Positions 1 through 64,000 of a DNA stretch of 64,000 bases are shown piece by piece. The stretch is from NCBI GenBank assembly GCA_963664875.1, contig OY761611.1:2688001-2752000 (forward strand), read 5' to 3'. The stretch is from Candidatus Kapaibacterium sp. GTDB lineage: Bacteria > Bacteroidota > Ignavibacteria > Kapaibacteriales > UBA2268. Every line of letters begins with the position of its first letter. Within the stretch, counting starts at the first letter, position 1. The notes beneath the pieces were generated by a model, which saw only the letters and a list, made by a program, of their open reading frames with translations, made no database searches and was not told the origin of the DNA. The translations under genes and the position numbers were made by a program.

Positions 1-105
1 GTAAGTGAAATCGTTGATAGAATTAAACTTGCCGGAGACTCTGCCGGTGGTCTGTTCTTCCTTGATAACGAATTGAAGCAACGTCAGCTAACTGCTACTG
101 CATAG
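1..105 (+). CDS. Ferritin, C-terminal fragment (partial at window edge)
   Basis: Frame 1 reads VSEIVDRIKLAGDSAGGLFFLDNELKQRQLTATA*, resembling the C-terminus of non-heme ferritins (G..GL..LD.EL..R); TAG at 103-105. Confidence 0.6.
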   Translation, partial: VSEIVDRIKLAGDSAGGLFFLDNELKQRQLTATA

Positions 106-128
106 AATAGCATTAGATTGAGAAATAA

Positions 129-171
129 AAAAATGGGGAATTATTAGATAATCTATTAATTCCCCATTTTT
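129..171. terminator. Bidirectional intrinsic terminator
   Basis: Inverted repeat AAAAATGGGGAATTA / TAATTCCCCATTTTT between convergent genes. Confidence 0.8.
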
Positions 172-197
172 CTTTCAAACTGTTTATTTATCGGGCT

Positions 198-2294
198 CTA
201 ACCTGCTAAGATTTTGCAGAAAAATTTATCTTCACCTCTTTTCTGCCAATATTGCTTTTTCACTTTGCCTGAACCAAGTATCTGAAAATCAATGCCTTTC
301 TTTCTAAGTACTTTTATTGCATTTCTAATACTTAAGCCTTTTAGATTTGGTTGAGTGCCAGTGGAATCTGCGAATTCCTCATCTCCGGGTATATTCTCAA
401 AAATCTTTATAGATATCTCTGAGTCTTTTTCAACAATTGAGTCTGCTGCAGGCATTTGATATGATATTGTTCCTTTGTCAGGGCTATCCTCGAATTCGAG
501 GTCAATCTCATCAAGCAAGTCTTCGGCGAAATCTAAATCCAGACCAATCAGATTTGGCACTCTCACACTATCAGACTCAATTTCCGGGCTGAGATTGTTG
601 ATGCCTTTTGCAGCAATCCATTTGCTTGCTATGCTCTTAAAAATTGGGGCTGCAGTCGAGCCTCCGTAAAATCCACGCTTTGGCCTGTCAACTATCACAA
701 TCATTGCTATCTCAGGAGACTCTGCCGGGAAAAATCCGGCAAATGAGGCTGTATAGTAGCCACGAGTGTACCTACCGTTTACTAATTGCTGGCTTGTTCC
801 TGTTTTGCCTGCAACTTTAATGTTTTTAATTCTTGCTGCAGTTCCTGTACCGCTATCTACTACTGCACAAAAGAGATTTGCGATGTCTTTAGCTGTCTGA
901 GAAGAAATAACTCCTCGGATTTTTTCGGGTTGATTTTCTGCGATTATGTTGCCATTCCTGTCAAGAATTTTTTTGATTATATATGGCTTCATCAATACAC
1001 CTTCGTTGGCTATGCAGGCATAAGCATTGATTAGTTGTAGTGGAGTAACCCCAAGTCCGTAACCGTGACCCATAAATCTTTTAGTTGCCCCTGTGAACTG
1101 GTCAGGTTTTTTTAATCTACCCTGAACTTCGCCGGGTAAATCTATATCTGTTTTGATTCCAAAGCCGAAGTCTCTCACATATTTATAGAACTTTCCGTCA
1201 CTCATATTATCAGCTATAGTAGAGAAGACTATATTGCTCGAATATCTGACTGCATCTGCAAAAGAGCATGAGTCAAACGGATGTTCGTCTTTAATTTTAT
1301 AATCTTTCATTTGCATAAGCCCATGGTAGCCGTAGAATCGGTCCTCAGGTTTTACCATGTTTTCGTTCATTGCAGCAGCAGCAGTAATCATTTTAAAAGT
1401 AGAGCCGGGTTCGTACATATCAGTTATTGCTCTGATACGCATCGTTTCAGAAGTTTTCCCTGTTTTGGAATTTGGATTGTATCCCGGATATGAAGCCATT
1501 GCAAGCACTTCTGAGGTTTTAACATCAAGAGCTATTACTGTACCTGCAGCAGCATCTGTTCTTAAAATGCCTTGCCTTAGTTCGTATTCTACAAGTTGTT
1601 GCAAATTCATATCCAAGGTCAACTGCACAGAAGCACCGTCAGTAGCCTTTTTCATAGGTTGATCGGCGTAATAAGATAATTTGCCTCCTCTGCCTCTCGT
1701 CATTATTAGGAAACCGTCAATTCCGTTAAGAATTGAATCGTGACTCATCTCCAAACCGGAAACTCCCATATTATCTATGTTAGTGCATCCGATTACCTGA
1801 GCTGCATAGCTGTTATATAGATAGTTGCGTTGCGGTTCCTTTCTTAAAATCAGCCCTCTATCGGAGAATTTTTCAAGATTGCGAACCTGATACCTATCTA
1901 CACCACGCTTAATCCAAATAAATCTGCTTTTAGGATGATATATTTTCTTTTTAAGTTCGGTCGTGTCCATACCGAGAGTGGAAGAAAGTATAGTAATTAG
2001 CGAATCTTTATGTTCCAATAGTGCAGGATCTACTGCTATAGAAACTTCGTGGTCATTTGTAACAAGCAAATTGAAGTTTCTGTCGAAGATAAATCCTCTG
2101 TCAGCCTTCAAATCAATTTTAGATTCGTGCTGCCTTTTTGCTTTACTTTTATAATAATCAGTATTTACTACTTGTATGTAGAACAATCTGATGATGACCA
2201 TAAAGATACATAAAAGCAAAAATGAAGCAGTAAAAAAGTACTTCCACAGCTTTGCGTGCCTTACTTCTTTTGGTGATTTATCGTTATTAGACAT
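198..2294 (-). CDS. ftsI: Class B penicillin-binding protein FtsI/PBP3 with C-terminal PASTA domains
   Basis: N-terminal TM, RG.I.DR, YEPGSTFK (SxxK), YSSN (SxN), GKTGT (KTG); PASTA-like VPNLIG and PNLKG repeats; follows an ftsL-like gene. Confidence 0.9.
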   Translation of the reverse strand: MSNNDKSPKEVRHAKLWKYFFTASFLLLCIFMVIIRLFYIQVVNTDYYKSKAKRQHESKIDLKADRGFIFDRNFNLLVTNDHEVSIAVDPALLEHKDSLITILSSTLGMDTTELKKKIYHPKSRFIWIKRGVDRYQVRNLEKFSDRGLILRKEPQRNYLYNSYAAQVIGCTNIDNMGVSGLEMSHDSILNGIDGFLIMTRGRGGKLSYYADQPMKKATDGASVQLTLDMNLQQLVEYELRQGILRTDAAAGTVIALDVKTSEVLAMASYPGYNPNSKTGKTSETMRIRAITDMYEPGSTFKMITAAAAMNENMVKPEDRFYGYHGLMQMKDYKIKDEHPFDSCSFADAVRYSSNIVFSTIADNMSDGKFYKYVRDFGFGIKTDIDLPGEVQGRLKKPDQFTGATKRFMGHGYGLGVTPLQLINAYACIANEGVLMKPYIIKKILDRNGNIIAENQPEKIRGVISSQTAKDIANLFCAVVDSGTGTAARIKNIKVAGKTGTSQQLVNGRYTRGYYTASFAGFFPAESPEIAMIVIVDRPKRGFYGGSTAAPIFKSIASKWIAAKGINNLSPEIESDSVRVPNLIGLDLDFAEDLLDEIDLEFEDSPDKGTISYQMPAADSIVEKDSEISIKIFENIPGDEEFADSTGTQPNLKGLSIRNAIKVLRKKGIDFQILGSGKVKKQYWQKRGEDKFFCKILAG

Positions 2295-2298
2295 TACA

Positions 2299-2649
2299 TC
2301 AATCCTTTTCTATAATCTCAGGAGCAGATTCAGGTTCGGTCATATTTAGTTTCTGTTTGGCAAGGGGGATGATTCTGTCCGCAGAACGCAATCGAATAAT
2401 TTCTGCACGAGAGCGGTCTCTGTCCATTCGCATAATCTCTTTTTCCTGTGAGAGTTTGCGAATTTCATTGTGGAGCGAATTAATCTGAAATACATTATCA
2501 ACATAGAAAATAGTAAGCAGTGCCGCAAGCAATATTATGCCAAGGCTTTTCCATCTATTATTGACAATATAATTTCTGATCTCGCTAAGTCGTGGGATAT
2601 AATCGAATAGACTTATCTTATCAGCAAATTTTCTCAAAAAATTGAACAT
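2299..2649 (-). CDS. ftsL: Cell division protein FtsL-like
   Basis: 116 aa, single TM then coiled coil, RI..LA.QKL.M..P motif, directly upstream of ftsI. Confidence 0.7.
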   Translation of the reverse strand: MFNFLRKFADKISLFDYIPRLSEIRNYIVNNRWKSLGIILLAALLTIFYVDNVFQINSLHNEIRKLSQEKEIMRMDRDRSRAEIIRLRSADRIIPLAKQKLNMTEPESAPEIIEKD

Positions 2650-2815
2650 TTATATTTTCTCCCCCCATGAGAAAAACTATATGCCAAGTACACAAAATCA
2701 AGAATACAATTTTGCATATAAGACAATATGCAAAATAAAAAAAAAGAAACCAATCGAAAATATATTATGTGTCAATTTGCTTAAGTATGAGCTAAATATC
2801 TAAGCTCAAAGAGGA

Positions 2816-3136
2816 TTATAATATGTGAACAGCTAACCAGATAGTCGCTTCTTCGAGTGAAGTGTAAGTAACTCTATGGCTGCAATTAGCCGGTATATAC
2901 AGGTAATCTCCGGGTTTAAGTCTATGATAAGTCCCTGTCTCACAAAATAAAACTTCTGCTTCACCTTTCAGTACTAATACCCATTCTGCCTGCTCCTGCA
3001 AATATGGAGCATCCGGTGGAGTTATATTTCCATTAGAGATGATTCTTTCAATTTTTACATTCTTTAGAGAAAGAATATCCTGAAAGACTTCTTCTTTTGA
3101 ATCTATAGGTATCTGAGACAAAATATTGTTAATCAT
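2816..3136 (-). CDS. Cupin domain protein
   Basis: IERIIS.G, EWVLVLKGEA, LKPGDYLYIPA..HRV cupin motifs. Confidence 0.85.
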   Translation of the reverse strand: MINNILSQIPIDSKEEVFQDILSLKNVKIERIISNGNITPPDAPYLQEQAEWVLVLKGEAEVLFCETGTYHRLKPGDYLYIPANCSHRVTYTSLEEATIWLAVHIL

Positions 3137-3151
3137 GCAAATTCCAAAATA

Positions 3152-4186
3152 TTAAAACAAGGAATTTTGTTTAGAGTCTTTGTTTCTGTATTCAATCTTA
3201 AAATGCTTATAAGCTTGCTCTGTTGCAACACGTCCACGTTGTGTTCGTTTCAAAAAACCCTGCTGAATCAGAAATGGCTCGTAAACTTCTTCTATTGTGC
3301 CTGCCTCTTCGCCGACTGCCACAGCAATAGTGCCAACACCCACAGGGCCGCCATCGTACTTTTCTATTATCGAAAGAAGTATCCTTTTGTCCATATCATC
3401 TAAGCCGTATTCGTCAACATCTAAAGCAGAGAGAGAAATTTGTGCGATTTCTTTTGTAATCGTTCCATCACCTTTCACTTGTGCAAAATCTCTTGTGCGA
3501 CGGAGAAGTCGATTAGCAATACGAGGTGTGCCACGCGAGCGGGAAGCAATCTCCAAAGCTCCTTCTTCTGTGATAGATGCGCCAAGTAGTTGAGCAGAGC
3601 GAAGCACTACAAGCATCAGCTCTTCTGTCGAATAGTAATCCAATCGGTTGATTATACCAAATCTCGAACGCAAAGGTGCTGTCAGTAAGCCTGCTCTTGT
3701 GGTAGCGCCAATAAGTGTAAAGTTTGGAATAGAAAGCTGAATAGTCCTTGCCGAGGGGCCGGAATCTATCATGATATCCAATCTAAAATCTTCCATAGCC
3801 GAATAGAGGAACTCTTCTACTATAGGTGATAATCGATGTATTTCATCAATAAACAGCACATCGCCCGCTTCGAGGTTTGTCAGCAAACCCGCAAGATCGC
3901 CGGGTTTTTCAAGCACAGGACCTGAAGTAGTTTTGATATTGCTTTTCATCTCTTTGGCTATGATGTGACTCAAAGTAGTTTTACCCAAGCCCGGAGGTCC
4001 TGTCAAAAGTACGTGATCCAGAGATTCGCTTCGTTGTAGAGCTGCTGTAATAAATACAGACAGATTGTCCACAATTTTTTTCTGTCCGGTAAAGTCGGAA
4101 AATGTTTGCGGACGGAGCGATCTGTCCAGTTCCTCATCAGTTAATCTGTAAGGATTAGTCGCCTCAGATCTGTTTATTGATTCCAT
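3152..4186 (-). CDS. ruvB: Holliday junction branch migration helicase RuvB
   Basis: LRPQTF.DF.GQ, Walker [30 protein letters not shown]; ATG at 4186 preferred over ORF-track 4288. Confidence 0.97.
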
Positions 4187-4409
4187 AGCTGTTTGCTGTT
4201 TTGCATTATATGTGTAAAGTATAAAAATAGTGATGAAAGCGGAGAATTCAAAGTAAAGAATATCCCTTGTATGTGAAGTAACCTGCAAAGTAATATTTAG
4301 AAAATAAATGACAGTATAAATGCAAATAATATGACAATAAATATTTTATATATGTGAAAATGTAAAATCGAATAATAAAGTAGAAAAATCAAAAAATAAG
4401 CGAATCAAT

Positions 4410-4437
4410 TGAAACATAATTCAATACTATGTGTTAT
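4410..4437 (+). promoter_or_regulatory. Putative ECF-sigma promoter, copy 1 (TGAAAC-N16-TGTTAT)
   Basis: TGAAAC ATAATTCAATACTATG TGTTAT upstream of the 1869-aa gene; same spacing as copies at 10530 and 29092. Confidence 0.6.
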
Positions 4438-4712
4438 TGTGTTATTGAATGTATAGTTCTGTATTGGCGTAAATATTATAAGTATTATATATAAAAGAAG
4501 ATATGTATTGCCAAATGGAAATATATTTACAATAAGTAGAATATATGCAAAGTATATTGTCAAAATAATACTTTAATGAAAAGCATTAAATATGACAAAT
4601 TTAATGCTATAAAAAATAGAATTTTACTATTTTGTATGTGATAAGTTGCGATTTGATACAGATAAAGAGATTGTAATATATATAGTTGTTTAATATTATT
4701 AAATGAGGTTAC

Positions 4713-7700
4713 ATGAAAAAGATCAATGTGTTTAGTGCATTGTTTGTGCTACTCGTTGTACTTTTGAGTTCACCAAAAGCAATGGCGGTGGATTTGAATG
4801 ATTTGCAGCTATCTGACTATCAAGGAGAATATACTCCTATTGCAGGTACAATTCTTGGTGACGGTGATGATTCAGAATTTGATTTTGATTTGCCATTCAC
4901 TGTGTCTCACGACGGTCAAGAATTTACCAAAGCAAGAGTTTCTACAAACGGTTGGATGGTTCTCGGTGTTTCTACATACACAGGTATTACTGCAACTCCC
5001 GGTGGGACAAATGCAAACTTTTTAGTGCCTTGTAATGAAGATTTAAGAGCCGATGCAGGTATTGGAGACATTAGATGGAACGTTGTTGGGACTGCTCCAA
5101 GCAGAACTTTAATAGTTGAGTGGAAAGACCATAAATACTATGGAAAAGATCTTTCTACACTTAATTATCAATGCCAAATTTCCGAAGGTTCTAATATCAT
5201 TAGGTTTGTTTACGGAAATATGACAGCTCTCGATGATGGCGGAACTAATCAATCTTTCAGCTATATTTCTGGTTCTGTAGGAACAAAATATATCAATATT
5301 GAACCACTTGCCACAGGATTTGTTGGACACTATGGCAATTCCACTGAAAAATATCTTACGGAAGATGACAGACCTCTTTTCCCTGCAGGCAAAACTGTTG
5401 AGTTCTCTCTAGTGAACCCTGTGCTTATATCCGAATCAACAGAAAACGATGTGCTTTGGAAAATAGGCGAAACTTATCCTGCTCCTTCAATAGAAGTTCT
5501 GCGTTTAGCAGATATGCCAAGCTTTGTAATCGAATACACTTTGAAAAATACTAAAACTGGCGAAGTGATCTATAAAGCTACTAACGAAGGTGATGCTTCT
5601 ACAAACACTTTCACTCCAAATCCACAACCGGTAGGAATGAAAGAAACTCTTACTATAACTCATGCCATTGGTAAAGCTGCTGCCTACGATAGAGAAAATC
5701 CTAACTCTGACTTAAATGACGGTAGTTTCGATTTGATTACAGATGCAGCTTCAATCGAACCGGGTAGATATGAATTAGTATGTAAATTGATAATTCCTAA
5801 TAGCGAGGTAGCTGTTCAGTCTATTACTAAAAATGTTCAAATCGCTTTGGAAAACGATCTTGCAGTTAGTGATGTAAAATATCCTAAGAAAAACGGAAGA
5901 TACCTTATCAATAATTTTGTTCCTCTTCAAGTTAGAATGAGAAACTTTGGTACTGCTCAGATTTCTAACTTCAGAGTAACTGCTAAAATATATGATGCTG
6001 ATAACAATCAGTTAGTTTACGGTCCTGAGTATTTTAACTGGCAAAACACTGCAAGACCACTAAATACAGGTGATTTTGTATCTGTAGATTTCCCTAACTT
6101 TAGAACCCAAAAACCTTTGGTTCACGTTGGTAGATATTTTGTAGAATATACTTCAGAACTTTTAAGCTCTGATGATGATATGCCTACTAACAATACTGTT
6201 GGCACATCTTCAACTAACAGACATTACTTTGATGTTGTTTATGATGTAGAACCGGGTGCAGTTTCAGTTCAGGCTCCTGCAGCAGATGTTTTTGTTGGCA
6301 GACCGCTTTTCCCAAGAGCGAAATTTATCAACAACGGTATTGTAGATTTGTCAAACGTTCCTGCAATATTTACAATTGTTGGTCCGCTTCCTTCGACAAA
6401 CGTAGTTTATCAAAACGAAATGAATGTTCAGGATTTGCAGGCTGGTAATTACAATGTTACTTCTGTTCCTTTCAATACAGAATTTATTCCTGAATTGCCA
6501 GGTACTTACAAATGTGTTGTGAGCATCAACGATCCTAACGATAAAGATAATACAAATAATACTATCGAATCTACTTTCAATGTAGTATCATTGATGTCCG
6601 GTAATTATACTATCGGCAAAACTGCTACAGGTACAAGAAACTTTACTTCTATTGAAGAAGCTTTAAATATGCTTTATCTTAAAGGTGTAGATGGTCCTGT
6701 AACATTCGAATTATTAGATCCTGAATATACAATTGGTAATGTTAATTCAGATGCTCCGGCATTGGACATGTCTTCTAAAATCATTGGTGTAAGTGAAACA
6801 AATACTATTACTTTCAAACCATCAGATGCATTGGCTACTACAAAAGCAAGTATCCAATTTAATTTAAAATCAGGTAATGGTATTGGTATTTATATCGCAC
6901 AGAACTACACTCCTGCTAATGGCAATGCTGCCGTGCATGTAGTTACAGAAAAAAATAAATACAGATTTGCAAATACAGAAGGTAACTTCATCTTTGATGG
7001 TGGTGCTCAAAAATCTTTCAAATTTAACTTAGAAACGAAAGATAATAGATTTGCAGCAGTATTTTATCTTGGTGCAGGTGCTTCTAATTGCCAAATTAAA
7101 AACTGTATAATCGAAGATGAAACTCCAAACTTCAAATCTTCTCTTCCTTTGACAGTTTATAATGCAGGTGCAGGTGCTTTCACTCAGGAAGCAGATCAAA
7201 GAAGTAATACTGCTTATTACACAGCTGGTGTCGTGCTTAGATCTGTAGCTCCACGTTATGATAAAACAAACTCTAACTACTTCAATCTTGATACGCTTAC
7301 TGCAGACAATAACGTAATTGCTAATAATGAAATCAGCGGTTATGGCTATGGTATAGCTTCTATGGGTACAGGTTTGTTATTCCAAGCAGGTGGTAGCAAC
7401 AAATTTACAAAATACTATAACTCGAATAATATTTTCGAATCTAACAAAATCCATAACGTTGGTCACGCAGGTATTTTTGTTGGTTTCGAAAATGCATCTG
7501 AAATCAGATACAACAGAATTTACGATGTAAAAGGAACTGAAGTTTTTGCTGCTTGCGGTATTGTTGCCGGTGGTGAAGCTGATAGAGATATGTTTGGTTA
7601 CAACACAGTTGATATCAAAATCCTTGGTAATGAAATTAGCCACTTGACTAATGCTAATGAAATCTATGGTATCAAAGTAGATCAGTCACCTTCTATCGTA

Positions 7701-10322
7701 ATCGAAAACAGTAAATATTCTTTATATCCTAAAGCTGATGATAACGTCTTAGTTGCTAATAACATTATCTGGCAATTAGAACCGCAACAGTCTTACACAA
7801 CTCGCGTTGGTGTTGCTGTATTTTCTCAGAGAGCTACAAAAGGTAACTTCCAAACTGCTTCTATCTTACCTTTCCAAAAAGATTATGTGGTAAGAAATAC
7901 TAAAGTAGTAAACAATACTATCTTAGTGAACGGTGACGATGGTGTTGTTAATACTGGTAGTGTTATCGGTTTGGCTTTGCAGGATAACAGAAATGCAGAA
8001 ATCAAAAACAACGCTATTGCAGCTATGGATAACGAATTTGCAGAAACTTGCTTAGCATCTACTGCAATGTTCTTACAAAATGGCGATGTTAAAAATCAGA
8101 ATATAGTTTCTGACAGAAACGTTTTCTGGACAAACAACTCTGCTTCTACTATCGCTAGAATGATCGAAACTAACGACAAAAACGAAGTAATCGAAATGGG
8201 TTACACTACTGAATATAACACTTTGAGCAACTGGATTGTTTGGTCTGCTCAGGATATGAACTCAGTAGAATCTAACTTCATGACTGATTATGAATTTACA
8301 GGAGCTGCTCCTCAGACATTAAGAGTGAAATCTAATCCGCTTCCTCTTAATTCAGTATTGAATAACAGAGGTGACAGAATTGAAAGTAACACTACTGACT
8401 TACTTGGCTACACTCGTGGTGAAGCAGGTCAGAGATACGATATCGGTGCTTTGGAATTTAACGGCAGAACTTATGTGAGCGATGTTGAAAGCACTATAAT
8501 TTTAGAACCGGCTGCTTTCAAAGCTAACGACGGTACAGAATTTGGTGATGCAGAATATATCATGACTTCTTTACCTCTTTCAGTAAAAGTTAGAGTAAGA
8601 AATAATGGTTCTTTGATGCAACAAAATACTAATGCAAAACTTTCAATCTACCGCGAATTGCCTACAGGCGAATTTGCTGCAACTCCTGAGTATATCGAAA
8701 CTGTGAAATTTGACGCAGTTGCTAATGAAAGCTCAGACGTAGTATTTGACTTGGCAGGTAAATTCGAACCAAAAACTTACAGCGATTTGAGACTTAATGC
8801 TGCATACGCTGCTTCAGTTCCGGCAAAATTTGCTCAAATGACAGCTAACGTTACTCCTCGATACAAAATTGAAATTGCAGTTGAAAATGACGAAGATAAC
8901 TACAACAACGTAATTACTAAAAATGTACGTTACTTCATCCGCAAATCTTGGTTGAGATTGCTTGTTACTTCTGAAAATGTAAATGCTGATTTGACTAACA
9001 GCCCATCTCAGGAAGTAATTGCTTCTACATTGAACCACAACAAACTTATTGATGGTCTTAGCCATGTAGGTTGGGTAGTAGAAATGGATCAAAACGCAAC
9101 TTCAATCGAAAACGATAAATTCGACTACGATGTACTTGACAGAAATTGTTGGGAACCAAGAGCAATTGACTATACAAACTACAATACTGTTATCTGGTCA
9201 GATGCTCACGATACTAAAACTGTAGCTGGCGAAGAAGTTGCTAATGCTCTTACAAGATTCCAAGAAATGGACTTGTCTGATTACACTGCTGCCGGTACTA
9301 TTAGCGTTAAGAAAAATCTTATCTTCGCTTCTCAGGAATTATTGAGAAATCAGACAACTGATTTTGCAGCTAAAGTATTTGGTGCATTCAACAGACCTGT
9401 TGCAACTCCTGACGTAATTGATTATACTAACGTAACAGGCATGAATATCGGTCGTAACTTAGTTCACTTTATTAGTGCTACTAATTTCAACGGCGATGCT
9501 GATCCTCAACCTGCGTTGATGAATATGAATCAAAACATCGATGGTATTGCAAAACTTGGATTCTACTATACAAATGTACTTGCAGGAAACCCTGCTGTTA
9601 CTGAAACAGAAAAAATCCATACAATCGGAACAGTTTCTCCGACTGCAAACAGAATACTTTTGGGTAGCGACTGGAGACATTTTGTAGATATCGAAAAAGT
9701 ACTTCGTTCATTGTTCGATTTCGCAGAAGCTAATGGTGGTACAATCATCCCTGTAGAATTGGTTAACTTTGATGCAAAAGTTGTAAATGACAGAGTTGTA
9801 TTGAACTGGGCTACTGCAAGCGAATTGAACAGCGATAGATTTGAAATCGAAAGAACAACTGCTAATAATGGCTTTGATGGCTTGTTCGAAAGAATTGAAT
9901 CAGTTGAAGCTGCAGGCAAATCAGGTAATGTTATCGACTATAATGCAATTGACGAAAATGTAACATTCGGTAATACATACGCATACAGATTGAAAATGGT
10001 TGACCGCGATGGCAAATTTGAATACAGCCAAACAGAATATGTAACTTTGGAAGGTGCAAACTCTCTTGCTATCAAAGAAGTTACTCCAAATCCTGTTGCA
10101 GTTGATGCAAACGTGGAAATCTCATTGTTCGAATCCGCAAATGTAGAAATGTATTTAGTTGATATGAGCGGAAAAGTAGTTACTAATGTATATTCAGGCA
10201 ATTTGAGTGCGGGCACTCACAGCATCAAACTTGATGTAGCAAATATTGCTTCAGGTAACTACACATTAGTGCTAAATTCTAATAGTATTGTCAGAACTAC
10301 AGTAGTAAAAGTAGTAAAATAA
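4713..10322 (+). CDS. Giant T9SS-secreted surface protein A (1869 aa)
   Basis: Signal peptide; NIDO-like N-domain (LPF..DG..F..ARVSTNGW, GTAPSRTLIVEW); CARDB/Ig-like modules ending D..N.NN; parallel beta-helix (I.NN.I repeats); PVEL..F Ig module; T9SS CTD (PNP...DMSGK...SGNYTLVL...KVVK). Confidence 0.88.
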   Translation: MKKINVFSALFVLLVVLLSSPKAMAVDLNDLQLSDYQGEYTPIAGTILGDGDDSEFDFDLPFTVSHDGQEFTKARVSTNGWMVLGVSTYTGITATPGGTNANFLVPCNEDLRADAGIGDIRWNVVGTAPSRTLIVEWKDHKYYGKDLSTLNYQCQISEGSNIIRFVYGNMTALDDGGTNQSFSYISGSVGTKYINIEPLATGFVGHYGNSTEKYLTEDDRPLFPAGKTVEFSLVNPVLISESTENDVLWKIGETYPAPSIEVLRLADMPSFVIEYTLKNTKTGEVIYKATNEGDASTNTFTPNPQPVGMKETLTITHAIGKAAAYDRENPNSDLNDGSFDLITDAASIEPGRYELVCKLIIPNSEVAVQSITKNVQIALENDLAVSDVKYPKKNGRYLINNFVPLQVRMRNFGTAQISNFRVTAKIYDADNNQLVYGPEYFNWQNTARPLNTGDFVSVDFPNFRTQKPLVHVGRYFVEYTSELLSSDDDMPTNNTVGTSSTNRHYFDVVYDVEPGAVSVQAPAADVFVGRPLFPRAKFINNGIVDLSNVPAIFTIVGPLPSTNVVYQNEMNVQDLQAGNYNVTSVPFNTEFIPELPGTYKCVVSINDPNDKDNTNNTIESTFNVVSLMSGNYTIGKTATGTRNFTSIEEALNMLYLKGVDGPVTFELLDPEYTIGNVNSDAPALDMSSKIIGVSETNTITFKPSDALATTKASIQFNLKSGNGIGIYIAQNYTPANGNAAVHVVTEKNKYRFANTEGNFIFDGGAQKSFKFNLETKDNRFAAVFYLGAGASNCQIKNCIIEDETPNFKSSLPLTVYNAGAGAFTQEADQRSNTAYYTAGVVLRSVAPRYDKTNSNYFNLDTLTADNNVIANNEISGYGYGIASMGTGLLFQAGGSNKFTKYYNSNNIFESNKIHNVGHAGIFVGFENASEIRYNRIYDVKGTEVFAACGIVAGGEADRDMFGYNTVDIKILGNEISHLTNANEIYGIKVDQSPSIVIENSKYSLYPKADDNVLVANNIIWQLEPQQSYTTRVGVAVFSQRATKGNFQTASILPFQKDYVVRNTKVVNNTILVNGDDGVVNTGSVIGLALQDNRNAEIKNNAIAAMDNEFAETCLASTAMFLQNGDVKNQNIVSDRNVFWTNNSASTIARMIETNDKNEVIEMGYTTEYNTLSNWIVWSAQDMNSVESNFMTDYEFTGAAPQTLRVKSNPLPLNSVLNNRGDRIESNTTDLLGYTRGEAGQRYDIGALEFNGRTYVSDVESTIILEPAAFKANDGTEFGDAEYIMTSLPLSVKVRVRNNGSLMQQNTNAKLSIYRELPTGEFAATPEYIETVKFDAVANESSDVVFDLAGKFEPKTYSDLRLNAAYAASVPAKFAQMTANVTPRYKIEIAVENDEDNYNNVITKNVRYFIRKSWLRLLVTSENVNADLTNSPSQEVIASTLNHNKLIDGLSHVGWVVEMDQNATSIENDKFDYDVLDRNCWEPRAIDYTNYNTVIWSDAHDTKTVAGEEVANALTRFQEMDLSDYTAAGTISVKKNLIFASQELLRNQTTDFAAKVFGAFNRPVATPDVIDYTNVTGMNIGRNLVHFISATNFNGDADPQPALMNMNQNIDGIAKLGFYYTNVLAGNPAVTETEKIHTIGTVSPTANRILLGSDWRHFVDIEKVLRSLFDFAEANGGTIIPVELVNFDAKVVNDRVVLNWATASELNSDRFEIERTTANNGFDGLFERIESVEAAGKSGNVIDYNAIDENVTFGNTYAYRLKMVDRDGKFEYSQTEYVTLEGANSLAIKEVTPNPVAVDANVEISLFESANVEMYLVDMSGKVVTNVYSGNLSAGTHSIKLDVANIASGNYTLVLNSNSIVRTTVVKVVK

Positions 10323-10341
10323 TATTACTCCATAGCAACAT

Positions 10342-10385
10342 TAAGCCCTTTTGCTTATTCATAAAGCAAAAGGGCTTATTTTTTT
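10342..10385 (+). terminator. Intrinsic terminator
   Basis: TAAGCCCTTTTGCTT / AAGCAAAAGGGCTTA followed by T-tract. Confidence 0.85.
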
Positions 10386-10529
10386 CATCGAATTCATTCG
10401 ATATAATTCTTGCCTACCTTGCATTCGGAAAGAAAAAAAATAAAGTTTTCTGCATTTCTCTAAACTACTGTTAATACAGGAAGATAACAATATTATCTCG
10501 AAACATTAATAAAATATTTTATCATTAGC

Positions 10530-10557
10530 TGTAACATTGATAGAAAACATTTGTTAT
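10530..10557 (+). promoter_or_regulatory. Putative ECF-sigma promoter, copy 2 (TGTAAC-N16-TGTTAT)
   Basis: TGTAAC ATTGATAGAAAACATT TGTTAT upstream of the 1818-aa gene; both hexamers identical to the copy at 29092. Confidence 0.65.
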
Positions 10558-10732
10558 CATTTTAGTAGATTGTATGAAGTAAATTATACTCCTTTTATAG
10601 TCATCAAAAACGCAACAAACTATCCCAGATAAAAGGAATATAATTATACGTATTAAAACAAATAAAATACTTCAATAAATAACATAGAATTTCAGATAAA
10701 ATACAATTTGTTTTACTAAATAAGGTGATACA

Positions 10733-13700
10733 GTGAAAAAACGTTTAATGCAGTTTTTCGCTCTCGCAACGTTACTAATAGTTGCGTCCATACAAGCATG
10801 GGCTGCTCCAGTGGCCAGAACTTGTACTGCAAGTTCAAGCTCTGGTCCGGATTCCTTCCATGAGTTAACAATTAATGGATTAGAGTTGATCACTAATCAT
10901 TTTGCAGCACCTGGTGGTTATGTAGATTATACAAATCAAGCAATAACAGTTAGTGCTGGCGATGTTATGGATTTTTATGCGTACGGTCTTGAGTGGTACA
11001 GTGCAGGAAGTCCTTTGGGGCTATATTCTTGCCGTGTGTCAGTACTTGTAGATTTCAATTCAGATGGAGACTTCGAAGATGAAGGAGAACTTATTTGGAT
11101 TTCTACAGTAGGTGCTAACGAACATGAAGCACAAATTACTATTCCTGAAGAAGTAGATGGTGGCGAATATAGAATGTGTATTGTTGGAACAGAATCAACT
11201 TGGGGCGATCCAACTGTTCTTTCAAGTACAGGTTGTGGTAGTGATGCTTATGCAATGATTGTTGATGTTACCCTTATCGTTAAGCCTAAGACACCTACAC
11301 TTGTTGACATTTTCCCAACAACACCCGAAGATGGCGTAGCCGTATTTTCACGTGGCTACAAAATGGGACAACCATGGGTTGACGTAAAACGCGTAGATGG
11401 CATGCCAAACATATCTTATAAATACAAAGTAATTGGTCCTTTGCCATTAGAAACAGTAGTTTATGAAGCAAAAGTAGAAGGCAATGTAGCATCTAACTTA
11501 ATCACACCAAACCCACAGCCATTAGGCGAAGTTGCAAGAATGACAGTAACTCATGCAACAGGTTTGGCAGCAGAATATGATGCAAACAACCCTGACAACG
11601 TAGGTGGCACAGCAAATCCTGACAACACAGGTGTGTTTGATTTACAGACAAATCAGTTGCAAATCGAAGGCGGTTCATACCGTGCAATAGCTGAGCTAAG
11701 CTTCACCTTTGAAGGTCAGCCTATGACACTTACAAAATATAAAGATTTTGTAATCGCAATCGACAATGATATTGCAATTACATCAGTAAGAAAACCAATC
11801 AAAATGCCAAAAATGAAATATGGCAAAAACGTTCCTGTTCCAATCACAGCAACAGTAACAAACGTAGGTCTTTATGATGTAAGTGAATTTGAAATCACAG
11901 CAAAAGTATATCCTGAAAACGGAACAAATCCTGTATTCGAAACATCAGAACGCTGGAAAAATACATCAGCACCACTATCAACAGGCGATTTGACAGTAAT
12001 GGAATTAGATCCATACAGAGCCAAAGACGGTGTTGGTAATTTCCGCATCGAATTTGAAGTGGAATTGATAAGTGCATTTGACGAAGCACCTGCAAACAAC
12101 GTATATCCAAAAGTTGGCCAGGCTGCACACGTATTTGAAGTAGCATACCAACGCGATGCACAGCCAATAGCAGTAATCGCACCTGTAGGCTCAAATAACT
12201 ATGTAGGTCGTCCGATAATCCCAAGAATCGAATTAAAAAACAACGGTATTCTTGACTTATCTAACGTACCGACAAAATTGCAAATCAAAGCACCAAACGG
12301 CGCAGTAGTTTATGATGAAGACTTCGAAGTAGAAGTAGTACCATCAGGCTTATACAACACAATGAAAGAATACTTGCCTGTAGAATTTATCCCTGCAATG
12401 GCAGGCACATATACAGCCAAAGTATATACATCACTAACAACAGATGACAATAAAGCTAATGACATGTATGAAACAACATTCACAGTTATTAACTCCTTGT
12501 CAGGTACATACACAATCGGTACAACAAACTCATCAAGCACACGTAACTTTGCTACAATCCAAGATGCATTGGATATGATATATGAATCAGGTGTTTACGG
12601 TCCTGTAACATTTGAATTGACAGATGCATCATACACAGTAGGTAGCAAAATTGGCCAAAATCCTGCAATGGACTTGTCATCACACATCATCGGCGGCGGC
12701 GAAGATCACCCAATCGTGTTCAAACCATCACAAAGCCGTGCAGTGAGCAAAGGCTCAATTACAATTAACATGAAAAGCGGTAACGGTATTGGTGTGTTCA
12801 TTGCCCAGGCAGCAGAGCACAGCAATGCAGCAGCAGCAATTAATGTAGTAAGAGCAACATTGAAACGTGACTATGCAAATTCACCGGGTTACATCACATT
12901 TGATGGTGGCAGCCAGAAATCAATCAAATTCACGTTAGACACAGACGAACCATTCAAAGCAGTGTTCTATTTGGGTAACGGTGCATCAAACAATACAATC
13001 AAAAATTGTATAATCGAAGGTACAGATGCAGGCAGCTTTAAATGCTCATTGCCATTGACAGTATATTCAGCAGCACAGGGCGGCTTCAAATACGAAGCAG
13101 ACAAACGCTCAAATACATTGGCTTACACAGCCGGTATCGTGATGCGCAGTAAAGCACCGATTAACGAAAAATTCAATGCAAACACAGACGGTCTTGATAC
13201 CCTTGTAAATGCAAACAACGTAATCATGAACAACGAAATCAGCGGATTCGCTTATGGTGTTGCTTCTATGGGTATCGGTCAGTTGCTCGTACAAGGTTTA
13301 GGCCATAACGTAGAGCATTTCAACGAAAACAACGTAATCAGCAACAACGTAATTCATAATGTAGGCCGCGCAGGCGTTTTTGTAGGTCATGAAAAACACA
13401 CAGAAATCAGCGGTAACAGAATATATGACATCGAAGGCGGTTGCACAGGTCTTGACGCAGCAGGTATCATGGCAGGCGGTCAGTCAGCACGTGGCTATTT
13501 CGGCTACAACAACCGTATGGTAAACATATTGAACAACGAAATCAGCAGCATCAGCGGTACAGGCATGGTAAGTGGTATTCGCGTAGAGCAATCACCACAA
13601 CAGCTAATCGAAGGTAGCTTGCTTACAACATTCCCGGTAAATCCTGAATCAATGGTAATCGCAGGTAACATCGTATGGGAATTGTTGCCAAACGACGCAA

Positions 13701-16189
13701 ATACAGCAAGAGCAGGTATTTACGTATTCACACAACGCAACAGTTTTGACTCACCATTGCAGTCAGATTACTTCTCAAGAAATGACGCAATCGTAAATAA
13801 TACAATCATAGTAAACGGCGATGACGGCGTAATGAACACACGTGCAGTAATGGGCGTAGGTCTTCAAAACGTAATGGGTACAGTACTCAAAAACAACGCA
13901 ATCGCAACAATGGATAACGACTATGCAGCAACTTGCCCTGTATCAGCATGCGTGTTCTACCAAGGACCTTCAATGGAAGAGGCAGGCGTAATTTCTGACC
14001 GCAACGTATATTGGACAGAAAACTCAGCATCATCAGTTTACCGTTGGATCGAAACAGATGCAGCCGGCAACAAATTGTCAGATGCAGCAATCAATGAATA
14101 CAAAACATTGGCACAATGGCAAGCATGGGCAGGAGCAGACAAATACTCAGTATATTCAAAATTCATGACAGATTACGCATTTGTAGGAACAAATCCACAG
14201 AACTTACGCGTTAAATCAAACCCAATGCCATTGAACTCAGTACTAAATAACCGTGGCGATATCCTAGATGTAACAACAAGCGACATCACAGGCAAAGTAC
14301 GCGGCGAAGCAGGTCAGAGATACGACATCGGTGCGTTAGAATTTAACGGACGCGTATATGTAAGCGATATGGAATCAACTACAATCACAGCACCTGCATC
14401 ATACCGTGCAACAGAAGGTATCTTTGCAGATGCAGAACACATCATGACAGAAGCCCCTGTAGAAGTAAGTGCACGTTTGAGAAACAACGGTAGCTTATTC
14501 CAAACAGGCGCAGAAGTAACAGTAAAAATCTATCGTGAATTGCCAAACGGTACATTCGGTGCAGCACCTGACTACGAACAAACAGTAAAAGTAGATGCAA
14601 CAACCTACGAATACGTTGATGTAAACTTCAACCTTGCCGATGGCAAAGGCTTAGAATTTGTACCAGAAACGTATGCAGACTTGCGTTTGAACCCAAGCTA
14701 TGCAGCATCAGTACCTGAAGTATATTCAGAAATGACAGCAAACGTAACACCACGCTACAAAATAATGATAGTAACAGAAAGCGATGAAGACAACACAAAC
14801 AACGAAGCATCAAAAATCGTAAGATTCTTCATTCGCCGCTCATGGATGAACATGTTGGTAAGCAGCCAGTATGTAAATGCAGACTTGAGCAACACACCAA
14901 GCCTAACAGAAATCGCAGGTAAATTGAACCACGACCGCGTAGTAAACGGTTTGAGCTTTGTAGGCTGGAAAGTAGCAATCAATCCGACAGCAACAACAAT
15001 CGCCAACGACACAATCGACTATGACGTATTAGACAGAAACAACTGGGAAGCAAGAGCCATAGATTATGGTCACTACCGCACAGTAGTATGGTCAGACGCA
15101 CACGATGTGATGGGCGATGCAGATGTAAAATTATCACGTTACGAACAATTAGACATAGAAAACTACTTTGCAAACGGAACTTCAATCGATAAGAAAAACT
15201 TGATTTTAGCATCACAGGAAATGATCAGAAACAACGGCGTAGTAGCACGCGATTTATTCAGAGCTACAGACCGCGTAAAAGCAAATCCTGAAGTAATCGA
15301 CTACACAGAAGTAACCGGCAGCAGCGTAGGCAGAAACCTAACAAACATAATAGCACCAACAAACTTCGTAGGCGACGCAGCACCAAACCCAGCATTAGTT
15401 GACATGTGGGACGGCGGCGAAGGTAGAGTTAAGTTGGCATACTACTACACAAATGAACTAAACGGCACAAGCACATTGTTACCGGAAGAAAAAATCATGG
15501 GTGTAGCCACAACAACAATCGGAACAAATATATGCTACTTAGGAGCAGACTGGCGCCACATAGCAGACATCGAAAAAATGCTAAGAAGCGTATTTGACTT
15601 CGCAGAAGCAAACGGCGGCATCATAATTCCAATCGAATTGGCAACATTTGATGCAAAAGCAGTAGGCAACCGAGTAGATTTGAACTGGTCAACTTTATCA
15701 GAAATCGAAAGTGACCGCTTCGAAGTAGAAAGAACAGAAATTACAGACGGCTATGCAGACCTATTCAGCAAAGTATCAGAAGTAAGCGCAAGCGGCACAA
15801 GCCACTCAGTACGCAACTACAACACAGCAGATTACGGCGTAGAATTAGGCAAAAAATATGCATACAGACTAAAAATGATAGAACGCAGCGGAAAATTCGA
15901 ATACAGCGAAATCGAAGAAGTGGAACTAAGCGCACCAAACAACTTGATGGTAGGCGAAGTAACACCAAATCCTGTAAGTGCACAGTCTAAAGTAAAAGTA
16001 AGCGGCGCAAGCACAGCAAACATTTACTTAAGCGACATGAGCGGACGCAAAGTAGTAGAATACGCAAAGGGCAACTTTGACGGCAGCGAAGTAACAATCG
16101 ACGCATCAAACTTGACAAGCGGCAGCTACACATTAGTAATCGAATTAGACGGCTACGTAATCACACGTAAAGTAAATGTAGTGAAATAA
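10733..16189 (+). CDS. Giant T9SS-secreted surface protein B (1818 aa), paralog of protein A with a GEVED-like N-terminal domain
   Basis: GTG start with AAGGTG SD; signal peptide; GEVED-like VDFNSDGDFEDEGE...ITIP...GEYRM; collinear similarity to protein A from ~aa 185 (TPNPQP, RGEAGQRYDIGALEFNGR, NVTPRYKI, FDFAEANGG); T9SS CTD. Confidence 0.88.
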   Translation: MKKRLMQFFALATLLIVASIQAWAAPVARTCTASSSSGPDSFHELTINGLELITNHFAAPGGYVDYTNQAITVSAGDVMDFYAYGLEWYSAGSPLGLYSCRVSVLVDFNSDGDFEDEGELIWISTVGANEHEAQITIPEEVDGGEYRMCIVGTESTWGDPTVLSSTGCGSDAYAMIVDVTLIVKPKTPTLVDIFPTTPEDGVAVFSRGYKMGQPWVDVKRVDGMPNISYKYKVIGPLPLETVVYEAKVEGNVASNLITPNPQPLGEVARMTVTHATGLAAEYDANNPDNVGGTANPDNTGVFDLQTNQLQIEGGSYRAIAELSFTFEGQPMTLTKYKDFVIAIDNDIAITSVRKPIKMPKMKYGKNVPVPITATVTNVGLYDVSEFEITAKVYPENGTNPVFETSERWKNTSAPLSTGDLTVMELDPYRAKDGVGNFRIEFEVELISAFDEAPANNVYPKVGQAAHVFEVAYQRDAQPIAVIAPVGSNNYVGRPIIPRIELKNNGILDLSNVPTKLQIKAPNGAVVYDEDFEVEVVPSGLYNTMKEYLPVEFIPAMAGTYTAKVYTSLTTDDNKANDMYETTFTVINSLSGTYTIGTTNSSSTRNFATIQDALDMIYESGVYGPVTFELTDASYTVGSKIGQNPAMDLSSHIIGGGEDHPIVFKPSQSRAVSKGSITINMKSGNGIGVFIAQAAEHSNAAAAINVVRATLKRDYANSPGYITFDGGSQKSIKFTLDTDEPFKAVFYLGNGASNNTIKNCIIEGTDAGSFKCSLPLTVYSAAQGGFKYEADKRSNTLAYTAGIVMRSKAPINEKFNANTDGLDTLVNANNVIMNNEISGFAYGVASMGIGQLLVQGLGHNVEHFNENNVISNNVIHNVGRAGVFVGHEKHTEISGNRIYDIEGGCTGLDAAGIMAGGQSARGYFGYNNRMVNILNNEISSISGTGMVSGIRVEQSPQQLIEGSLLTTFPVNPESMVIAGNIVWELLPNDANTARAGIYVFTQRNSFDSPLQSDYFSRNDAIVNNTIIVNGDDGVMNTRAVMGVGLQNVMGTVLKNNAIATMDNDYAATCPVSACVFYQGPSMEEAGVISDRNVYWTENSASSVYRWIETDAAGNKLSDAAINEYKTLAQWQAWAGADKYSVYSKFMTDYAFVGTNPQNLRVKSNPMPLNSVLNNRGDILDVTTSDITGKVRGEAGQRYDIGALEFNGRVYVSDMESTTITAPASYRATEGIFADAEHIMTEAPVEVSARLRNNGSLFQTGAEVTVKIYRELPNGTFGAAPDYEQTVKVDATTYEYVDVNFNLADGKGLEFVPETYADLRLNPSYAASVPEVYSEMTANVTPRYKIMIVTESDEDNTNNEASKIVRFFIRRSWMNMLVSSQYVNADLSNTPSLTEIAGKLNHDRVVNGLSFVGWKVAINPTATTIANDTIDYDVLDRNNWEARAIDYGHYRTVVWSDAHDVMGDADVKLSRYEQLDIENYFANGTSIDKKNLILASQEMIRNNGVVARDLFRATDRVKANPEVIDYTEVTGSSVGRNLTNIIAPTNFVGDAAPNPALVDMWDGGEGRVKLAYYYTNELNGTSTLLPEEKIMGVATTTIGTNICYLGADWRHIADIEKMLRSVFDFAEANGGIIIPIELATFDAKAVGNRVDLNWSTLSEIESDRFEVERTEITDGYADLFSKVSEVSASGTSHSVRNYNTADYGVELGKKYAYRLKMIERSGKFEYSEIEEVELSAPNNLMVGEVTPNPVSAQSKVKVSGASTANIYLSDMSGRKVVEYAKGNFDGSEVTIDASNLTSGSYTLVIELDGYVITRKVNVVK

Positions 16190-16235
16190 TCCAAAAAACA
16201 CCGCATTTGCCAAACGAAGCAAACGCTAACTCACC

Positions 16236-16279
16236 AAAGCCGGCACTTTACCTCAAAAATAAAGTGCCGGCTTTTTTTT
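16236..16279 (+). terminator. Intrinsic terminator
   Basis: AAAGCCGGCACTTTA / TAAAGTGCCGGCTTT plus T-tract. Confidence 0.9.
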
Positions 16280-16456
16280 GTGCCAGGGTGTGTTGGGATT
16301 AGAAAGAGAGGGGTGAGAATTTTTGTAATCCGAAGAGTACATGACAGTGTACTATATGAGAAATAATCTCACAAGAAGACAAGTGAAAAAATAGTGTAAG
16401 CTAATAATAAATAAGGGAATTATAGATATTAGAAGTAATAGAGAAAAAAGGAGGAG

Positions 16457-16530
16457 TGATCCCGGCAGGATTCGAACCTGCGGCACCAAGTTTAGGAAAC
16501 TTGTGCTCTATCCTACTGAGCTACGGGACC
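16457..16530 (-). tRNA. tRNA-Arg(CCT)
   Basis: Reverse complement GGTCCCGTAGCTCAGTAGGATAGAGCACAAGTTTCCTAAACTTGGTGCCGCAGGTTCGAATCCTGCCGGGATCA folds as a cloverleaf; anticodon CCT; T-loop GTTCGAATC; CCA not encoded. Confidence 0.95.
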
Positions 16531-16988
16531 TAATTGATTGTTTCGTTGCCGTCTAACATAAAACGGGAACCAAATTTTGATCTGGTATCCGGATTGCGTA
16601 AGTAGTTAGCTACATACTGACGAATAGCACCTTTGTCAATGCCATTGGTCCCGGAAACCATAGCTTTTTCTATCATTGTTTCGATTTGTTCGTTGTCTAT
16701 CAATCCGAGCATTTGATACTGAATCATTTCACCCCATGCATCGCGTGTAAACAAGTCCTCTTCAGCACCTTGGATAACACGAAACGAAACATTAGAAGGA
16801 AATAAGTCCCCTTTAAATAGCTCGTCTGAAAATTCAACTCTATCCACTATCCAGCTGAATGCAGCTGAAATTTCCGAATTAGAATAGCCCAATTGTTTGA
16901 GTTTTGACAAATCAATCTCAGACATATCGTTCTTTTCTCTCAATTCGGAGAGCAAATATACTATTATTTCGATTATGCGTTCAAACAT
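16530..16988 (-). CDS. smg: DUF494 / Smg family protein
   Basis: MFERIIEIIVYL, L.QLGYS..EIS.AFSW, ..LGLI...QIE.MIE pattern; ATG at 16988. Confidence 0.8.
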   Translation of the reverse strand: MFERIIEIIVYLLSELREKNDMSEIDLSKLKQLGYSNSEISAAFSWIVDRVEFSDELFKGDLFPSNVSFRVIQGAEEDLFTRDAWGEMIQYQMLGLIDNEQIETMIEKAMVSGTNGIDKGAIRQYVANYLRNPDTRSKFGSRFMLDGNETIN

Positions 16989-17000
16989 ATTTTTCCACAA

Positions 17001-17414
17001 CTATTTAGTGATATATTTATTTTCTAAAGAGTGCATATATTCTCTCTGCTCAGGGGTTTCATCGTCGTATCCACAAAGATGAAGGGCACCATGAGCCGCT
17101 AGTCGCATCAATTCATTTGTAAGAGAAACTTTATAATCTTTAGACTGAACCTCTGCAGTATCCACGCTAATATATATTTCTCCGGCGAGGAAATTTTCCT
17201 CATCAAGATTGAAAGTAATAACATCAGTTGGGTAGTCATGCTGCAAAAATTCGATATTCATTTGATGTATGGCAGCGTCATCTAAAATAATTATATTCAA
17301 CTCAACATCGTGCCGTCCCTCACCTGCAAAAACGTTAGAAGCTGCTTCCTTCATTTTCTTTAAAGGTAAAAATTTACGTTCAGTGTGATTGAATACTTCT
17401 ATTTCTATTGCCAT
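17001..17414 (-). CDS. ybeY: rRNA maturation RNase YbeY
   Basis: HDYPTDVITF, GEIYIS, HGALHLCGYDD metal-binding motif. Confidence 0.95.
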   Translation of the reverse strand: MAIEIEVFNHTERKFLPLKKMKEAASNVFAGEGRHDVELNIIILDDAAIHQMNIEFLQHDYPTDVITFNLDEENFLAGEIYISVDTAEVQSKDYKVSLTNELMRLAAHGALHLCGYDDETPEQREYMHSLENKYITK

Positions 17415-17473
17415 GTATCAAAGCACTTACATAGTGGACGAGCAAATTGTTTTTATATTCTTATCTAAGCATA

Positions 17474-17905
17474 TTATTGAAGTTTGGCTTCAGTAATTGA
17501 AAGCTGCATTGCTGCCAAAAGTACTGCAGGATCGAGCTTGGCAAAATCAGCATTGATTATTTCTTTTCTGATTTTAGAAAATGAAGAGCAAGAGCATTGT
17601 TTACCTACTATAAGACAAGAAACAAAATCATCGTCTGCATTTACGAAGATAATTTCGTCCGGCTCAAATTCTATATAAAAAGTGCAGTCATGCAATTCGT
17701 GATAGCCGTGCTGAGTTTGCACACTAATCATGCTTCCTGTTGTGTCGCCACCGAGTGAAACATCATTGTGTAGGTTGATTACCATGCTCTGTTGCGTTTT
17801 TTTGTTGCTCATTTGCCAAGTAAAGGCATTGCCGAAATCTTTGGCTTCTGCATCCAAAAATCTTGATATATTGAGTATATCATCTTTGCTGAAAGTATAT
17901 GCCAT
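17474..17905 (-). CDS. Hypothetical protein
   Basis: 143-aa ATG-initiated ORF, co-oriented upstream of ybeY; no family recognised. Confidence 0.7.
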   Translation of the reverse strand: MAYTFSKDDILNISRFLDAEAKDFGNAFTWQMSNKKTQQSMVINLHNDVSLGGDTTGSMISVQTQHGYHELHDCTFYIEFEPDEIIFVNADDDFVSCLIVGKQCSCSSFSKIRKEIINADFAKLDPAVLLAAMQLSITEAKLQ

Positions 17906-18144
17906 AATATACCTAAATTTAAAAACCGCTTTTCTTTATTATGCTTAGAGACCATAGGCAAAATAATAGTTTTCCAATAAGAAAACAAAAACATATTTAG
18001 CATATATACAAAAACTATCAAAAAATTGTATTATACTTTATTAAATATTTCTTCCTGTTCCTTTTTTGCCTATGATACAGCTCTACATTCATGGTAATTC
18101 TGTCTCTAATATCGAAAGAATATATTATCTAATTTGTTCAATAT

Positions 18145-20271
18145 TTACGGTAAGGGAGTTTCAATATTGTTAAGACACAGATAGAAGGTAGAACCTACAC
18201 CTTGCTTGGACTCGACCCTGATGTTACCGCCTTGAAGTTCAGCAAACTCTTTACAGAGCAAAAGTCCTAAACCTGTACCTTCTTCTCCTTTGGTGCCTTT
18301 GGTTGTATTGTTACTGTCTAATGCAAAAAGCTTGTTTATTTGGTCTTTGGACATACCAATTCCTTGATCCCTGATTATGATTTCAGTGCATTCGTTGTGT
18401 GATGTTTTAGATTCTATAGTAATATCAGTATTATCTTCAGAAAACTTGATAGAATTAGAAAGTAGATTGCGAACTATAGTTGCGGTCAAATTAGGGTCTA
18501 TTATCATTTCTAATTCTGTTTTAACTAAATTATAAACAGTTATATTTTTACTATCTGCATTATTCTTAAGAGAATCCTTCACGTTTTCTACTAATCGGAA
18601 CAAATTTGTTTGCACCGGGTGACATTCAATTTTCCCTCTTTGAGAACGTGACCAAGTGAGTAGGTTTTCCATCAAATTATATACTTTGTCAGTAGAATCT
18701 TTCAAGGAATTGAGGAAGTCAATTCGCTCTTCTTCGCTGAACGAGTGATACTCTTCTACAAGCATGCCGGACATAAGCCTTAGACTCCCTACAGGATTGC
18801 GTAAATCATGGGCAATGATAGAGAACATTTTATCTTTAGCATTATTGGTATCAGTTAACTCAATTTTGGATTCTTCCAAAGCAGTATTTAATAGCTGTAA
18901 GTCTTTATTCTTGCTTTCTAATTGTTTATTTGTTTTTGCTTTATATCTGAATCTTGCATAAAGTAGGATAGCGAGGACGATAACTATACTTATAAGTATA
19001 AATAGTATAAGTCTTTCTCTACCAAGCAGTTTTTTGTCTTTTTCAAGAAGCTGAATTTGATAATCTTTTCTGCTTATACTCTCTTGAGCTTTCAATTTAT
19101 TAAGTCTGTATTTTATATTTTGAATATCCAAAGAGTCTTCTATTTCGTTAAGTTTCATCAAAGGCTCGATAGCCTTTGATTTATCACCAATTAGATAATA
19201 ATATTTGTACAAAGCTTCATTTGCGTTGTGAGCAACGTCCCAAATTGAGTATATAGTGGCAATAGAGTCTGCCTTCTGATAATACTCTAAGGATTTTTTG
19301 AAGTTAGAAATTTTAGAATATATGTAAGCAATATTTGTTAGGACTCTTGCAACTTCTCGGATAGAATTATATTTCGTATATATGTCTAAAGCTTTGAAAT
19401 ATGCTTCAAAGCTATCTTCAAAGTTTTTCTCTATCATGAGATAGTTACCAATACCCTGATAAACCAAGGCAAGATTGATAGAATCCTTTACCGAAGAATA
19501 ATATTTTAGAGCCTTTTCGTAGTTCTCTTTTGATAAATGCAGGTAAAACCTTGCAGAATCATTAAGTGTATAATTGTCTTTTTTGAGATAAACCTGTTCT
19601 ATGTCTTTGAATGACTTTGAAATATGTTTTTGCGACATACGAAGATAGATAGCTCCATAATTTAAAGCTACGCCCGGAGAAAAATCTTTTGGCATTTTCG
19701 GATAAGTATTATTTAGATGTTCGACAAGTTTGTTGTATTCGAGAGCTTGGTCGGTGTCTTCCATTTCAAAATACAAAGAAACTAAATTGGAATACAAAAT
19801 TGTGAGACTGACTGTATCTTTCCTCTTTTCTTTTAGCTCTTTTGATTCAAGATAATAATCTATTGCATTAGCAAACTGCATATTATTTTGATAAAGCATA
19901 CCAAGATTGCCGATACAAACAGAAATACCAAACGTATCTTTATTTGCTCTGTATTGCTCTAAAGCTGCCTGGAAATAATAAGTAGTACTATCAAAATCCT
20001 GTAAGTAATATTTGCTTAGAGCCATATTTTTTAGACCTACTGCAATCAGAGAATCATTTAAAGACTCCAAGGCTAATTTGTATCCAAGCTCTGCAAATTG
20101 ACCTCTTTCAACAGGAGAAATTGGCTCATAAGTGGAAGCAAGCGAAAATATTACTTCAATTTTATCCTTACCTTTTGTCTTTTTAAGTACAGATTTTAAG
20201 CTGTCTATTTTAGAAGCTTGGAGTGGATAGCACAATAGCAATATAAAAAGTATATTTAATAAAAATCTCAA
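18145..20271 (-). CDS. TPR-repeat sensor histidine kinase
   Basis: Signal/TM, periplasmic TPRs, TM, H-box FSIIAHDLRNP, N-box RNLLSNSIKF, DQGIG and GTGLGL G-boxes; TTG at 20271 with GGAG upstream (start uncertain). Confidence 0.9.
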   Translation of the reverse strand: MRFLLNILFILLLCYPLQASKIDSLKSVLKKTKGKDKIEVIFSLASTYEPISPVERGQFAELGYKLALESLNDSLIAVGLKNMALSKYYLQDFDSTTYYFQAALEQYRANKDTFGISVCIGNLGMLYQNNMQFANAIDYYLESKELKEKRKDTVSLTILYSNLVSLYFEMEDTDQALEYNKLVEHLNNTYPKMPKDFSPGVALNYGAIYLRMSQKHISKSFKDIEQVYLKKDNYTLNDSARFYLHLSKENYEKALKYYSSVKDSINLALVYQGIGNYLMIEKNFEDSFEAYFKALDIYTKYNSIREVARVLTNIAYIYSKISNFKKSLEYYQKADSIATIYSIWDVAHNANEALYKYYYLIGDKSKAIEPLMKLNEIEDSLDIQNIKYRLNKLKAQESISRKDYQIQLLEKDKKLLGRERLILFILISIVIVLAILLYARFRYKAKTNKQLESKNKDLQLLNTALEESKIELTDTNNAKDKMFSIIAHDLRNPVGSLRLMSGMLVEEYHSFSEEERIDFLNSLKDSTDKVYNLMENLLTWSRSQRGKIECHPVQTNLFRLVENVKDSLKNNADSKNITVYNLVKTELEMIIDPNLTATIVRNLLSNSIKFSEDNTDITIESKTSHNECTEIIIRDQGIGMSKDQINKLFALDSNNTTKGTKGEEGTGLGLLLCKEFAELQGGNIRVESKQGVGSTFYLCLNNIETPLP

Positions 20272-20463
20272 GTAATGCTCCGAAGGCTTATGATTACATT
20301 CTTCTAAAACGTATCTTTCTAAAGAATAGTATTGCAATCTAATGCTTTTTACTGATAAGTATCAAAATAAAATAACCAAAAAAGCATTTATTGATTTTGA
20401 AAAAGCTAAAATAATTTAGCTCCAATTCCTTATATTGCAGATAAAAAAATATTTGGGTATGAT

Positions 20464-21528
20464 ATGGATAGCTTAGAAGCAAAATTGAATTTTGATTTTG
20501 AAACCAATCACAAGATTTTGAACAGAATTGCATATATAGATGCTTTCAAAAGCTCTTCTTCTAATTCGGAAAAACTCGGTTCTGCGTTCTACAAATCCAG
20601 AAAAAGGCTAATCGTACCTGATAAAGTATATGCTCTAATAAAAATGGATGTAGGCAATATTGGAGAAGATAAAGTCATTGCTATCCTCACCAAAAAAGAA
20701 GTAGCTGTTTCTGATAAAGAAAATATGGTAATTGCTTTTAGGCAAGCTCTTAGTATTATTGAAAAAAATTATTCGCAAATCAAAATTGCTCCAAATTATC
20801 TCAAAGGTTTACATCAAAGAATACTCAGAGACAGGCAGTCTGAGCTTAACACAAGAGGTAAATACAAATCATCTGCCAATATGTTTATTTCCTTAGACGA
20901 TGCCGGCAATAAAACTATCCTTGCTGATACTGCCGCTCCTGAATTAGTTGAATCCAGAATTGCAGAGCTAATCGAGATGATTAATCTGCATTGTTTAACT
21001 AAAAAGTACCATCCACTCATTTTGACAGCACTTTTTTATTATGAGATTATTTCTATTCATCCATTCCAATCTGCAAACAGCGTGTTTGCTAAACTTATGT
21101 TGAATTTGTTGTTGCTGCAAAATGGATATAACTTTGTTATGTTTACCGCGTTTGAGGCCAGCTTTTTAAGTAAAAAAGAGGACTACTATTCAGCCTTGCT
21201 CTCAGGGTTGAAGATGCGGGGAGAGAGAAGTGAAAATATTGGTCAGTGGCTTCTTTTTATGCTTGATTGTATTATTGCTGAAATCGATATGCTTGCTGCT
21301 GCCAAAAAAGAGTATGATAAAAAAGGAGTTTATCTCAATAAAAGACAAAAAAGAGTAATTGATTTTATCCAAAGCAATCAGCCTATAAAACTTGCCGACT
21401 TATCGGATAAGTTCAAAAAAATATCTATCAATACTCTCAAAAAGGATTTGGCGTACCTCAAAAACGAAAATGTGGTTGCCTCACAAGGTAAAAACAAAGG
21501 CACTGTTTACTACATCAGCAAAGATTAG
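20464..21528 (+). CDS. Fic family protein with C-terminal winged HTH, non-canonical Fic motif
   Basis: LHQ.IL...G.YK, HPL..TA.F.YE..SIHPFQSANS; C-terminal NTLKKDLAYL...G.NKGT.Y HTH. Confidence 0.85.
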   Translation: MDSLEAKLNFDFETNHKILNRIAYIDAFKSSSSNSEKLGSAFYKSRKRLIVPDKVYALIKMDVGNIGEDKVIAILTKKEVAVSDKENMVIAFRQALSIIEKNYSQIKIAPNYLKGLHQRILRDRQSELNTRGKYKSSANMFISLDDAGNKTILADTAAPELVESRIAELIEMINLHCLTKKYHPLILTALFYYEIISIHPFQSANSVFAKLMLNLLLLQNGYNFVMFTAFEASFLSKKEDYYSALLSGLKMRGERSENIGQWLLFMLDCIIAEIDMLAAAKKEYDKKGVYLNKRQKRVIDFIQSNQPIKLADLSDKFKKISINTLKKDLAYLKNENVVASQGKNKGTVYYISKD

Positions 21529-21560
21529 TAGAGTTCAAAAGAAACTATCTATAGATTATA

Positions 21561-22832
21561 TTACAAAATAATTTTGTGATAGTATGTACTCTTTGAAGTT
21601 CTGACTGTAATAAATACAAGCCCACTCAGCTCATCAGGTATTTGGATTTCAAAATTGTTATCGGAATTGACAGAAGTAATAATCTGTCCCAATGAATTAT
21701 AAAAGCAAATTTCTGCCGACTCATTTATATCCCTGCAAATTAGTTTGTTGTCTGAAACATAAAATTGTAGGGTAGAGCATGACCTGTCATTCACCGAGCT
21801 TTGTTGCATGACAGCTTGAAGTTGATCCCAGATGCTGTTTACTAAAGAAATGGAAACTGCTGCCTTATCATTAGACTCTCCCATTCTTACAACAACTAAA
21901 TCTAAACTTGGGATAATTAAAAGTATCTGACCGTTTTTGCCAAGAGCTGCAAATGCGTCTTTAGGAACCTTTTGGAACAAATGCGATTTGAAAACAAGGC
22001 TGCTACCGGGGAGCATACATTCACCTTTCCCGTTTAACCACCAAAGATAGCCGTAAGATTTATTATTCGGCTGGGATGTACTAATCATGCTCTCAATATA
22101 ATTTGCATCTTGCATAATCAAATTGCCGTCCCATTCGCCTCTATTGATAATCAGAGAGCCAAATCGTGCAAATGCTCTTGGTTTGCTGAAAAATACAATA
22201 TTATCTCCTGAAGGAAGGAATGCTCCTTCTATCCCCGTAAACTTACTAAGCGAATTATATAGAAAGATGTTGACTTTTTTTTCTGACGCAGCTTCGAGTA
22301 CCTGATGCAAAAGCGTATATGGGGCGTTATGGTAGTACCATTCCGAACCGGCATCTGCTTTATAAGTCAGACATTCAGGTAAAGTGCAGTCTAAATTACC
22401 TGTTACTTCAAATCCGCAACTCATGCTTAGTTGGTGCTTGATTGTTATCAAGTCTTCTTTAGCTATTGGCAGGCTTGTCCAATTTTTCCCTAAATAGTCT
22501 GATGTTTTATTATTTATATCAAGCAGCTTATTTTCCTGCGCCAAGCCTACCAAGAATGAAGTAAGCGATTTGCCGGCAGATGCCCAGTACCAAATACTGT
22601 CGGAAGTAAATCCATCGAAGTATTCTTCTATAGCAATTTTACCTGATTTAAGCACTATAAATGCTTTAGTATTCCATGAATGCAAACTGTCTTTAAGTAT
22701 CGGGAGATTACTTTCTGACCAGCCTAACTCATTAAACTCAACATTTTCCCATTCTTCTGTTCCATTCGGAGGGAAATAGTAGTCCGCAGAGACAGTGTCA
22801 AAAAACAGCAAGAACACTATAATTAGTTTCAT
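21561..22832 (-). CDS. Serine hydrolase (beta-lactamase class C-like) with T9SS C-terminal domain
   Basis: SAGK (SxxK), YHN (YxN), YGYLWW, ALGKNGQ; CTD-like YNSLGQ...SGLVFI...KII. Confidence 0.85.
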   Translation of the reverse strand: MKLIIVFLLFFDTVSADYYFPPNGTEEWENVEFNELGWSESNLPILKDSLHSWNTKAFIVLKSGKIAIEEYFDGFTSDSIWYWASAGKSLTSFLVGLAQENKLLDINNKTSDYLGKNWTSLPIAKEDLITIKHQLSMSCGFEVTGNLDCTLPECLTYKADAGSEWYYHNAPYTLLHQVLEAASEKKVNIFLYNSLSKFTGIEGAFLPSGDNIVFFSKPRAFARFGSLIINRGEWDGNLIMQDANYIESMISTSQPNNKSYGYLWWLNGKGECMLPGSSLVFKSHLFQKVPKDAFAALGKNGQILLIIPSLDLVVVRMGESNDKAAVSISLVNSIWDQLQAVMQQSSVNDRSCSTLQFYVSDNKLICRDINESAEICFYNSLGQIITSVNSDNNFEIQIPDELSGLVFITVRTSKSTYYHKIIL

Positions 22833-22947
22833 CAGTTCACTCTCTCTTATTGGCATATAATGTAATGACGCTTTATGTTGGATATATTGAACACAGAAAA
22901 AGTTGGACTTGGCATAATTTTTATACAGTAGAAAGTGGAGGAATAAA

Positions 22948-24036
22948 ATGGCTGAGAATAAGGACGGTCAAGAGAAGACGGAACAGGCGACGGCCAAGCG
23001 TCTAACGGACGCTCGCGAAAAAGGCCAGGTCGCCAAAAGTCAAGACGTAACAACCGCCGGCGTGCTGCTGGTGGGCACTCTTGTTGTATTCCTTTTTGGC
23101 CCTTCGATAGCTCAATCAATTCGTGGTTTTATGACAACTGTACTCCATAACTCCGCCTATTATGAAATAAGCGACAGCAATGTAGTCTTTTATTTTAATG
23201 CTTTGATGGGCTTTTTTGTCAAGATATTGCTTCCATTGTTATTGGTGGTTTTCGCAATCACTTTTGTGGGTGAAGTCAGCCAGATAGGTATAAAAATAGC
23301 CACCAAAAAATTTACAGAAGGCTTGCAGTTCAAACAAATATTCAATCCGTTTTCCGGAATAAAAAAAATATTCTTTTCTTCACGCTCTCTATTCGAACTC
23401 GGTAAAAGTTTAGCCAAAATCTTTATTCTTGGTTTGGTAGTGTATTCAGTTCTTAATGGAAAAGATGAGGACATTGTTGCTTTGCTTGAAAAGCCATTTA
23501 CAGAAATGTCAAATTTTATGTTTTCTCTTAGTTTCGAGCTTGCAATCAAAGTTGGTGTAGTTTATATCATAATAGCTGTTTCTGATTTTTACTATCAGAA
23601 ATGGCGATTTGCAGAAGATATGAAAATGACTAAAAAGGAAGTTAAAGAAGAGTCAAAACAAACAGAAGGTGATCCTCAGATTAAAGCTCGCTTGCGTGGA
23701 CTGATGCGTCAAAGGATGAGAAAAATGATGCTAAGAAAAGTGCAGGATGCTGACGTAGTTATCACCAACCCAACTCACTTCGCAGTGGCACTTCAATATA
23801 AACAGGGACAAATTGGGGCTCCTGTGCTTATAGCAAAAGGAGCTGATTTTCTTGCAAAACAAATCAGAGAGATAGCCGAAAAGGCAGATGTAGTCATAGT
23901 TGAAGATCCGCCTTTATGTCGTATGATTTACCACAATGTCGAACTGGATGCAGAAATACCAGAGGAGCTATTCAAAGCGGTGGCACAGGTGCTTGCTTAC
24001 GTCTATCATTTCAAAGAGCAGAGAAAGAAAAATTAG
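22948..24036 (+). CDS. flhB: Flagellar export switch protein FlhB
   Basis: EKTEQAT.KRL.DAREKGQV.KS, TM region, MKMTK.EVKEE.KQ.EGDPQIK, autocleavage NPTH, AVAQVLAYVY; GGAGG SD. Confidence 0.95.
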   Translation: MAENKDGQEKTEQATAKRLTDAREKGQVAKSQDVTTAGVLLVGTLVVFLFGPSIAQSIRGFMTTVLHNSAYYEISDSNVVFYFNALMGFFVKILLPLLLVVFAITFVGEVSQIGIKIATKKFTEGLQFKQIFNPFSGIKKIFFSSRSLFELGKSLAKIFILGLVVYSVLNGKDEDIVALLEKPFTEMSNFMFSLSFELAIKVGVVYIIIAVSDFYYQKWRFAEDMKMTKKEVKEESKQTEGDPQIKARLRGLMRQRMRKMMLRKVQDADVVITNPTHFAVALQYKQGQIGAPVLIAKGADFLAKQIREIAEKADVVIVEDPPLCRMIYHNVELDAEIPEELFKAVAQVLAYVYHFKEQRKKN

Positions 24037-24079
24037 ACTTTATTATGCTCAGTGATTAGAAACACTCTCTCAAAGATTC

Positions 24080-24490
24080 CTATACCTCTGAAAGGATACT
24101 TTCATTACGAATATAATCCAATTCTCGGAGAATCTTTTTCTCAGTCTCGTTCAAGATGTTTTCTCTGATAGTCGCTGTATTATAGTTTGAAATTATATGA
24201 TAATATGGCGAACCCAAATCGGAGTTTAGGCTAATAACCGTACTTTCCAAATCGAACTTCTTAGGAATCAAACTACCGTTGTATATCAATTTGTTGTTTT
24301 CGATAGTCAACTTCGGAATTTTTAAAAGATTTTTGAGAATGCAAGCTAAAACAAAAGCTGTATTGATTAGGACTCCAAGAAGAATTATACCAAGCAGGAA
24401 ACCAAAATCGCTTGAAACTAATAATGCGATTGCAAGTATTAGTATCAAATTTGTCAGAATATTTATCTTGGAGCAGTTCTTCATTTTCAT
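24080..24490 (-). CDS. Hypothetical membrane protein (2 TM)
   Basis: Two hydrophobic helices then a small soluble domain; start uncertain. Confidence 0.55.
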   Translation of the reverse strand: MKMKNCSKINILTNLILILAIALLVSSDFGFLLGIILLGVLINTAFVLACILKNLLKIPKLTIENNKLIYNGSLIPKKFDLESTVISLNSDLGSPYYHIISNYNTATIRENILNETEKKILRELDYIRNESILSEV

Positions 24491-24564
24491 GGAGTGGTGA
24501 TTTATTACAGTATTGTATTTGTAAAATAAGAAAAATAAATCACAGAGAAAAATATTATTAGGAA

Positions 24565-25185
24565 TTAAGGGCAAAACTTTTCCACAGTTTTTCTTATCAA
24601 TTCTGTGGAAAATCCTTTAGAATTCAAGTAGTTATAAAGTGAAGCTTTTTGTTTGTCTCGGGGTTTGTTGCTGATTAAGTTCATTTTTTTGGTTGCTGCT
24701 TTCTCAGCGAACTCTTCTTCGTATTCATAAGGATAAGCTGCTTTGAGAGCTTCGTCGCAAACATAAGAAGAGACTCCGAAACTTTTAAGCATAGCACGTA
24801 TTTTTAGAGGGCCGTTCTCCTTTTTTAAAAGTGAATCTTTGATATAGGCGATTGCAAATTTGTTATCGTCAATTAGCGAAAACTCAAACAGGAAATCTAA
24901 ACAGGAGGTAACAAGTTCAGGAGGATAATTTTCTTCTAATTTACGACGGATTTGCCATTCAGACCTCAATCGGTAGCTTGAATAGTTGTATGCGTCTTGT
25001 TTTGCAGCTATGAACAAATGTTTTGCTCTCAAGTCATCTAACTCGGGTATCGAAATATCCATCCCTTTTTTCAAATTTGCCGCTGTAACAATATCCATAT
25101 CTAATTCTATGTAGTCGGAGGTGTCAAAAGTTACGACACAAACTCTTTTAGTTTTTTTATATTTTATAGATTCAATTATTGGCAT
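24565..25185 (-). CDS. recX: Regulatory protein RecX
   Basis: YRLRSEWQIRRKL, LIDD.KFA..Y, GPLKIR..L...GV, YL.SKGFS; ATG at 25185. Confidence 0.85.
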   Translation of the reverse strand: MPIIESIKYKKTKRVCVVTFDTSDYIELDMDIVTAANLKKGMDISIPELDDLRAKHLFIAAKQDAYNYSSYRLRSEWQIRRKLEENYPPELVTSCLDFLFEFSLIDDNKFAIAYIKDSLLKKENGPLKIRAMLKSFGVSSYVCDEALKAAYPYEYEEEFAEKAATKKMNLISNKPRDKQKASLYNYLNSKGFSTELIRKTVEKFCP

Positions 25186-25381
25186 GTAACAGGTGTCTTG
25201 TTTAAATGAAAAATAAAAATGATTTGTAAAACTGCAAATCGGATAAATGCAAATATAAGAAATATCGGACTTTCTATATAGTTCGTCCAGCATTAGTCCC
25301 AAGCTATCTGAATAGCTCAACTCAAATTAGTATGATGAGGAATAATTTTATATATTGTAGTGAAAATATGGGAGAACATAG

Positions 25382-25669
25382 ATGAAGAAAATACTTTTTG
25401 CCTTAGTGCTTTGTTTGACTTTGTATTCATGCGACGAAACACCGGATATAGATAAAGAGCATTTTATTAACGCTTACCGTGAAATATTGCTTGCTCGCGA
25501 ATCAATTGCTGATTCTGTAGCTGCCAATAAAGAAGTGCAAATGATCCTTACCAAATATGATTATACTATGGAGACATTTGCTAAAGAGTATCAGGATTTA
25601 ATGTCAGGAGATAGCCAGATTTATGGGATTATTGATTCTTTAAGAAAAGAATTTAGAGCAAAATATTGA
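25382..25669 (+). CDS. Small lipoprotein (DUF4296-like)
   Basis: Lipobox LYSC after hydrophobic stretch; short helical body. Confidence 0.7.
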   Translation: MKKILFALVLCLTLYSCDETPDIDKEHFINAYREILLARESIADSVAANKEVQMILTKYDYTMETFAKEYQDLMSGDSQIYGIIDSLRKEFRAKY

Positions 25670-25864
25670 TGGTTTCTGCTGCTCAATGAATGAGATATAA
25701 AAATCAGATAAAACAATGAAAGTCTATGTTTTTTAAATCTTAGATTTTAACATAAAATATATCTCTTACTATCGAGTTATATATTAGATATAATCAATTC
25801 TTTTTTTTAGCTTGTAAAGCATTGAGCATCTTTTATGACTAACCTGATATGGAGGGCTTCGCAA

Positions 25865-26998
25865 ATGGATAAGTCAAACTTTTCAGCGCTTGTAGGAAGG
25901 TCTGCACCTGAGGAACTTCAAAAACACATAGGATATTTTAACTCCGGCTCAGTTTATCAAGAGCTTTTTGACAGGATTCCCGAACTGATTCTGATATTAA
26001 ATAAATACAGAGAATCAGTATTTATAAATAAAAAAACAAAAGAGCTACTTCAGGTAGATAATCCTCTTGATATTTATGGTAAGAGGCCCGGAGAGATATT
26101 CGGATGCTTGCATGCAGAGGATGTTGACAGTGGTTGCGGAGATGCACTTGCCTGCAAATACTGCGGAGCAGTAATCTCAATAAAAGCTGCACAGGGTGGA
26201 GATAATAATGAAAACGAATGCCTGATACTTACAAAAAATAATCTGGATGCTTATGAGATGCGAGTGTCTTCTTCTGCTTTAGAGCTAAATGATGAATCAT
26301 TTGTGGTATTTACACTTGCTGATATAAGTGATACAAAAAGAAAACAGCTACTTGAAAGAATATTTTTCCACGATTTGATGAATACAGCCACCGGAATCTC
26401 TACACTTTCTCATCTGCTTAATATAAAGTTGCCTGATGAATACTCCAAATATAAACAGCTCGCAGGCGATTACTCTAATAAACTGATAGATGAAATCAAA
26501 TCACAAAGACAGATAATCGCTGCAGAAAACGGGAATTTGTCTCTAGAAATTGGCGATACCGTGTCTTGTGAAATAATCAGCAATACTGCAAATATGGCTA
26601 TGTTATATAATTTGCAGGACGAACAATTGGAAATTGACAGGGAAATGGAGAAGATTAGCTTCAAAACAGATAGGGCAATACTTGCAAGGGTTCTTACTAA
26701 TCTGATAAAAAATGCATACGAAGCTGAGTACAAAGGTGGCAAAATTACTGTTTCATGTTCCAAAAAAGATGAGAATACAATTTGTTTTAGTGTAAACAAC
26801 CCAAGTGTAATGCCGGAAAGTATTCGTGAGCAAGTCTTCAAACGTTCTTTTTCAACAAAAGGAGCAGGACGAGGACTCGGCACTTACAGCATAAAGCTAC
26901 TTACTGAGAAATATCTAAAAGGCAAAGTCTATTTTGAGAGCAAAGAACCAATAGGAACAACCTTTTATGTCGAATTGCCGGTTGATTTAGGTAGTTGA
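25865..26998 (+). CDS. Cytoplasmic PAS-domain histidine kinase with Cys-rich insert
   Basis: PAS-like N-half with CLHAEDVDSGCGDALACKYC; H-box FFHDLMN; NLIKNAYEA; FSTKGAGRGLGTY. Confidence 0.88.
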   Translation: MDKSNFSALVGRSAPEELQKHIGYFNSGSVYQELFDRIPELILILNKYRESVFINKKTKELLQVDNPLDIYGKRPGEIFGCLHAEDVDSGCGDALACKYCGAVISIKAAQGGDNNENECLILTKNNLDAYEMRVSSSALELNDESFVVFTLADISDTKRKQLLERIFFHDLMNTATGISTLSHLLNIKLPDEYSKYKQLAGDYSNKLIDEIKSQRQIIAAENGNLSLEIGDTVSCEIISNTANMAMLYNLQDEQLEIDREMEKISFKTDRAILARVLTNLIKNAYEAEYKGGKITVSCSKKDENTICFSVNNPSVMPESIREQVFKRSFSTKGAGRGLGTYSIKLLTEKYLKGKVYFESKEPIGTTFYVELPVDLGS

Positions 26999-27222
26999 GT
27001 AGGAAGGAATTATTCCTAGGCTAAATTTGCTCTATATTAGAGCGGATATATAAAAGAAGGATTTCTTGGGAGCAAGTATTTTGGATTGTTCGATAAAATG
27101 TGTGAATAATATTTTTAGAAATAAATATATTTGTTGATAACTAAATTGGGTGTTTCAATTCAAAGAAAAAATACCCAATCATTTTGAAGCAGAAGATTTA
27201 TTTATATTCGATCTTAAATACA

Positions 27223-27903
27223 ATGATTATACAGGCTACTGACTTAAAAAAATCTTACTACAACGGCAAAAATGCTACTGAAGTGATCAAGGGAATAAAC
27301 CTTAATGTGCATCATGGAGAATATCTTGCTTTAGTTGGTCCATCCGGTGCCGGGAAAAGCACTTTGCTTTATTTGATAAGCTCACTCGAAAAAACTGATT
27401 CAGGTAAAATTCTTTTTAATCTTGACTCGTCTTCATTTAATATTATTGATTTGAACAAAGAAAAGATAGCTGAGATTAGAAACAAGTACATCGGGTTTAT
27501 TTTTCAGTTCCATCATCTTATGCCGGAATTTAATGCACTTGAAAATGTTATGATTCCAGGAATGATTGCCGGCACAGCTAAAGCTAAACTTAAAGAAAAA
27601 GCCCTTTATCTGCTGGATAAAGTCGGAGTATCACATAGGCTCGACCATAAGCCCAGCGAGCTTTCGGGAGGCGAACAGCAGCGTGTAGCTATTGCACGCT
27701 CTCTGATTAACAATCCCAAAATCCTATTTGCGGACGAACCGACGGGCAATCTTGATACAAAAAATTCTGAATCTTTTCTCGAACTAATCAGTACTATTAA
27801 AAAAGAATATAATCTGACTGTTGTTACAGCTACTCACTCAAAAGAAATAGCTGCAGCTGCAGACAGAATTGTTACAATTGAAGATGGATACATTAAGGAA
27901 TAA
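27223..27903 (+). CDS. lolD: ABC ATP-binding protein, LolD-like
   Basis: [26 protein letters not shown] LolD motif, [19 protein letters not shown]. Confidence 0.8.
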
Positions 27904-27909
27904 AAAATT

Positions 27910-28641
27910 ATGACAAAAGTAGTTTTACTCGGTTATGGTCAAATGGGTAGAGAAATAGATTCTATTGCCAAAGAATTTGACGTAGAGATAGTTGCTAAAC
28001 TTGATTTAGCAGATGATATAAATGATTTGGATAAAATAGATTTTGATGTAGCTATTGATTTTACTATACCTATGGCGGTAGAAGATAACTTTCGAAAAGT
28101 AATTAGTCTTGGTAAAAGCATAGTAATTGGTACTACCGGGTGGTATGATAAATTGGACAGATTTAGAGAACTTGCAGAAAATTCTAACGGATCTTGCCTG
28201 TGGGGCTCAAATTTCTCTATAGGTATGCAGACATTCTACAGACTTATAGCAAACGCAGGCAGTCTGATAGACAAATTAGACGAATACGATGTTTCTGTGC
28301 ATGAAATACATCACAGACGTAAAAAAGACAGTCCAAGTGGCTCAGCTTTGGCTATTGCAAATATACTGCTTGAAAATGTAGATAGAAAAACAAGAATAAA
28401 AGAAGAAACATGCCACGAAGAAATAGATAAAAATTCAATCCATGTCAGCTCTTCAAGGATAGGAGCGATTACAGGCACTCATACTGTCTATATGGATTCG
28501 AAATCTGACACAATAGAGCTGACACACAGAGCTAAAAACAGACGTGGATTAGCTAAAGGAGCACTTGTGGCAGCAAAATGGCTTGCAGGCAAAAAAGGCT
28601 TTTACACTTTTAGTGACGTTTTAGATGAAATAATGGACTAA
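27910..28641 (+). CDS. dapB: 4-hydroxy-tetrahydrodipicolinate reductase
   Basis: GYGQMG, IDFT.P, GTTGW, NFSIG, EIHHRRKKDSPSGSA. Confidence 0.95.
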   Translation: MTKVVLLGYGQMGREIDSIAKEFDVEIVAKLDLADDINDLDKIDFDVAIDFTIPMAVEDNFRKVISLGKSIVIGTTGWYDKLDRFRELAENSNGSCLWGSNFSIGMQTFYRLIANAGSLIDKLDEYDVSVHEIHHRRKKDSPSGSALAIANILLENVDRKTRIKEETCHEEIDKNSIHVSSSRIGAITGTHTVYMDSKSDTIELTHRAKNRRGLAKGALVAAKWLAGKKGFYTFSDVLDEIMD

Positions 28642-28646
28642 TCACC

Positions 28647-29069
28647 ATGAAGTTGCTTGGTATATTATTACTTGCTCTTTTTGCTGTTTCAATATTTGCA
28701 GAAGAAACCCAAGACTCTAACAATGGGCAAATGAGTAAAAAAGACAGTGTAGCAATAATAGATTTTTCTCCCCAAAAGTTAGAGCTTTTTGGGCATGAAG
28801 GACAGTTTTTTGATACAATGATTGTTGTGCATAACTACGGCAACATACCTTTGAAATTGAAAAAAGTGCAGGCGAGTTGCTCATGCTCCTCCGGTACTTT
28901 ACAGCAAGGAACGGTGATGCCCGATAAAACTGGAAAAATATATATATCTATCAACAAACATGGCTTGCACGGTGATGCTCGGCGAGTGGAGTTTGATGTT
29001 TATTCTAATGCGGAAGATCCTATCAGCAGTTTTGAAATAATCTTTTACGATAAAAAAAGCGGCGAATAA
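28647..29069 (+). CDS. DUF1573 Ig-like exported protein
   Basis: Signal peptide; N.GN.PL.L..V.ASC.C motif; YSNA.DP. Confidence 0.75.
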   Translation: MKLLGILLLALFAVSIFAEETQDSNNGQMSKKDSVAIIDFSPQKLELFGHEGQFFDTMIVVHNYGNIPLKLKKVQASCSCSSGTLQQGTVMPDKTGKIYISINKHGLHGDARRVEFDVYSNAEDPISSFEIIFYDKKSGE

Positions 29070-29083
29070 GTCGCTTTTTTTTA
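29051..29083 (+). terminator. Intrinsic terminator insulating the ECF sigma gene from the upstream operon
   Basis: TAAAAAAAGCGGC GAATAA GTCGCTTTTTTTTA. Confidence 0.75.
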
Positions 29084-29091
29084 TACACTTG

Positions 29092-29119
29092 TGTAACATT
29101 TATCTCCAATTATTGTTAT
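29092..29119 (+). promoter_or_regulatory. Putative autoregulated ECF promoter, copy 3 (TGTAAC-N16-TGTTAT), likely leaderless mRNA
   Basis: TGTAAC ATTTATCTCCAATTAT TGTTAT ends 9 nt before the sigma ATG; no SD; AAC (-35) and GTT (-10) are typical ECF cores. Confidence 0.7.
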
Positions 29120-29128
29120 ATATACAAG

Positions 29129-29698
29129 ATGCAAAAAAAAATAGAAGAATATAGTGATACCGAATTATACTATATGCTATGCGATGACAAAAGAACAGCA
29201 GAATTGGCTTTTGCTGAGTTATACGCAAGGCTTTCCGGTAAAGTATATGCCTATTGCTTAAGGTTTTTAGGCGATAAGGAAGAGGCTCGCGATATTTTTC
29301 AGGAAACTTTTGTAAAATTCCATCAAAGTGCCGATAAAGAAAGAGAAATGACTAATGTCCCCGGCTTTTTGATGAGAATTGCGAGAAATTTGTGTATCAA
29401 CGCAATCAGAAAAGACAACCCTGATGTCCCTTATGAGGATTATATGGGAGTTTACGACGAAGAAATTTCGAGAGATAAAAAAGAGTTGCTCGGTCTAATA
29501 AAAAAAGGTCTGCAATTAATGCCCGAAGAGTACCGTGAATATTTTGTGTTAAGGGAATACGACGGCTTTACTTACAACGAAATTGCTGAAATCATGAACA
29601 CTAATGTCGATACTGTAAAAGTAAAGATATTTAGAGCTAAAAAGAAAATGCGTGAGATACTTGCACCCTATTTGAAAGAATTGACAAACTATAGATAA
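29129..29698 (+). CDS. ECF RNA polymerase sigma-70 factor
   Basis: Region 2 AF.ELY...A.DIFQETF..F, IARNLCIN; region 4 LREYDGFTYNEIAEIM...TVKVKIFRA. Confidence 0.95.
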   Translation: MQKKIEEYSDTELYYMLCDDKRTAELAFAELYARLSGKVYAYCLRFLGDKEEARDIFQETFVKFHQSADKEREMTNVPGFLMRIARNLCINAIRKDNPDVPYEDYMGVYDEEISRDKKELLGLIKKGLQLMPEEYREYFVLREYDGFTYNEIAEIMNTNVDTVKVKIFRAKKKMREILAPYLKELTNYR

Positions 29699-29703
29699 CG
29701 ATT

Positions 29704-30900
29704 ATGGACAATTTTAATCATAATGAGCTAAGCAGAGAGGAAATCCTGTCGCTTCTTATGGATGGTGAGCTACAAGATGCAAACGAGCAGTCCCTTTTTG
29801 CCGAATTGGCAAAAGAAACTGATTTGCAGGCTCAGCTAAAGGATACTTTAGCCATCAGAGAAGCTATCAAATCCGACAGCGAAGCCTTTGCTCCTCCGCC
29901 TGATCTTACAGCAGAGCTTTTTGATAAGCTCGGTTATGCTCAGCGACCTAAGATAGCTCCTTTGGGCTTCGATTGGTCAAGATTCATGAGACGTGTTGCC
30001 GCACCACTCATGTTGATGATGCTGGCAATAACCTTGCCATTGATATATAATGCAACTACTGATACTAACACTATAGACGCTTCTGTTCCGGTTATTTCTT
30101 CGGAAAGTATCGAGCAAGAGCACACAAATGTAGTCGAAGCAAATTCTGTTTCTACTACGGAGAATCTACAATCTCGCTCTGCAAATGCAGCTTTGGCAAC
30201 ATCTTCTAATCAAAGAATATTAACGGGCAATCAAGATGCAGATGAGTTCGCAGATAATGATGTATATGATGTAGTTTCAACTGAATCTGAGCCGGAAGAC
30301 TTTGCACAAAGCAATTTCTTAGACTCTAAAATCATTACTAACAGCAATATGTATTCAGATGTGATTTTAGTTGCAGACAACTCCGAAATGCAAAATTTTG
30401 CAATTTCTGACATTAAAGCAATAAGGCACACGAGACAAGATAGAGAGTGGACTCTCCACCTGCGAGGAATTTATAATCTTAATGCTGATAATGAAGCTAT
30501 GCAGGAATTTAATCCTACAAAAAGCTTTGCAGCCGGCATTATGATGAAACTTTCAGAAGATGTTTCATTCGGTCTCGAAGGTGGAAGAGAAGTTTATAGC
30601 TTTTCGAACACAATCGAGGGCTTGCAGGATGACCCTTATGTGTTTTGGTATGCTTTAAGTTTCCGTTATTTAGTCAACGAGCTTAACTTTTCAGGGATAA
30701 CACCTTATGTAAGAGTTAACGGTGGTGGCTCGTCACGAGGTCCTGTGTTTGCAGCATTTATTGGAGGCGAATACAGACTTTCTGATACTTATGCACTTAC
30801 TTTGGGCTATGGTGCAAATTTACTGACTTACAAATCAAATAATTTGCAGTATGCCACAAGCAAAACAGGGTTGAATTTCGGAATTAACTTTAGATTTTAA
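29704..30900 (+). CDS. Putative dual-membrane-spanning anti-sigma factor (anti-sigma domain, TM, disordered linker, OM beta-barrel)
   Basis: N-terminal LSLLMDGEL...L..L helix typical of anti-sigmas; TM VAAPLMLMMLAITLPLIY; S/T/E/N/D-rich linker; amphipathic beta strands ending GLNFGINFRF (terminal Phe); 5 nt after the sigma gene. Confidence 0.7.
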   Translation: MDNFNHNELSREEILSLLMDGELQDANEQSLFAELAKETDLQAQLKDTLAIREAIKSDSEAFAPPPDLTAELFDKLGYAQRPKIAPLGFDWSRFMRRVAAPLMLMMLAITLPLIYNATTDTNTIDASVPVISSESIEQEHTNVVEANSVSTTENLQSRSANAALATSSNQRILTGNQDADEFADNDVYDVVSTESEPEDFAQSNFLDSKIITNSNMYSDVILVADNSEMQNFAISDIKAIRHTRQDREWTLHLRGIYNLNADNEAMQEFNPTKSFAAGIMMKLSEDVSFGLEGGREVYSFSNTIEGLQDDPYVFWYALSFRYLVNELNFSGITPYVRVNGGGSSRGPVFAAFIGGEYRLSDTYALTLGYGANLLTYKSNNLQYATSKTGLNFGINFRF

Positions 30901-30927
30901 CATAACCTAACATATCACTTGCATCAC

Positions 30928-30964
30928 AAAACCTCTATTTAAAAAAAGATAGAGGTTTTTTTTT
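30928..30964 (+). terminator. Intrinsic terminator
   Basis: AAAACCTCTAT / ATAGAGGTTTT plus T-tract. Confidence 0.85.
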
Positions 30965-31138
30965 CGCTCAACCTGACGGAAAAGTTGAACTCCAATTCCA
31001 AAAACTCTAAGGTGTTTTAGGAAAATCTCTACTTCTCACAAGCCTTAACCCAAAATTTAATCTCTTTTCTTAAAATAAATTAGTAAATTGCATAGTTTAG
31101 TTAAAATATCTTTTGTGCAGAAACAGCGGTGCTTTAAT

Positions 31139-33556
31139 ATGCTTCTATCTATCAAATGGCTTAAAGAATTAGTTGATTTCGATTTGACTATTGAAGAACT
31201 CGATAAGACGCTCACGATGCTCGGTATCGAGGTAGAAGGAATTATCGATTATTCTAAAAAATATGATAAATTTTATACTGCTAAAGTAACTAGCAGAGAA
31301 AAACATCCGGATGCTGATAAACTTTCGATTTGTAAAGTCTCAGACGGCAAAGAGGAAAGAACTATAGTTTGCGGCGCTCCAAACGTAGATGCAGGTCAAA
31401 CCATTGTTCTTGCTACCGAAGGTGCTTTTGTGCCTGGACCGGAATTTGAAATCGCCAAACGAAAAGTAAGAGGCGTGGAATCCAACGGCATGATTTGCAG
31501 CAAAGATGAGCTTGAGCTTGGTGAATCTACGGGAGGTATATGGGTTCTTCCGGAAGACACTGAAATTGGGCAACCGCTTGCAGATTATTTAGATTTGAAT
31601 GATACCATCTTCGAAATATCGCTTACTCCAAACAAAGCGGACTGTATCAGTCATCTTGGAGTTGCCCGCGATTTAGCTGCGTATTTGAGAACAAAAGTGA
31701 AAACAGCAGACAAATCATTAGACGAAAAAGGCGATAATATTTCAAAATCTCTTAGCGTTGAGATTTTAGATGCAGAAAAATGCCCTCGCTATTCTGCAAG
31801 AGTAATCAGAAATACAAAAATTCAAGAGTCACCTGACTGGCTCAAAAATAGATTAATTGCTATTGGTCTTAGACCCATAAATGCGGCAGTTGACGTAACA
31901 AATTACGTAATGTATGAATGTGGTCAGCCGATGCACGCGTTTGATTTGGATACGGTTGCAGGTGGAAAAATCATTGTAAAAACTGTAGAGAACAAAACGA
32001 AATTCACTACTCTCGACAGCAAAGAAAGAGAATTGGACGAGCAAATGCTTATGATTTGCGATGCAGAAAAGCCAATCGCAGTTGGTGGCGTTATGGGTGG
32101 TGAAAACTCTGAAATTACAGATGCTACTACTAACATTATCTTAGAATCTGCGTTCTTCAATCCATCTTCAGTTCGTCGTACTTCTAAAAAATTGGCAGTA
32201 CAAAGCGACTCTTCTTACAGATTCGAGAGAGGAGTTGACCACGAAAACATCGTTAATGCCTTAAATAAAGCAGCAGCAATGATTGCTGAATTCACAGGCG
32301 GTGAAATCGCTGAAGGTATGATTGATGTATATCCAAACGAAATTAAACGCAAAGAAATCAAACTCAGATACGAAAGAGCAAGAAAGATTATCGGTATTGA
32401 TATAAAAGATGCTTTAATCAAAGAGATGATGGAAGCTCTTAACTTCGTTGTGATAAGCGAAGACAAAGAAGGCATCTTACTTGAAGTGCCTCCTTACAGA
32501 GTAGATGTTACTTTAGAAATAGATTTGATAGAAGAAGTTGCAAGACTTTACAATTATGATAATATCAATCCTAACTTTGCTTCTGCAGTGAACTTTGGTG
32601 CTTATAATGTTCCTAAGGAACTGTCGTTGCCTCCGTTCCGCAAAAAAGTAAGAGACTATCTCGTGCAAAACGGATTTAACGAAATCATCACTCAAAACAT
32701 GATGGATCCTAAATCTGCTGCAATATTCGGAGAAGATCTTGTAACTATAGCAAATCCTCTCGGTGAAGAGCTTTCTATCTTGAGACCTTCTACGATTGCT
32801 TCTATGCTAAAAACATTGAATCACAACATCAGAGTTGGCAATAGTCGTATGAGACTTTTTGAGTTAGGCAAGTCATTCCATCGCGTCAACGATAACGTAC
32901 CAACATTTATCCAAGGTTTCATGGAAAAACAGGAACTTACGATTGCCATCGCTGGCAAAGCATTCCCTAAACAGTGGTCGATGGCGGAAAGAGATGTTGA
33001 CTATTATGACATCAAAGGCGTAGCAGAAGGTTTACTTGCACAGCTTAGAATCGAAGGTTTGAAATATAAAGAAGTGCAGGAAGAAATACCTGCTTTCTCT
33101 AAAAACACTGTTGCTATCATGCAGAAAAAGCAGGTAGTAGGCTATGTTGGCGAAGTAAACAGCAGCATCAAAAAGCACTATGATATCGAAATGCCTGTCT
33201 TTATAGCATGGTTTGACATGAGCGTGCTAAACGGTATCGAACCTCTGAAACCTTACTACAGCAAAGTAGCACCATTCCCTGGTTCTACAAGAGACTTGGC
33301 ATTTATCGTAGCAAAAGAAGTAAAAGCTGATGATATTTTGAATCAAATAATTCAAAACGGTGGGAAATTGCTTCAATCTGTAAACATCTTTGACGTTTAC
33401 GAAGGTAAAAATGTAGCAGACGACAAAAAATCATTAGCATACAGCTTACACTTTGCAGCACCTGACAGAACTTTGAAAGATAATGAAGTAGATCAGGCAA
33501 TAAATAAGGTAATTCAGACTATCGAAAAGAAATTTGAAGCTGAATTGCGGGGATAG
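31139..33556 (+). CDS. pheT: Phenylalanine--tRNA ligase beta subunit
   Basis: HPDADKL, IVCGAPN, SNGMICS, RFERGVD, DLIEEVARL, C-terminal RDLAF / RTLKD.EV; ATG at 31139. Confidence 0.97.
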   Translation: MLLSIKWLKELVDFDLTIEELDKTLTMLGIEVEGIIDYSKKYDKFYTAKVTSREKHPDADKLSICKVSDGKEERTIVCGAPNVDAGQTIVLATEGAFVPGPEFEIAKRKVRGVESNGMICSKDELELGESTGGIWVLPEDTEIGQPLADYLDLNDTIFEISLTPNKADCISHLGVARDLAAYLRTKVKTADKSLDEKGDNISKSLSVEILDAEKCPRYSARVIRNTKIQESPDWLKNRLIAIGLRPINAAVDVTNYVMYECGQPMHAFDLDTVAGGKIIVKTVENKTKFTTLDSKERELDEQMLMICDAEKPIAVGGVMGGENSEITDATTNIILESAFFNPSSVRRTSKKLAVQSDSSYRFERGVDHENIVNALNKAAAMIAEFTGGEIAEGMIDVYPNEIKRKEIKLRYERARKIIGIDIKDALIKEMMEALNFVVISEDKEGILLEVPPYRVDVTLEIDLIEEVARLYNYDNINPNFASAVNFGAYNVPKELSLPPFRKKVRDYLVQNGFNEIITQNMMDPKSAAIFGEDLVTIANPLGEELSILRPSTIASMLKTLNHNIRVGNSRMRLFELGKSFHRVNDNVPTFIQGFMEKQELTIAIAGKAFPKQWSMAERDVDYYDIKGVAEGLLAQLRIEGLKYKEVQEEIPAFSKNTVAIMQKKQVVGYVGEVNSSIKKHYDIEMPVFIAWFDMSVLNGIEPLKPYYSKVAPFPGSTRDLAFIVAKEVKADDILNQIIQNGGKLLQSVNIFDVYEGKNVADDKKSLAYSLHFAAPDRTLKDNEVDQAINKVIQTIEKKFEAELRG

Positions 33557-33574
33557 ATATTTTAACTTCGAAAA

Positions 33575-33600
33575 CAACCTTGGGGTTAACCCCAAGGTTG
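33575..33600. repeat. Perfect 26-bp palindrome
   Basis: CAACCTTGGGGTTAACCCCAAGGTTG equals its own reverse complement. Confidence 0.9.
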
Positions 33601-33611
33601 GTATAAAAATA

Positions 33612-33833
33612 AATTCCCCTTCTTTTCAAGAAGGGGTGCCCGAAGGGTGGGGTAGTTGGGCGTAATGCCAATCATAAACTCTAAATATAGATAGCTTGGT
33701 GGAATCTTTCCACCCCGTCATGCCACCCTTCAAGAGGGGAATTCCTTGTACATTTACATTAGGTTTAAGTAGCATCGGCAAAAGCTTTCTATCAATCCCT
33801 TCCGTTGAGGTGTCACGAAGTGATGGTGTGGTA
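33612..33833. repeat. GC-rich REP-like inverted pair plus a degenerate third unit
   Basis: AATTCCCCT..GAAGGGGTGCCCGAAGGGTGGGGTAG faces CCACCCCGTC..CCACCC..AGGGGAATT (33612-33743); weaker copy at ~33796-33833. Confidence 0.55.
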
Positions 33834-33903
33834 AAATATATTACTATTGCACTCTCAATAACAAAACGCAGTACTTCTGTACAAAAAATAGAAAAATGGA
33901 ATT

Positions 33904-36900
33904 ATGCAACCGGATAAAAATATACAATTGTTGGTAGAGAAGCTATGGCAGTCGGTTGAAAAAGCAGCTGACACTATAGAAAATCTAAAGCTCGAAAAAA
34001 TCGAGCTACAGGAACATATCAGCTCTCTAAATTCGAGAGTAAACAGCTCAGAAGAAGAATTTTCGAGAGCTAATGAGAGCTATGCGTCGTTGCAGGCGGA
34101 TCTCGAAGACAAGCAAGCTCAGCTTACTCAAATCAAAGATGAGTTGGAGAAGCTGACTATCGAATTATCCGAAAAAAATTCTATTATATCTAATCAAAAT
34201 GATGCTTTCCAACGACTTGCAGATTTGAAAGAAAAAATGGATTTCTTTGAAGCTAAAAGTCGGGCTGTTCCTGTATTGACAGAACAGTTGCATGCAGAGT
34301 CTCAAAAAGCACAAGTATTGGAACAGGAAAATTCAGAGCTCAAAGCACGATTGGAAGATTACATCCGAAAAACAAATGATTTGGAACTTAGCCAAAAAGA
34401 CCATGTCCGCAAAAATTTCGAGCTTATTAAGCTTAATGAGGAAATTTCAAAGTTAAAAAGCGACAATGCTGAGCTTAAATCTTTTGAGTATAATTATAAA
34501 AATCTTATTGAAAAATATAATACTGACCAAGCAAAGATTGCAGGTTTGAATGCCGAACTGCTTAGTTTGCGTGGGATTAATCGTAATCTTCAGAGCGAAA
34601 AATCAGTATTGGCGGAAGAACTTACTGCTCTCAAAGAGCAAATTCAGCTCAATCAGTCTTCGTACAGCGAACAGGCTAATGCCTATGCTGAACAGGCACA
34701 ACAAGTTGCTGAGCTACGGAATAAAATAGTTGAACTCGAAGGCAAACTGACAGTAAAAGACTCGGACAATAGACTATTGAGCGAAGAAATTGCAGCTTTT
34801 AATGCTAAGTTAGAAGAAAAAGAATTAGAACTTGCCCTTATGAAAGAGCAGCTTGGAATTTCAGAAGGCAGAATCGAAAATGTAAATATGGCATACGACA
34901 AGTTGCAGTCAAAAATCCGAGATATAGAAACTATCTCACTTGGCAGAGCAGTTGAAATTGAAGATTTGAAAAATACACTTTCTTCAATCAGCTACCTCGA
35001 AGCGAGTGATTTGAATAGCTTCCTTGCGATTAGCAAAGATCTGCAACGTAGAGAAGAGTTTATTTTGGAGCTTGAATCCAACATATTCGAATACGAATCT
35101 GCACTTCATGAACTTCGTCGCAGAAATTCTGCAATGGAAGAGGCTATGAAAGACCTCAGACATACGATAGCCATGAAAGACAGTAGCGTCAAGAGTTTGG
35201 AAATCCGCATCAGAACCTTAGAAAGCGCTCTTTCTTCAGAGATAGAAAAGCTGAACGACACTGACAAAGCAAAAGAAAATTTAAACCAAGAACTTGAGGA
35301 TTTGAATCAGCAGAAATTCGAGTTAGAACTACAATTAGAAGAATTGCAAAGTTCATTAGCCAAGTCATCAAATAATAACAGTGCTTTACAGAACGAAAAA
35401 GATGTCTTATCTGCTAAAGTGACTGAGCTTGAGAACGAATTGGATAATATGAATATTACAATTCTGGATTTGAATGAAAAACTTGCGACACTTGAAGTCA
35501 ACTTCGAACAATCAGCTCTCAAAGTAAATATACTTAATGATGAGAAAAGCTTATTAGCTGATAAATTGCAATCAGCTAACATTCATGCCGGCAATCTATA
35601 TGATAAGTTGAATGATGCAGAATTGCTTAATTCAAATTTACTGCTACAAATAGCAGAAGCTGACGCCTTGCTCAGTCAAAGCGAAGTACACAACGAAGTT
35701 TTCGCTTCAAAGTTAGAAGAGTCATCAATGGAGTTGGCTCGTTACGAAGCTCGTATAATCAAATTAGAGCAGGAATTAGAAGATGCTGCTACTCACAATT
35801 GGAATTACGAAGAAAAGTTAAACCAAATCTCAATCGAAAAAGAGCAGCTTGAAGATTATTTGCAGAGCTATAGGGCTAAAAAGGAATATATTGAGTTAAA
35901 AGTCACTCAATTGGAAACTGAGCTAAATAGGAATGAAATTTATAATGAAGTATTTGCTTCAAAGTTAGAAGAGTCATCAATGGAGTTGGCTCGTTACGAA
36001 GCTCGTATAATCAAATTAGAGCAGGAATTGGGAGATGCTGCCACTCACAATTGGAACTACGAAGAAAAGTTAAGTCAAATCTCAATCGAAAAAGAGCAGC
36101 TTGAAGATTATTTGCAGAGCTATAGGGCTAAGAAATCAGAGTTAGAAGATACAATAGCACAGTTAGAAAAAGAGCTCAATCAAAGCGAAATACATAACGA
36201 AGTCTTCGAAGCAAAAATAAATGAATTGCTTAGCGAAAAAGATATACTCATAAACACCTATCAGTCAGCTCTGAAAGAAATTACAGAAAAAGCAGAAACA
36301 ATTAGTAATTTGCGAGAAATCAATGAATCTGCTAATGAACAGCTAAGAGATGTAAGAAACGAAAGAGACAGACTGAAACGTGACTACAGAAAAGAGCAGG
36401 AAGAACTTCGCAAAACTCTGAATACTAATAATTCTCTTGCCGGCAGTCTTGCATTATTAGGCATGGAAAAAGAATTATTAGAGCTTAGATATAATGAAAT
36501 GGAAGAGGCATATAGCAAATCCATAGATAAATTACAAAATCTTGCAGGGAACGCTGAAATAACCGATGCCGAACTTGATAAGATTAAAGAGGAGCTTAAC
36601 CTACGCACCGAAGCTTTGAAAGTATTTGCAGGTGAAAAGGAAGAATTCCTTATCAAAATTGAAGAGCTCGAATCTGACTATGATTCATTGCAAAGTGAAC
36701 GTGACAAAATCGCTGACCATTTGATTATAGTAAAATCCGAAAATAACTCTCTCAAGGAATCATTGAACGATCTGCAGGACGAACACCAAAAAACACTTGG
36801 AGCTATTGCTCACATGCAGAGCGAATTGAATGAAAAGCAGGAAGAACTTTTCCAAATTTACGCTGCCAGAGAGGATGTTATTGCTGAGCTTAACCGAGCA

Positions 36901-37683
36901 AATGCAACTTTGGATACACTTAAACTAGAAAATGAAGAGATTTCTTTAAACTGTAAGCACGCGGCAAATGCACTCGAAAAGCTTACTGCAGTGAATAAAG
37001 AAGTGTCCGAACAGCTTCATTTGGTAAAAGCCGATTTGCAAGCTAAGCAAAGCTATAGCATAGAACTTGAGCAGGAAATCAATGAACTTGAAAGCCGACT
37101 TGCTAAATTGACCGGAGAAAAAAATAATCTGGAAAATAAATCTTCAGCACTTGCAGAGCTTTCCGAAAGCCAAAAACAAAACATAGCTTCATTAGAAGCT
37201 GAAAAAGCGGGTCTATTTGAGCAAATAGAGACACTTGGCAAAGCGAAACTACAGTTAGAATCTGACATTAGCGATTTAAAAGGTATAGCATATAAACTCG
37301 AAAAATCTGAAGCCCGCAACGAAGAATTGAAACATAAGCTATTAGGACAAGAAGAAGTGCACCAAAACATTTTGGCTCGCTACCATAGCTTAGAAAGAGA
37401 AAAAGAAAAGCTTTATATCAGAGAAGAGTATGTAGGCAAACTCGAAAAAGAAATCGAAGAGTTAAAAGCTCAAATAGCTAACCAAAACAGCATCCAGGCA
37501 AAAGTGCAGGAACAGAACGTAAGTTTGGAAAGTTTGCTTCGAACAAGATACGAACAGATACAACTATTAGAGCAGCAGCTTAATGATTTGCAGCAAAAGG
37601 CAGCAAATTATACAAAAGAAAAGGAATCAATCAAAGCAGATATAGATAAATATTTAGCTAAAATAGACAGCATTTTATATTGA
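33904..37683 (+). CDS. Giant coiled-coil protein (1259 aa) in the ZapB position
   Basis: Continuous E/K/L/Q-rich heptads, almost no Pro, no TM, signal or Walker motif; lies between pheT and zapA. Confidence 0.85.
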   Translation: MQPDKNIQLLVEKLWQSVEKAADTIENLKLEKIELQEHISSLNSRVNSSEEEFSRANESYASLQADLEDKQAQLTQIKDELEKLTIELSEKNSIISNQNDAFQRLADLKEKMDFFEAKSRAVPVLTEQLHAESQKAQVLEQENSELKARLEDYIRKTNDLELSQKDHVRKNFELIKLNEEISKLKSDNAELKSFEYNYKNLIEKYNTDQAKIAGLNAELLSLRGINRNLQSEKSVLAEELTALKEQIQLNQSSYSEQANAYAEQAQQVAELRNKIVELEGKLTVKDSDNRLLSEEIAAFNAKLEEKELELALMKEQLGISEGRIENVNMAYDKLQSKIRDIETISLGRAVEIEDLKNTLSSISYLEASDLNSFLAISKDLQRREEFILELESNIFEYESALHELRRRNSAMEEAMKDLRHTIAMKDSSVKSLEIRIRTLESALSSEIEKLNDTDKAKENLNQELEDLNQQKFELELQLEELQSSLAKSSNNNSALQNEKDVLSAKVTELENELDNMNITILDLNEKLATLEVNFEQSALKVNILNDEKSLLADKLQSANIHAGNLYDKLNDAELLNSNLLLQIAEADALLSQSEVHNEVFASKLEESSMELARYEARIIKLEQELEDAATHNWNYEEKLNQISIEKEQLEDYLQSYRAKKEYIELKVTQLETELNRNEIYNEVFASKLEESSMELARYEARIIKLEQELGDAATHNWNYEEKLSQISIEKEQLEDYLQSYRAKKSELEDTIAQLEKELNQSEIHNEVFEAKINELLSEKDILINTYQSALKEITEKAETISNLREINESANEQLRDVRNERDRLKRDYRKEQEELRKTLNTNNSLAGSLALLGMEKELLELRYNEMEEAYSKSIDKLQNLAGNAEITDAELDKIKEELNLRTEALKVFAGEKEEFLIKIEELESDYDSLQSERDKIADHLIIVKSENNSLKESLNDLQDEHQKTLGAIAHMQSELNEKQEELFQIYAAREDVIAELNRANATLDTLKLENEEISLNCKHAANALEKLTAVNKEVSEQLHLVKADLQAKQSYSIELEQEINELESRLAKLTGEKNNLENKSSALAELSESQKQNIASLEAEKAGLFEQIETLGKAKLQLESDISDLKGIAYKLEKSEARNEELKHKLLGQEEVHQNILARYHSLEREKEKLYIREEYVGKLEKEIEELKAQIANQNSIQAKVQEQNVSLESLLRTRYEQIQLLEQQLNDLQQKAANYTKEKESIKADIDKYLAKIDSILY
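35677..36209 (+). repeat. Intragenic tandem repeat with 252-bp period
   Basis: 35704-35879 nearly identical to 35956-36131; partial third unit CAAAGCGAA.TACA.AACGAAGT.TTCG at 36181 matches 35677. Confidence 0.95.
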
Positions 37684-37845
37684 GATAATATAAAATTTTA
37701 TTTACTTAAAACAGTCTTTTATAAAAAGGGGCGGACTATTCAAAAAAACTTTTGGATATTATGGTATATTATTCTAAGTTTGCATAGTTTAGCCTAAAAG
37801 TTGAAATATATTTTATTTTAGTTCTTTACTCAGACAATATAGATA

Positions 37846-38127
37846 ATGGCAAAAACAATAGATGTAGTAATAGGTGGTAAGCATTTCTCCCTCGTAGGAG
37901 AAGATGAGCAACTGATTAGAAATGCAGCGAACTTAGTTGACAGACAGGTAACTGAGATGGAGCAAAAGCACAGATCTTTGCCATTTAATACAGTATCTGT
38001 ATTGGCAGCATTAAATATAGCCGGACAGAATCAGCAAAATGAGAAACAAAAAGAGGTTGATACTCAATACTTGATAGATCAATTGAACCAGATGTCAGAG
38101 AAATTAGATAATTCGATAAATTTATAA
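37846..38127 (+). CDS. zapA: Cell division protein ZapA
   Basis: V.IGG..F.L...DE..IR.AA.LVD..., VLAALNIA motif. Confidence 0.9.
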   Translation: MAKTIDVVIGGKHFSLVGEDEQLIRNAANLVDRQVTEMEQKHRSLPFNTVSVLAALNIAGQNQQNEKQKEVDTQYLIDQLNQMSEKLDNSINL

Positions 38128-38136
38128 TTTTTTTAC

Positions 38137-38164
38137 TTGACTTTAGAAAAAACTTTGTTATCTT
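38137..38164 (+). promoter_or_regulatory. Sigma70-like promoter upstream of 6S RNA
   Basis: TTGACT-N16-TATCTT. Confidence 0.45.
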
Positions 38165-38230
38165 ATGAGCAGAAAGCTATTGCTAAAAGTGATAAACAGC
38201 AATCTTTGTTCTTTCAAATAAATTTATGCG

Positions 38231-38472
38231 CCGCATAATTTTGTCATTGTCACACGGATAAAGAACTAACATTTTTCAAAAGGGAATTAGACTCTAATTG
38301 TTGATAGCGGGCCACATCATACCCTCGCGGTATGTAATCAGCTGATTATAGCCAAGGTGTAGAGCTGTTTTCAGAGGATCGGTGGATTATAGATATGATT
38401 AGGCTTTTACCCACTGTGTCTAAGAGAGTTCTTTCTTACTCTCGTGGATATAAGACAGATAAAATTATGCGG
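38231..38472 (+). ncRNA. ssrS: 6S RNA
   Basis: Between zapA and rny (known ssrS synteny); closing stem CCGCATAATTTTGTC / GATAAAATTATGCGG, inner AAGAACT / AGTTCTT, unpaired central region, then T-tract. Confidence 0.75.
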
Positions 38473-38529
38473 TTTTTTTTTGCCGCTAATGATTTTTCGA
38501 TACTTTAGTGCAATAGGAGTAATTGACCG

Positions 38530-40092
38530 ATGAGTGAACAGATTTATCTGATCATTAGTGTAGTGATAGCTATCGGCGGGTTTGCTCTTTCTTATTTGTC
38601 AGGTAAAAAGCAGGTTGCTAATAAACTTGCAGAAGTAGATAGGAAAGCTGCTGACTTGCTCAAACAGTCCGAAAAAGATGCCGAAAATCTCAAGAAAGAA
38701 AAACTTCTTGAGGTCAAAGAAGAATGGCATAAAAAGAAAATGGAATTTGAAAGAGAGTCACAAAAAAGAGACGAAAAGCTCAACAAAAGAGACGACAATA
38801 TTCAAAAAAGAGAAGATGGCGTCGAGCAAAAACTTCAAGTGATTCAGAAAAAAGAGATTAACCTACAGGGATTTGAAGAAGATCTTAAAAAACGTGAGGT
38901 TAAACTCGAAGAAAAATTCAAGGAAGCGGAAAAATTTGTTGAACAACAAAACGCCAAACTTGAAAAAATTGCAGGACTGACCAGAGACGAAGCCAAAAAG
39001 CAACTGATTGAAAACTTCCTCAACGAAGCTAAAACTGAAGCTGCGGCTACGCTCAACCAAATCCGTGAAGAAGCTAAAATCACTGCACAAAGAGAAGCAC
39101 AATCTATTATTGTGCAAGCTATTCAGAGGACTGCCTCTGACCACTCTGTCGAAACTACTGTCTCGGTAGTAAGTCTCGACAGCGACGAAATGAAAGGTCG
39201 TATTATCGGTAGAGAAGGCCGTAACATTCGTGCTTTCGAAGCTGCTACAGGCATCGATCTTATTATTGATGACACCCCTGAAGCTGTTGTTATTTCCGGT
39301 TTCGACCCGTTTAGAAGAGAGGTTGCTAAAAAAGCTCTCGAAAAACTTATGCTTGACGGAAGAATTCACCCTTCCAGAATTGAAGAAGTGGTGAATAAAA
39401 CTCAAAAAGAACTTGAAGAAGAAATCTACCGTATTGGCGAAAACGCTCTTATCGAGCTTGGTGTCCATGGTATGCGCCAGGGACTTGTCAAGTATATAGG
39501 TAAGATGAAATATCGCTCAAGTTACGGTCAAAACTTACTTAGTCACTCCATCGAGGTGGCTTATCTATGTGGCATTATGGCTGCTGAACTCGGATTGGAT
39601 CCGGCTCAGGCTAAACGAGCAGGCTTATTGCACGATATAGGTAAGTGCGTTGATAAAGATACTGATGGGCCTCACGCTCTAATTGGTATGGAGCTTTGTA
39701 AGAAAAATAAAGAAAACAGAATTGTTTGCAATGCTGTCGGTGCACACCACGAAGACATCGAAATGGAATCTCCTTATGCAGTTCTTGTTCAGGCTGCTGA
39801 TAGTATTTCAGGTGCTCGACCGGGTGCAAGACGCGAATCGCTCGAAAACTATATCAAGCGTTTGGAAAAACTCGAATCGCTTGCTAATGAGTTCGAAGGT
39901 GTTCAAAAAACATTTGCTATCCAAGCAGGTCGTGAAATCAGAGTTATTGTAGAACCTGAAAAGGTTACAGACCAAATTGCTGACGATATGGCAAACGAAA
40001 TCGCCAAAAGAATTGAGCATGAAATGGAATATCCTGGGCAAATCAAAGTTGCTGTTATTCGCGAACGTCGCTCAATAGCTCTTGCAAAATAA
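38530..40092 (+). CDS. rny: Ribonuclease Y
   Basis: N-terminal TM, coiled coil, KH (KGRIIGREGRNIR), HD (LLHDIGK), SGARPGARRE. Confidence 0.97.
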   Translation: MSEQIYLIISVVIAIGGFALSYLSGKKQVANKLAEVDRKAADLLKQSEKDAENLKKEKLLEVKEEWHKKKMEFERESQKRDEKLNKRDDNIQKREDGVEQKLQVIQKKEINLQGFEEDLKKREVKLEEKFKEAEKFVEQQNAKLEKIAGLTRDEAKKQLIENFLNEAKTEAAATLNQIREEAKITAQREAQSIIVQAIQRTASDHSVETTVSVVSLDSDEMKGRIIGREGRNIRAFEAATGIDLIIDDTPEAVVISGFDPFRREVAKKALEKLMLDGRIHPSRIEEVVNKTQKELEEEIYRIGENALIELGVHGMRQGLVKYIGKMKYRSSYGQNLLSHSIEVAYLCGIMAAELGLDPAQAKRAGLLHDIGKCVDKDTDGPHALIGMELCKKNKENRIVCNAVGAHHEDIEMESPYAVLVQAADSISGARPGARRESLENYIKRLEKLESLANEFEGVQKTFAIQAGREIRVIVEPEKVTDQIADDMANEIAKRIEHEMEYPGQIKVAVIRERRSIALAK

Positions 40093-40118
40093 GCATTGTT
40101 AGTTACGTAAACATATTT

Positions 40119-40152
40119 AAGACTTCCTTGTGAAAATGAGGAAGTCTTTTTT
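40119..40152. terminator. Intrinsic terminator
   Basis: AAGACTTCCT / AGGAAGTCTT plus T-tract. Confidence 0.8.
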
Positions 40153-40268
40153 ATAAAAGATGCTTGTACAAAGAAAATATATTGCGTATAAGTTCTATTA
40201 GTCTGAATCCCCAAAAATTATTTCAATGCGAGATGCAAACATTATTTATTAGCCAAATTTGATAAGCC

Positions 40269-41312
40269 TCAAACATACTCAACTCCATCTACATCAAAAA
40301 TGATACTACTCCCGAAAGCTTCCACCGGTGTCATTGCACCGGAATAATTTCCGTCAAGAATATTTTCTATAATCTTAAGGGCAATTAGCACTGTAAAATA
40401 GTATGGTTCCGGTGTTTTAATCATAGTTTCCGCAAAGATGCCGTTTTCGTTTGCAGCTCTGGCATATACATAAGCCTTATCTTTTAACATCGATTCATCA
40501 TCAGGTCCTTTTGCATAAGCTGCGAAACCTTTTAGGAGCTTTTGTCCGTAACGTTTACCGGAAAATTTTTTGATGATATCGATCATTGATTCTGCAATGC
40601 CTGCCCAAACTGTGGAAAGAGCATAGTAAGTTCGAATGTTAGGTATATGCAAAGATTTATGGCAGGCAATGAGCTCACCTATTGGTATTTTGAAAGCAAC
40701 TCTTTTTTTAGTGGGGTAATTGATATAAATATCAGATTTTTCTATACTACATTGTTCCAGGTTTCCCTCACGAATTTCATAGCCACCTTTTGGCAGTAAA
40801 GCAATCATCTGTTTAAAGGTTCCTTTACTAGGTTTTGCCTGAGTAGCCATTACTATATCAAGGCTGCTTGCATCTGGTAATTTTTTTAAAGTATGAGCAG
40901 CGACACATTCCGTAGCAACTATATTAAATCCTGCACCCGGCATGATAACTATACCATTTTCTTTTGCAATGTTATCCAAAGTATAAAGGAAATCGTATAT
41001 TTCTATATCGCCGGTCAGATCGAGGTAGTGTGTTTTAGTGCGAAGGCAAGCTTCTGCAAGCGTCGGAGCAGACTTACAGTACGGACCTGCAAGGTTATAA
41101 AGCAAATCAATATCCTTCAGATTAGCTTCAATTTTGCTGTCGTTATTCAAATCGAAAATGCGAAAATCAAGGCCAAGCGACAAAGCTAAACGTTTTGTTT
41201 TGAGAGCGTCCCGTCCGGCAATTACAGGGGACATACCTTTGAGGCAGGCAGTTTTAGCCAATAATTCACCGGTAAACCCATAGGCACCATATATCATCCA
41301 TTTTTTCAGCAT
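40269..41312 (-). CDS. Saccharopine dehydrogenase-like NAD(P)-binding oxidoreductase
   Basis: IYGAYGFTG, IAGRD, NLAGPY, HYLDLTGD. Confidence 0.85.
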   Translation of the reverse strand: MLKKWMIYGAYGFTGELLAKTACLKGMSPVIAGRDALKTKRLALSLGLDFRIFDLNNDSKIEANLKDIDLLYNLAGPYCKSAPTLAEACLRTKTHYLDLTGDIEIYDFLYTLDNIAKENGIVIMPGAGFNIVATECVAAHTLKKLPDASSLDIVMATQAKPSKGTFKQMIALLPKGGYEIREGNLEQCSIEKSDIYINYPTKKRVAFKIPIGELIACHKSLHIPNIRTYYALSTVWAGIAESMIDIIKKFSGKRYGQKLLKGFAAYAKGPDDESMLKDKAYVYARAANENGIFAETMIKTPEPYYFTVLIALKIIENILDGNYSGAMTPVEAFGSSIIFDVDGVEYV

Positions 41313-41541
41313 AGAGCTCAAGTGTCATTTTGAATGTAATTAAATAAACGGACAAGTATAGATATTATTCGACAGTTCAGCCTTAATGTTCAATCAAAAT
41401 AGAATAGTGATACTAATCTTTAAAAAGATAGAATTCAATTGCACCTTATAAGAAATCCAAGTTTCTACAGACAAAGATATACTCACCTTGGCTCAAAATA
41501 ATAAATTGGGTATATTGCTATCATTTTTCTATAGATAGTGT

Positions 41542-42270
41542 ATGAAAAGATATTTTATTTTGATGATATTGTTGCTTTCGGGTAGCGGTTACGATATACT
41601 TTGGGCTCAGGACTATTTTCCGGAGCAAAATAAAAATATTGCTGCAGGTGTCGGCATGGTACCTGTAGCTTTTTTATTAGATGCCACAATGAGAGATTTT
41701 GTCAGATCTACTTCAAGTCCTACTTCAGATATTGTGTTTGGTATAAGCAACCAAATGGGAGAACCTTATGTTACCCTGCCTTTGATAGCGGGTATGTACT
41801 TAGGAGGACTTGCGGCTGACAATACAAGCTTAAAAAACACAGGTTTATATCTCGGAGAGGCTTATGCTTTGAATATTGCTGTTACATTCACTCTAAAAAG
41901 CGTTTTAGGTCGAGCGAGGCCATATAATAATTTGGGCAATAATGAGTTTACATTCTGGGCGTTCAAAGATGCTTTTATGTCATGTCCATCAGGGCATTCA
42001 AGTGCCGCATTTACAACAGCAACTATTGTCGCGCATCAAATAAATACGCCTACAGCTTATTATATAAGCTACGGACTATCATTTATGACCATGATGTCAA
42101 GGATATACTACGACAAACATTGGTTTTCAGATACCGTTTTCGGAGCACTAATCGGTACTTTATCGGGTTTTATCATTCTTGAGCTTAATAGTCAAGATAC
42201 TGAGGAGCAGGCACCAAAACCCGGGGTATCCTCCTTGCCTGTTTTTAGTATTTCTTTGCCAATTCTGTAG
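41542..42270 (+). CDS. PAP2 family membrane phosphatase
   Basis: K...GRARP, PSGH, SRIY..KHWFSD motifs. Confidence 0.9.
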   Translation: MKRYFILMILLLSGSGYDILWAQDYFPEQNKNIAAGVGMVPVAFLLDATMRDFVRSTSSPTSDIVFGISNQMGEPYVTLPLIAGMYLGGLAADNTSLKNTGLYLGEAYALNIAVTFTLKSVLGRARPYNNLGNNEFTFWAFKDAFMSCPSGHSSAAFTTATIVAHQINTPTAYYISYGLSFMTMMSRIYYDKHWFSDTVFGALIGTLSGFIILELNSQDTEEQAPKPGVSSLPVFSISLPIL

Positions 42271-42390
42271 ATTAAAAGTTGCTTTTTTGTATAGTTACGA
42301 AAACTCAGCTAATCCAAATTTCTATAAAAACATTTCAGTTCTTATACGTATAATGCAATATACTTAACCACACTTATTTGAAAAGGAAAT

Positions 42391-42858
42391 ATGAAGTATA
42401 TTTGTTTACTGCTTGTGCTGATACTTGCTTCATGTAGCGAGGGGTTAGAACCGAATTTTAAGACCTTCCCTGAAAATAAAAGCAAAATATACGGCACTAT
42501 TACCTTCAAAGGTAGCTGGCCCATTGCTGATTCTCTTAAAGATTTGAGAGTAATCGGCATCAAAAATTTCCCGCCCAAAGATTTCCAAACTGCATTTTTC
42601 GCCGGAGATATCCTTTTTACAGAGGCTACTCTGAGTTACTATGTGCCTAGCATAAACTATGAAATTGTGGTCGATGATGCTCCATTGGCTATAGAGTATC
42701 TCGCAGTGGCTCAAAACTACGGAGGATTGCTCGAATGGAAAGCGGTTGGCGTATATAGTGCAGAGGGCGAACCGATTGTGCTTCAAGTGCAAAAGGGTAA
42801 ATCAATAGAAGCCAATTTTACAGTTGATTTTGACAATTTACCACCACAACCATTTTAG
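42391..42858 (+). CDS. Lipoprotein upstream of a TonB-dependent receptor
   Basis: Lipobox LASC; 7 nt upstream of the receptor gene. Confidence 0.75.
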   Translation: MKYICLLLVLILASCSEGLEPNFKTFPENKSKIYGTITFKGSWPIADSLKDLRVIGIKNFPPKDFQTAFFAGDILFTEATLSYYVPSINYEIVVDDAPLAIEYLAVAQNYGGLLEWKAVGVYSAEGEPIVLQVQKGKSIEANFTVDFDNLPPQPF

Positions 42859-42865
42859 GATGTAT

Positions 42866-45034
42866 ATGAAAAATCTTATATATATGTGTTTGCTTCTCTT
42901 AAATAGTGCTTTAGTGTTTGGTAGTGCTGTCGAAGGTTATGTGATTGACGAAGAAAACAGAGGTGTTGTAGGTGCTACTATACGAATCGAAAACACTCAA
43001 AAAGGAACTTACGTAAAAGCAGCAAACGGTTATTTTAAAATAGATAAATTGGAAGACCAAAGTTTTACAATCATAGTTTCCTCAGTAGGAAAAGAAACTG
43101 TCAGATTGGAAAATTATCCTGCGAATCAGGCAAAAAAAATCAAACTTATTTCAAAAACTGTGAGAACAAAGTCAATTGATGTTTTTGGAAAAAAAAGCGG
43201 GAGTGCTATGCAGGAAATACCTATTTCAATTGCTGCAATTTTCCGTGAAGACATTGCTATACGTCCTAATTCTGATTTGGCTGCATCTCTGGATATTATT
43301 CCGGGCTTGCTTGTTACTGATGACCAGGTAAGCGTTCGGGGTTCGTCAGGCTTTTCCTTTGGGACAGGCTCGAGAGTTGGCTATATGATTGATGGTATTC
43401 CTATGCTTTCAGCTGATTTGAACGATGTAAAATTTGATATAATTCCCATGCAGGAAATTGAAACAGTTGAGGTAATCAAGGGAGCAGGTTCAGCACTTTA
43501 TGGCACGAGCGCACTTGGTGGAATAATAAATATGAAGACTATAAGTAGATTCGAGAGTACTCTGTCCGTTTCTCAGCATCTTGGTCTTTATACGGCACCT
43601 AAATATGAGACTTGGAAAATCTCTGATTATCCTCGATTTGAATCATCCACTAAACTATATTTTTCTCAGAAAGAGCTCTTTTCAGACTTAGATTTTAGCA
43701 TCGCTGGTCAGTACAATAAAGATGAAAGTTACCGGCTTTTCGATGAGCAGAGGAATTATAATATATCCACAACATTGCAATACAGATTTGGTCAGGGTGG
43801 ATTGAAATTCAGGATGTATGGTGCCGAATCAAAAAATCATGATTGGGTTTATTGGAATAGTCTTGATAGTGCAACCCGACCACCTGCAGGTAATGATAAC
43901 GAGGTAAAGCTAACAAGTCGAAAACTTGGATATTATTTATCAGGCAATTATTTGATAAACGACATTACAATCAATTTGAAGAATTCTTTGCTAAATACTC
44001 ACTTCTTCAATTCGCTTAATGAAGATGATACTGACTACAGAGAATCCGATGCAACTGCCTATTTTATTGCCTCTGATGTGCACGCATATCTGCTTGATAA
44101 TTTGTTTTTATCAGGTGGGAGCTCTTTTACTCTCAATGATGTTAATTCTTTTACCTACGGGAAGCACAATCAGAAGATATTTTCTTTGTTTTCGCAAATA
44201 GAGTATAAACTTCCGGAATTTATTCTAAACTTCGGTTTGCGAGCCGATAAAGAAAGCACTGATTCTATTTCCACAAAATGGCAGATTTCACCGAAGTTAG
44301 GTGTTTCTTACAAGCTGTGGGATGTTGATTTTAGAATGTCTGCAGGCAGTGGTTTCAGAGCTGCTGTAATCGGCGAAAAATTCGCAACGGCGAACTTTCA
44401 GGGCTTTGAAGTAATTGCAAATCCAAATTTGGGACCCGAAAAAAGCTGGTCTTTCGAAATTGGTGCAAAATTTGAAAAGACCCTCGCTGAAAATATGTTT
44501 TACGGGGTAGATATTTCGGTATTTGACAATGAAATGTACGACTTGATAGAGCCTACGGTCGAATCGGGTTCCGGCACTCAGATTATTTTCAAAAATCTTA
44601 CACGAGCACGAATCTTAGGAGCAGAAGCAGAGTTGAGGCTTGGAATGAAATATTTTATTTTAAGCACAGGCTTTACCTATCTTGACTCTAAAAATCTTGA
44701 TACAGACGAAACATTAAAATATAGAAATAAGTGGATGAGTAAAAGTTCGATAGTAAGCAAGTGGCAGGACTTATCAATGGCTCTGGACTATAAATATATG
44801 AGCAAACCGGACGCAATAGATGAGATACTTGGTCAGCAGGTAGAAGACCATGATGCTTATGTAAATATGCACATTGTCGATTTGTCTCTCAATTACGATT
44901 TTTCGAGCGTAGCATTACCTGTTACGATCAGCTTAGCTGCAAAGAATTTGTTAGACTACTACTACACAGAGATGGTTGGCAATCTCGCACCGACGAGAAA
45001 GATAATATTTGGTTTGGAATATAAAGTGTATTGA
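42866..45034 (+). CDS. TonB-dependent receptor
   Basis: CarboxypepD_reg-like N-domain, plug (SVRG, IDGIP, VEVIKGAGSALYG..ALGGIIN), NPNL.PEKS, KNLLD..Y, terminal aromatic residue. Confidence 0.92.
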   Translation: MKNLIYMCLLLLNSALVFGSAVEGYVIDEENRGVVGATIRIENTQKGTYVKAANGYFKIDKLEDQSFTIIVSSVGKETVRLENYPANQAKKIKLISKTVRTKSIDVFGKKSGSAMQEIPISIAAIFREDIAIRPNSDLAASLDIIPGLLVTDDQVSVRGSSGFSFGTGSRVGYMIDGIPMLSADLNDVKFDIIPMQEIETVEVIKGAGSALYGTSALGGIINMKTISRFESTLSVSQHLGLYTAPKYETWKISDYPRFESSTKLYFSQKELFSDLDFSIAGQYNKDESYRLFDEQRNYNISTTLQYRFGQGGLKFRMYGAESKNHDWVYWNSLDSATRPPAGNDNEVKLTSRKLGYYLSGNYLINDITINLKNSLLNTHFFNSLNEDDTDYRESDATAYFIASDVHAYLLDNLFLSGGSSFTLNDVNSFTYGKHNQKIFSLFSQIEYKLPEFILNFGLRADKESTDSISTKWQISPKLGVSYKLWDVDFRMSAGSGFRAAVIGEKFATANFQGFEVIANPNLGPEKSWSFEIGAKFEKTLAENMFYGVDISVFDNEMYDLIEPTVESGSGTQIIFKNLTRARILGAEAELRLGMKYFILSTGFTYLDSKNLDTDETLKYRNKWMSKSSIVSKWQDLSMALDYKYMSKPDAIDEILGQQVEDHDAYVNMHIVDLSLNYDFSSVALPVTISLAAKNLLDYYYTEMVGNLAPTRKIIFGLEYKVY

Positions 45035-45189
45035 TGTCTCAAATTCCTTACAATTTAGATACTGCTAAATTCATTTGTTCTTTAGTACTACTATACTTAT
45101 TTTTGTAGCTTAGTGTAAACTCTTTTTTATTCAAAACAAGATAAAAAGCAAAATAGACATATTTTTTTATAACATAATTGGAGTATCCA

Positions 45190-48030
45190 ATGCCAAAGAA
45201 CGTGAAATTTGTATATTATTTCGGTGGTAAAAAGGCAGAAGGCACATCATCAATGAAAAATCTTCTTGGTGGTAAAGGTGCTAACTTGGCGGAAATGATC
45301 AATATCGGTTTGCCGGTTCCTCCGGGCTTTACTCTTTCTACAGAACTTTGTACATACTACTATAAAAACGACAAAACATACCCTGCTTCTGTGAAAGAAG
45401 AAGTAGATAATGCAATCAAAAAATTGGAAAAAGAAATGGGTATGAAATTCGGCGATGCTGAAAATCCACTTCTTTTCTCAGTTCGTTCAGGTGCAAGAGT
45501 TTCTATGCCTGGTATGATGGATACAGTTTTGAACCTTGGTCTAAACGACAAAACAGTTCAAGGCTTGGCAAAAAGAAGCGGAAACGAAAGATTTGCTTTC
45601 GACTCTTACCGCCGTTTTGTAGCTATGTATGGCGATGTGGTATTGGATATGAAACCACAAACTAAAGACGATATTGACCCATTCGAAGAAATCTTAGACA
45701 AGAAAAAAGAAGCTCGTGGCGTTAAGCTTGATGTTGAGCTTACTACTGAAGATTTGAAAGAATTGGTTCAAGAATTCAAAGCTGCTATCAAAGCTATCAA
45801 AGGTATCGAATTCCCTGAAAATCCAAAAGAACAGCTTTGGGGTGCTATCAATGCTGTATTTGGTTCTTGGATGAATGAAAGAGCTATTTACTACCGCAGA
45901 ATGAACAATTTCCCAGAAGAATGGGGTACAGCTGTAAACGTTCAGACTATGGTATTTGGTAACTCAGGCGAAGATTCAGGTACAGGTGTTGCATTTACAC
46001 GCGATGCTGCAACAGGTGAAAACTACTTCTATGGCGAATTCTTGATGAACGCTCAAGGTGAAGACGTTGTGGCAGGTACTCGTACTCCTCATAAAATTGA
46101 AAAATTGAAAGAAATTGATGCTGATGCTTACAACAAATTATTAGAAATCAGAGCAATTTTAGAAAATCACTACCGCGATATGCAGGATGTTGAGTTTACT
46201 ATCCAAAACAAAAAACTTTGGATGCTTCAAACTCGTAACGGTAAACGTACTGCAATGGCTGCAATTAAAATCGCTTACGACATGGTAAAAGAAGGTTTCA
46301 TCAAACCAAAAGAAGCTTTGATGAGAATAGAGCCTGATCAGTTGAACCAACTTCTTCGCCCAGTATTCAACCTAGACGAAAAAGCTAAAGCCCTTAAAGA
46401 AGGTAAACTTCTTGCTAAAGGTTTGAATGCCGGTCCGGGTGCTGCTACAGGTAAAGTTTATTTCAACGCAGAAGACGCTGTAGAAGCTGCTCAACGCGGT
46501 GAAAAAGTGTTATTGGTTCGTATCGAAACTTCTCCTGAAGATATTGCCGGTATGGATGCTTCCGAAGGTATCTTGACAGCTCGTGGCGGTATGACTTCTC
46601 ACGCTGCACTTGTTGCTCGTCAGATGGGTAAAGTTTGCGTTGCCGGCTGCGGTGAATTATTAGTTGACTACAAAAAACGCCAGTTTGGTGTTGAGGGCTC
46701 TAATGTAGTGGTTAAACAAGGTGACTTTATCTCTATCGATGGTAGCACAGGTGAAGTAATCGTAGGCCAAATCCCTACTAAACCATCTGAAGTAATCGAA
46801 GTATTGATTGATGGAACTTTAAAAGAAGAAGATGCACCGTTCTACCAAATGTATGCTCAGATTATGAAATGGGCAGACAAATATCGCAAATTAAACATTC
46901 GTACTAATGCTGATCAACCTGACCAAGCTACAAATGCTGTAAAATTTGGTGCTGAAGGTATTGGTCTTTGCCGTACTGAGCACATGTTCTTTGGTGAAGG
47001 TAAAATTGGCCCGATGCGCGAAATGATTCTTTCTTCTAATGTTGAAGGTCGTAAAAAAGCATTAGCTAAAATTCTTCCTTTCCAAAGAGAAGACTTCGCC
47101 GGTATCTTCAGAGCTATGGATGGTCGTCCTGTAACAATCAGAACTATTGACCCACCATTGCATGAATTCTTGCCACACGAAGAAGCAGAACAAAAAGCAT
47201 TAGCTAAAGACATGGGTGTTGATTTCAAAGTAATCAAAGACAGAGTAGCTGCTCTTCACGAATTTAACCCTATGCTTGGTTTCCGCGGTGTTCGTCTTGG
47301 TCTTATTTATCCTGAAATTACTGAAATGCAGGCTCGTGCTATTTTCGAAGCTACAGTAGAAGTAATCAAAGGTGGACAGAAAGTATTGCCTGAAGTGATG
47401 ATTCCGCTTGTAGGTAATGTAAAAGAATTGAAATCTCAGGAAGTAGTTGTACGCCGTGTAGCTGCAGAAGTTATGAAAGAAACAGGCGTAGAATTCGAAT
47501 ACTTAGTAGGTACAATGATTGAAATACCTCGCGGTGCTATCACTGCCGGTCAAATCGCTGAAACTGCTGAGTTCTTCTCATTTGGTACAAATGACTTGAC
47601 TCAAACTACCTTGGGTGTGAGCCGTGACGATGCAGGTAGATTCTTACCTGAATACGTAAACAGAGACATCTATGCGGTAGATCCTTTTGTTTCTATCGAC
47701 CAGGAAGGTGTTGGTTTCTTATTGAAACATGCAGTTGCTGAAGGTAGAAAAGCAAGAAAAGGTATCAAATTAGGTATCTGCGGTGAGCACGGTGGTGATC
47801 CTCGCTCAGTAGAATTCTGCCATCAGGTTGGCTTGAACTATGTTTCATGCTCTCCATTTAGAGTTCCTATAGCTCGCTTGGCTGCTGCTAGAATAGCAAT
47901 CAAAGAAAGCGTAGCTGAAAAAGCAGAAAAAGAAACTAAAAAAGCTAAAAAATCAGACAAAAAATCAGACAAAAAATCTTCAAAAAAATCTGATAAAAAA
48001 GACAACAAGAAAAAATCTAAAAAGAAATAA
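45190..48030 (+). CDS. ppdK: Pyruvate, phosphate dikinase with Lys-rich C-terminal tail
   Basis: [28 protein letters not shown], phospho-His [37 protein letters not shown]; ATG at 45190. Confidence 0.97.
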
Positions 48031-48060
48031 TTCTATAATTAGATTTTTCAAATAGCAAAC

Positions 48061-48097
48061 AAAGCCGCTCCGGATTCCAATTCAGAGCGGCTTTTTT
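48061..48097 (+). terminator. Intrinsic terminator
   Basis: AAAGCCGCTC / GAGCGGCTTT plus T-tract. Confidence 0.85.
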
Positions 48098-48327
48098 AGA
48101 ATTAGAAATCTCGCGTGCAGAATGATTAGCAACATACCATTACTTCTATTTATAATAGAAGCATATCTACAATCCAGTCTATCAAATACTTGCCTTTTCT
48201 CGTATGGCTTATTACAAATTATCTATATAAAGCACTATTTGTAAAATTAATCTAATAAAAATTCGTCGCGTCAGATAGACAAAGACATAGATTAGTTTTG
48301 TATATAAAATATAGAGAGTTAAAAAAA

Positions 48328-49314
48328 ATGGCAAATTTAACAACCAAGTATATGGGGTTGACACTTCGCAATCCATTAGTGATAGGTAGCTCAGGCCTTA
48401 CTGAAAGTTTGGACAAAATCAAACACCTATACGAAAAAGGTGCGGGTGCAGTAGTTTTAAAATCACTTTTTGAAGAAGAAATTCAGGCAGAAATGCGTCA
48501 AGCAATGCATCAGGCAGGCACACCCGGCACAATTTATCCGGAAATATTTGACTTTTTTGACTATGATGACATGGAAGACTCTGTAAGTAAATATTTATTC
48601 CTTATCGAAGATGCTAAAAAAGCAGTTGATATCCCTGTTATAGCTTCTGTGAATGCAGTTTCTTCGAATGAATGGACATCTTTTGCTAAAAGAATAGAGG
48701 CAGCAGGAGCAGATGCAATTGAATTAAACGCTTTTATTTTACCTTCAGATGTGAATAGATCCTCAGAGCAAAATGAGCAAATCTATTTTGATATTATAGA
48801 AAAAGTAAAAAAAGAAGTTTCAATTCCGATAGCAATGAAGATTAGCTATTACTTCTCAAATCTTGGTCAGATGATTCAAAAATTGTCTCAAACCGGCATC
48901 GCATCACTAGTTCTTTTCAATAGATTTTATAGCCCGGATTTTGACATAAATAATTTTACGGTCAATAGTGCAAGTGTACTGAGCACACCAGGAGAATTGC
49001 CAATTTCTTTGCGATGGATTGCTATCATGGCAAACAGAGTTAATTGTGATTTGGCTGCTTCCACAGGGGTACATGACGGAAGTGCTGTTATCAAGCAACT
49101 ATTGGCGGGTGCAAATGCAGTGCAGATAGCTTCTACACTTTACAAAAACGGACCTGAATATCTTGAAAAAATGTTGATTGATTTGGAAAACTGGATGCAC
49201 GATCATGATTATGACTCAATCGATGATTTCCGTGGTAAACTCAGCTACGAAAAAGCAGCCAATCCGGCAGCCTTAGAAAGAGTTCAATTTATGAAGCATT
49301 TTAGCGGCAAATAA
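48328..49314 (+). CDS. Dihydroorotate dehydrogenase-like flavoprotein
   Basis: LTTKYMGL.L.NP, GAVVLKSLFEE, LVLFNRFY.PD, AASTGVH, LLAGA..VQ; lacks the SCPN catalytic Cys. Confidence 0.85.
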   Translation: MANLTTKYMGLTLRNPLVIGSSGLTESLDKIKHLYEKGAGAVVLKSLFEEEIQAEMRQAMHQAGTPGTIYPEIFDFFDYDDMEDSVSKYLFLIEDAKKAVDIPVIASVNAVSSNEWTSFAKRIEAAGADAIELNAFILPSDVNRSSEQNEQIYFDIIEKVKKEVSIPIAMKISYYFSNLGQMIQKLSQTGIASLVLFNRFYSPDFDINNFTVNSASVLSTPGELPISLRWIAIMANRVNCDLAASTGVHDGSAVIKQLLAGANAVQIASTLYKNGPEYLEKMLIDLENWMHDHDYDSIDDFRGKLSYEKAANPAALERVQFMKHFSGK

Positions 49315-49320
49315 TTTTCT

Positions 49321-49364
49321 TTTATCAAAGCCCTGCTGTGTCAAAAATAGCAGGGCTTTGATAA
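49321..49364. terminator. Inverted repeat / terminator
   Basis: TTTATCAAAGCCCTGCT / AGCAGGGCTTTGATAAA. Confidence 0.75.
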
Positions 49365-49527
49365 AATAATATCTCTTGAATTACCCTAGATTTTCTTTAA
49401 ATGCCAAATATTAACTTACCTTTTAATACGTATCTAAATATACCTAAATATCATTTTTTTAACTTGCAATACAATGTCTATTGTTGTATTCTTGCATAGT
49501 AGCATATCTATATTTTTTGAGACCACT

Positions 49528-50874
49528 ATGAAGCAGATCAAATTAAGTGCAGAAGAACAATTGCAGCGTCTTGTCTCTCAACTTAAAGCAGAAAAAGATG
49601 CTCTTTCTTCGAAAATTCAAAAGCAGGATCAGGAACTCTCCGAGCTTTTGATTTATTCGGAAATGGTAGTTGTCGAATCTACACTTGATATGAAAATTCT
49701 AAATTATTATGGCGATATAGAATATGTATTCGAAAATGTTGCCAAACAGGTCGAGCGCGGTGCTAATCTTACTATGCTGGTAGCAAAAGCTACTCAGGAG
49801 ACTAAAAGCAGAGCTGACGATTCTGATAAAGAAGACATCGTCGATGTGGTAACTAAGTTTGTGCAGAGTCCGAGAACCGAAAAGAAGATAGAAATATTGG
49901 GTGTCAAAGATGAGAGTGGAGAGCTGTTCCTGCTTGACTGGAAAATGAAAAAGACCGGTAAAATGTTGAAATCTTACTTTAAGATAACTCCTACCAATAA
50001 TATCATCAAGCAAACTACGGAAAAATTTGAAAGAGCCCTTGATGATAAAGACAAATTTTATGGTCAAGTGTTCGAATATTCGCATAGAGGTGTTACCATC
50101 CTTAATCCTGATGGTAAAATAATCTATATCAATACTGCAGCTAAGGATATGTTTGTCTCCAGCGACAATAAACTTATCAAAACTGAATCGCTTATAGGAA
50201 GAACCTTTTATGAGATATTTATAAATGATGATGCCGAAACAACTAAAGAAAGACAAGCTAAAAGCAATCAGGCTTATATCACCAAATCAAGCGTCTCGTT
50301 TATCATCCGCACACATGATGGCGAAATCAAGTATGAAATTCATCCCTTGCTCGACAGAAAACGTAATGTAGCTGCTCTATCTATTTTTACTACTCTGCTC
50401 AATAGCGGACAAAACAACGCTTTAGATTCTAAAAAACTTATGAGTACGCTAAAGACTTTATATGAAGAGAAATCTGTGCTGGCAGAAAGAATAAAAGAAT
50501 TGGAATATAACCACCAATGGCTTATGAAAAACAGTCGCGATGTGGACAATCAACGAAAAAAACTATATTTCTTTCTAAATAGTTTGCCAATTCCAATTTC
50601 TGTTGTTGATTTAAAAACAAAAAAATACGATTTTGTAAATAGAGAGTTTGAGCTAAAAATCAAAAAGAAAAGAGATGATATTATTGGATTCAGAGAGGTG
50701 CAGGTTTTCACTCAGATAGAAGCAGATTTTTTTGATAATTTGCTGCTGCAGGGTATTGAGTCCAAAGATGCAATACAATTTAGTGGTTTGGTGTTTGAAG
50801 GTGTGCAATCCACAATCAAAAGCCAGCAGGACACTCCACTTTATGCAATTAGAGTATTTACAAAAATTAAATAA
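49528..50874 (+). CDS. PAS-domain / coiled-coil protein without recognisable output domain
   Basis: PAS-like GVTILNPDGKIIYINTAA...LIGR and LPIPISVVD...FVNREF...IIG, separated by coiled coils. Confidence 0.7.
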   Translation: MKQIKLSAEEQLQRLVSQLKAEKDALSSKIQKQDQELSELLIYSEMVVVESTLDMKILNYYGDIEYVFENVAKQVERGANLTMLVAKATQETKSRADDSDKEDIVDVVTKFVQSPRTEKKIEILGVKDESGELFLLDWKMKKTGKMLKSYFKITPTNNIIKQTTEKFERALDDKDKFYGQVFEYSHRGVTILNPDGKIIYINTAAKDMFVSSDNKLIKTESLIGRTFYEIFINDDAETTKERQAKSNQAYITKSSVSFIIRTHDGEIKYEIHPLLDRKRNVAALSIFTTLLNSGQNNALDSKKLMSTLKTLYEEKSVLAERIKELEYNHQWLMKNSRDVDNQRKKLYFFLNSLPIPISVVDLKTKKYDFVNREFELKIKKKRDDIIGFREVQVFTQIEADFFDNLLLQGIESKDAIQFSGLVFEGVQSTIKSQQDTPLYAIRVFTKIK

Positions 50875-50886
50875 GGAACAAAACTA

Positions 50887-51396
50887 ATGGATAAACCCTT
50901 GGTCGGAATTATAATGGGCAGCGATTCTGATTTGCCTACAATGCAGCCTGCTGCTGAGATTTGTGAAGAGTTTGGCGTACCTTATGAAATCAGAGTTATT
51001 TCTGCACATAGAACACCTATGGACATGGCAGAATATGGAATGACTGCGCATAAAAGAGGTATAAAAGTTATCATAGCAGGAGCCGGCGGGGCTGCTCATC
51101 TTCCCGGCATGACGGCATCATTTACTCCATTACCGGTGATAGGTGTACCCGTCAAATCAAGTACATTAAGCGGCGTAGATTCGTTGCACTCAGTAGTCCA
51201 AATGCCTCCGGGAGTGCCTGTTGCGACAGTTGCAATCAGCGGTGGAAAAAATGCCGGTTTGCTGGCGATGCAAATACTTGGTGTTGCAGACAATGCCATC
51301 ATGGAAAAAATGATAAGCTATAAAGAAACAATGGCTGAAGAGTCGAGAGCAAAAAACGACAACCCTGCTTTTACACAAATACCTTTTAGAGATTAA
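50887..51396 (+). CDS. purE: N5-CAIR mutase PurE
   Basis: [39 protein letters not shown]. Confidence 0.97.
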
Positions 51397-51435
51397 AAAA
51401 GATAGTCTCATCCTATTTTTCAGTAATATGTAAAA

Positions 51436-51472
51436 AAACGGCGTATATAGATATTTTTCTTTACACGCCGTT
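51436..51472. terminator. Bidirectional terminator
   Basis: AAACGGCGT / ACGCCGTTT between convergent genes. Confidence 0.65.
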
Positions 51473-51497
51473 TACTTTTTTGACTTTTGTCTGATGT

Positions 51498-52250
51498 TTA
51501 TATTAGCTTCATTTTGATTTGTTCGCCGGTTTTTAGAGTTACATAGACTCCGACGAGGCCGAATTTGTGATTGGCTATATATTCAATCTCCTGAACAATC
51601 GGGTCGTCAGCTAAAGCTTTCTCTTTTACTCTTATAACTTTAATATCAAAAAATCCCCACGAAAAATCATCTGTGGTAGATTTATAGGTTACTTCGCGTG
51701 TGATAGTTTTACCGTCTTCTCTTGTGAATGAATACTTATCACCAACATTCGAATCATATTTCACTATGGTAAATGGTTTGGAAGTATTCCCGCCACTATG
51801 TCGAAAATCCTGAATACCTTCGCTTGTTACTTTGCCTTTAGCTTCAAAATCAACTTTGATATTGTGCGTATCAGATATATCGAGTTTGAAATTAAAAGGT
51901 TCAAAATATGAGGTAGCTAATGAAATTTTGTCATCTACCGGCAAATTTTGAAGACCGAAAATTGTATCGAGCACTTTAAGATCCTCGATATCAAAGGTCA
52001 TGTGGTATTCAGCAGTAATAATTCCATTTTCGTTTTTAGTAATCACCGCTTCGTTGTTTATTCTGCTTATTTTCCCGTTAGTAAGTTCGTCGTAATTAAA
52101 ACTTCCGATGTACTTTGTACCAACTTTAGTAATGTCAAGGTCAGTAGAACCTCCAATAACATTCGGGTCGTCCGAAGGGTCGTTTGAATTGTCGCATGCT
52201 ACCCACATAAAAGTAGATAATAAGAAAAGAAGTAAATACGTTTTTTTCAT
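51498..52250 (-). CDS. Hypothetical lipoprotein
   Basis: Lipobox WVAC; beta-rich body ending NHKFGLVG. Confidence 0.75.
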   Translation of the reverse strand: MKKTYLLLFLLSTFMWVACDNSNDPSDDPNVIGGSTDLDITKVGTKYIGSFNYDELTNGKISRINNEAVITKNENGIITAEYHMTFDIEDLKVLDTIFGLQNLPVDDKISLATSYFEPFNFKLDISDTHNIKVDFEAKGKVTSEGIQDFRHSGGNTSKPFTIVKYDSNVGDKYSFTREDGKTITREVTYKSTTDDFSWGFFDIKVIRVKEKALADDPIVQEIEYIANHKFGLVGVYVTLKTGEQIKMKLI

Positions 52251-52329
52251 AGTAAATCCCCTAAGTATATGATGTTAAATGCTAACATAGTAAAAAATAT
52301 GTTAATACTTAAAACGAATTTATAATAAA

Positions 52330-53286
52330 TCAGTCTTCTTCGACACATACTTCTTTGCTCAAAACAGCTCTAATTGTTTTAACGGATAATAAACTAACCA
52401 TTGTTACTAATAATATGAAAAATCCTGTTGCAATGTAGAAATAAAACTCCTTGTGTGTCAGATGGAACATTTGGACAGATGCCAAACTTATTGCAGCAAG
52501 AGGGAATGTATAAGCCCACCAGGATAGGAAGAATTTGATTTTAAAAAAGCGCGGCATCTGATAAAGCAAGAATATGGACAGAAACAGTGCAAAGAAATAC
52601 ATAATATTTGCAAAGGCATCTAAGCCATTGCCTAATTTTATATATGAAATAAGTCCTATAGCCGGAGGTGCTATCATTATAAAAAATGTTGGCAACAGCT
52701 TTTGCGGAAGAGGGTTATGAAATATTATTCTATACATAAATACTGTCAAAAGGACAATCCAAAAGACAAAGCCAATAGAATAAAAGAACCATGACACTTC
52801 CAGAGGGGCATGCGAAGTTCCGGCTACCGGTACGATGATATTACCGACTATAGGAATAAACCAGGAAGGATTGATATGCTTGAGCTCAAAGTGCTCATGA
52901 TAAATCCAAACAGATAAAATTTTCATAGTAAATAGAAAATGCAGCATTGTGCCTATTAGCCAAGAGTAAAACGAAATTTCTTTACTATGCGGCAGAAGGA
53001 AAACTGAAAACAGAAGCAAACTAATCGAAATTGTAGGGAAAAAGTTGATTTTGATTGGATGATAAAAATCCTTAATAACTTCGCTTCTATAAGTGAAAAA
53101 CTTAACTGCAAAAATGCTTAAAAGCATCGTAAATAGTGCGACCGTAATGAAAAACATTATCCATTGAAAATGCTGCCCCAAAATACTCGATAGTTTTTGA
53201 GATACGATAGACAAACCGGACATGCCTAAAATAATTGCAAAGAATGAAACCGGAAAGTTTTTGATGCGTAACATCTTTTCCATCAA
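52330..53286 (-). CDS. SLAC1/TehA family anion channel
   Basis: FAIILGMSGL, HPIKINFFPTISIS, PSWFIPIVG, IAPPA, SWWAYTFP. Confidence 0.92.
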   Translation of the reverse strand: MMEKMLRIKNFPVSFFAIILGMSGLSIVSQKLSSILGQHFQWIMFFITVALFTMLLSIFAVKFFTYRSEVIKDFYHPIKINFFPTISISLLLFSVFLLPHSKEISFYSWLIGTMLHFLFTMKILSVWIYHEHFELKHINPSWFIPIVGNIIVPVAGTSHAPLEVSWFFYSIGFVFWIVLLTVFMYRIIFHNPLPQKLLPTFFIMIAPPAIGLISYIKLGNGLDAFANIMYFFALFLSIFLLYQMPRFFKIKFFLSWWAYTFPLAAISLASVQMFHLTHKEFYFYIATGFFILLVTMVSLLSVKTIRAVLSKEVCVEED

Positions 53287-53455
53287 TTTTAACCTTTTAA
53301 AATATTGCCAAGAAGTAATATAGACTAAAATAGTCTTATTTGATTGTTGCTACAAATAAATGTTTTTCAGCATACATAAAGCAACGTATGTGGAAAAACT
53401 TAAGTTTGGATTTATTACATTTGTAGTCTGATAAAATAAGTTTTGGAGAATCGAA

Positions 53456-55684
53456 ATGATTGACATTAATAAGATACTTACGGAAGAGTTAGGTCTTCAG
53501 TCGTGGCAGGTCGAGAATGCTTTGGCTCTAAAAAATGAAGGAGCTACTCTACCTTTTATTGCCAGATACCGTAAAGAACGTACAGGCGAATTAGACGAAA
53601 ATGTACTCAGGGATATGTTCGACAGATTCGAGTATCTTACGGAGCTCGAAGAAAGAAAAAAGACTATTTTGGACTCTATCGAAGAGCAGGGTAAGCTCAC
53701 AGATGAGCTAAAAGAAAAAATTGTAAAGTGCCTGAAAAAAACAGAATTGGAAGATTTATATCTACCATATAAACCTAAGAAACGAACAAAAGCAACTATA
53801 GCAAAAGAAAAAGATTTGGAACCTCTTGCTATTTTTGTGAAAGATAACAACAAACAGGGCTTGCCGCCGGTTGATTTGGAAGCGGAGGCTGCCAAGTACA
53901 TTTCATCTGAAAAAGAAGTTGCCGACATAAAAGAAGCTCTCAAGGGAGCTGCAGATATTATAGCCGAAGAAATAGCAGAAACTGCTGAGTACAGGCAATG
54001 GATAAGAGAGTTCTTTCTCAAAGAAGGTGTCTTTACATCAAAAATAAAAGATGAATTCGAGGAAGGAAGCACAAAATATGAAATGTATCGAGATTTTGAA
54101 GTTCCCGTAAGAGATATTGCTTCCCACACTATGTTAGCTCTTCGTAGAGGGGAGACAGAGGGAATTTTAGTGCTTGATTTGAAATACGACGAAGACCGTG
54201 TCTTAGATTTTCTCGCATCTCAGGTAATAGAATCTCTTCATGAAAACATATATGATTTTTATAATGCTGCTATCAAAGATGGTTTCATCAGACTTATGAA
54301 ACACTCTATCATTGGTGAAGTCAGACTTGATAAAAAAGTTTATTCAGACGAAGAATCAATAAAAGTTTTTGAAGCAAATCTCAGACAAATGCTCCTTGCC
54401 GCTCCTGCAGGTTTGAAACCTACTATCGGACTCGATCCGGGGTTCCGCACAGGTTGCAAAATGGTAGTTGTTGATGCAACAGGAAAATATATCCAATATG
54501 ATCAGATTTTCCCTCACAACTCTGCAAATGAAAGAGCAAGAGCAGCAGATACATTATTAGATGCTATAAAAAAACATAACATTGAGTTGGTTGCTATCGG
54601 TAACGGCACCGCAGGAAGAGAAACAGATCAGTTTGTTCAGGAAACTCTAAAAGATACCAGCTTTACATTGGTAAAAGTTATGGTAAATGAAGCAGGAGCT
54701 TCTGTTTATTCGGCAAGCAAAGTTGCGAACGAAGAGTTCCCGGATTTAGATTTGACTGTGAGAGGGGCTATAAGTATCGCCCGTAGATTGCAGGATCCTC
54801 TCGCCGAGCTTGTAAAAATTGACCCAAAATCTATTGGAGTGGGGCAGTACCAGCATGACGTGGATCAGAGGAACCTAAAGAAAAAACTGGAAGAAACAGT
54901 AGAAAGCTGTGTGAACTACGTTGGTGTTGACTTAAATACCGCCTCTAAAGAGCTTTTGACTTATGTCTCAGGCATTACAGCGACAGTAGCAAAAAGCATT
55001 GTAGAGTACAGAAATGTAAACGGTATGTTTAGTAGTAGGAAGGATTTGTTGAGCGTACCTCGTTTTGGAAAAAAAGCATTTGAGCAGGCTGCAGGTTTCC
55101 TTCGTATCAGAGAAGGAAAAGACATCCTGGACAATACTGCAGTGCATCCGGAAAGCTATCACATAGTAGAGCAATTTGCCAAAGACTTAAATGTGAACTT
55201 AACTGAAATCACAAAAGTTTCTGATAAGCTACAAACGCTCGATCTAAAAAAATATATCACAGACACAATTGGCGAACCTACTTTACGAGATATAATTGCT
55301 GAACTCGAAAAGCCGGGCAGAGATCCGCGAGAAGAGTTTAAATATGCCAAATTCGCTGAAGGAATCAACGAAATTAAAGATTTAAGACAAGGTATGGAAC
55401 TCGAAGGAGTGGTAACTAATATTACCAATTTTGGTGCGTTTATCGATATTGGAGTGCATCAGGACGGCCTTGTTCACGTATCAGAAATGGCAAACTTCTT
55501 TGTAAAGGATCCGACAAAGGTTGTTAAAGTTGGCCAAATCGTAAAAGTAAAAGTTATAGAAGTAAACGAAAAACTGAAAAGAATTAACCTATCTATGAAG
55601 CAGGTAGGTGGCAACAATATCAAAAAGCCGGAAGTAAAAAAACAGTTTAACGTCAACGACCTAAAATCAAGATTTAGCTCATAG
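53456..55684 (+). CDS. tex: Tex family RNA-binding transcriptional accessory protein
   Basis: PFIARYRKE.TG, LEDLYLPYKPK, GLDPGFRTGCK, IGVGQYQHDV, C-terminal S1 domain. Confidence 0.96.
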   Translation: MIDINKILTEELGLQSWQVENALALKNEGATLPFIARYRKERTGELDENVLRDMFDRFEYLTELEERKKTILDSIEEQGKLTDELKEKIVKCLKKTELEDLYLPYKPKKRTKATIAKEKDLEPLAIFVKDNNKQGLPPVDLEAEAAKYISSEKEVADIKEALKGAADIIAEEIAETAEYRQWIREFFLKEGVFTSKIKDEFEEGSTKYEMYRDFEVPVRDIASHTMLALRRGETEGILVLDLKYDEDRVLDFLASQVIESLHENIYDFYNAAIKDGFIRLMKHSIIGEVRLDKKVYSDEESIKVFEANLRQMLLAAPAGLKPTIGLDPGFRTGCKMVVVDATGKYIQYDQIFPHNSANERARAADTLLDAIKKHNIELVAIGNGTAGRETDQFVQETLKDTSFTLVKVMVNEAGASVYSASKVANEEFPDLDLTVRGAISIARRLQDPLAELVKIDPKSIGVGQYQHDVDQRNLKKKLEETVESCVNYVGVDLNTASKELLTYVSGITATVAKSIVEYRNVNGMFSSRKDLLSVPRFGKKAFEQAAGFLRIREGKDILDNTAVHPESYHIVEQFAKDLNVNLTEITKVSDKLQTLDLKKYITDTIGEPTLRDIIAELEKPGRDPREEFKYAKFAEGINEIKDLRQGMELEGVVTNITNFGAFIDIGVHQDGLVHVSEMANFFVKDPTKVVKVGQIVKVKVIEVNEKLKRINLSMKQVGGNNIKKPEVKKQFNVNDLKSRFSS

Positions 55685-55791
55685 TGAGACTTTTTTATGA
55701 TTTGTGTGTCTTTTATTATGTGCGACGATAATTTGGTGTGGCGAGAGCTACGGCAATCACCACACTATTTTAAATATATAGGGAAAATAAT

Positions 55792-56455
55792 ATGAGTGAT
55801 TATGTTTATAAACTGCAAATCAATCTGATTGGATTGGAAGATGTGGTTTGGAGAATAATCGAAGTTCCTGTCTCTATATCTCTTGATCGTTTGCATGATG
55901 TCATTCGAATAGCAATGGGATGGTCTGATTCGCATATACATCTTTTTAAACATGGGAAAAAATAATTATGCGGATGCCGGTTTGATTTCGAAACTCATGG
56001 GAGATGAGCATTTAGATATTTTGGAAGAAGGAGCATGTCGATTGAATTCCATTCTGAAAAGAAAAAACGACTCCCTCCTTTACATCTATGATTTTGAAGA
56101 TACATGGGCTCACGAAGTAAAGCTTTTGGGAAAACGTAAAGAAAAAATAGAAGACGATGATGATTATGAAGATGAATATATCCCTTGTTTCGAGGATTTG
56201 ATTTTTCATCCGATTTGTATCGACAGAGCAGGAAGTACTCCTTTCGAGGGGGTAGGCGGAGTGGACGGATACATTGATTTTTGTGAAACGATGAAAGATC
56301 TAAAGCACGAATACTACCCAAATGCACTTGCCTGGTATCACGATATAACAGGTCTCGAGGAGTTTAGTCTTTGACCTTTTGATATTGATTTTGTTAACTT
56401 CCAACTTGATAATTATCTGCGTTGGTCAAAAGACAGATTGCTTGACTGGATTTAG
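55792..56455 (+). pseudogene. Disrupted pRiA4b ORF-3 family gene
   Basis: 55792 MSDYVYKLQINL...VWRIIEVP...LHDVIRIAMGWSDSHIHLF stops at 55965 after an A6 run; next frame carries YIYDFEDTW.H and P.EGVGG..GY; in-frame TGA at 56372-56374 is followed by PFDIDFVN...YLRWSKDR to TAG at 56455. Confidence 0.8.
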
Positions 56456-56527
56456 TCTCTTTTGCCAAAACTCTGATTATCCATATATTTGGGCTTAGAA
56501 TATTTAAAATACAACATGCAGGAAAAC

Positions 56528-57817
56528 ATGAAGATAATACTTACAATTTTATTGTTGCTTAGCATTAGTTTCAATGCTTTCGCCGAAAAACCTGAGCAGA
56601 TTTACAAAAAGGCAGTTGCCCAATATAGCAAAGGGGACTTTGAAGAAGCTGTCAAAACTTTTGACGAGCTTTTAAAAAAAGTGCAGGATTATGCATCTTA
56701 TTACTATCGAGGCATGAGCTATCTTGCGATCGGCGAATACGACAAAGCTCAAAATGATTTTACTATGTCTATAGCCCTCAAATCAGACAATGCAGATGCC
56801 TACAACGGCAGAGCTCTTGCTTTTGGTTATTTGGATAATGTCGGTGCTTCTATGCTCGATTTCAACAAAGCAATCCAATTGGATCCGAAATTTGCTGAAG
56901 CGTACGCAAATCGAGCTACTGCTTACATTGCTCAAAAAAAATTCGACCTTGCAGAAAAGGACTTAAGAAAAACTCTTAATCTCAGAGGCGATCATAAGCC
57001 TGCTCAGCTCAATCTTGCGAGATTGATTTATAGCAAAGGACAATTTGAAAATGCAATCAAAGAATTTGACAAATGCGTCAAAATTGGCTTAGATCTCCCT
57101 GAAGTATATCTGAAAAGGGGCAAAAGCTTTTATGCTCTCAAAAAATTTCAGAAAGCCGCAGAAGATTTTACAAAAGCTATTAAGTTGGAACCACGCGATC
57201 CTCAGCTGTATATCGCTCGTGCTAATACTTATGAAAAATTAGGCAAAAAAGATCTTGCAGAAAAGGACAGAAAAGATGCCGCCACAGCAGCTGAAGCAGA
57301 CTATCAGCCTATGGACGATATTCGTTTTGATAAATATATCACTCCTGACAAAGTCTTTACGCTACAACTTCCCGAAAAATGGCACTTTGACCAGATTCAA
57401 CGAGATGATGATGTTACAGAATATATATATACTAAGTTCCCAAAAGGTTCTAATAATATAAATGATGTTATGGTTTCTGCAGCGATAGTCAGAGATATGG
57501 CTAAGAAGTATGATGTGAAGGGCTCTTTTGGCATTATTGAGTTTTGGGATGGTAGTATTGGGAAAAACGTAATGTCTTATGCTCATCATGTTACTAACCA
57601 GCAAGTACAAAAAAGCCGCAATGGTTTACCTACAAGATTATATAAATCTACTCTGCAATACACCGAAAATTCTATACCTATGGTTGTTTACGAATATGCA
57701 ACTGCCACAGATAATGACTTGGCTTATCTTGTAATGAGATGCCCTGCTGACCAGTTTGGTTACTACGAAAAAATCTTTGATCAAGTAATAGAAACCTTAA
57801 GCATTAAGTGGAAGTAA
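56528..57817 (+). CDS. Exported TPR-repeat protein with a C-terminal globular domain
   Basis: Signal peptide ending AFA; several TPRs (AY.NR..AY, A..DF..AI.L.P); C-terminal domain reminiscent of PsbP/DcrB-like folds. Confidence 0.85.
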   Translation: MKIILTILLLLSISFNAFAEKPEQIYKKAVAQYSKGDFEEAVKTFDELLKKVQDYASYYYRGMSYLAIGEYDKAQNDFTMSIALKSDNADAYNGRALAFGYLDNVGASMLDFNKAIQLDPKFAEAYANRATAYIAQKKFDLAEKDLRKTLNLRGDHKPAQLNLARLIYSKGQFENAIKEFDKCVKIGLDLPEVYLKRGKSFYALKKFQKAAEDFTKAIKLEPRDPQLYIARANTYEKLGKKDLAEKDRKDAATAAEADYQPMDDIRFDKYITPDKVFTLQLPEKWHFDQIQRDDDVTEYIYTKFPKGSNNINDVMVSAAIVRDMAKKYDVKGSFGIIEFWDGSIGKNVMSYAHHVTNQQVQKSRNGLPTRLYKSTLQYTENSIPMVVYEYATATDNDLAYLVMRCPADQFGYYEKIFDQVIETLSIKWK

Positions 57818-57876
57818 ATCTCAGAGATTAGACAAATTTTAAAACCATTAATATAAGACTTGCACAAACAATTTGA

Positions 57877-57906
57877 CAAAAGACGCGTTTTATGATGCGT
57901 CTTTTG
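57877..57906 (+). terminator. Intrinsic terminator
   Basis: CAAAAGACGCGT / ATGCGTCTTTTG. Confidence 0.65.
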
Positions 57907-58062
57907 CTGTATTTGAGCTGATAATTGATACTTAAAACCTATAATTTCCGTTACTTACTTTTATAGGAATATATATCGAACTTCTTTATATCCTAAATCA
58001 TTCTTACTCTCTATCCCCTAATCATCGTTCCCGGAAGGAATATTGTGGTTCAAAAACTAAAC

Positions 58063-58096
58063 AAAAAAAGCCCCTGAACTTGTCAGAGGCTTTTTT
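58063..58096 (-). terminator. Terminator after yidC
   Basis: A-tract GCC.CTGA / TCAG.GGC T-tract. Confidence 0.7.
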
Positions 58097-58121
58097 ATAA
58101 TAGAGTCAAAAATGAGATGTC

Positions 58122-59978
58122 TTATTTTTTCTTTTTACGCAAGTATTTGGTTTTTTGTCCACCCTTAGGAGTAGGCATTCCTGTTTGTCTTTGGAGTTGA
58201 CCTGATTTTTGCATTTCCTGCAACTCTTGGGCTTCTCTCATTTTTTTGGCAAACCAACCTTCTTTTTTAGGTGCTTTTTTCAAGTCTTCCAATGTAACGC
58301 GTTTTTTGGAGTATTTATTCATCCAAGTTTGCTGAGCGATACTAAGCAAGTTAAACATGAAATAGTACAGGTTCAAACCCGCAGGCAAGTGCGAAAACAT
58401 AATAGTAAACATGATTGGCATCATATATACCATGCTTTTTTGTCTCGGATCTGTCACTGTTATTTTTTGTTGCACGAACATCGTAACACCCATTGCAAGA
58501 GCTAAACCTGATACAATCGGCATGAAAGGTAGTCCGATATAGAATAATTTATCAGGCACAGACAAGTCAGTAATCCACCAAATAAAATCGGTTTGACGCA
58601 AATCTATCTGGCTTCTCAGCAATTGCCACAATGCGAATAAGATAGGCATTTGAAGCAACATAGGCAAACAACCACCGGCAGGATTAGCTCCGTATTCGGA
58701 GTATAGCTTCATTATCTCCTGTTGCTGTTTTGTGTTGTCGTCTGCGTATTTTTCTCTTACTTTGTTTATCTCAGGTGCGAGTACCTGCATTTTCTGCACA
58801 GATTGCATCTGCTTGATAGAAAGCGGGTAGAGCAGGAGTTTGATAAAGATAGAGAATATTATCAAAGCTATACCATAGTTCGGTATGAAGCCGTGAATCA
58901 TATTCAGCAAAGGCAACATTAAGTATTCGCCAATCTGGCGGATACCAAATCTAAAACCAAAGCTCATAATGTCAGTCAGGCCATATTCTTTCAATCTGTC
59001 GTATTCTAATGGGCCTATATAAACTTTAAAATTATTACTTTGGCTTCCACCGTCGTATGGCAAACGAATAGCAAGATTATATTTTTCTACTAAACCGTCA
59101 TTTTTTACTTTTTTAACACTGCCATCAACATCTATTGTGCCGTCAAACTTTTGCCAAGGTTGAGGTATGATAGCCATACCGAAATATTTAGTCTTGATTG
59201 CTGCGTAGTCGATGATGCCGGCAGGGGAGATTGGGTCATTTTCGGCTTCAAATTCTTCAATTTCGCCGCCCATACTTATCACAGCCATTGCATCAGTAGA
59301 TTCGTCTGCTGAGTTCTTTTCCTGATATTTAATACCGTCTGACCATACTAGGTCATAGCCGCGGTTGGTGATAGCATCTGACATATTTGATACCTGCACT
59401 CCCGCATCAATCGCATAGTCGTTACCGACAAATTTGATTGTTTTGACGATGCTTTTGCCCGGCTCTGTTTCCAGCTTAGCCTTTAGGCTTAATTCAGATT
59501 TGCCGGAGATTTTGTAGTAATCTTTTTCTGTATTGTCGAACTGGAAATATAAATCGCGAGTGTCTATCTTTTTGTTGTCAGTTGTTCTGAAAGTAAGATA
59601 AAGCTCACCCTTTTTATCATTGATAAGCTGAGAAGGAACCTGATCCCACTTTTTGTAATTTTTAAGTGTCCATTTTTTTATCGCGCCGCCTTTTGAAGAA
59701 ACTTTTGCGATATACAAATCAGTTTCTACTGTGATGATTTTTTCGGCACCGGTAGAGAATTGAGAAAAATACTGTCCGTATTTTAGAGCTATGCTTGATG
59801 AGTCATTGTTGCTGTGCTGAATCTGCTCCGATTGAGTGGTGCTTTCGGCTACAACAGCCGAAACGGAATCTTTGGCAAGCCCTGCAGGAGTGGCAGGCTG
59901 GTTCATGCTTTGCCAGTAAGCCCAAACCATAACAACGACGGCTATCATAGCCATACCGAGTAGAGATCTTTTATCCAT
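58122..59978 (-). CDS. yidC: Membrane protein insertase YidC
   Basis: Periplasmic domain, Y.GP, NYGIALI, GGCLPMLLQMPI, WITDLS.PD, PAGLNLY. Confidence 0.97.
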   Translation of the reverse strand: MDKRSLLGMAMIAVVVMVWAYWQSMNQPATPAGLAKDSVSAVVAESTTQSEQIQHSNNDSSSIALKYGQYFSQFSTGAEKIITVETDLYIAKVSSKGGAIKKWTLKNYKKWDQVPSQLINDKKGELYLTFRTTDNKKIDTRDLYFQFDNTEKDYYKISGKSELSLKAKLETEPGKSIVKTIKFVGNDYAIDAGVQVSNMSDAITNRGYDLVWSDGIKYQEKNSADESTDAMAVISMGGEIEEFEAENDPISPAGIIDYAAIKTKYFGMAIIPQPWQKFDGTIDVDGSVKKVKNDGLVEKYNLAIRLPYDGGSQSNNFKVYIGPLEYDRLKEYGLTDIMSFGFRFGIRQIGEYLMLPLLNMIHGFIPNYGIALIIFSIFIKLLLYPLSIKQMQSVQKMQVLAPEINKVREKYADDNTKQQQEIMKLYSEYGANPAGGCLPMLLQMPILFALWQLLRSQIDLRQTDFIWWITDLSVPDKLFYIGLPFMPIVSGLALAMGVTMFVQQKITVTDPRQKSMVYMMPIMFTIMFSHLPAGLNLYYFMFNLLSIAQQTWMNKYSKKRVTLEDLKKAPKKEGWFAKKMREAQELQEMQKSGQLQRQTGMPTPKGGQKTKYLRKKKK

Positions 59979-59992
59979 ATTAATCAGTCGTT

Positions 59993-60244
59993 TTATTTAT
60001 TTGACACATCTTTTTTTTGAAGAAAGTAAAACTTGTCGGGTACATTGTCCACTCCTCCACGATTGAAAGGATTGCACCTCAAAATCCGGTAAGTAGTCAG
60101 CCACATGCCTTTGAAAAAACCATGCTTTTCGAAGGCGTCTATCGAATAAGAAGAACATGTAGGATAAAACCTGCAGGAATTTGGTAAGTAAGGAGATAAA
60201 AACTTTTTATATGCTTTTATCAGCATTATCATCAGTTGTTTCAT
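59993..60244 (-). CDS. yidD: Membrane protein insertion efficiency factor YidD
   Basis: [22 protein letters not shown]; ATG at 60244. Confidence 0.95.
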
Positions 60245-60647
60245 TGCCGGCAGCCTTTTTACGATTGTAAATAGATTCAGCACTTTGAATTATTTTTATC
60301 ACATGGGGCATCACATCTGCAAGCCTTATTTTTGATGGCATATCAGGTGCCTGCCTCCACGAAATAATCATTTGGTCAATTGGTATAATTGTACCTCGTT
60401 GATTCAACTGTTTTATTGCTAACCTTACCGATTCTCTGAGCAGTCGTTTTATTCTGTTGCGTATTACCGCTTTTTTTGCTAACCTTTTGCTGATTGTAAC
60501 TCCAAGATGTACATTGCCGTCGTAATCCGCCGAAAAATCAAAACAAATAACGGAAGCAGCGGAGCCGCTGTATAGTTTTTTTCCCGATTGGAAGACTTTG
60601 TCAAATACCTTATACCCTTTGAGTGGGCAAACATTGTTGTTTTTCAT
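60207..60647 (-). CDS. rnpA: RNase P protein component
   Basis: [22 protein letters not shown] (RNR motif); ATG at 60647. Confidence 0.92.
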
Positions 60648-60757
60648 GTAATAAGCACAGGTCGCAAAAAATACCACAAATCCGACAAGTTATATATAAA
60701 CAAATTTGGATAGACTAAAAAGCCTATCCAAACCCAAAGAAAAAACACTTTAGAGAC

Positions 60758-60895
60758 TTAAGCGACTGACACTTTATGACGTCCTTTTGCGCGACGACGA
60801 TTGAGTAGCTTGCGTCCGTTTTTAGTTGCCATACGAGCTCTGAAACCATGTTTGTTTGCTCTTTTGCGGCGACTTGGCTGATATGTTCTTTTCAT
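60758..60895 (-). CDS. rpmH: 50S ribosomal protein L34 (absent from the ORF track)
   Basis: [45 protein letters not shown]. Confidence 0.97.
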
Positions 60896-61054
60896 TACAT
60901 CACCTTTGATTTGAATATCTTACAATTTATTTTCTTTATTATAGTTACGCTAAGTTAGAGAACTACAAATTTATAAAAAAATATTGTATTCAAGAAATAT
61001 TTTTGCACAATTTTCGAATCAAATTTTTTTACGAGCACAAATATAGAAAAGAAA

Positions 61055-61753
61055 TTATAAATCTACATACTCAAATCTGCCTTTTTTCCCGTCATAAAGG
61101 CATAAAGTCCCTGCCAATGGCTCGCCAAGGCCGGTAATTATTTTTATACATTCAAGCGCCTGCATCGAACCTATTATGCCGGGTAAGGCTCCGAGCACTC
61201 CTATTCTTTTGGTCTCTGTTGTTGCTTCCGGAAAAACATCTCTATAGGACGGAGCATCTCCATAGTTGAAGACAGACAGCTGACCTCCAAACTCGGAAAT
61301 TGAACCATAAACATAAGGTATATGCTCTTTGCGGCAATAATCATCGATAATGTATCGGGTTTCAAAATTGTCGGTGCCGTCAACTATTATATCAAATCCC
61401 TCAAAAAGTTTGCTGCTATTTGATTCGTCCAACCTATGGCTATAAACATCAAAAGCAGTGTAAGATGATAGCATCTTCAATTTTGATGCTGCTGCCTCTG
61501 CCTTGCTTTTGCCGAGCATTGACTCGTCGTAAAGCACTTGCCTTTGCAGATTGCTCAGACTTACTTTATCGTCATCGACGATGCCGATGCTGCCTACGCC
61601 TGCGGCTGTCAGATAAAGTAAATTTGGAGAGCCAAGTCCGCCGGCTCCGACCACTAATACAGAAGCTTTTTTGAGCTTAATTTGGTGCTCTTCTTCAAAG
61701 CCCGGGATTAGTAAATGGCGATTATACCTTTCCAAATCATAAATCGGCTGCAT
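61055..61753 (-). CDS. ThiF/MoeB/HesA family adenylyltransferase
   Basis: RY.RH, VGAGGLGS, D.D.VSLSNLQRQ, DGTDNF.TRY, GVLG.LPGIIG.MQA. Confidence 0.9.
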   Translation of the reverse strand: MQPIYDLERYNRHLLIPGFEEEHQIKLKKASVLVVGAGGLGSPNLLYLTAAGVGSIGIVDDDKVSLSNLQRQVLYDESMLGKSKAEAAASKLKMLSSYTAFDVYSHRLDESNSSKLFEGFDIIVDGTDNFETRYIIDDYCRKEHIPYVYGSISEFGGQLSVFNYGDAPSYRDVFPEATTETKRIGVLGALPGIIGSMQALECIKIITGLGEPLAGTLCLYDGKKGRFEYVDL

Positions 61754-62105
61754 AGCATCACCTTATAATGTAGATATACACACACTCTTAAAAATAAGAA
61801 TTTACCGGATAAGCAGCATACAAAAAATGCTTGCGTCTTCATTCTGCAGCAAAAAAATGCAAATCTGTACGCAAGTGTGTTGTTTCTAATTGCTTTTAGC
61901 TTATCTATTCCCTAATTATTTCAATACCATCTATGATTTTTTGAAATGTCGTGTCATCCGCAGGAGTATAATGGTATTTTGATATGCTCACTTCAAGTGT
62001 AAAATCTCTGTCTTTTAACATCAATTACTCCACCAACACCAAATGCATCTCCAAAATCTGACTTAGTTTTTAAAAGTTGGATTGCTAATGTCAAAATGAT
62101 ACAAA

Positions 62106-62741
62106 TTATTGTTGACTAATTTGCCAGTAAATAGAATATTGCTCCCCAAGTCCAATTAAATATTTAAAATTACTAAAAACGATATGGTAGTAATTAGTAT
62201 CTGCCAAAGTAAATTTAGCTATTTCAGATTCTTGGTTTGTTATAATTTTGTTATTTAATAGTTTATTAACAATTGCATCAGCTTGTGTATTCTGACCTTT
62301 TATTGTGAGAGCAATTATGTAAGGAATAAATTCTTTAGGTTTATAACCAGTGCTATCAATTAAAAAGTCTTTATGTCGGTCAATTATCGGATTCAATAAA
62401 CTATCTACTTTATTTTGTTGTTGTTGTTTTGAGTAGGCAATAGCATCCAAAATTGCTATACCTTCTTGCGAAAACATATATCTAATATCTTCTAAAAATA
62501 TATGTATACTCTCATAGTCTTCTAAATTGTAGAGAGCTAAATATTTGAATTTGTAAACTTCGGGTCTAAAGAGAGAATCTTCAGATAGAATTTCATCAGC
62601 ATAATTCACAACTTTCATAGAACTTTCTGATAATTTGCTGCCACCCATATTAGACAGTTTTACTAACTCATCATATTTCTCTTCAATTGACACACTACAT
62701 GCAGAGAGTAATAAAATCAAAACAAAATAAATCTTATTCAT
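62106..62741 (-). CDS. Hypothetical helical lipoprotein
   Basis: Lipobox LSAC; weak similarity to 62734-63366. Confidence 0.7.
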   Translation of the reverse strand: MNKIYFVLILLLSACSVSIEEKYDELVKLSNMGGSKLSESSMKVVNYADEILSEDSLFRPEVYKFKYLALYNLEDYESIHIFLEDIRYMFSQEGIAILDAIAYSKQQQQNKVDSLLNPIIDRHKDFLIDSTGYKPKEFIPYIIALTIKGQNTQADAIVNKLLNNKIITNQESEIAKFTLADTNYYHIVFSNFKYLIGLGEQYSIYWQISQQ

Positions 62742-63366
62742 TATTCAATGCCTCATCTTTGAAAAGTAGCAAATCCAGAAAATTGTTTGGATTTAGAAAC
62801 TTAGTTCCTGGTTGCAAAATATTATGTTCAAAACGTTTTAAAGTAGAGCTACTTATATTACCGTCGGATACTAGTCTATCAAGTAATACTCGAGCTTCTT
62901 CCCTTCTATCAGTAAGCATTTCCGTCATTAGGAATAAATATAACTTTTTAGAGTCAATTGATTTATCAGGTCTATGATAATTTTCTACTTTTTTGCGCAT
63001 TGGACTCAACACGAAATGTAGCGAATCATATTTAGCTTCATTGTAATAAACAAATGCAGTTAGCATTCTTATCCCAATTTTTGACAGTTTATATTGTTTT
63101 TCCAATTTATGTAGCATATTATGAAGCATATCGAATTGTTCAGCATTTAGCATCAAGTCATAAGCGTATTTAATAGCAACAAAATCTCTGTTATTTTCGA
63201 AAGCTTTATATGCAGACTCTAATGCAGCTTCACAATCTTTTGGCTCCTTACTTTCAATTGCGATTCCATAAAGCTCTTTAAATTCTTGATATTCATCAGT
63301 TTTGCCCGAGCATGAATTGATCACAAACAATAATAGAAATATACAAACATATCTTATTGTATCCAT
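62734..63366 (-). CDS. Hypothetical helical lipoprotein
   Basis: Lipobox INSC; overlaps the next gene by 8 nt. Confidence 0.7.
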   Translation of the reverse strand: MDTIRYVCIFLLLFVINSCSGKTDEYQEFKELYGIAIESKEPKDCEAALESAYKAFENNRDFVAIKYAYDLMLNAEQFDMLHNMLHKLEKQYKLSKIGIRMLTAFVYYNEAKYDSLHFVLSPMRKKVENYHRPDKSIDSKKLYLFLMTEMLTDRREEARVLLDRLVSDGNISSSTLKRFEHNILQPGTKFLNPNNFLDLLLFKDEALNNE

Positions 63367-63387
63367 ATTTACCTCTACTTATTTAAA

Positions 63388-64000
63388 TTAATTTTTTACT
63401 TTAAGTTCTCTCTTATAAAGCAAATCTGACAATGGAGTAGCAGCCCCCTCTGGTTGTTGAATAAAAAATCCCAAAGTATAAGACAATACAATAGAGTTTA
63501 TGTCTTTTGGATAATAGAGTATTACAGATCCTACAAAAGTCCTGCCTGTAGGTATCCATCCCCATGTATTATAAAAATATCTACTTGGTGAATTTGAGTC
63601 ATCCGGTATTGAAGTTGATAAAGGTGCCTCATCTAAAATATCTCCTGCATCATTAGACAAAGTTACAGACCCATAAGGTTCTAACTGAACATCTTTATCT
63701 ATGCCAGCTGTAATCTCTGCAGTCACAAGTATTGAGGTAAGAGATTTAATAGTTCCTTGCCCATAAGCTCTTCCAGTGGCAAAAATGCCCATACCTTCAA
63801 CACCCAAAAAGTTAAATCTTAATTCGCTAGTACTAAAACTTTTACCTTTCATTTCAGACAAATTAAATTCGGCATCATATTGTGACGTATTAAATAAGGA
63901 AATTACACTATTCCACAGATTAGATATAAATCCAATATTAGATCCGTTAGATTTGGCAGAACCATCATCTTTAGAAGCTGGGCACTGTAGTCCCGATAAC
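63388..64000 (-). CDS. C-terminal part of an ORF running off the window edge
   Basis: Frame is open from 63999 (LSGLQCPASKDDGSAKSNG...) to the stop at 63388; the ORF-track start at 63861 is probably internal. Confidence 0.6.
   Translation of the reverse strand, partial: LSGLQCPASKDDGSAKSNGSNIGFISNLWNSVISLFNTSQYDAEFNLSEMKGKSFSTSELRFNFLGVEGMGIFATGRAYGQGTIKSLTSILVTAEITAGIDKDVQLEPYGSVTLSNDAGDILDEAPLSTSIPDDSNSPSRYFYNTWGWIPTGRTFVGSVILYYPKDINSIVLSYTLGFFIQQPEGAATPLSDLLYKRELKVKN

What the first reader, a model, noticed from the sequence alone, without database searches (positions are those of the whole stretch)
4410..29119. One ECF-type promoter motif links the ECF sigma gene to both giant secreted proteins: a candidate envelope regulon
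Seen: three intergenic copies of a bipartite motif with an exact 16-bp spacer that starts with AT. They are TGAAAC-N16-TGTTAT at 4410 (upstream of giant gene A), TGTAAC-N16-TGTTAT at 10530 (upstream of gene B, after A's terminator) and TGTAAC-N16-TGTTAT at 29092 (after a terminator, 9 nt before the sigma ATG). Known: ECF sigmas usually autoregulate through -35 AAC / -10 GTT promoters with tight spacing. Inference: this sigma drives its own operon and both giant T9SS cargo genes, under control of the trans-envelope anti-sigma, forming an outer-surface sensing and surface-layer supply circuit.
Basis: partly seen in the sequence, partly recalled or inferred. Interest (0 to 1): 0.88.

Follow-up and report, generated by a model that had tools for sequence, protein, structure and literature searches.

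The report
ECF sigma promoter linked to T9SS cargo
A short two-part promoter signal sits in front of an alternative sigma factor gene and in front of several very large secreted-protein genes, so one envelope-spanning sensor probably switches those surface proteins on together.

Summary
TG[TA]AAC-N16-TGTTAT occurs at 4410, 10530 and 29092, against 0.03 copies expected in the window.

Genome-wide, the exact form TGTAAC-N16-TGTTAT occurs 6 times, against about 0.25 expected. All 6 lie in promoter position. One precedes the ECF sigma gene and five precede T9SS-CTD cargo genes, including three of four giant paralogs.

The copy 9 nt before the sigma ATG is kept in 13 of 29 relatives' loci, with 2 more differing by one base, while the spacer sequence diverges. 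The weaker 4410 copy (TGAAAC) is positionally conserved upstream of gene A orthologs.

Sigma paralogs carry different conserved signatures.

In relatives, 20 of 54 ORFs downstream of the motif carry a CTD.

The anti-sigma is predicted to have an N-terminal helical domain, one TM helix, a disordered linker and an 8-stranded outer-membrane-type barrel. This is the architecture published for Dma/Das in Bacteroides. I found no published promoter motif or T9SS-cargo regulon for that family.

No TSS or sigma-dependence data exist. I read this as a real, conserved ECF regulon and a new variant of a known kind.

The parts
4410..4437 (+). Distal ECF-type promoter candidate of giant gene A (TGAAAC-N16-TGTTAT; weaker -35 variant), 275 nt before the ATG
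   Evidence: In 4 same-genus gene A orthologs it is kept at -303..-306 as TGTAAC/TGAAAC/TGATAC-N16-TGTT(AT/TC/TA), within otherwise diverged DNA. TGAAAC is also the -35 at the sigma ortholog's own promoter in genome G011 (L021).
4713..10322 (+). Giant gene A, 1869 aa, T9SS type A cargo
   Evidence: Por_Secre_tail 30.6 bits (cut-off 27) at residues 1792-1859. TIGR04183 27.6 bits (cut-off 23). N-terminal signal-peptide-like sequence. 48-49% identical to three genomic paralogs.
10342..10378 (+). Intrinsic terminator after gene A
   Evidence: 15-bp stem with a T-run
10530..10557 (+). ECF-type promoter of giant gene B (exact TGTAAC-N16-TGTTAT), 175 nt before the GTG
   Evidence: The ortholog in G001 carries an exact motif with a different spacer, also 175 nt before a 1815-aa CTD gene (L086).
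10733..16189 (+). Giant gene B, 1818 aa, GEVED domain plus T9SS type A CTD
   Evidence: It is 94% identical to genome 798028-803484 and 80% to 3275827-3281388, both of which also have the exact motif upstream. RNA-library contigs cover 11312-16134.
29061..29075 (+). Weak intrinsic terminator separating the upstream DUF1573 gene from the sigma promoter
   Evidence: The stem and T-run are kept in same-genus orthologs.
29092..29119 (+). Autoregulatory promoter of the ECF sigma operon (exact TGTAAC-N16-TGTTAT), 9 nt before the ATG. This implies a leaderless or near-leaderless mRNA.
   Evidence: It is conserved at the same distance in 13 of 29 relatives' loci, plus 2 with one mismatch, while the spacer sequence diverges.
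29129..29698 (+). ECF sigma factor, 189 aa
   Evidence: Sigma70_r2 55.5 bits and Sigma70_r4_2 58.1 bits. TIGR02937 87.7 bits (cut-off 42.9).
29704..30900 (+). Anti-sigma factor, 398 aa, with predicted dual-membrane (Dma-like) architecture
   Evidence: RseA_N 23.3 bits, just under the cut-off of 24. The AF2 model has helices 11-75, a TM helix 91-119, a disordered stretch 120-244 and 8 strands 249-397 with pLDDT >90. Foldseek top hits are OmpA-TM, NspA, OmpW, OprF-N, Ail and OmpX. A C-terminal Phe is kept in most orthologs.

Best explanation
TGTAAC-N16-TGTTAT is the -35/-10 promoter recognised by the ECF sigma factor encoded at 29129-29698.

Proposed mechanism:
1. The sigma is held inactive by the co-transcribed anti-sigma (29704-30900). 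Its N-terminal helical domain sits in the cytoplasm. One helix crosses the inner membrane, a ~125-residue disordered linker crosses the periplasm, and a C-terminal 8-stranded barrel sits in the outer membrane. This is the architecture described for Dma/Das in Bacteroides.
2. An unknown signal at the outer membrane releases the sigma. By analogy with other ECF systems this would occur through regulated proteolysis (inferred).
3. The RNA polymerase-sigma holoenzyme then transcribes its own operon, giving positive feedback. Transcription would start a few bases before the ATG, producing a near-leaderless mRNA.
4. It also transcribes a set of T9SS cargo genes: giant genes A and B in the window, two further giant paralogs, a VWA-CTD protein and an Omp28-CTD protein elsewhere. 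It probably also drives about 10 more cargo genes whose -10 reads TGTC/TGTT.

Shown: the motif, its enrichment, its spacer specificity, its conservation, its association with CTD genes, and the predicted protein architectures.
Inferred: sigma-promoter recognition, the TSS, the signal, and proteolytic release.
For: 1. Enrichment and spacer specificity. There are 6 exact copies in the genome against about 0.25 expected. For TGTAAC-Nx-TGT[CT][ACT], promoter-position hits by spacer 13 to 21 are 2, 0, 2, 19, 12, 1, 0, 2, 0.

2. Position. All 6 exact copies lie 9-234 nt upstream of a same-strand gene. One of them, 739712, falls inside a crude divergent ORF call.

3. Target class. All 5 non-sigma targets carry Por_Secre_tail. 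Three are above the Pfam cut-off of 27 bits; the VWA protein scores 20.4 and the Omp28 protein 25.4, while both score 27.0 or more in the six-frame search. CTD genes make up 190 of 2877 crude genes, or 6.6%. The hypergeometric p is 1.2e-6.

4. Relaxed -10. With TGT[TC][AT][AT], 19 hits are in promoter position and 15 of them precede CTD genes.

5. Paralog flanks differ. The upstream regions of the four giant paralogs are not alike outside the two hexamers, even for the 94%-identical pair. The motif is therefore not a duplication remnant.

6. Autoregulation footprint. The exact motif lies 9-13 nt before the sigma ATG in 13 of 29 relatives' loci, with 2 more at one mismatch. All are in the same family at 50-87% protein identity, with diverged spacers.

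7. Gene A orthologs keep site 1.

8. Paralog-specific codes, each conserved in orthologs and found only at the paralog's own gene in this genome:
- sigma 807004: TGTGAC-N16-TGTT(T/A)(A/T)
- sigma 1756780: TGCAAC-N16-TGTATC
- sigma 1495169: TGTAAC-N17-TGT(C/T)T

9. Other genera. 20 of 54 first downstream ORFs carry a CTD (G011 9 of 15). Four more are contig-truncated N-terminal pieces homologous to the giant family.

10. Co-occurrence. G005 and G006 have no sigma ortholog at E<=1e-40 and 0 motif copies.

11. Anti-sigma architecture.

12. The T9SS translocon SprA is present in the genome.

13. RNA-library contigs from one wastewater study cover gene B and the sigma/anti-sigma genes.
Against: - There is no TSS, no expression data under sigma perturbation and no binding data.
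- One RNA-library contig begins at 29099, about 27 nt upstream of the predicted start. If it reflects RNA, some transcription enters from upstream. However, contigs cannot show starts, and DNA may be present in the library.
- Site 1 uses TGAAAC. The 3 other genomic copies of that variant are intragenic.
- The giant genes would have 175-275-nt leaders. A second conserved block lies 10-35 nt before gene A's ATG, so another promoter may also serve it.
- Sigma 1495169 shares the -35 hexamer, and its N17 class also precedes 5 CTD genes. Cross-recognition of N16 promoters cannot be excluded.
- In relatives, 30 of 54 downstream ORFs showed no CTD, including 0 of 6 in G023. In G012 most copies belong to one repeated element in front of unrelated genes.
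- Gene calls are crude longest-ORF calls.
- The CTD HMM used for relatives was built from this genome's own CTDs.
Confidence: 0.75

Rival explanations
1. The motif is a genuine ECF promoter, but the cargo promoters are read mainly by a different, related sigma. Candidates are the one at genome 1495169-1495732, which shares the TGTAAC -35, or one of the three sigma/anti-sigma paralogs. In this reading the window sigma controls little beyond its own operon.
For: Four further sigmas are 36-47% identical to the window sigma. Sigma 1495169 orthologs keep TGTAAC-N17-TGT(C/T)T upstream. N17 promoters precede 5 CTD genes. ECF sigmas that share a -35 often tolerate +/-1 nt in the spacer (general knowledge, not tested here).
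Against: The exact hexamers and the 16-nt spacer of the cargo promoters equal the window sigma's own conserved promoter and none of the paralogs'. The paralog signatures TGTGAC... and TGCAAC... occur only at their own genes. The spacer distribution has separate N16 and N17 classes.
Confidence: 0.15
2. The two hexamers (TGTAAC and TGTTAT, 22 bp apart centre to centre) form a direct-repeat binding site for a dimeric transcription factor such as a response regulator, rather than a -35/-10 pair.
For: The hexamers resemble each other (TGTNAY) and sit two helical turns apart, as read from the sequence. A histidine kinase gene lies at 25835-26998.
Against: The site sits 9-13 nt before the sigma ATG in many genera, which leaves room for a TSS but not for a separate downstream promoter. 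Each sigma paralog has its own variant of the same bipartite design, as expected for sigma autoregulation. The AAC -35 and GT-containing -10 with a fixed 16-17-nt spacer are the usual ECF layout (general knowledge).
Confidence: 0.05
3. The three copies are chance matches in AT-rich intergenic DNA.
For: The genome is 36% GC and its intergenic DNA is 31% GC. The pattern was chosen after the copies had been seen. The TGAAAC variant also occurs 3 times inside genes.
Against: Expected counts are 0.03 per window and about 0.25 per genome, against 3 and 6 observed. Four independent extra-window copies all precede CTD genes. The motif is conserved in orthologs with diverged spacers.
Confidence: 0.02

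Closest known systems
[quoted passage not shown]
   Same: The operon encodes an ECF sigma followed by an anti-sigma. The anti-sigma has a cytoplasmic N-terminal sigma-binding region, one inner-membrane helix, a disordered periplasmic tether and a C-terminal outer-membrane beta-barrel. Several paralogous pairs occur per genome. The lineage belongs to the Bacteroidota/Chlorobiota group: relatives' records are titled Candidatus Kapaibacterium or Chlorobiota.
   Different: The published Dma1 regulon is BT_1287, NigD1 and NigD2, and its phenotype is vesiculation. In the main text, the word 'promoter' and T9SS terms have 0 occurrences, and the 3 occurrences of 'motif' shown concern the lipoprotein export (LES) motif, not a promoter. 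Here the predicted regulon is T9SS cargo genes and a promoter code is defined. Sequence homology to Bt Dma1/Das1 and ECF21 group assignment were not tested here. Supplements were closed.
PorXY-SigP cascade of Porphyromonas gingivalis (PMC4800418; passages read)
   Same: An ECF sigma factor tied to type IX secretion.
   Different: SigP controls T9SS component genes (porT, porV, porP and others), not cargo. It is stabilised by the response regulator PorX and is listed among ECF groups without a canonical anti-sigma (ECF228; PMC7826278). Its proposed motif is an A-rich decamer unlike TGTAAC-N16-TGTTAT.
SigI/RsgI sets of Clostridium thermocellum, in which multiple sigma/anti-sigma paralogs regulate cellulosome components (PMC4711584 and PMC6582324; search listing and abstracts only)
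   Same: Several paralogous sigma/anti-sigma pairs, each with its own promoter variant, divide up a large family of secreted surface proteins.
   Different: This is a different sigma class (sigma-I, not ECF) in a Gram-positive envelope. The anti-sigma senses through extracellular carbohydrate-binding modules, not an outer-membrane barrel. It is an analogy only.

Membership tests
ECF (group IV) sigma-70 factors | Only sigma-2 and sigma-4 domains, about 170-220 aa | tested here: met
   189 aa. Sigma70_r2 55.5 bits and Sigma70_r4_2 58.1 bits. TIGR02937 87.7 bits against a cut-off of 42.9.
ECF (group IV) sigma-70 factors | Co-encoded cognate anti-sigma factor directly downstream | tested here: met
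   The ORF at 29704-30900 starts 6 nt after the sigma stop. It gives weak RseA_N (23.3 bits, cut-off 24) and NF052375 anti-sigma (20.2 bits, cut-off 100) hits. The same gene order occurs in 28 of 29 relatives' loci. Binding itself was not tested.
ECF (group IV) sigma-70 factors | Autoregulatory promoter with an AAC-containing -35 and a GT-containing -10 at fixed spacing | tested here: met
   TGTAAC-N16-TGTTAT is conserved upstream of orthologs. Sigma dependence and the TSS were not tested.
GFO_1088/PG0214-family ECF sigma (NCBIfam NF058625) and Sig70_bacteroi1 (TIGR02985) | Score above the curated cut-off | tested here: not met
   108.3 bits against a cut-off of 130, and 106.8 against 126.4.
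ECF21 group (Das-type sigmas) | Assignment by the ECF classification HMMs (ECF Hub) | not testable with these tools
   No ECF-group models are on hand. The paper's main text gives no ECF21 motif in the passages I saw.
[quoted passage not shown] | N-terminal cytoplasmic anti-sigma domain followed by one inner-membrane helix | tested here: met
   The AF2 model has helices 11-75 (pLDDT about 80) and a hydrophobic helix at 91-119. This is prediction only.
[quoted passage not shown] | Intrinsically disordered periplasmic tether | tested here: met
   Residues 120-244 have pLDDT <50 and a low-complexity S/T/N/D/E-rich sequence.
[quoted passage not shown] | C-terminal beta-barrel embedded in the outer membrane | tested here: met
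   The model has 8 strands at 249-397, mostly with pLDDT >90. Foldseek hits to OmpA-TM, NspA, OmpW, OprF-N, Ail and OmpX have E 9e-6 to 1e-3. A terminal Phe is conserved. Localisation was not tested.
[quoted passage not shown] | Sequence homology to B. thetaiotaomicron Dma1/2/3 | not tested
   No Bt sequence was fetched, so membership rests on architecture only.
T9SS type A cargo | C-terminal sorting domain above the curated cut-off, an N-terminal signal peptide, and a T9SS in the genome | tested here: met
   Gene A: PF18962 30.6 bits (cut-off 27) and TIGR04183 27.6 (cut-off 23). Gene B: 31.9 and 32.5. Hydrophobic N-termini are visible. SprA_N scores 154.5 bits in a 2324-aa ORF.
PorXY-SigP type regulation | Sigma without an anti-sigma, stabilised by PorX, with targets that are T9SS component genes | tested here: not met
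   An anti-sigma is present. All exact-motif targets are cargo genes, not components. PorX dependence was not tested.

The most novel reading that the evidence does not exclude
In this lineage, a family of outer-membrane-anchored (Dma-type) anti-sigma/ECF sigma pairs forms a promoter 'address code': the -35 base identity plus a 16- versus 17-nt spacer. This code partitions the roughly 190-gene T9SS cargo repertoire into separately inducible sets. The outer-membrane barrel of each anti-sigma would report the state of the cell surface, or of T9SS cargo traffic, back to cargo transcription. That would be the first described transcriptional feedback from the outer membrane onto T9SS cargo, and the first physiological output for Dma-type systems outside vesiculation.
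Probability: 0.25. Interest if true: 0.8.

Novelty: new variant of a known kind. Interest (0 to 1): 0.62.

Why it matters
Little is known about how T9SS cargo genes are regulated. The known PorXY-SigP cascade acts on machinery genes. The Dma/Das family was described only recently, and the passages I read give a three-gene regulon and no promoter motif.

This locus supplies three things:
- a precise, conserved promoter code;
- a predicted regulon made mostly of secreted surface proteins, including four ~1800-aa paralogs;
- distinguishable codes for paralogous sigmas.

Together these make a concrete hypothesis testable with simple reporter assays, even though the organism is an uncultured Kapaibacterium-like bacterium: an outer-membrane-anchored anti-sigma couples surface state to cargo transcription. 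The motif can also be used to predict co-regulated cargo sets in related genomes.

Tried and rejected
Chance: rejected.

Duplication remnant: rejected. The flanks and spacers of the four giant-paralog promoters are unalike.

'AT' at the start of the spacer as part of the motif: rejected.

Housekeeping promoter: the sigma-70 consensus scan found nothing at the sigma site, and only at-chance matches near B.

Literature:
- Searches for an ECF/T9SS promoter motif, an ECF/CTD/T9SS regulon, and TGTAAC with sigma factor and Bacteroidetes (3 papers, not opened) gave no description of this motif or of a cargo regulon.
- Rhodius 2013 (PMC3817407) has no ECF21, ECF03 or Bacteroides terms in its main text.
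- The BtModulome paper mentions Das1/Dma1 only in its introduction.
- Supplements were closed and may hold ECF-group motifs or Das1 regulon tables that I could not see.

RNA evidence: only contigs of two metatranscriptome runs from one study were available, so no starts, strands or levels can be read. In that lay there was no cover over 17737-27741 between gene B and the sigma region. This is not evidence of silence.

I did not run complex prediction, because a sigma/anti-sigma pair is a textbook pair. I did not run the search for homologous proteins, the search of protein representatives or the protein-atlas search, because they were not needed for the question.

One search was set too strict (E<=1e-30 for a 75-position model). 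It returned only first-look candidate counts (200-321 per relative genome), not scored CTD counts, so the background CTD share in relatives is only roughly known.

In G012, 9 of the 13 exact hits share one spacer (GATACACAAAAAAGCA, some with one or two changes) and precede unrelated genes. I treat these as a repeat element, not regulon members.
Full report
OBSERVATION. One search finds exactly three matches to TG[TA]AAC-N16-TGTTAT in the window, at 4410, 10530 and 29092, all on the + strand. Shuffles expect 0.03, and 0 of 100 reach 3. The sites lie 275, 175 and 9 nt upstream of ORFs at 4713-10322 (1869 aa), 10733-16189 (1818 aa) and 29129-29698 (189 aa).

GENES.
- The 189-aa protein is an ECF sigma, with Sigma70_r2 and r4_2 domains and TIGR02937 above its cut-off.
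- The next ORF (398 aa) gives weak anti-sigma hits.
- Both giant proteins carry a T9SS type A sorting domain above the curated cut-offs.
- The genome is 3.83 Mb, 36% GC and one contig.
- One search scored 150 Por_Secre_tail matches out of 207 candidates. My own HMM found 190 CTD genes among 2877 crude ORF-genes.
- A SprA homolog is present.
- Relatives' records are titled Candidatus Kapaibacterium or Chlorobiota MAGs.

GENOME-WIDE TEST.
- The 4 hits with TGAAAC comprise site 1 and 3 intragenic copies.
- The 6 hits with TGTAAC are all in promoter position: the sigma gene, gene B, and four sites outside the window.
- The four outside sites precede a 1137-aa VWA-CTD protein, an 1818-aa protein, a 773-aa Omp28-CTD protein and an 1853-aa protein.
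- The 1818-aa and 1853-aa proteins and genes A and B form one paralog family, at 94%, 80% and 48-49% identity. Their upstream regions share nothing obvious but the two hexamers.
- Exact hits by spacer 13 to 20 are 0, 0, 1, 6, 3, 0, 0, 2.
- Order-3 Markov simulations give about 0.25 per genome and 0.2 in intergenic DNA.
- Five of five non-sigma targets are CTD genes, against a 6.6% background. The hypergeometric p is 1.2e-6.
- Relaxing the -10 to TGT[TC][AT][AT] gives 26 hits, 19 in promoter position and 15 before CTD genes.
- For TGTAAC-Nx-TGT[CT][ACT], promoter-position hits by spacer 13 to 21 are 2, 0, 2, 19, 12, 1, 0, 2, 0.
- TGTAAC alone in promoter position precedes CTD genes in 37 of 123 cases.

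CONSERVATION. I examined sigma homologs from 29 relatives' loci.
- The exact motif lies 9-13 nt before the ATG in 13 of them, and 2 more differ by one base (TGTTAC in L017, TGAAAC in L021).
- All of these are in the same family, at 50-87% protein identity, and their spacers differ.
- More distant homologs show related pairs read by eye, such as TGTAAC-N16-TGTTAG.
- The constant short distance to the ATG implies a leaderless or near-leaderless mRNA (inference).
- Site 1 is kept at -303 to -306 of gene A orthologs in all 4 same-genus genomes, as islands of identity in diverged DNA. Two of them have TGTAAC.

WHICH SIGMA. The genome has three paralogous sigma/anti-sigma pairs, at 40-47% sigma identity, plus a 36% sigma at 1495169. 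Their orthologs keep different upstream signatures:
- TGCAAC-N16-TGTATC;
- TGTGAC-N16-TGTT(T/A)(A/T);
- no promoter of its own (operonic);
- TGTAAC-N17-TGT(C/T)T.
The first two signatures occur only at their own genes. The N17 class has 12 promoter-position hits, 5 of them before CTD genes. The cargo promoters with N16-TGTTAT therefore match the window sigma's own promoter best, but cross-talk with the N17 sigma is not excluded.

OTHER GENERA. In 20 relatives, exact-motif counts exceed the reversed-pattern control in several genomes: G011 15 vs 1, G010 9 vs 1, G023 6 vs 0 and G012 13 vs 0.
- G005 and G006 lack a sigma ortholog and have 0 motif copies.
- I fetched 56 of 59 non-sigma hits, and 54 had a downstream ORF of at least 80 aa. 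Of those, 20 carried a CTD: G011 9/15, G004 3/5, G001 2/2, G010 2/8, G012 2/9, G024 1/3, G019 1/1, G023 0/6.
- Four more are contig-truncated pieces homologous to the giant family.
- Many of the rest are small lipoprotein-like proteins.
- One is the anti-sigma itself, with a second motif between sigma and anti-sigma in G010.
- G012's repeated-spacer copies precede unrelated genes.
- The background CTD share in relatives is known only from candidate counts of 200-321 per genome.

ANTI-SIGMA. An AF2 model built with a 28-sequence alignment has mean pLDDT 69. It shows helices 11-75, a hydrophobic helix 91-119, a disordered stretch 120-244, and 8 strands at 249-397, mostly with pLDDT >90. Foldseek's best PDB matches are 8-stranded outer-membrane barrels: OmpA-TM, NspA, OmpW, OprF-N, Ail and OmpX. 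Most orthologs end in Phe. This is the architecture published for Dma1-3 of B. thetaiotaomicron, whose sigma partners are ECF21 members and whose known regulon is BT_1287, NigD1 and NigD2 (PMC10927553, passages). In that paper's main text the word 'promoter' and T9SS terms have 0 occurrences, and the 3 occurrences of 'motif' shown concern the lipoprotein export sequence. In the Dma2 paper 'promoter', 'motif' and 'T9SS' have 0 occurrences.

RNA. Only assembled contigs of two wastewater metatranscriptome runs from one study were available. They cover gene B (11312-16134) and the sigma/anti-sigma genes (29099-29541, 29576-30152) at 95-99% likeness. One contig starts at 29099, upstream of the predicted start. 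Contigs cannot define starts, and DNA may be present in the library.

VERDICT. The motif behaves as a conserved, spacer-specific ECF promoter that autoregulates this sigma and marks a set of T9SS cargo genes, including both giant genes in the window. The system is a Dma/Das-like pair by architecture. The promoter code and the cargo regulon are, as far as my searches show, not in print. Sigma dependence, the TSS, the signal, and the function of the giant proteins remain untested.

Noticed in passing
G000 genome 806953-808807, 1756721-1758595, 3138446-3140345 (outside the window): Three further sigma/anti-sigma pairs are paralogous to the window pair over the full anti-sigma length. Two have their own conserved promoter signatures (TGTGAC-N16-TGTTTA; TGCAAC-N16-TGTA[AT]C). 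The pair at 807 kb lies 3.5 kb from the 94%-identical paralog of gene B.
   Followed up: partly
G000 genome 1495766 (outside the window); L151-L164: A more distant ECF sigma (36% identity) keeps TGTAAC-N17-TGT(C/T)T upstream in 8 or more genera. The same N17 class precedes 5 CTD genes in this genome. It looks like a second, overlapping cargo regulon.
   Followed up: partly
G000 genome 2530610-2535172 and 3299102-3302194 (outside the window): Tandem arrays of ~455-478-aa CTD genes each carry an identical TGTAAC-N16-TGTCAA promoter copy before every gene.
   Followed up: no
window 4429-4446: The -10 of site 1 is part of a tandem duplication, TGTGTTAT TGTGTTAT. A second TGTTAT therefore lies 8 nt downstream, with no matching -35 at 16 nt.
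   Followed up: no
window 4590-4712: Two blocks upstream of gene A are conserved in 4 same-genus orthologs: ~-110 'attaaatatg..aaatttaatgctataaa' and -35..-10 'gtaatatatatagttgtttaatatt'. They may be a proximal promoter or a 5'-UTR element of the 275-nt leader.
   Followed up: no
L043 (G010:C54:59506-59533): In one relative a second exact motif copy lies between the sigma stop and the anti-sigma start, 11 nt before the latter.
   Followed up: no
G012, 9 contigs (for example L088, L089, L091, L092): A repeated element carries TGTAAC-GATACACAAAAAAGCA-TGTTAT in front of unrelated genes. It inflates motif counts in that genome.
   Followed up: partly
L064-L068 (G023): In a different family, the exact motif precedes small lipoprotein-like or barrel-like proteins rather than CTD cargo (0 of 6 with a CTD). 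This resembles the lipoprotein regulon reported for Bt Dma1.
   Followed up: no
window 33904-37683: A 1259-aa ORF shows only weak coiled-coil-type Pfam hits (ATG16, GAS, both below cut-off). It lies downstream of pheT (31088-33556).
   Followed up: no
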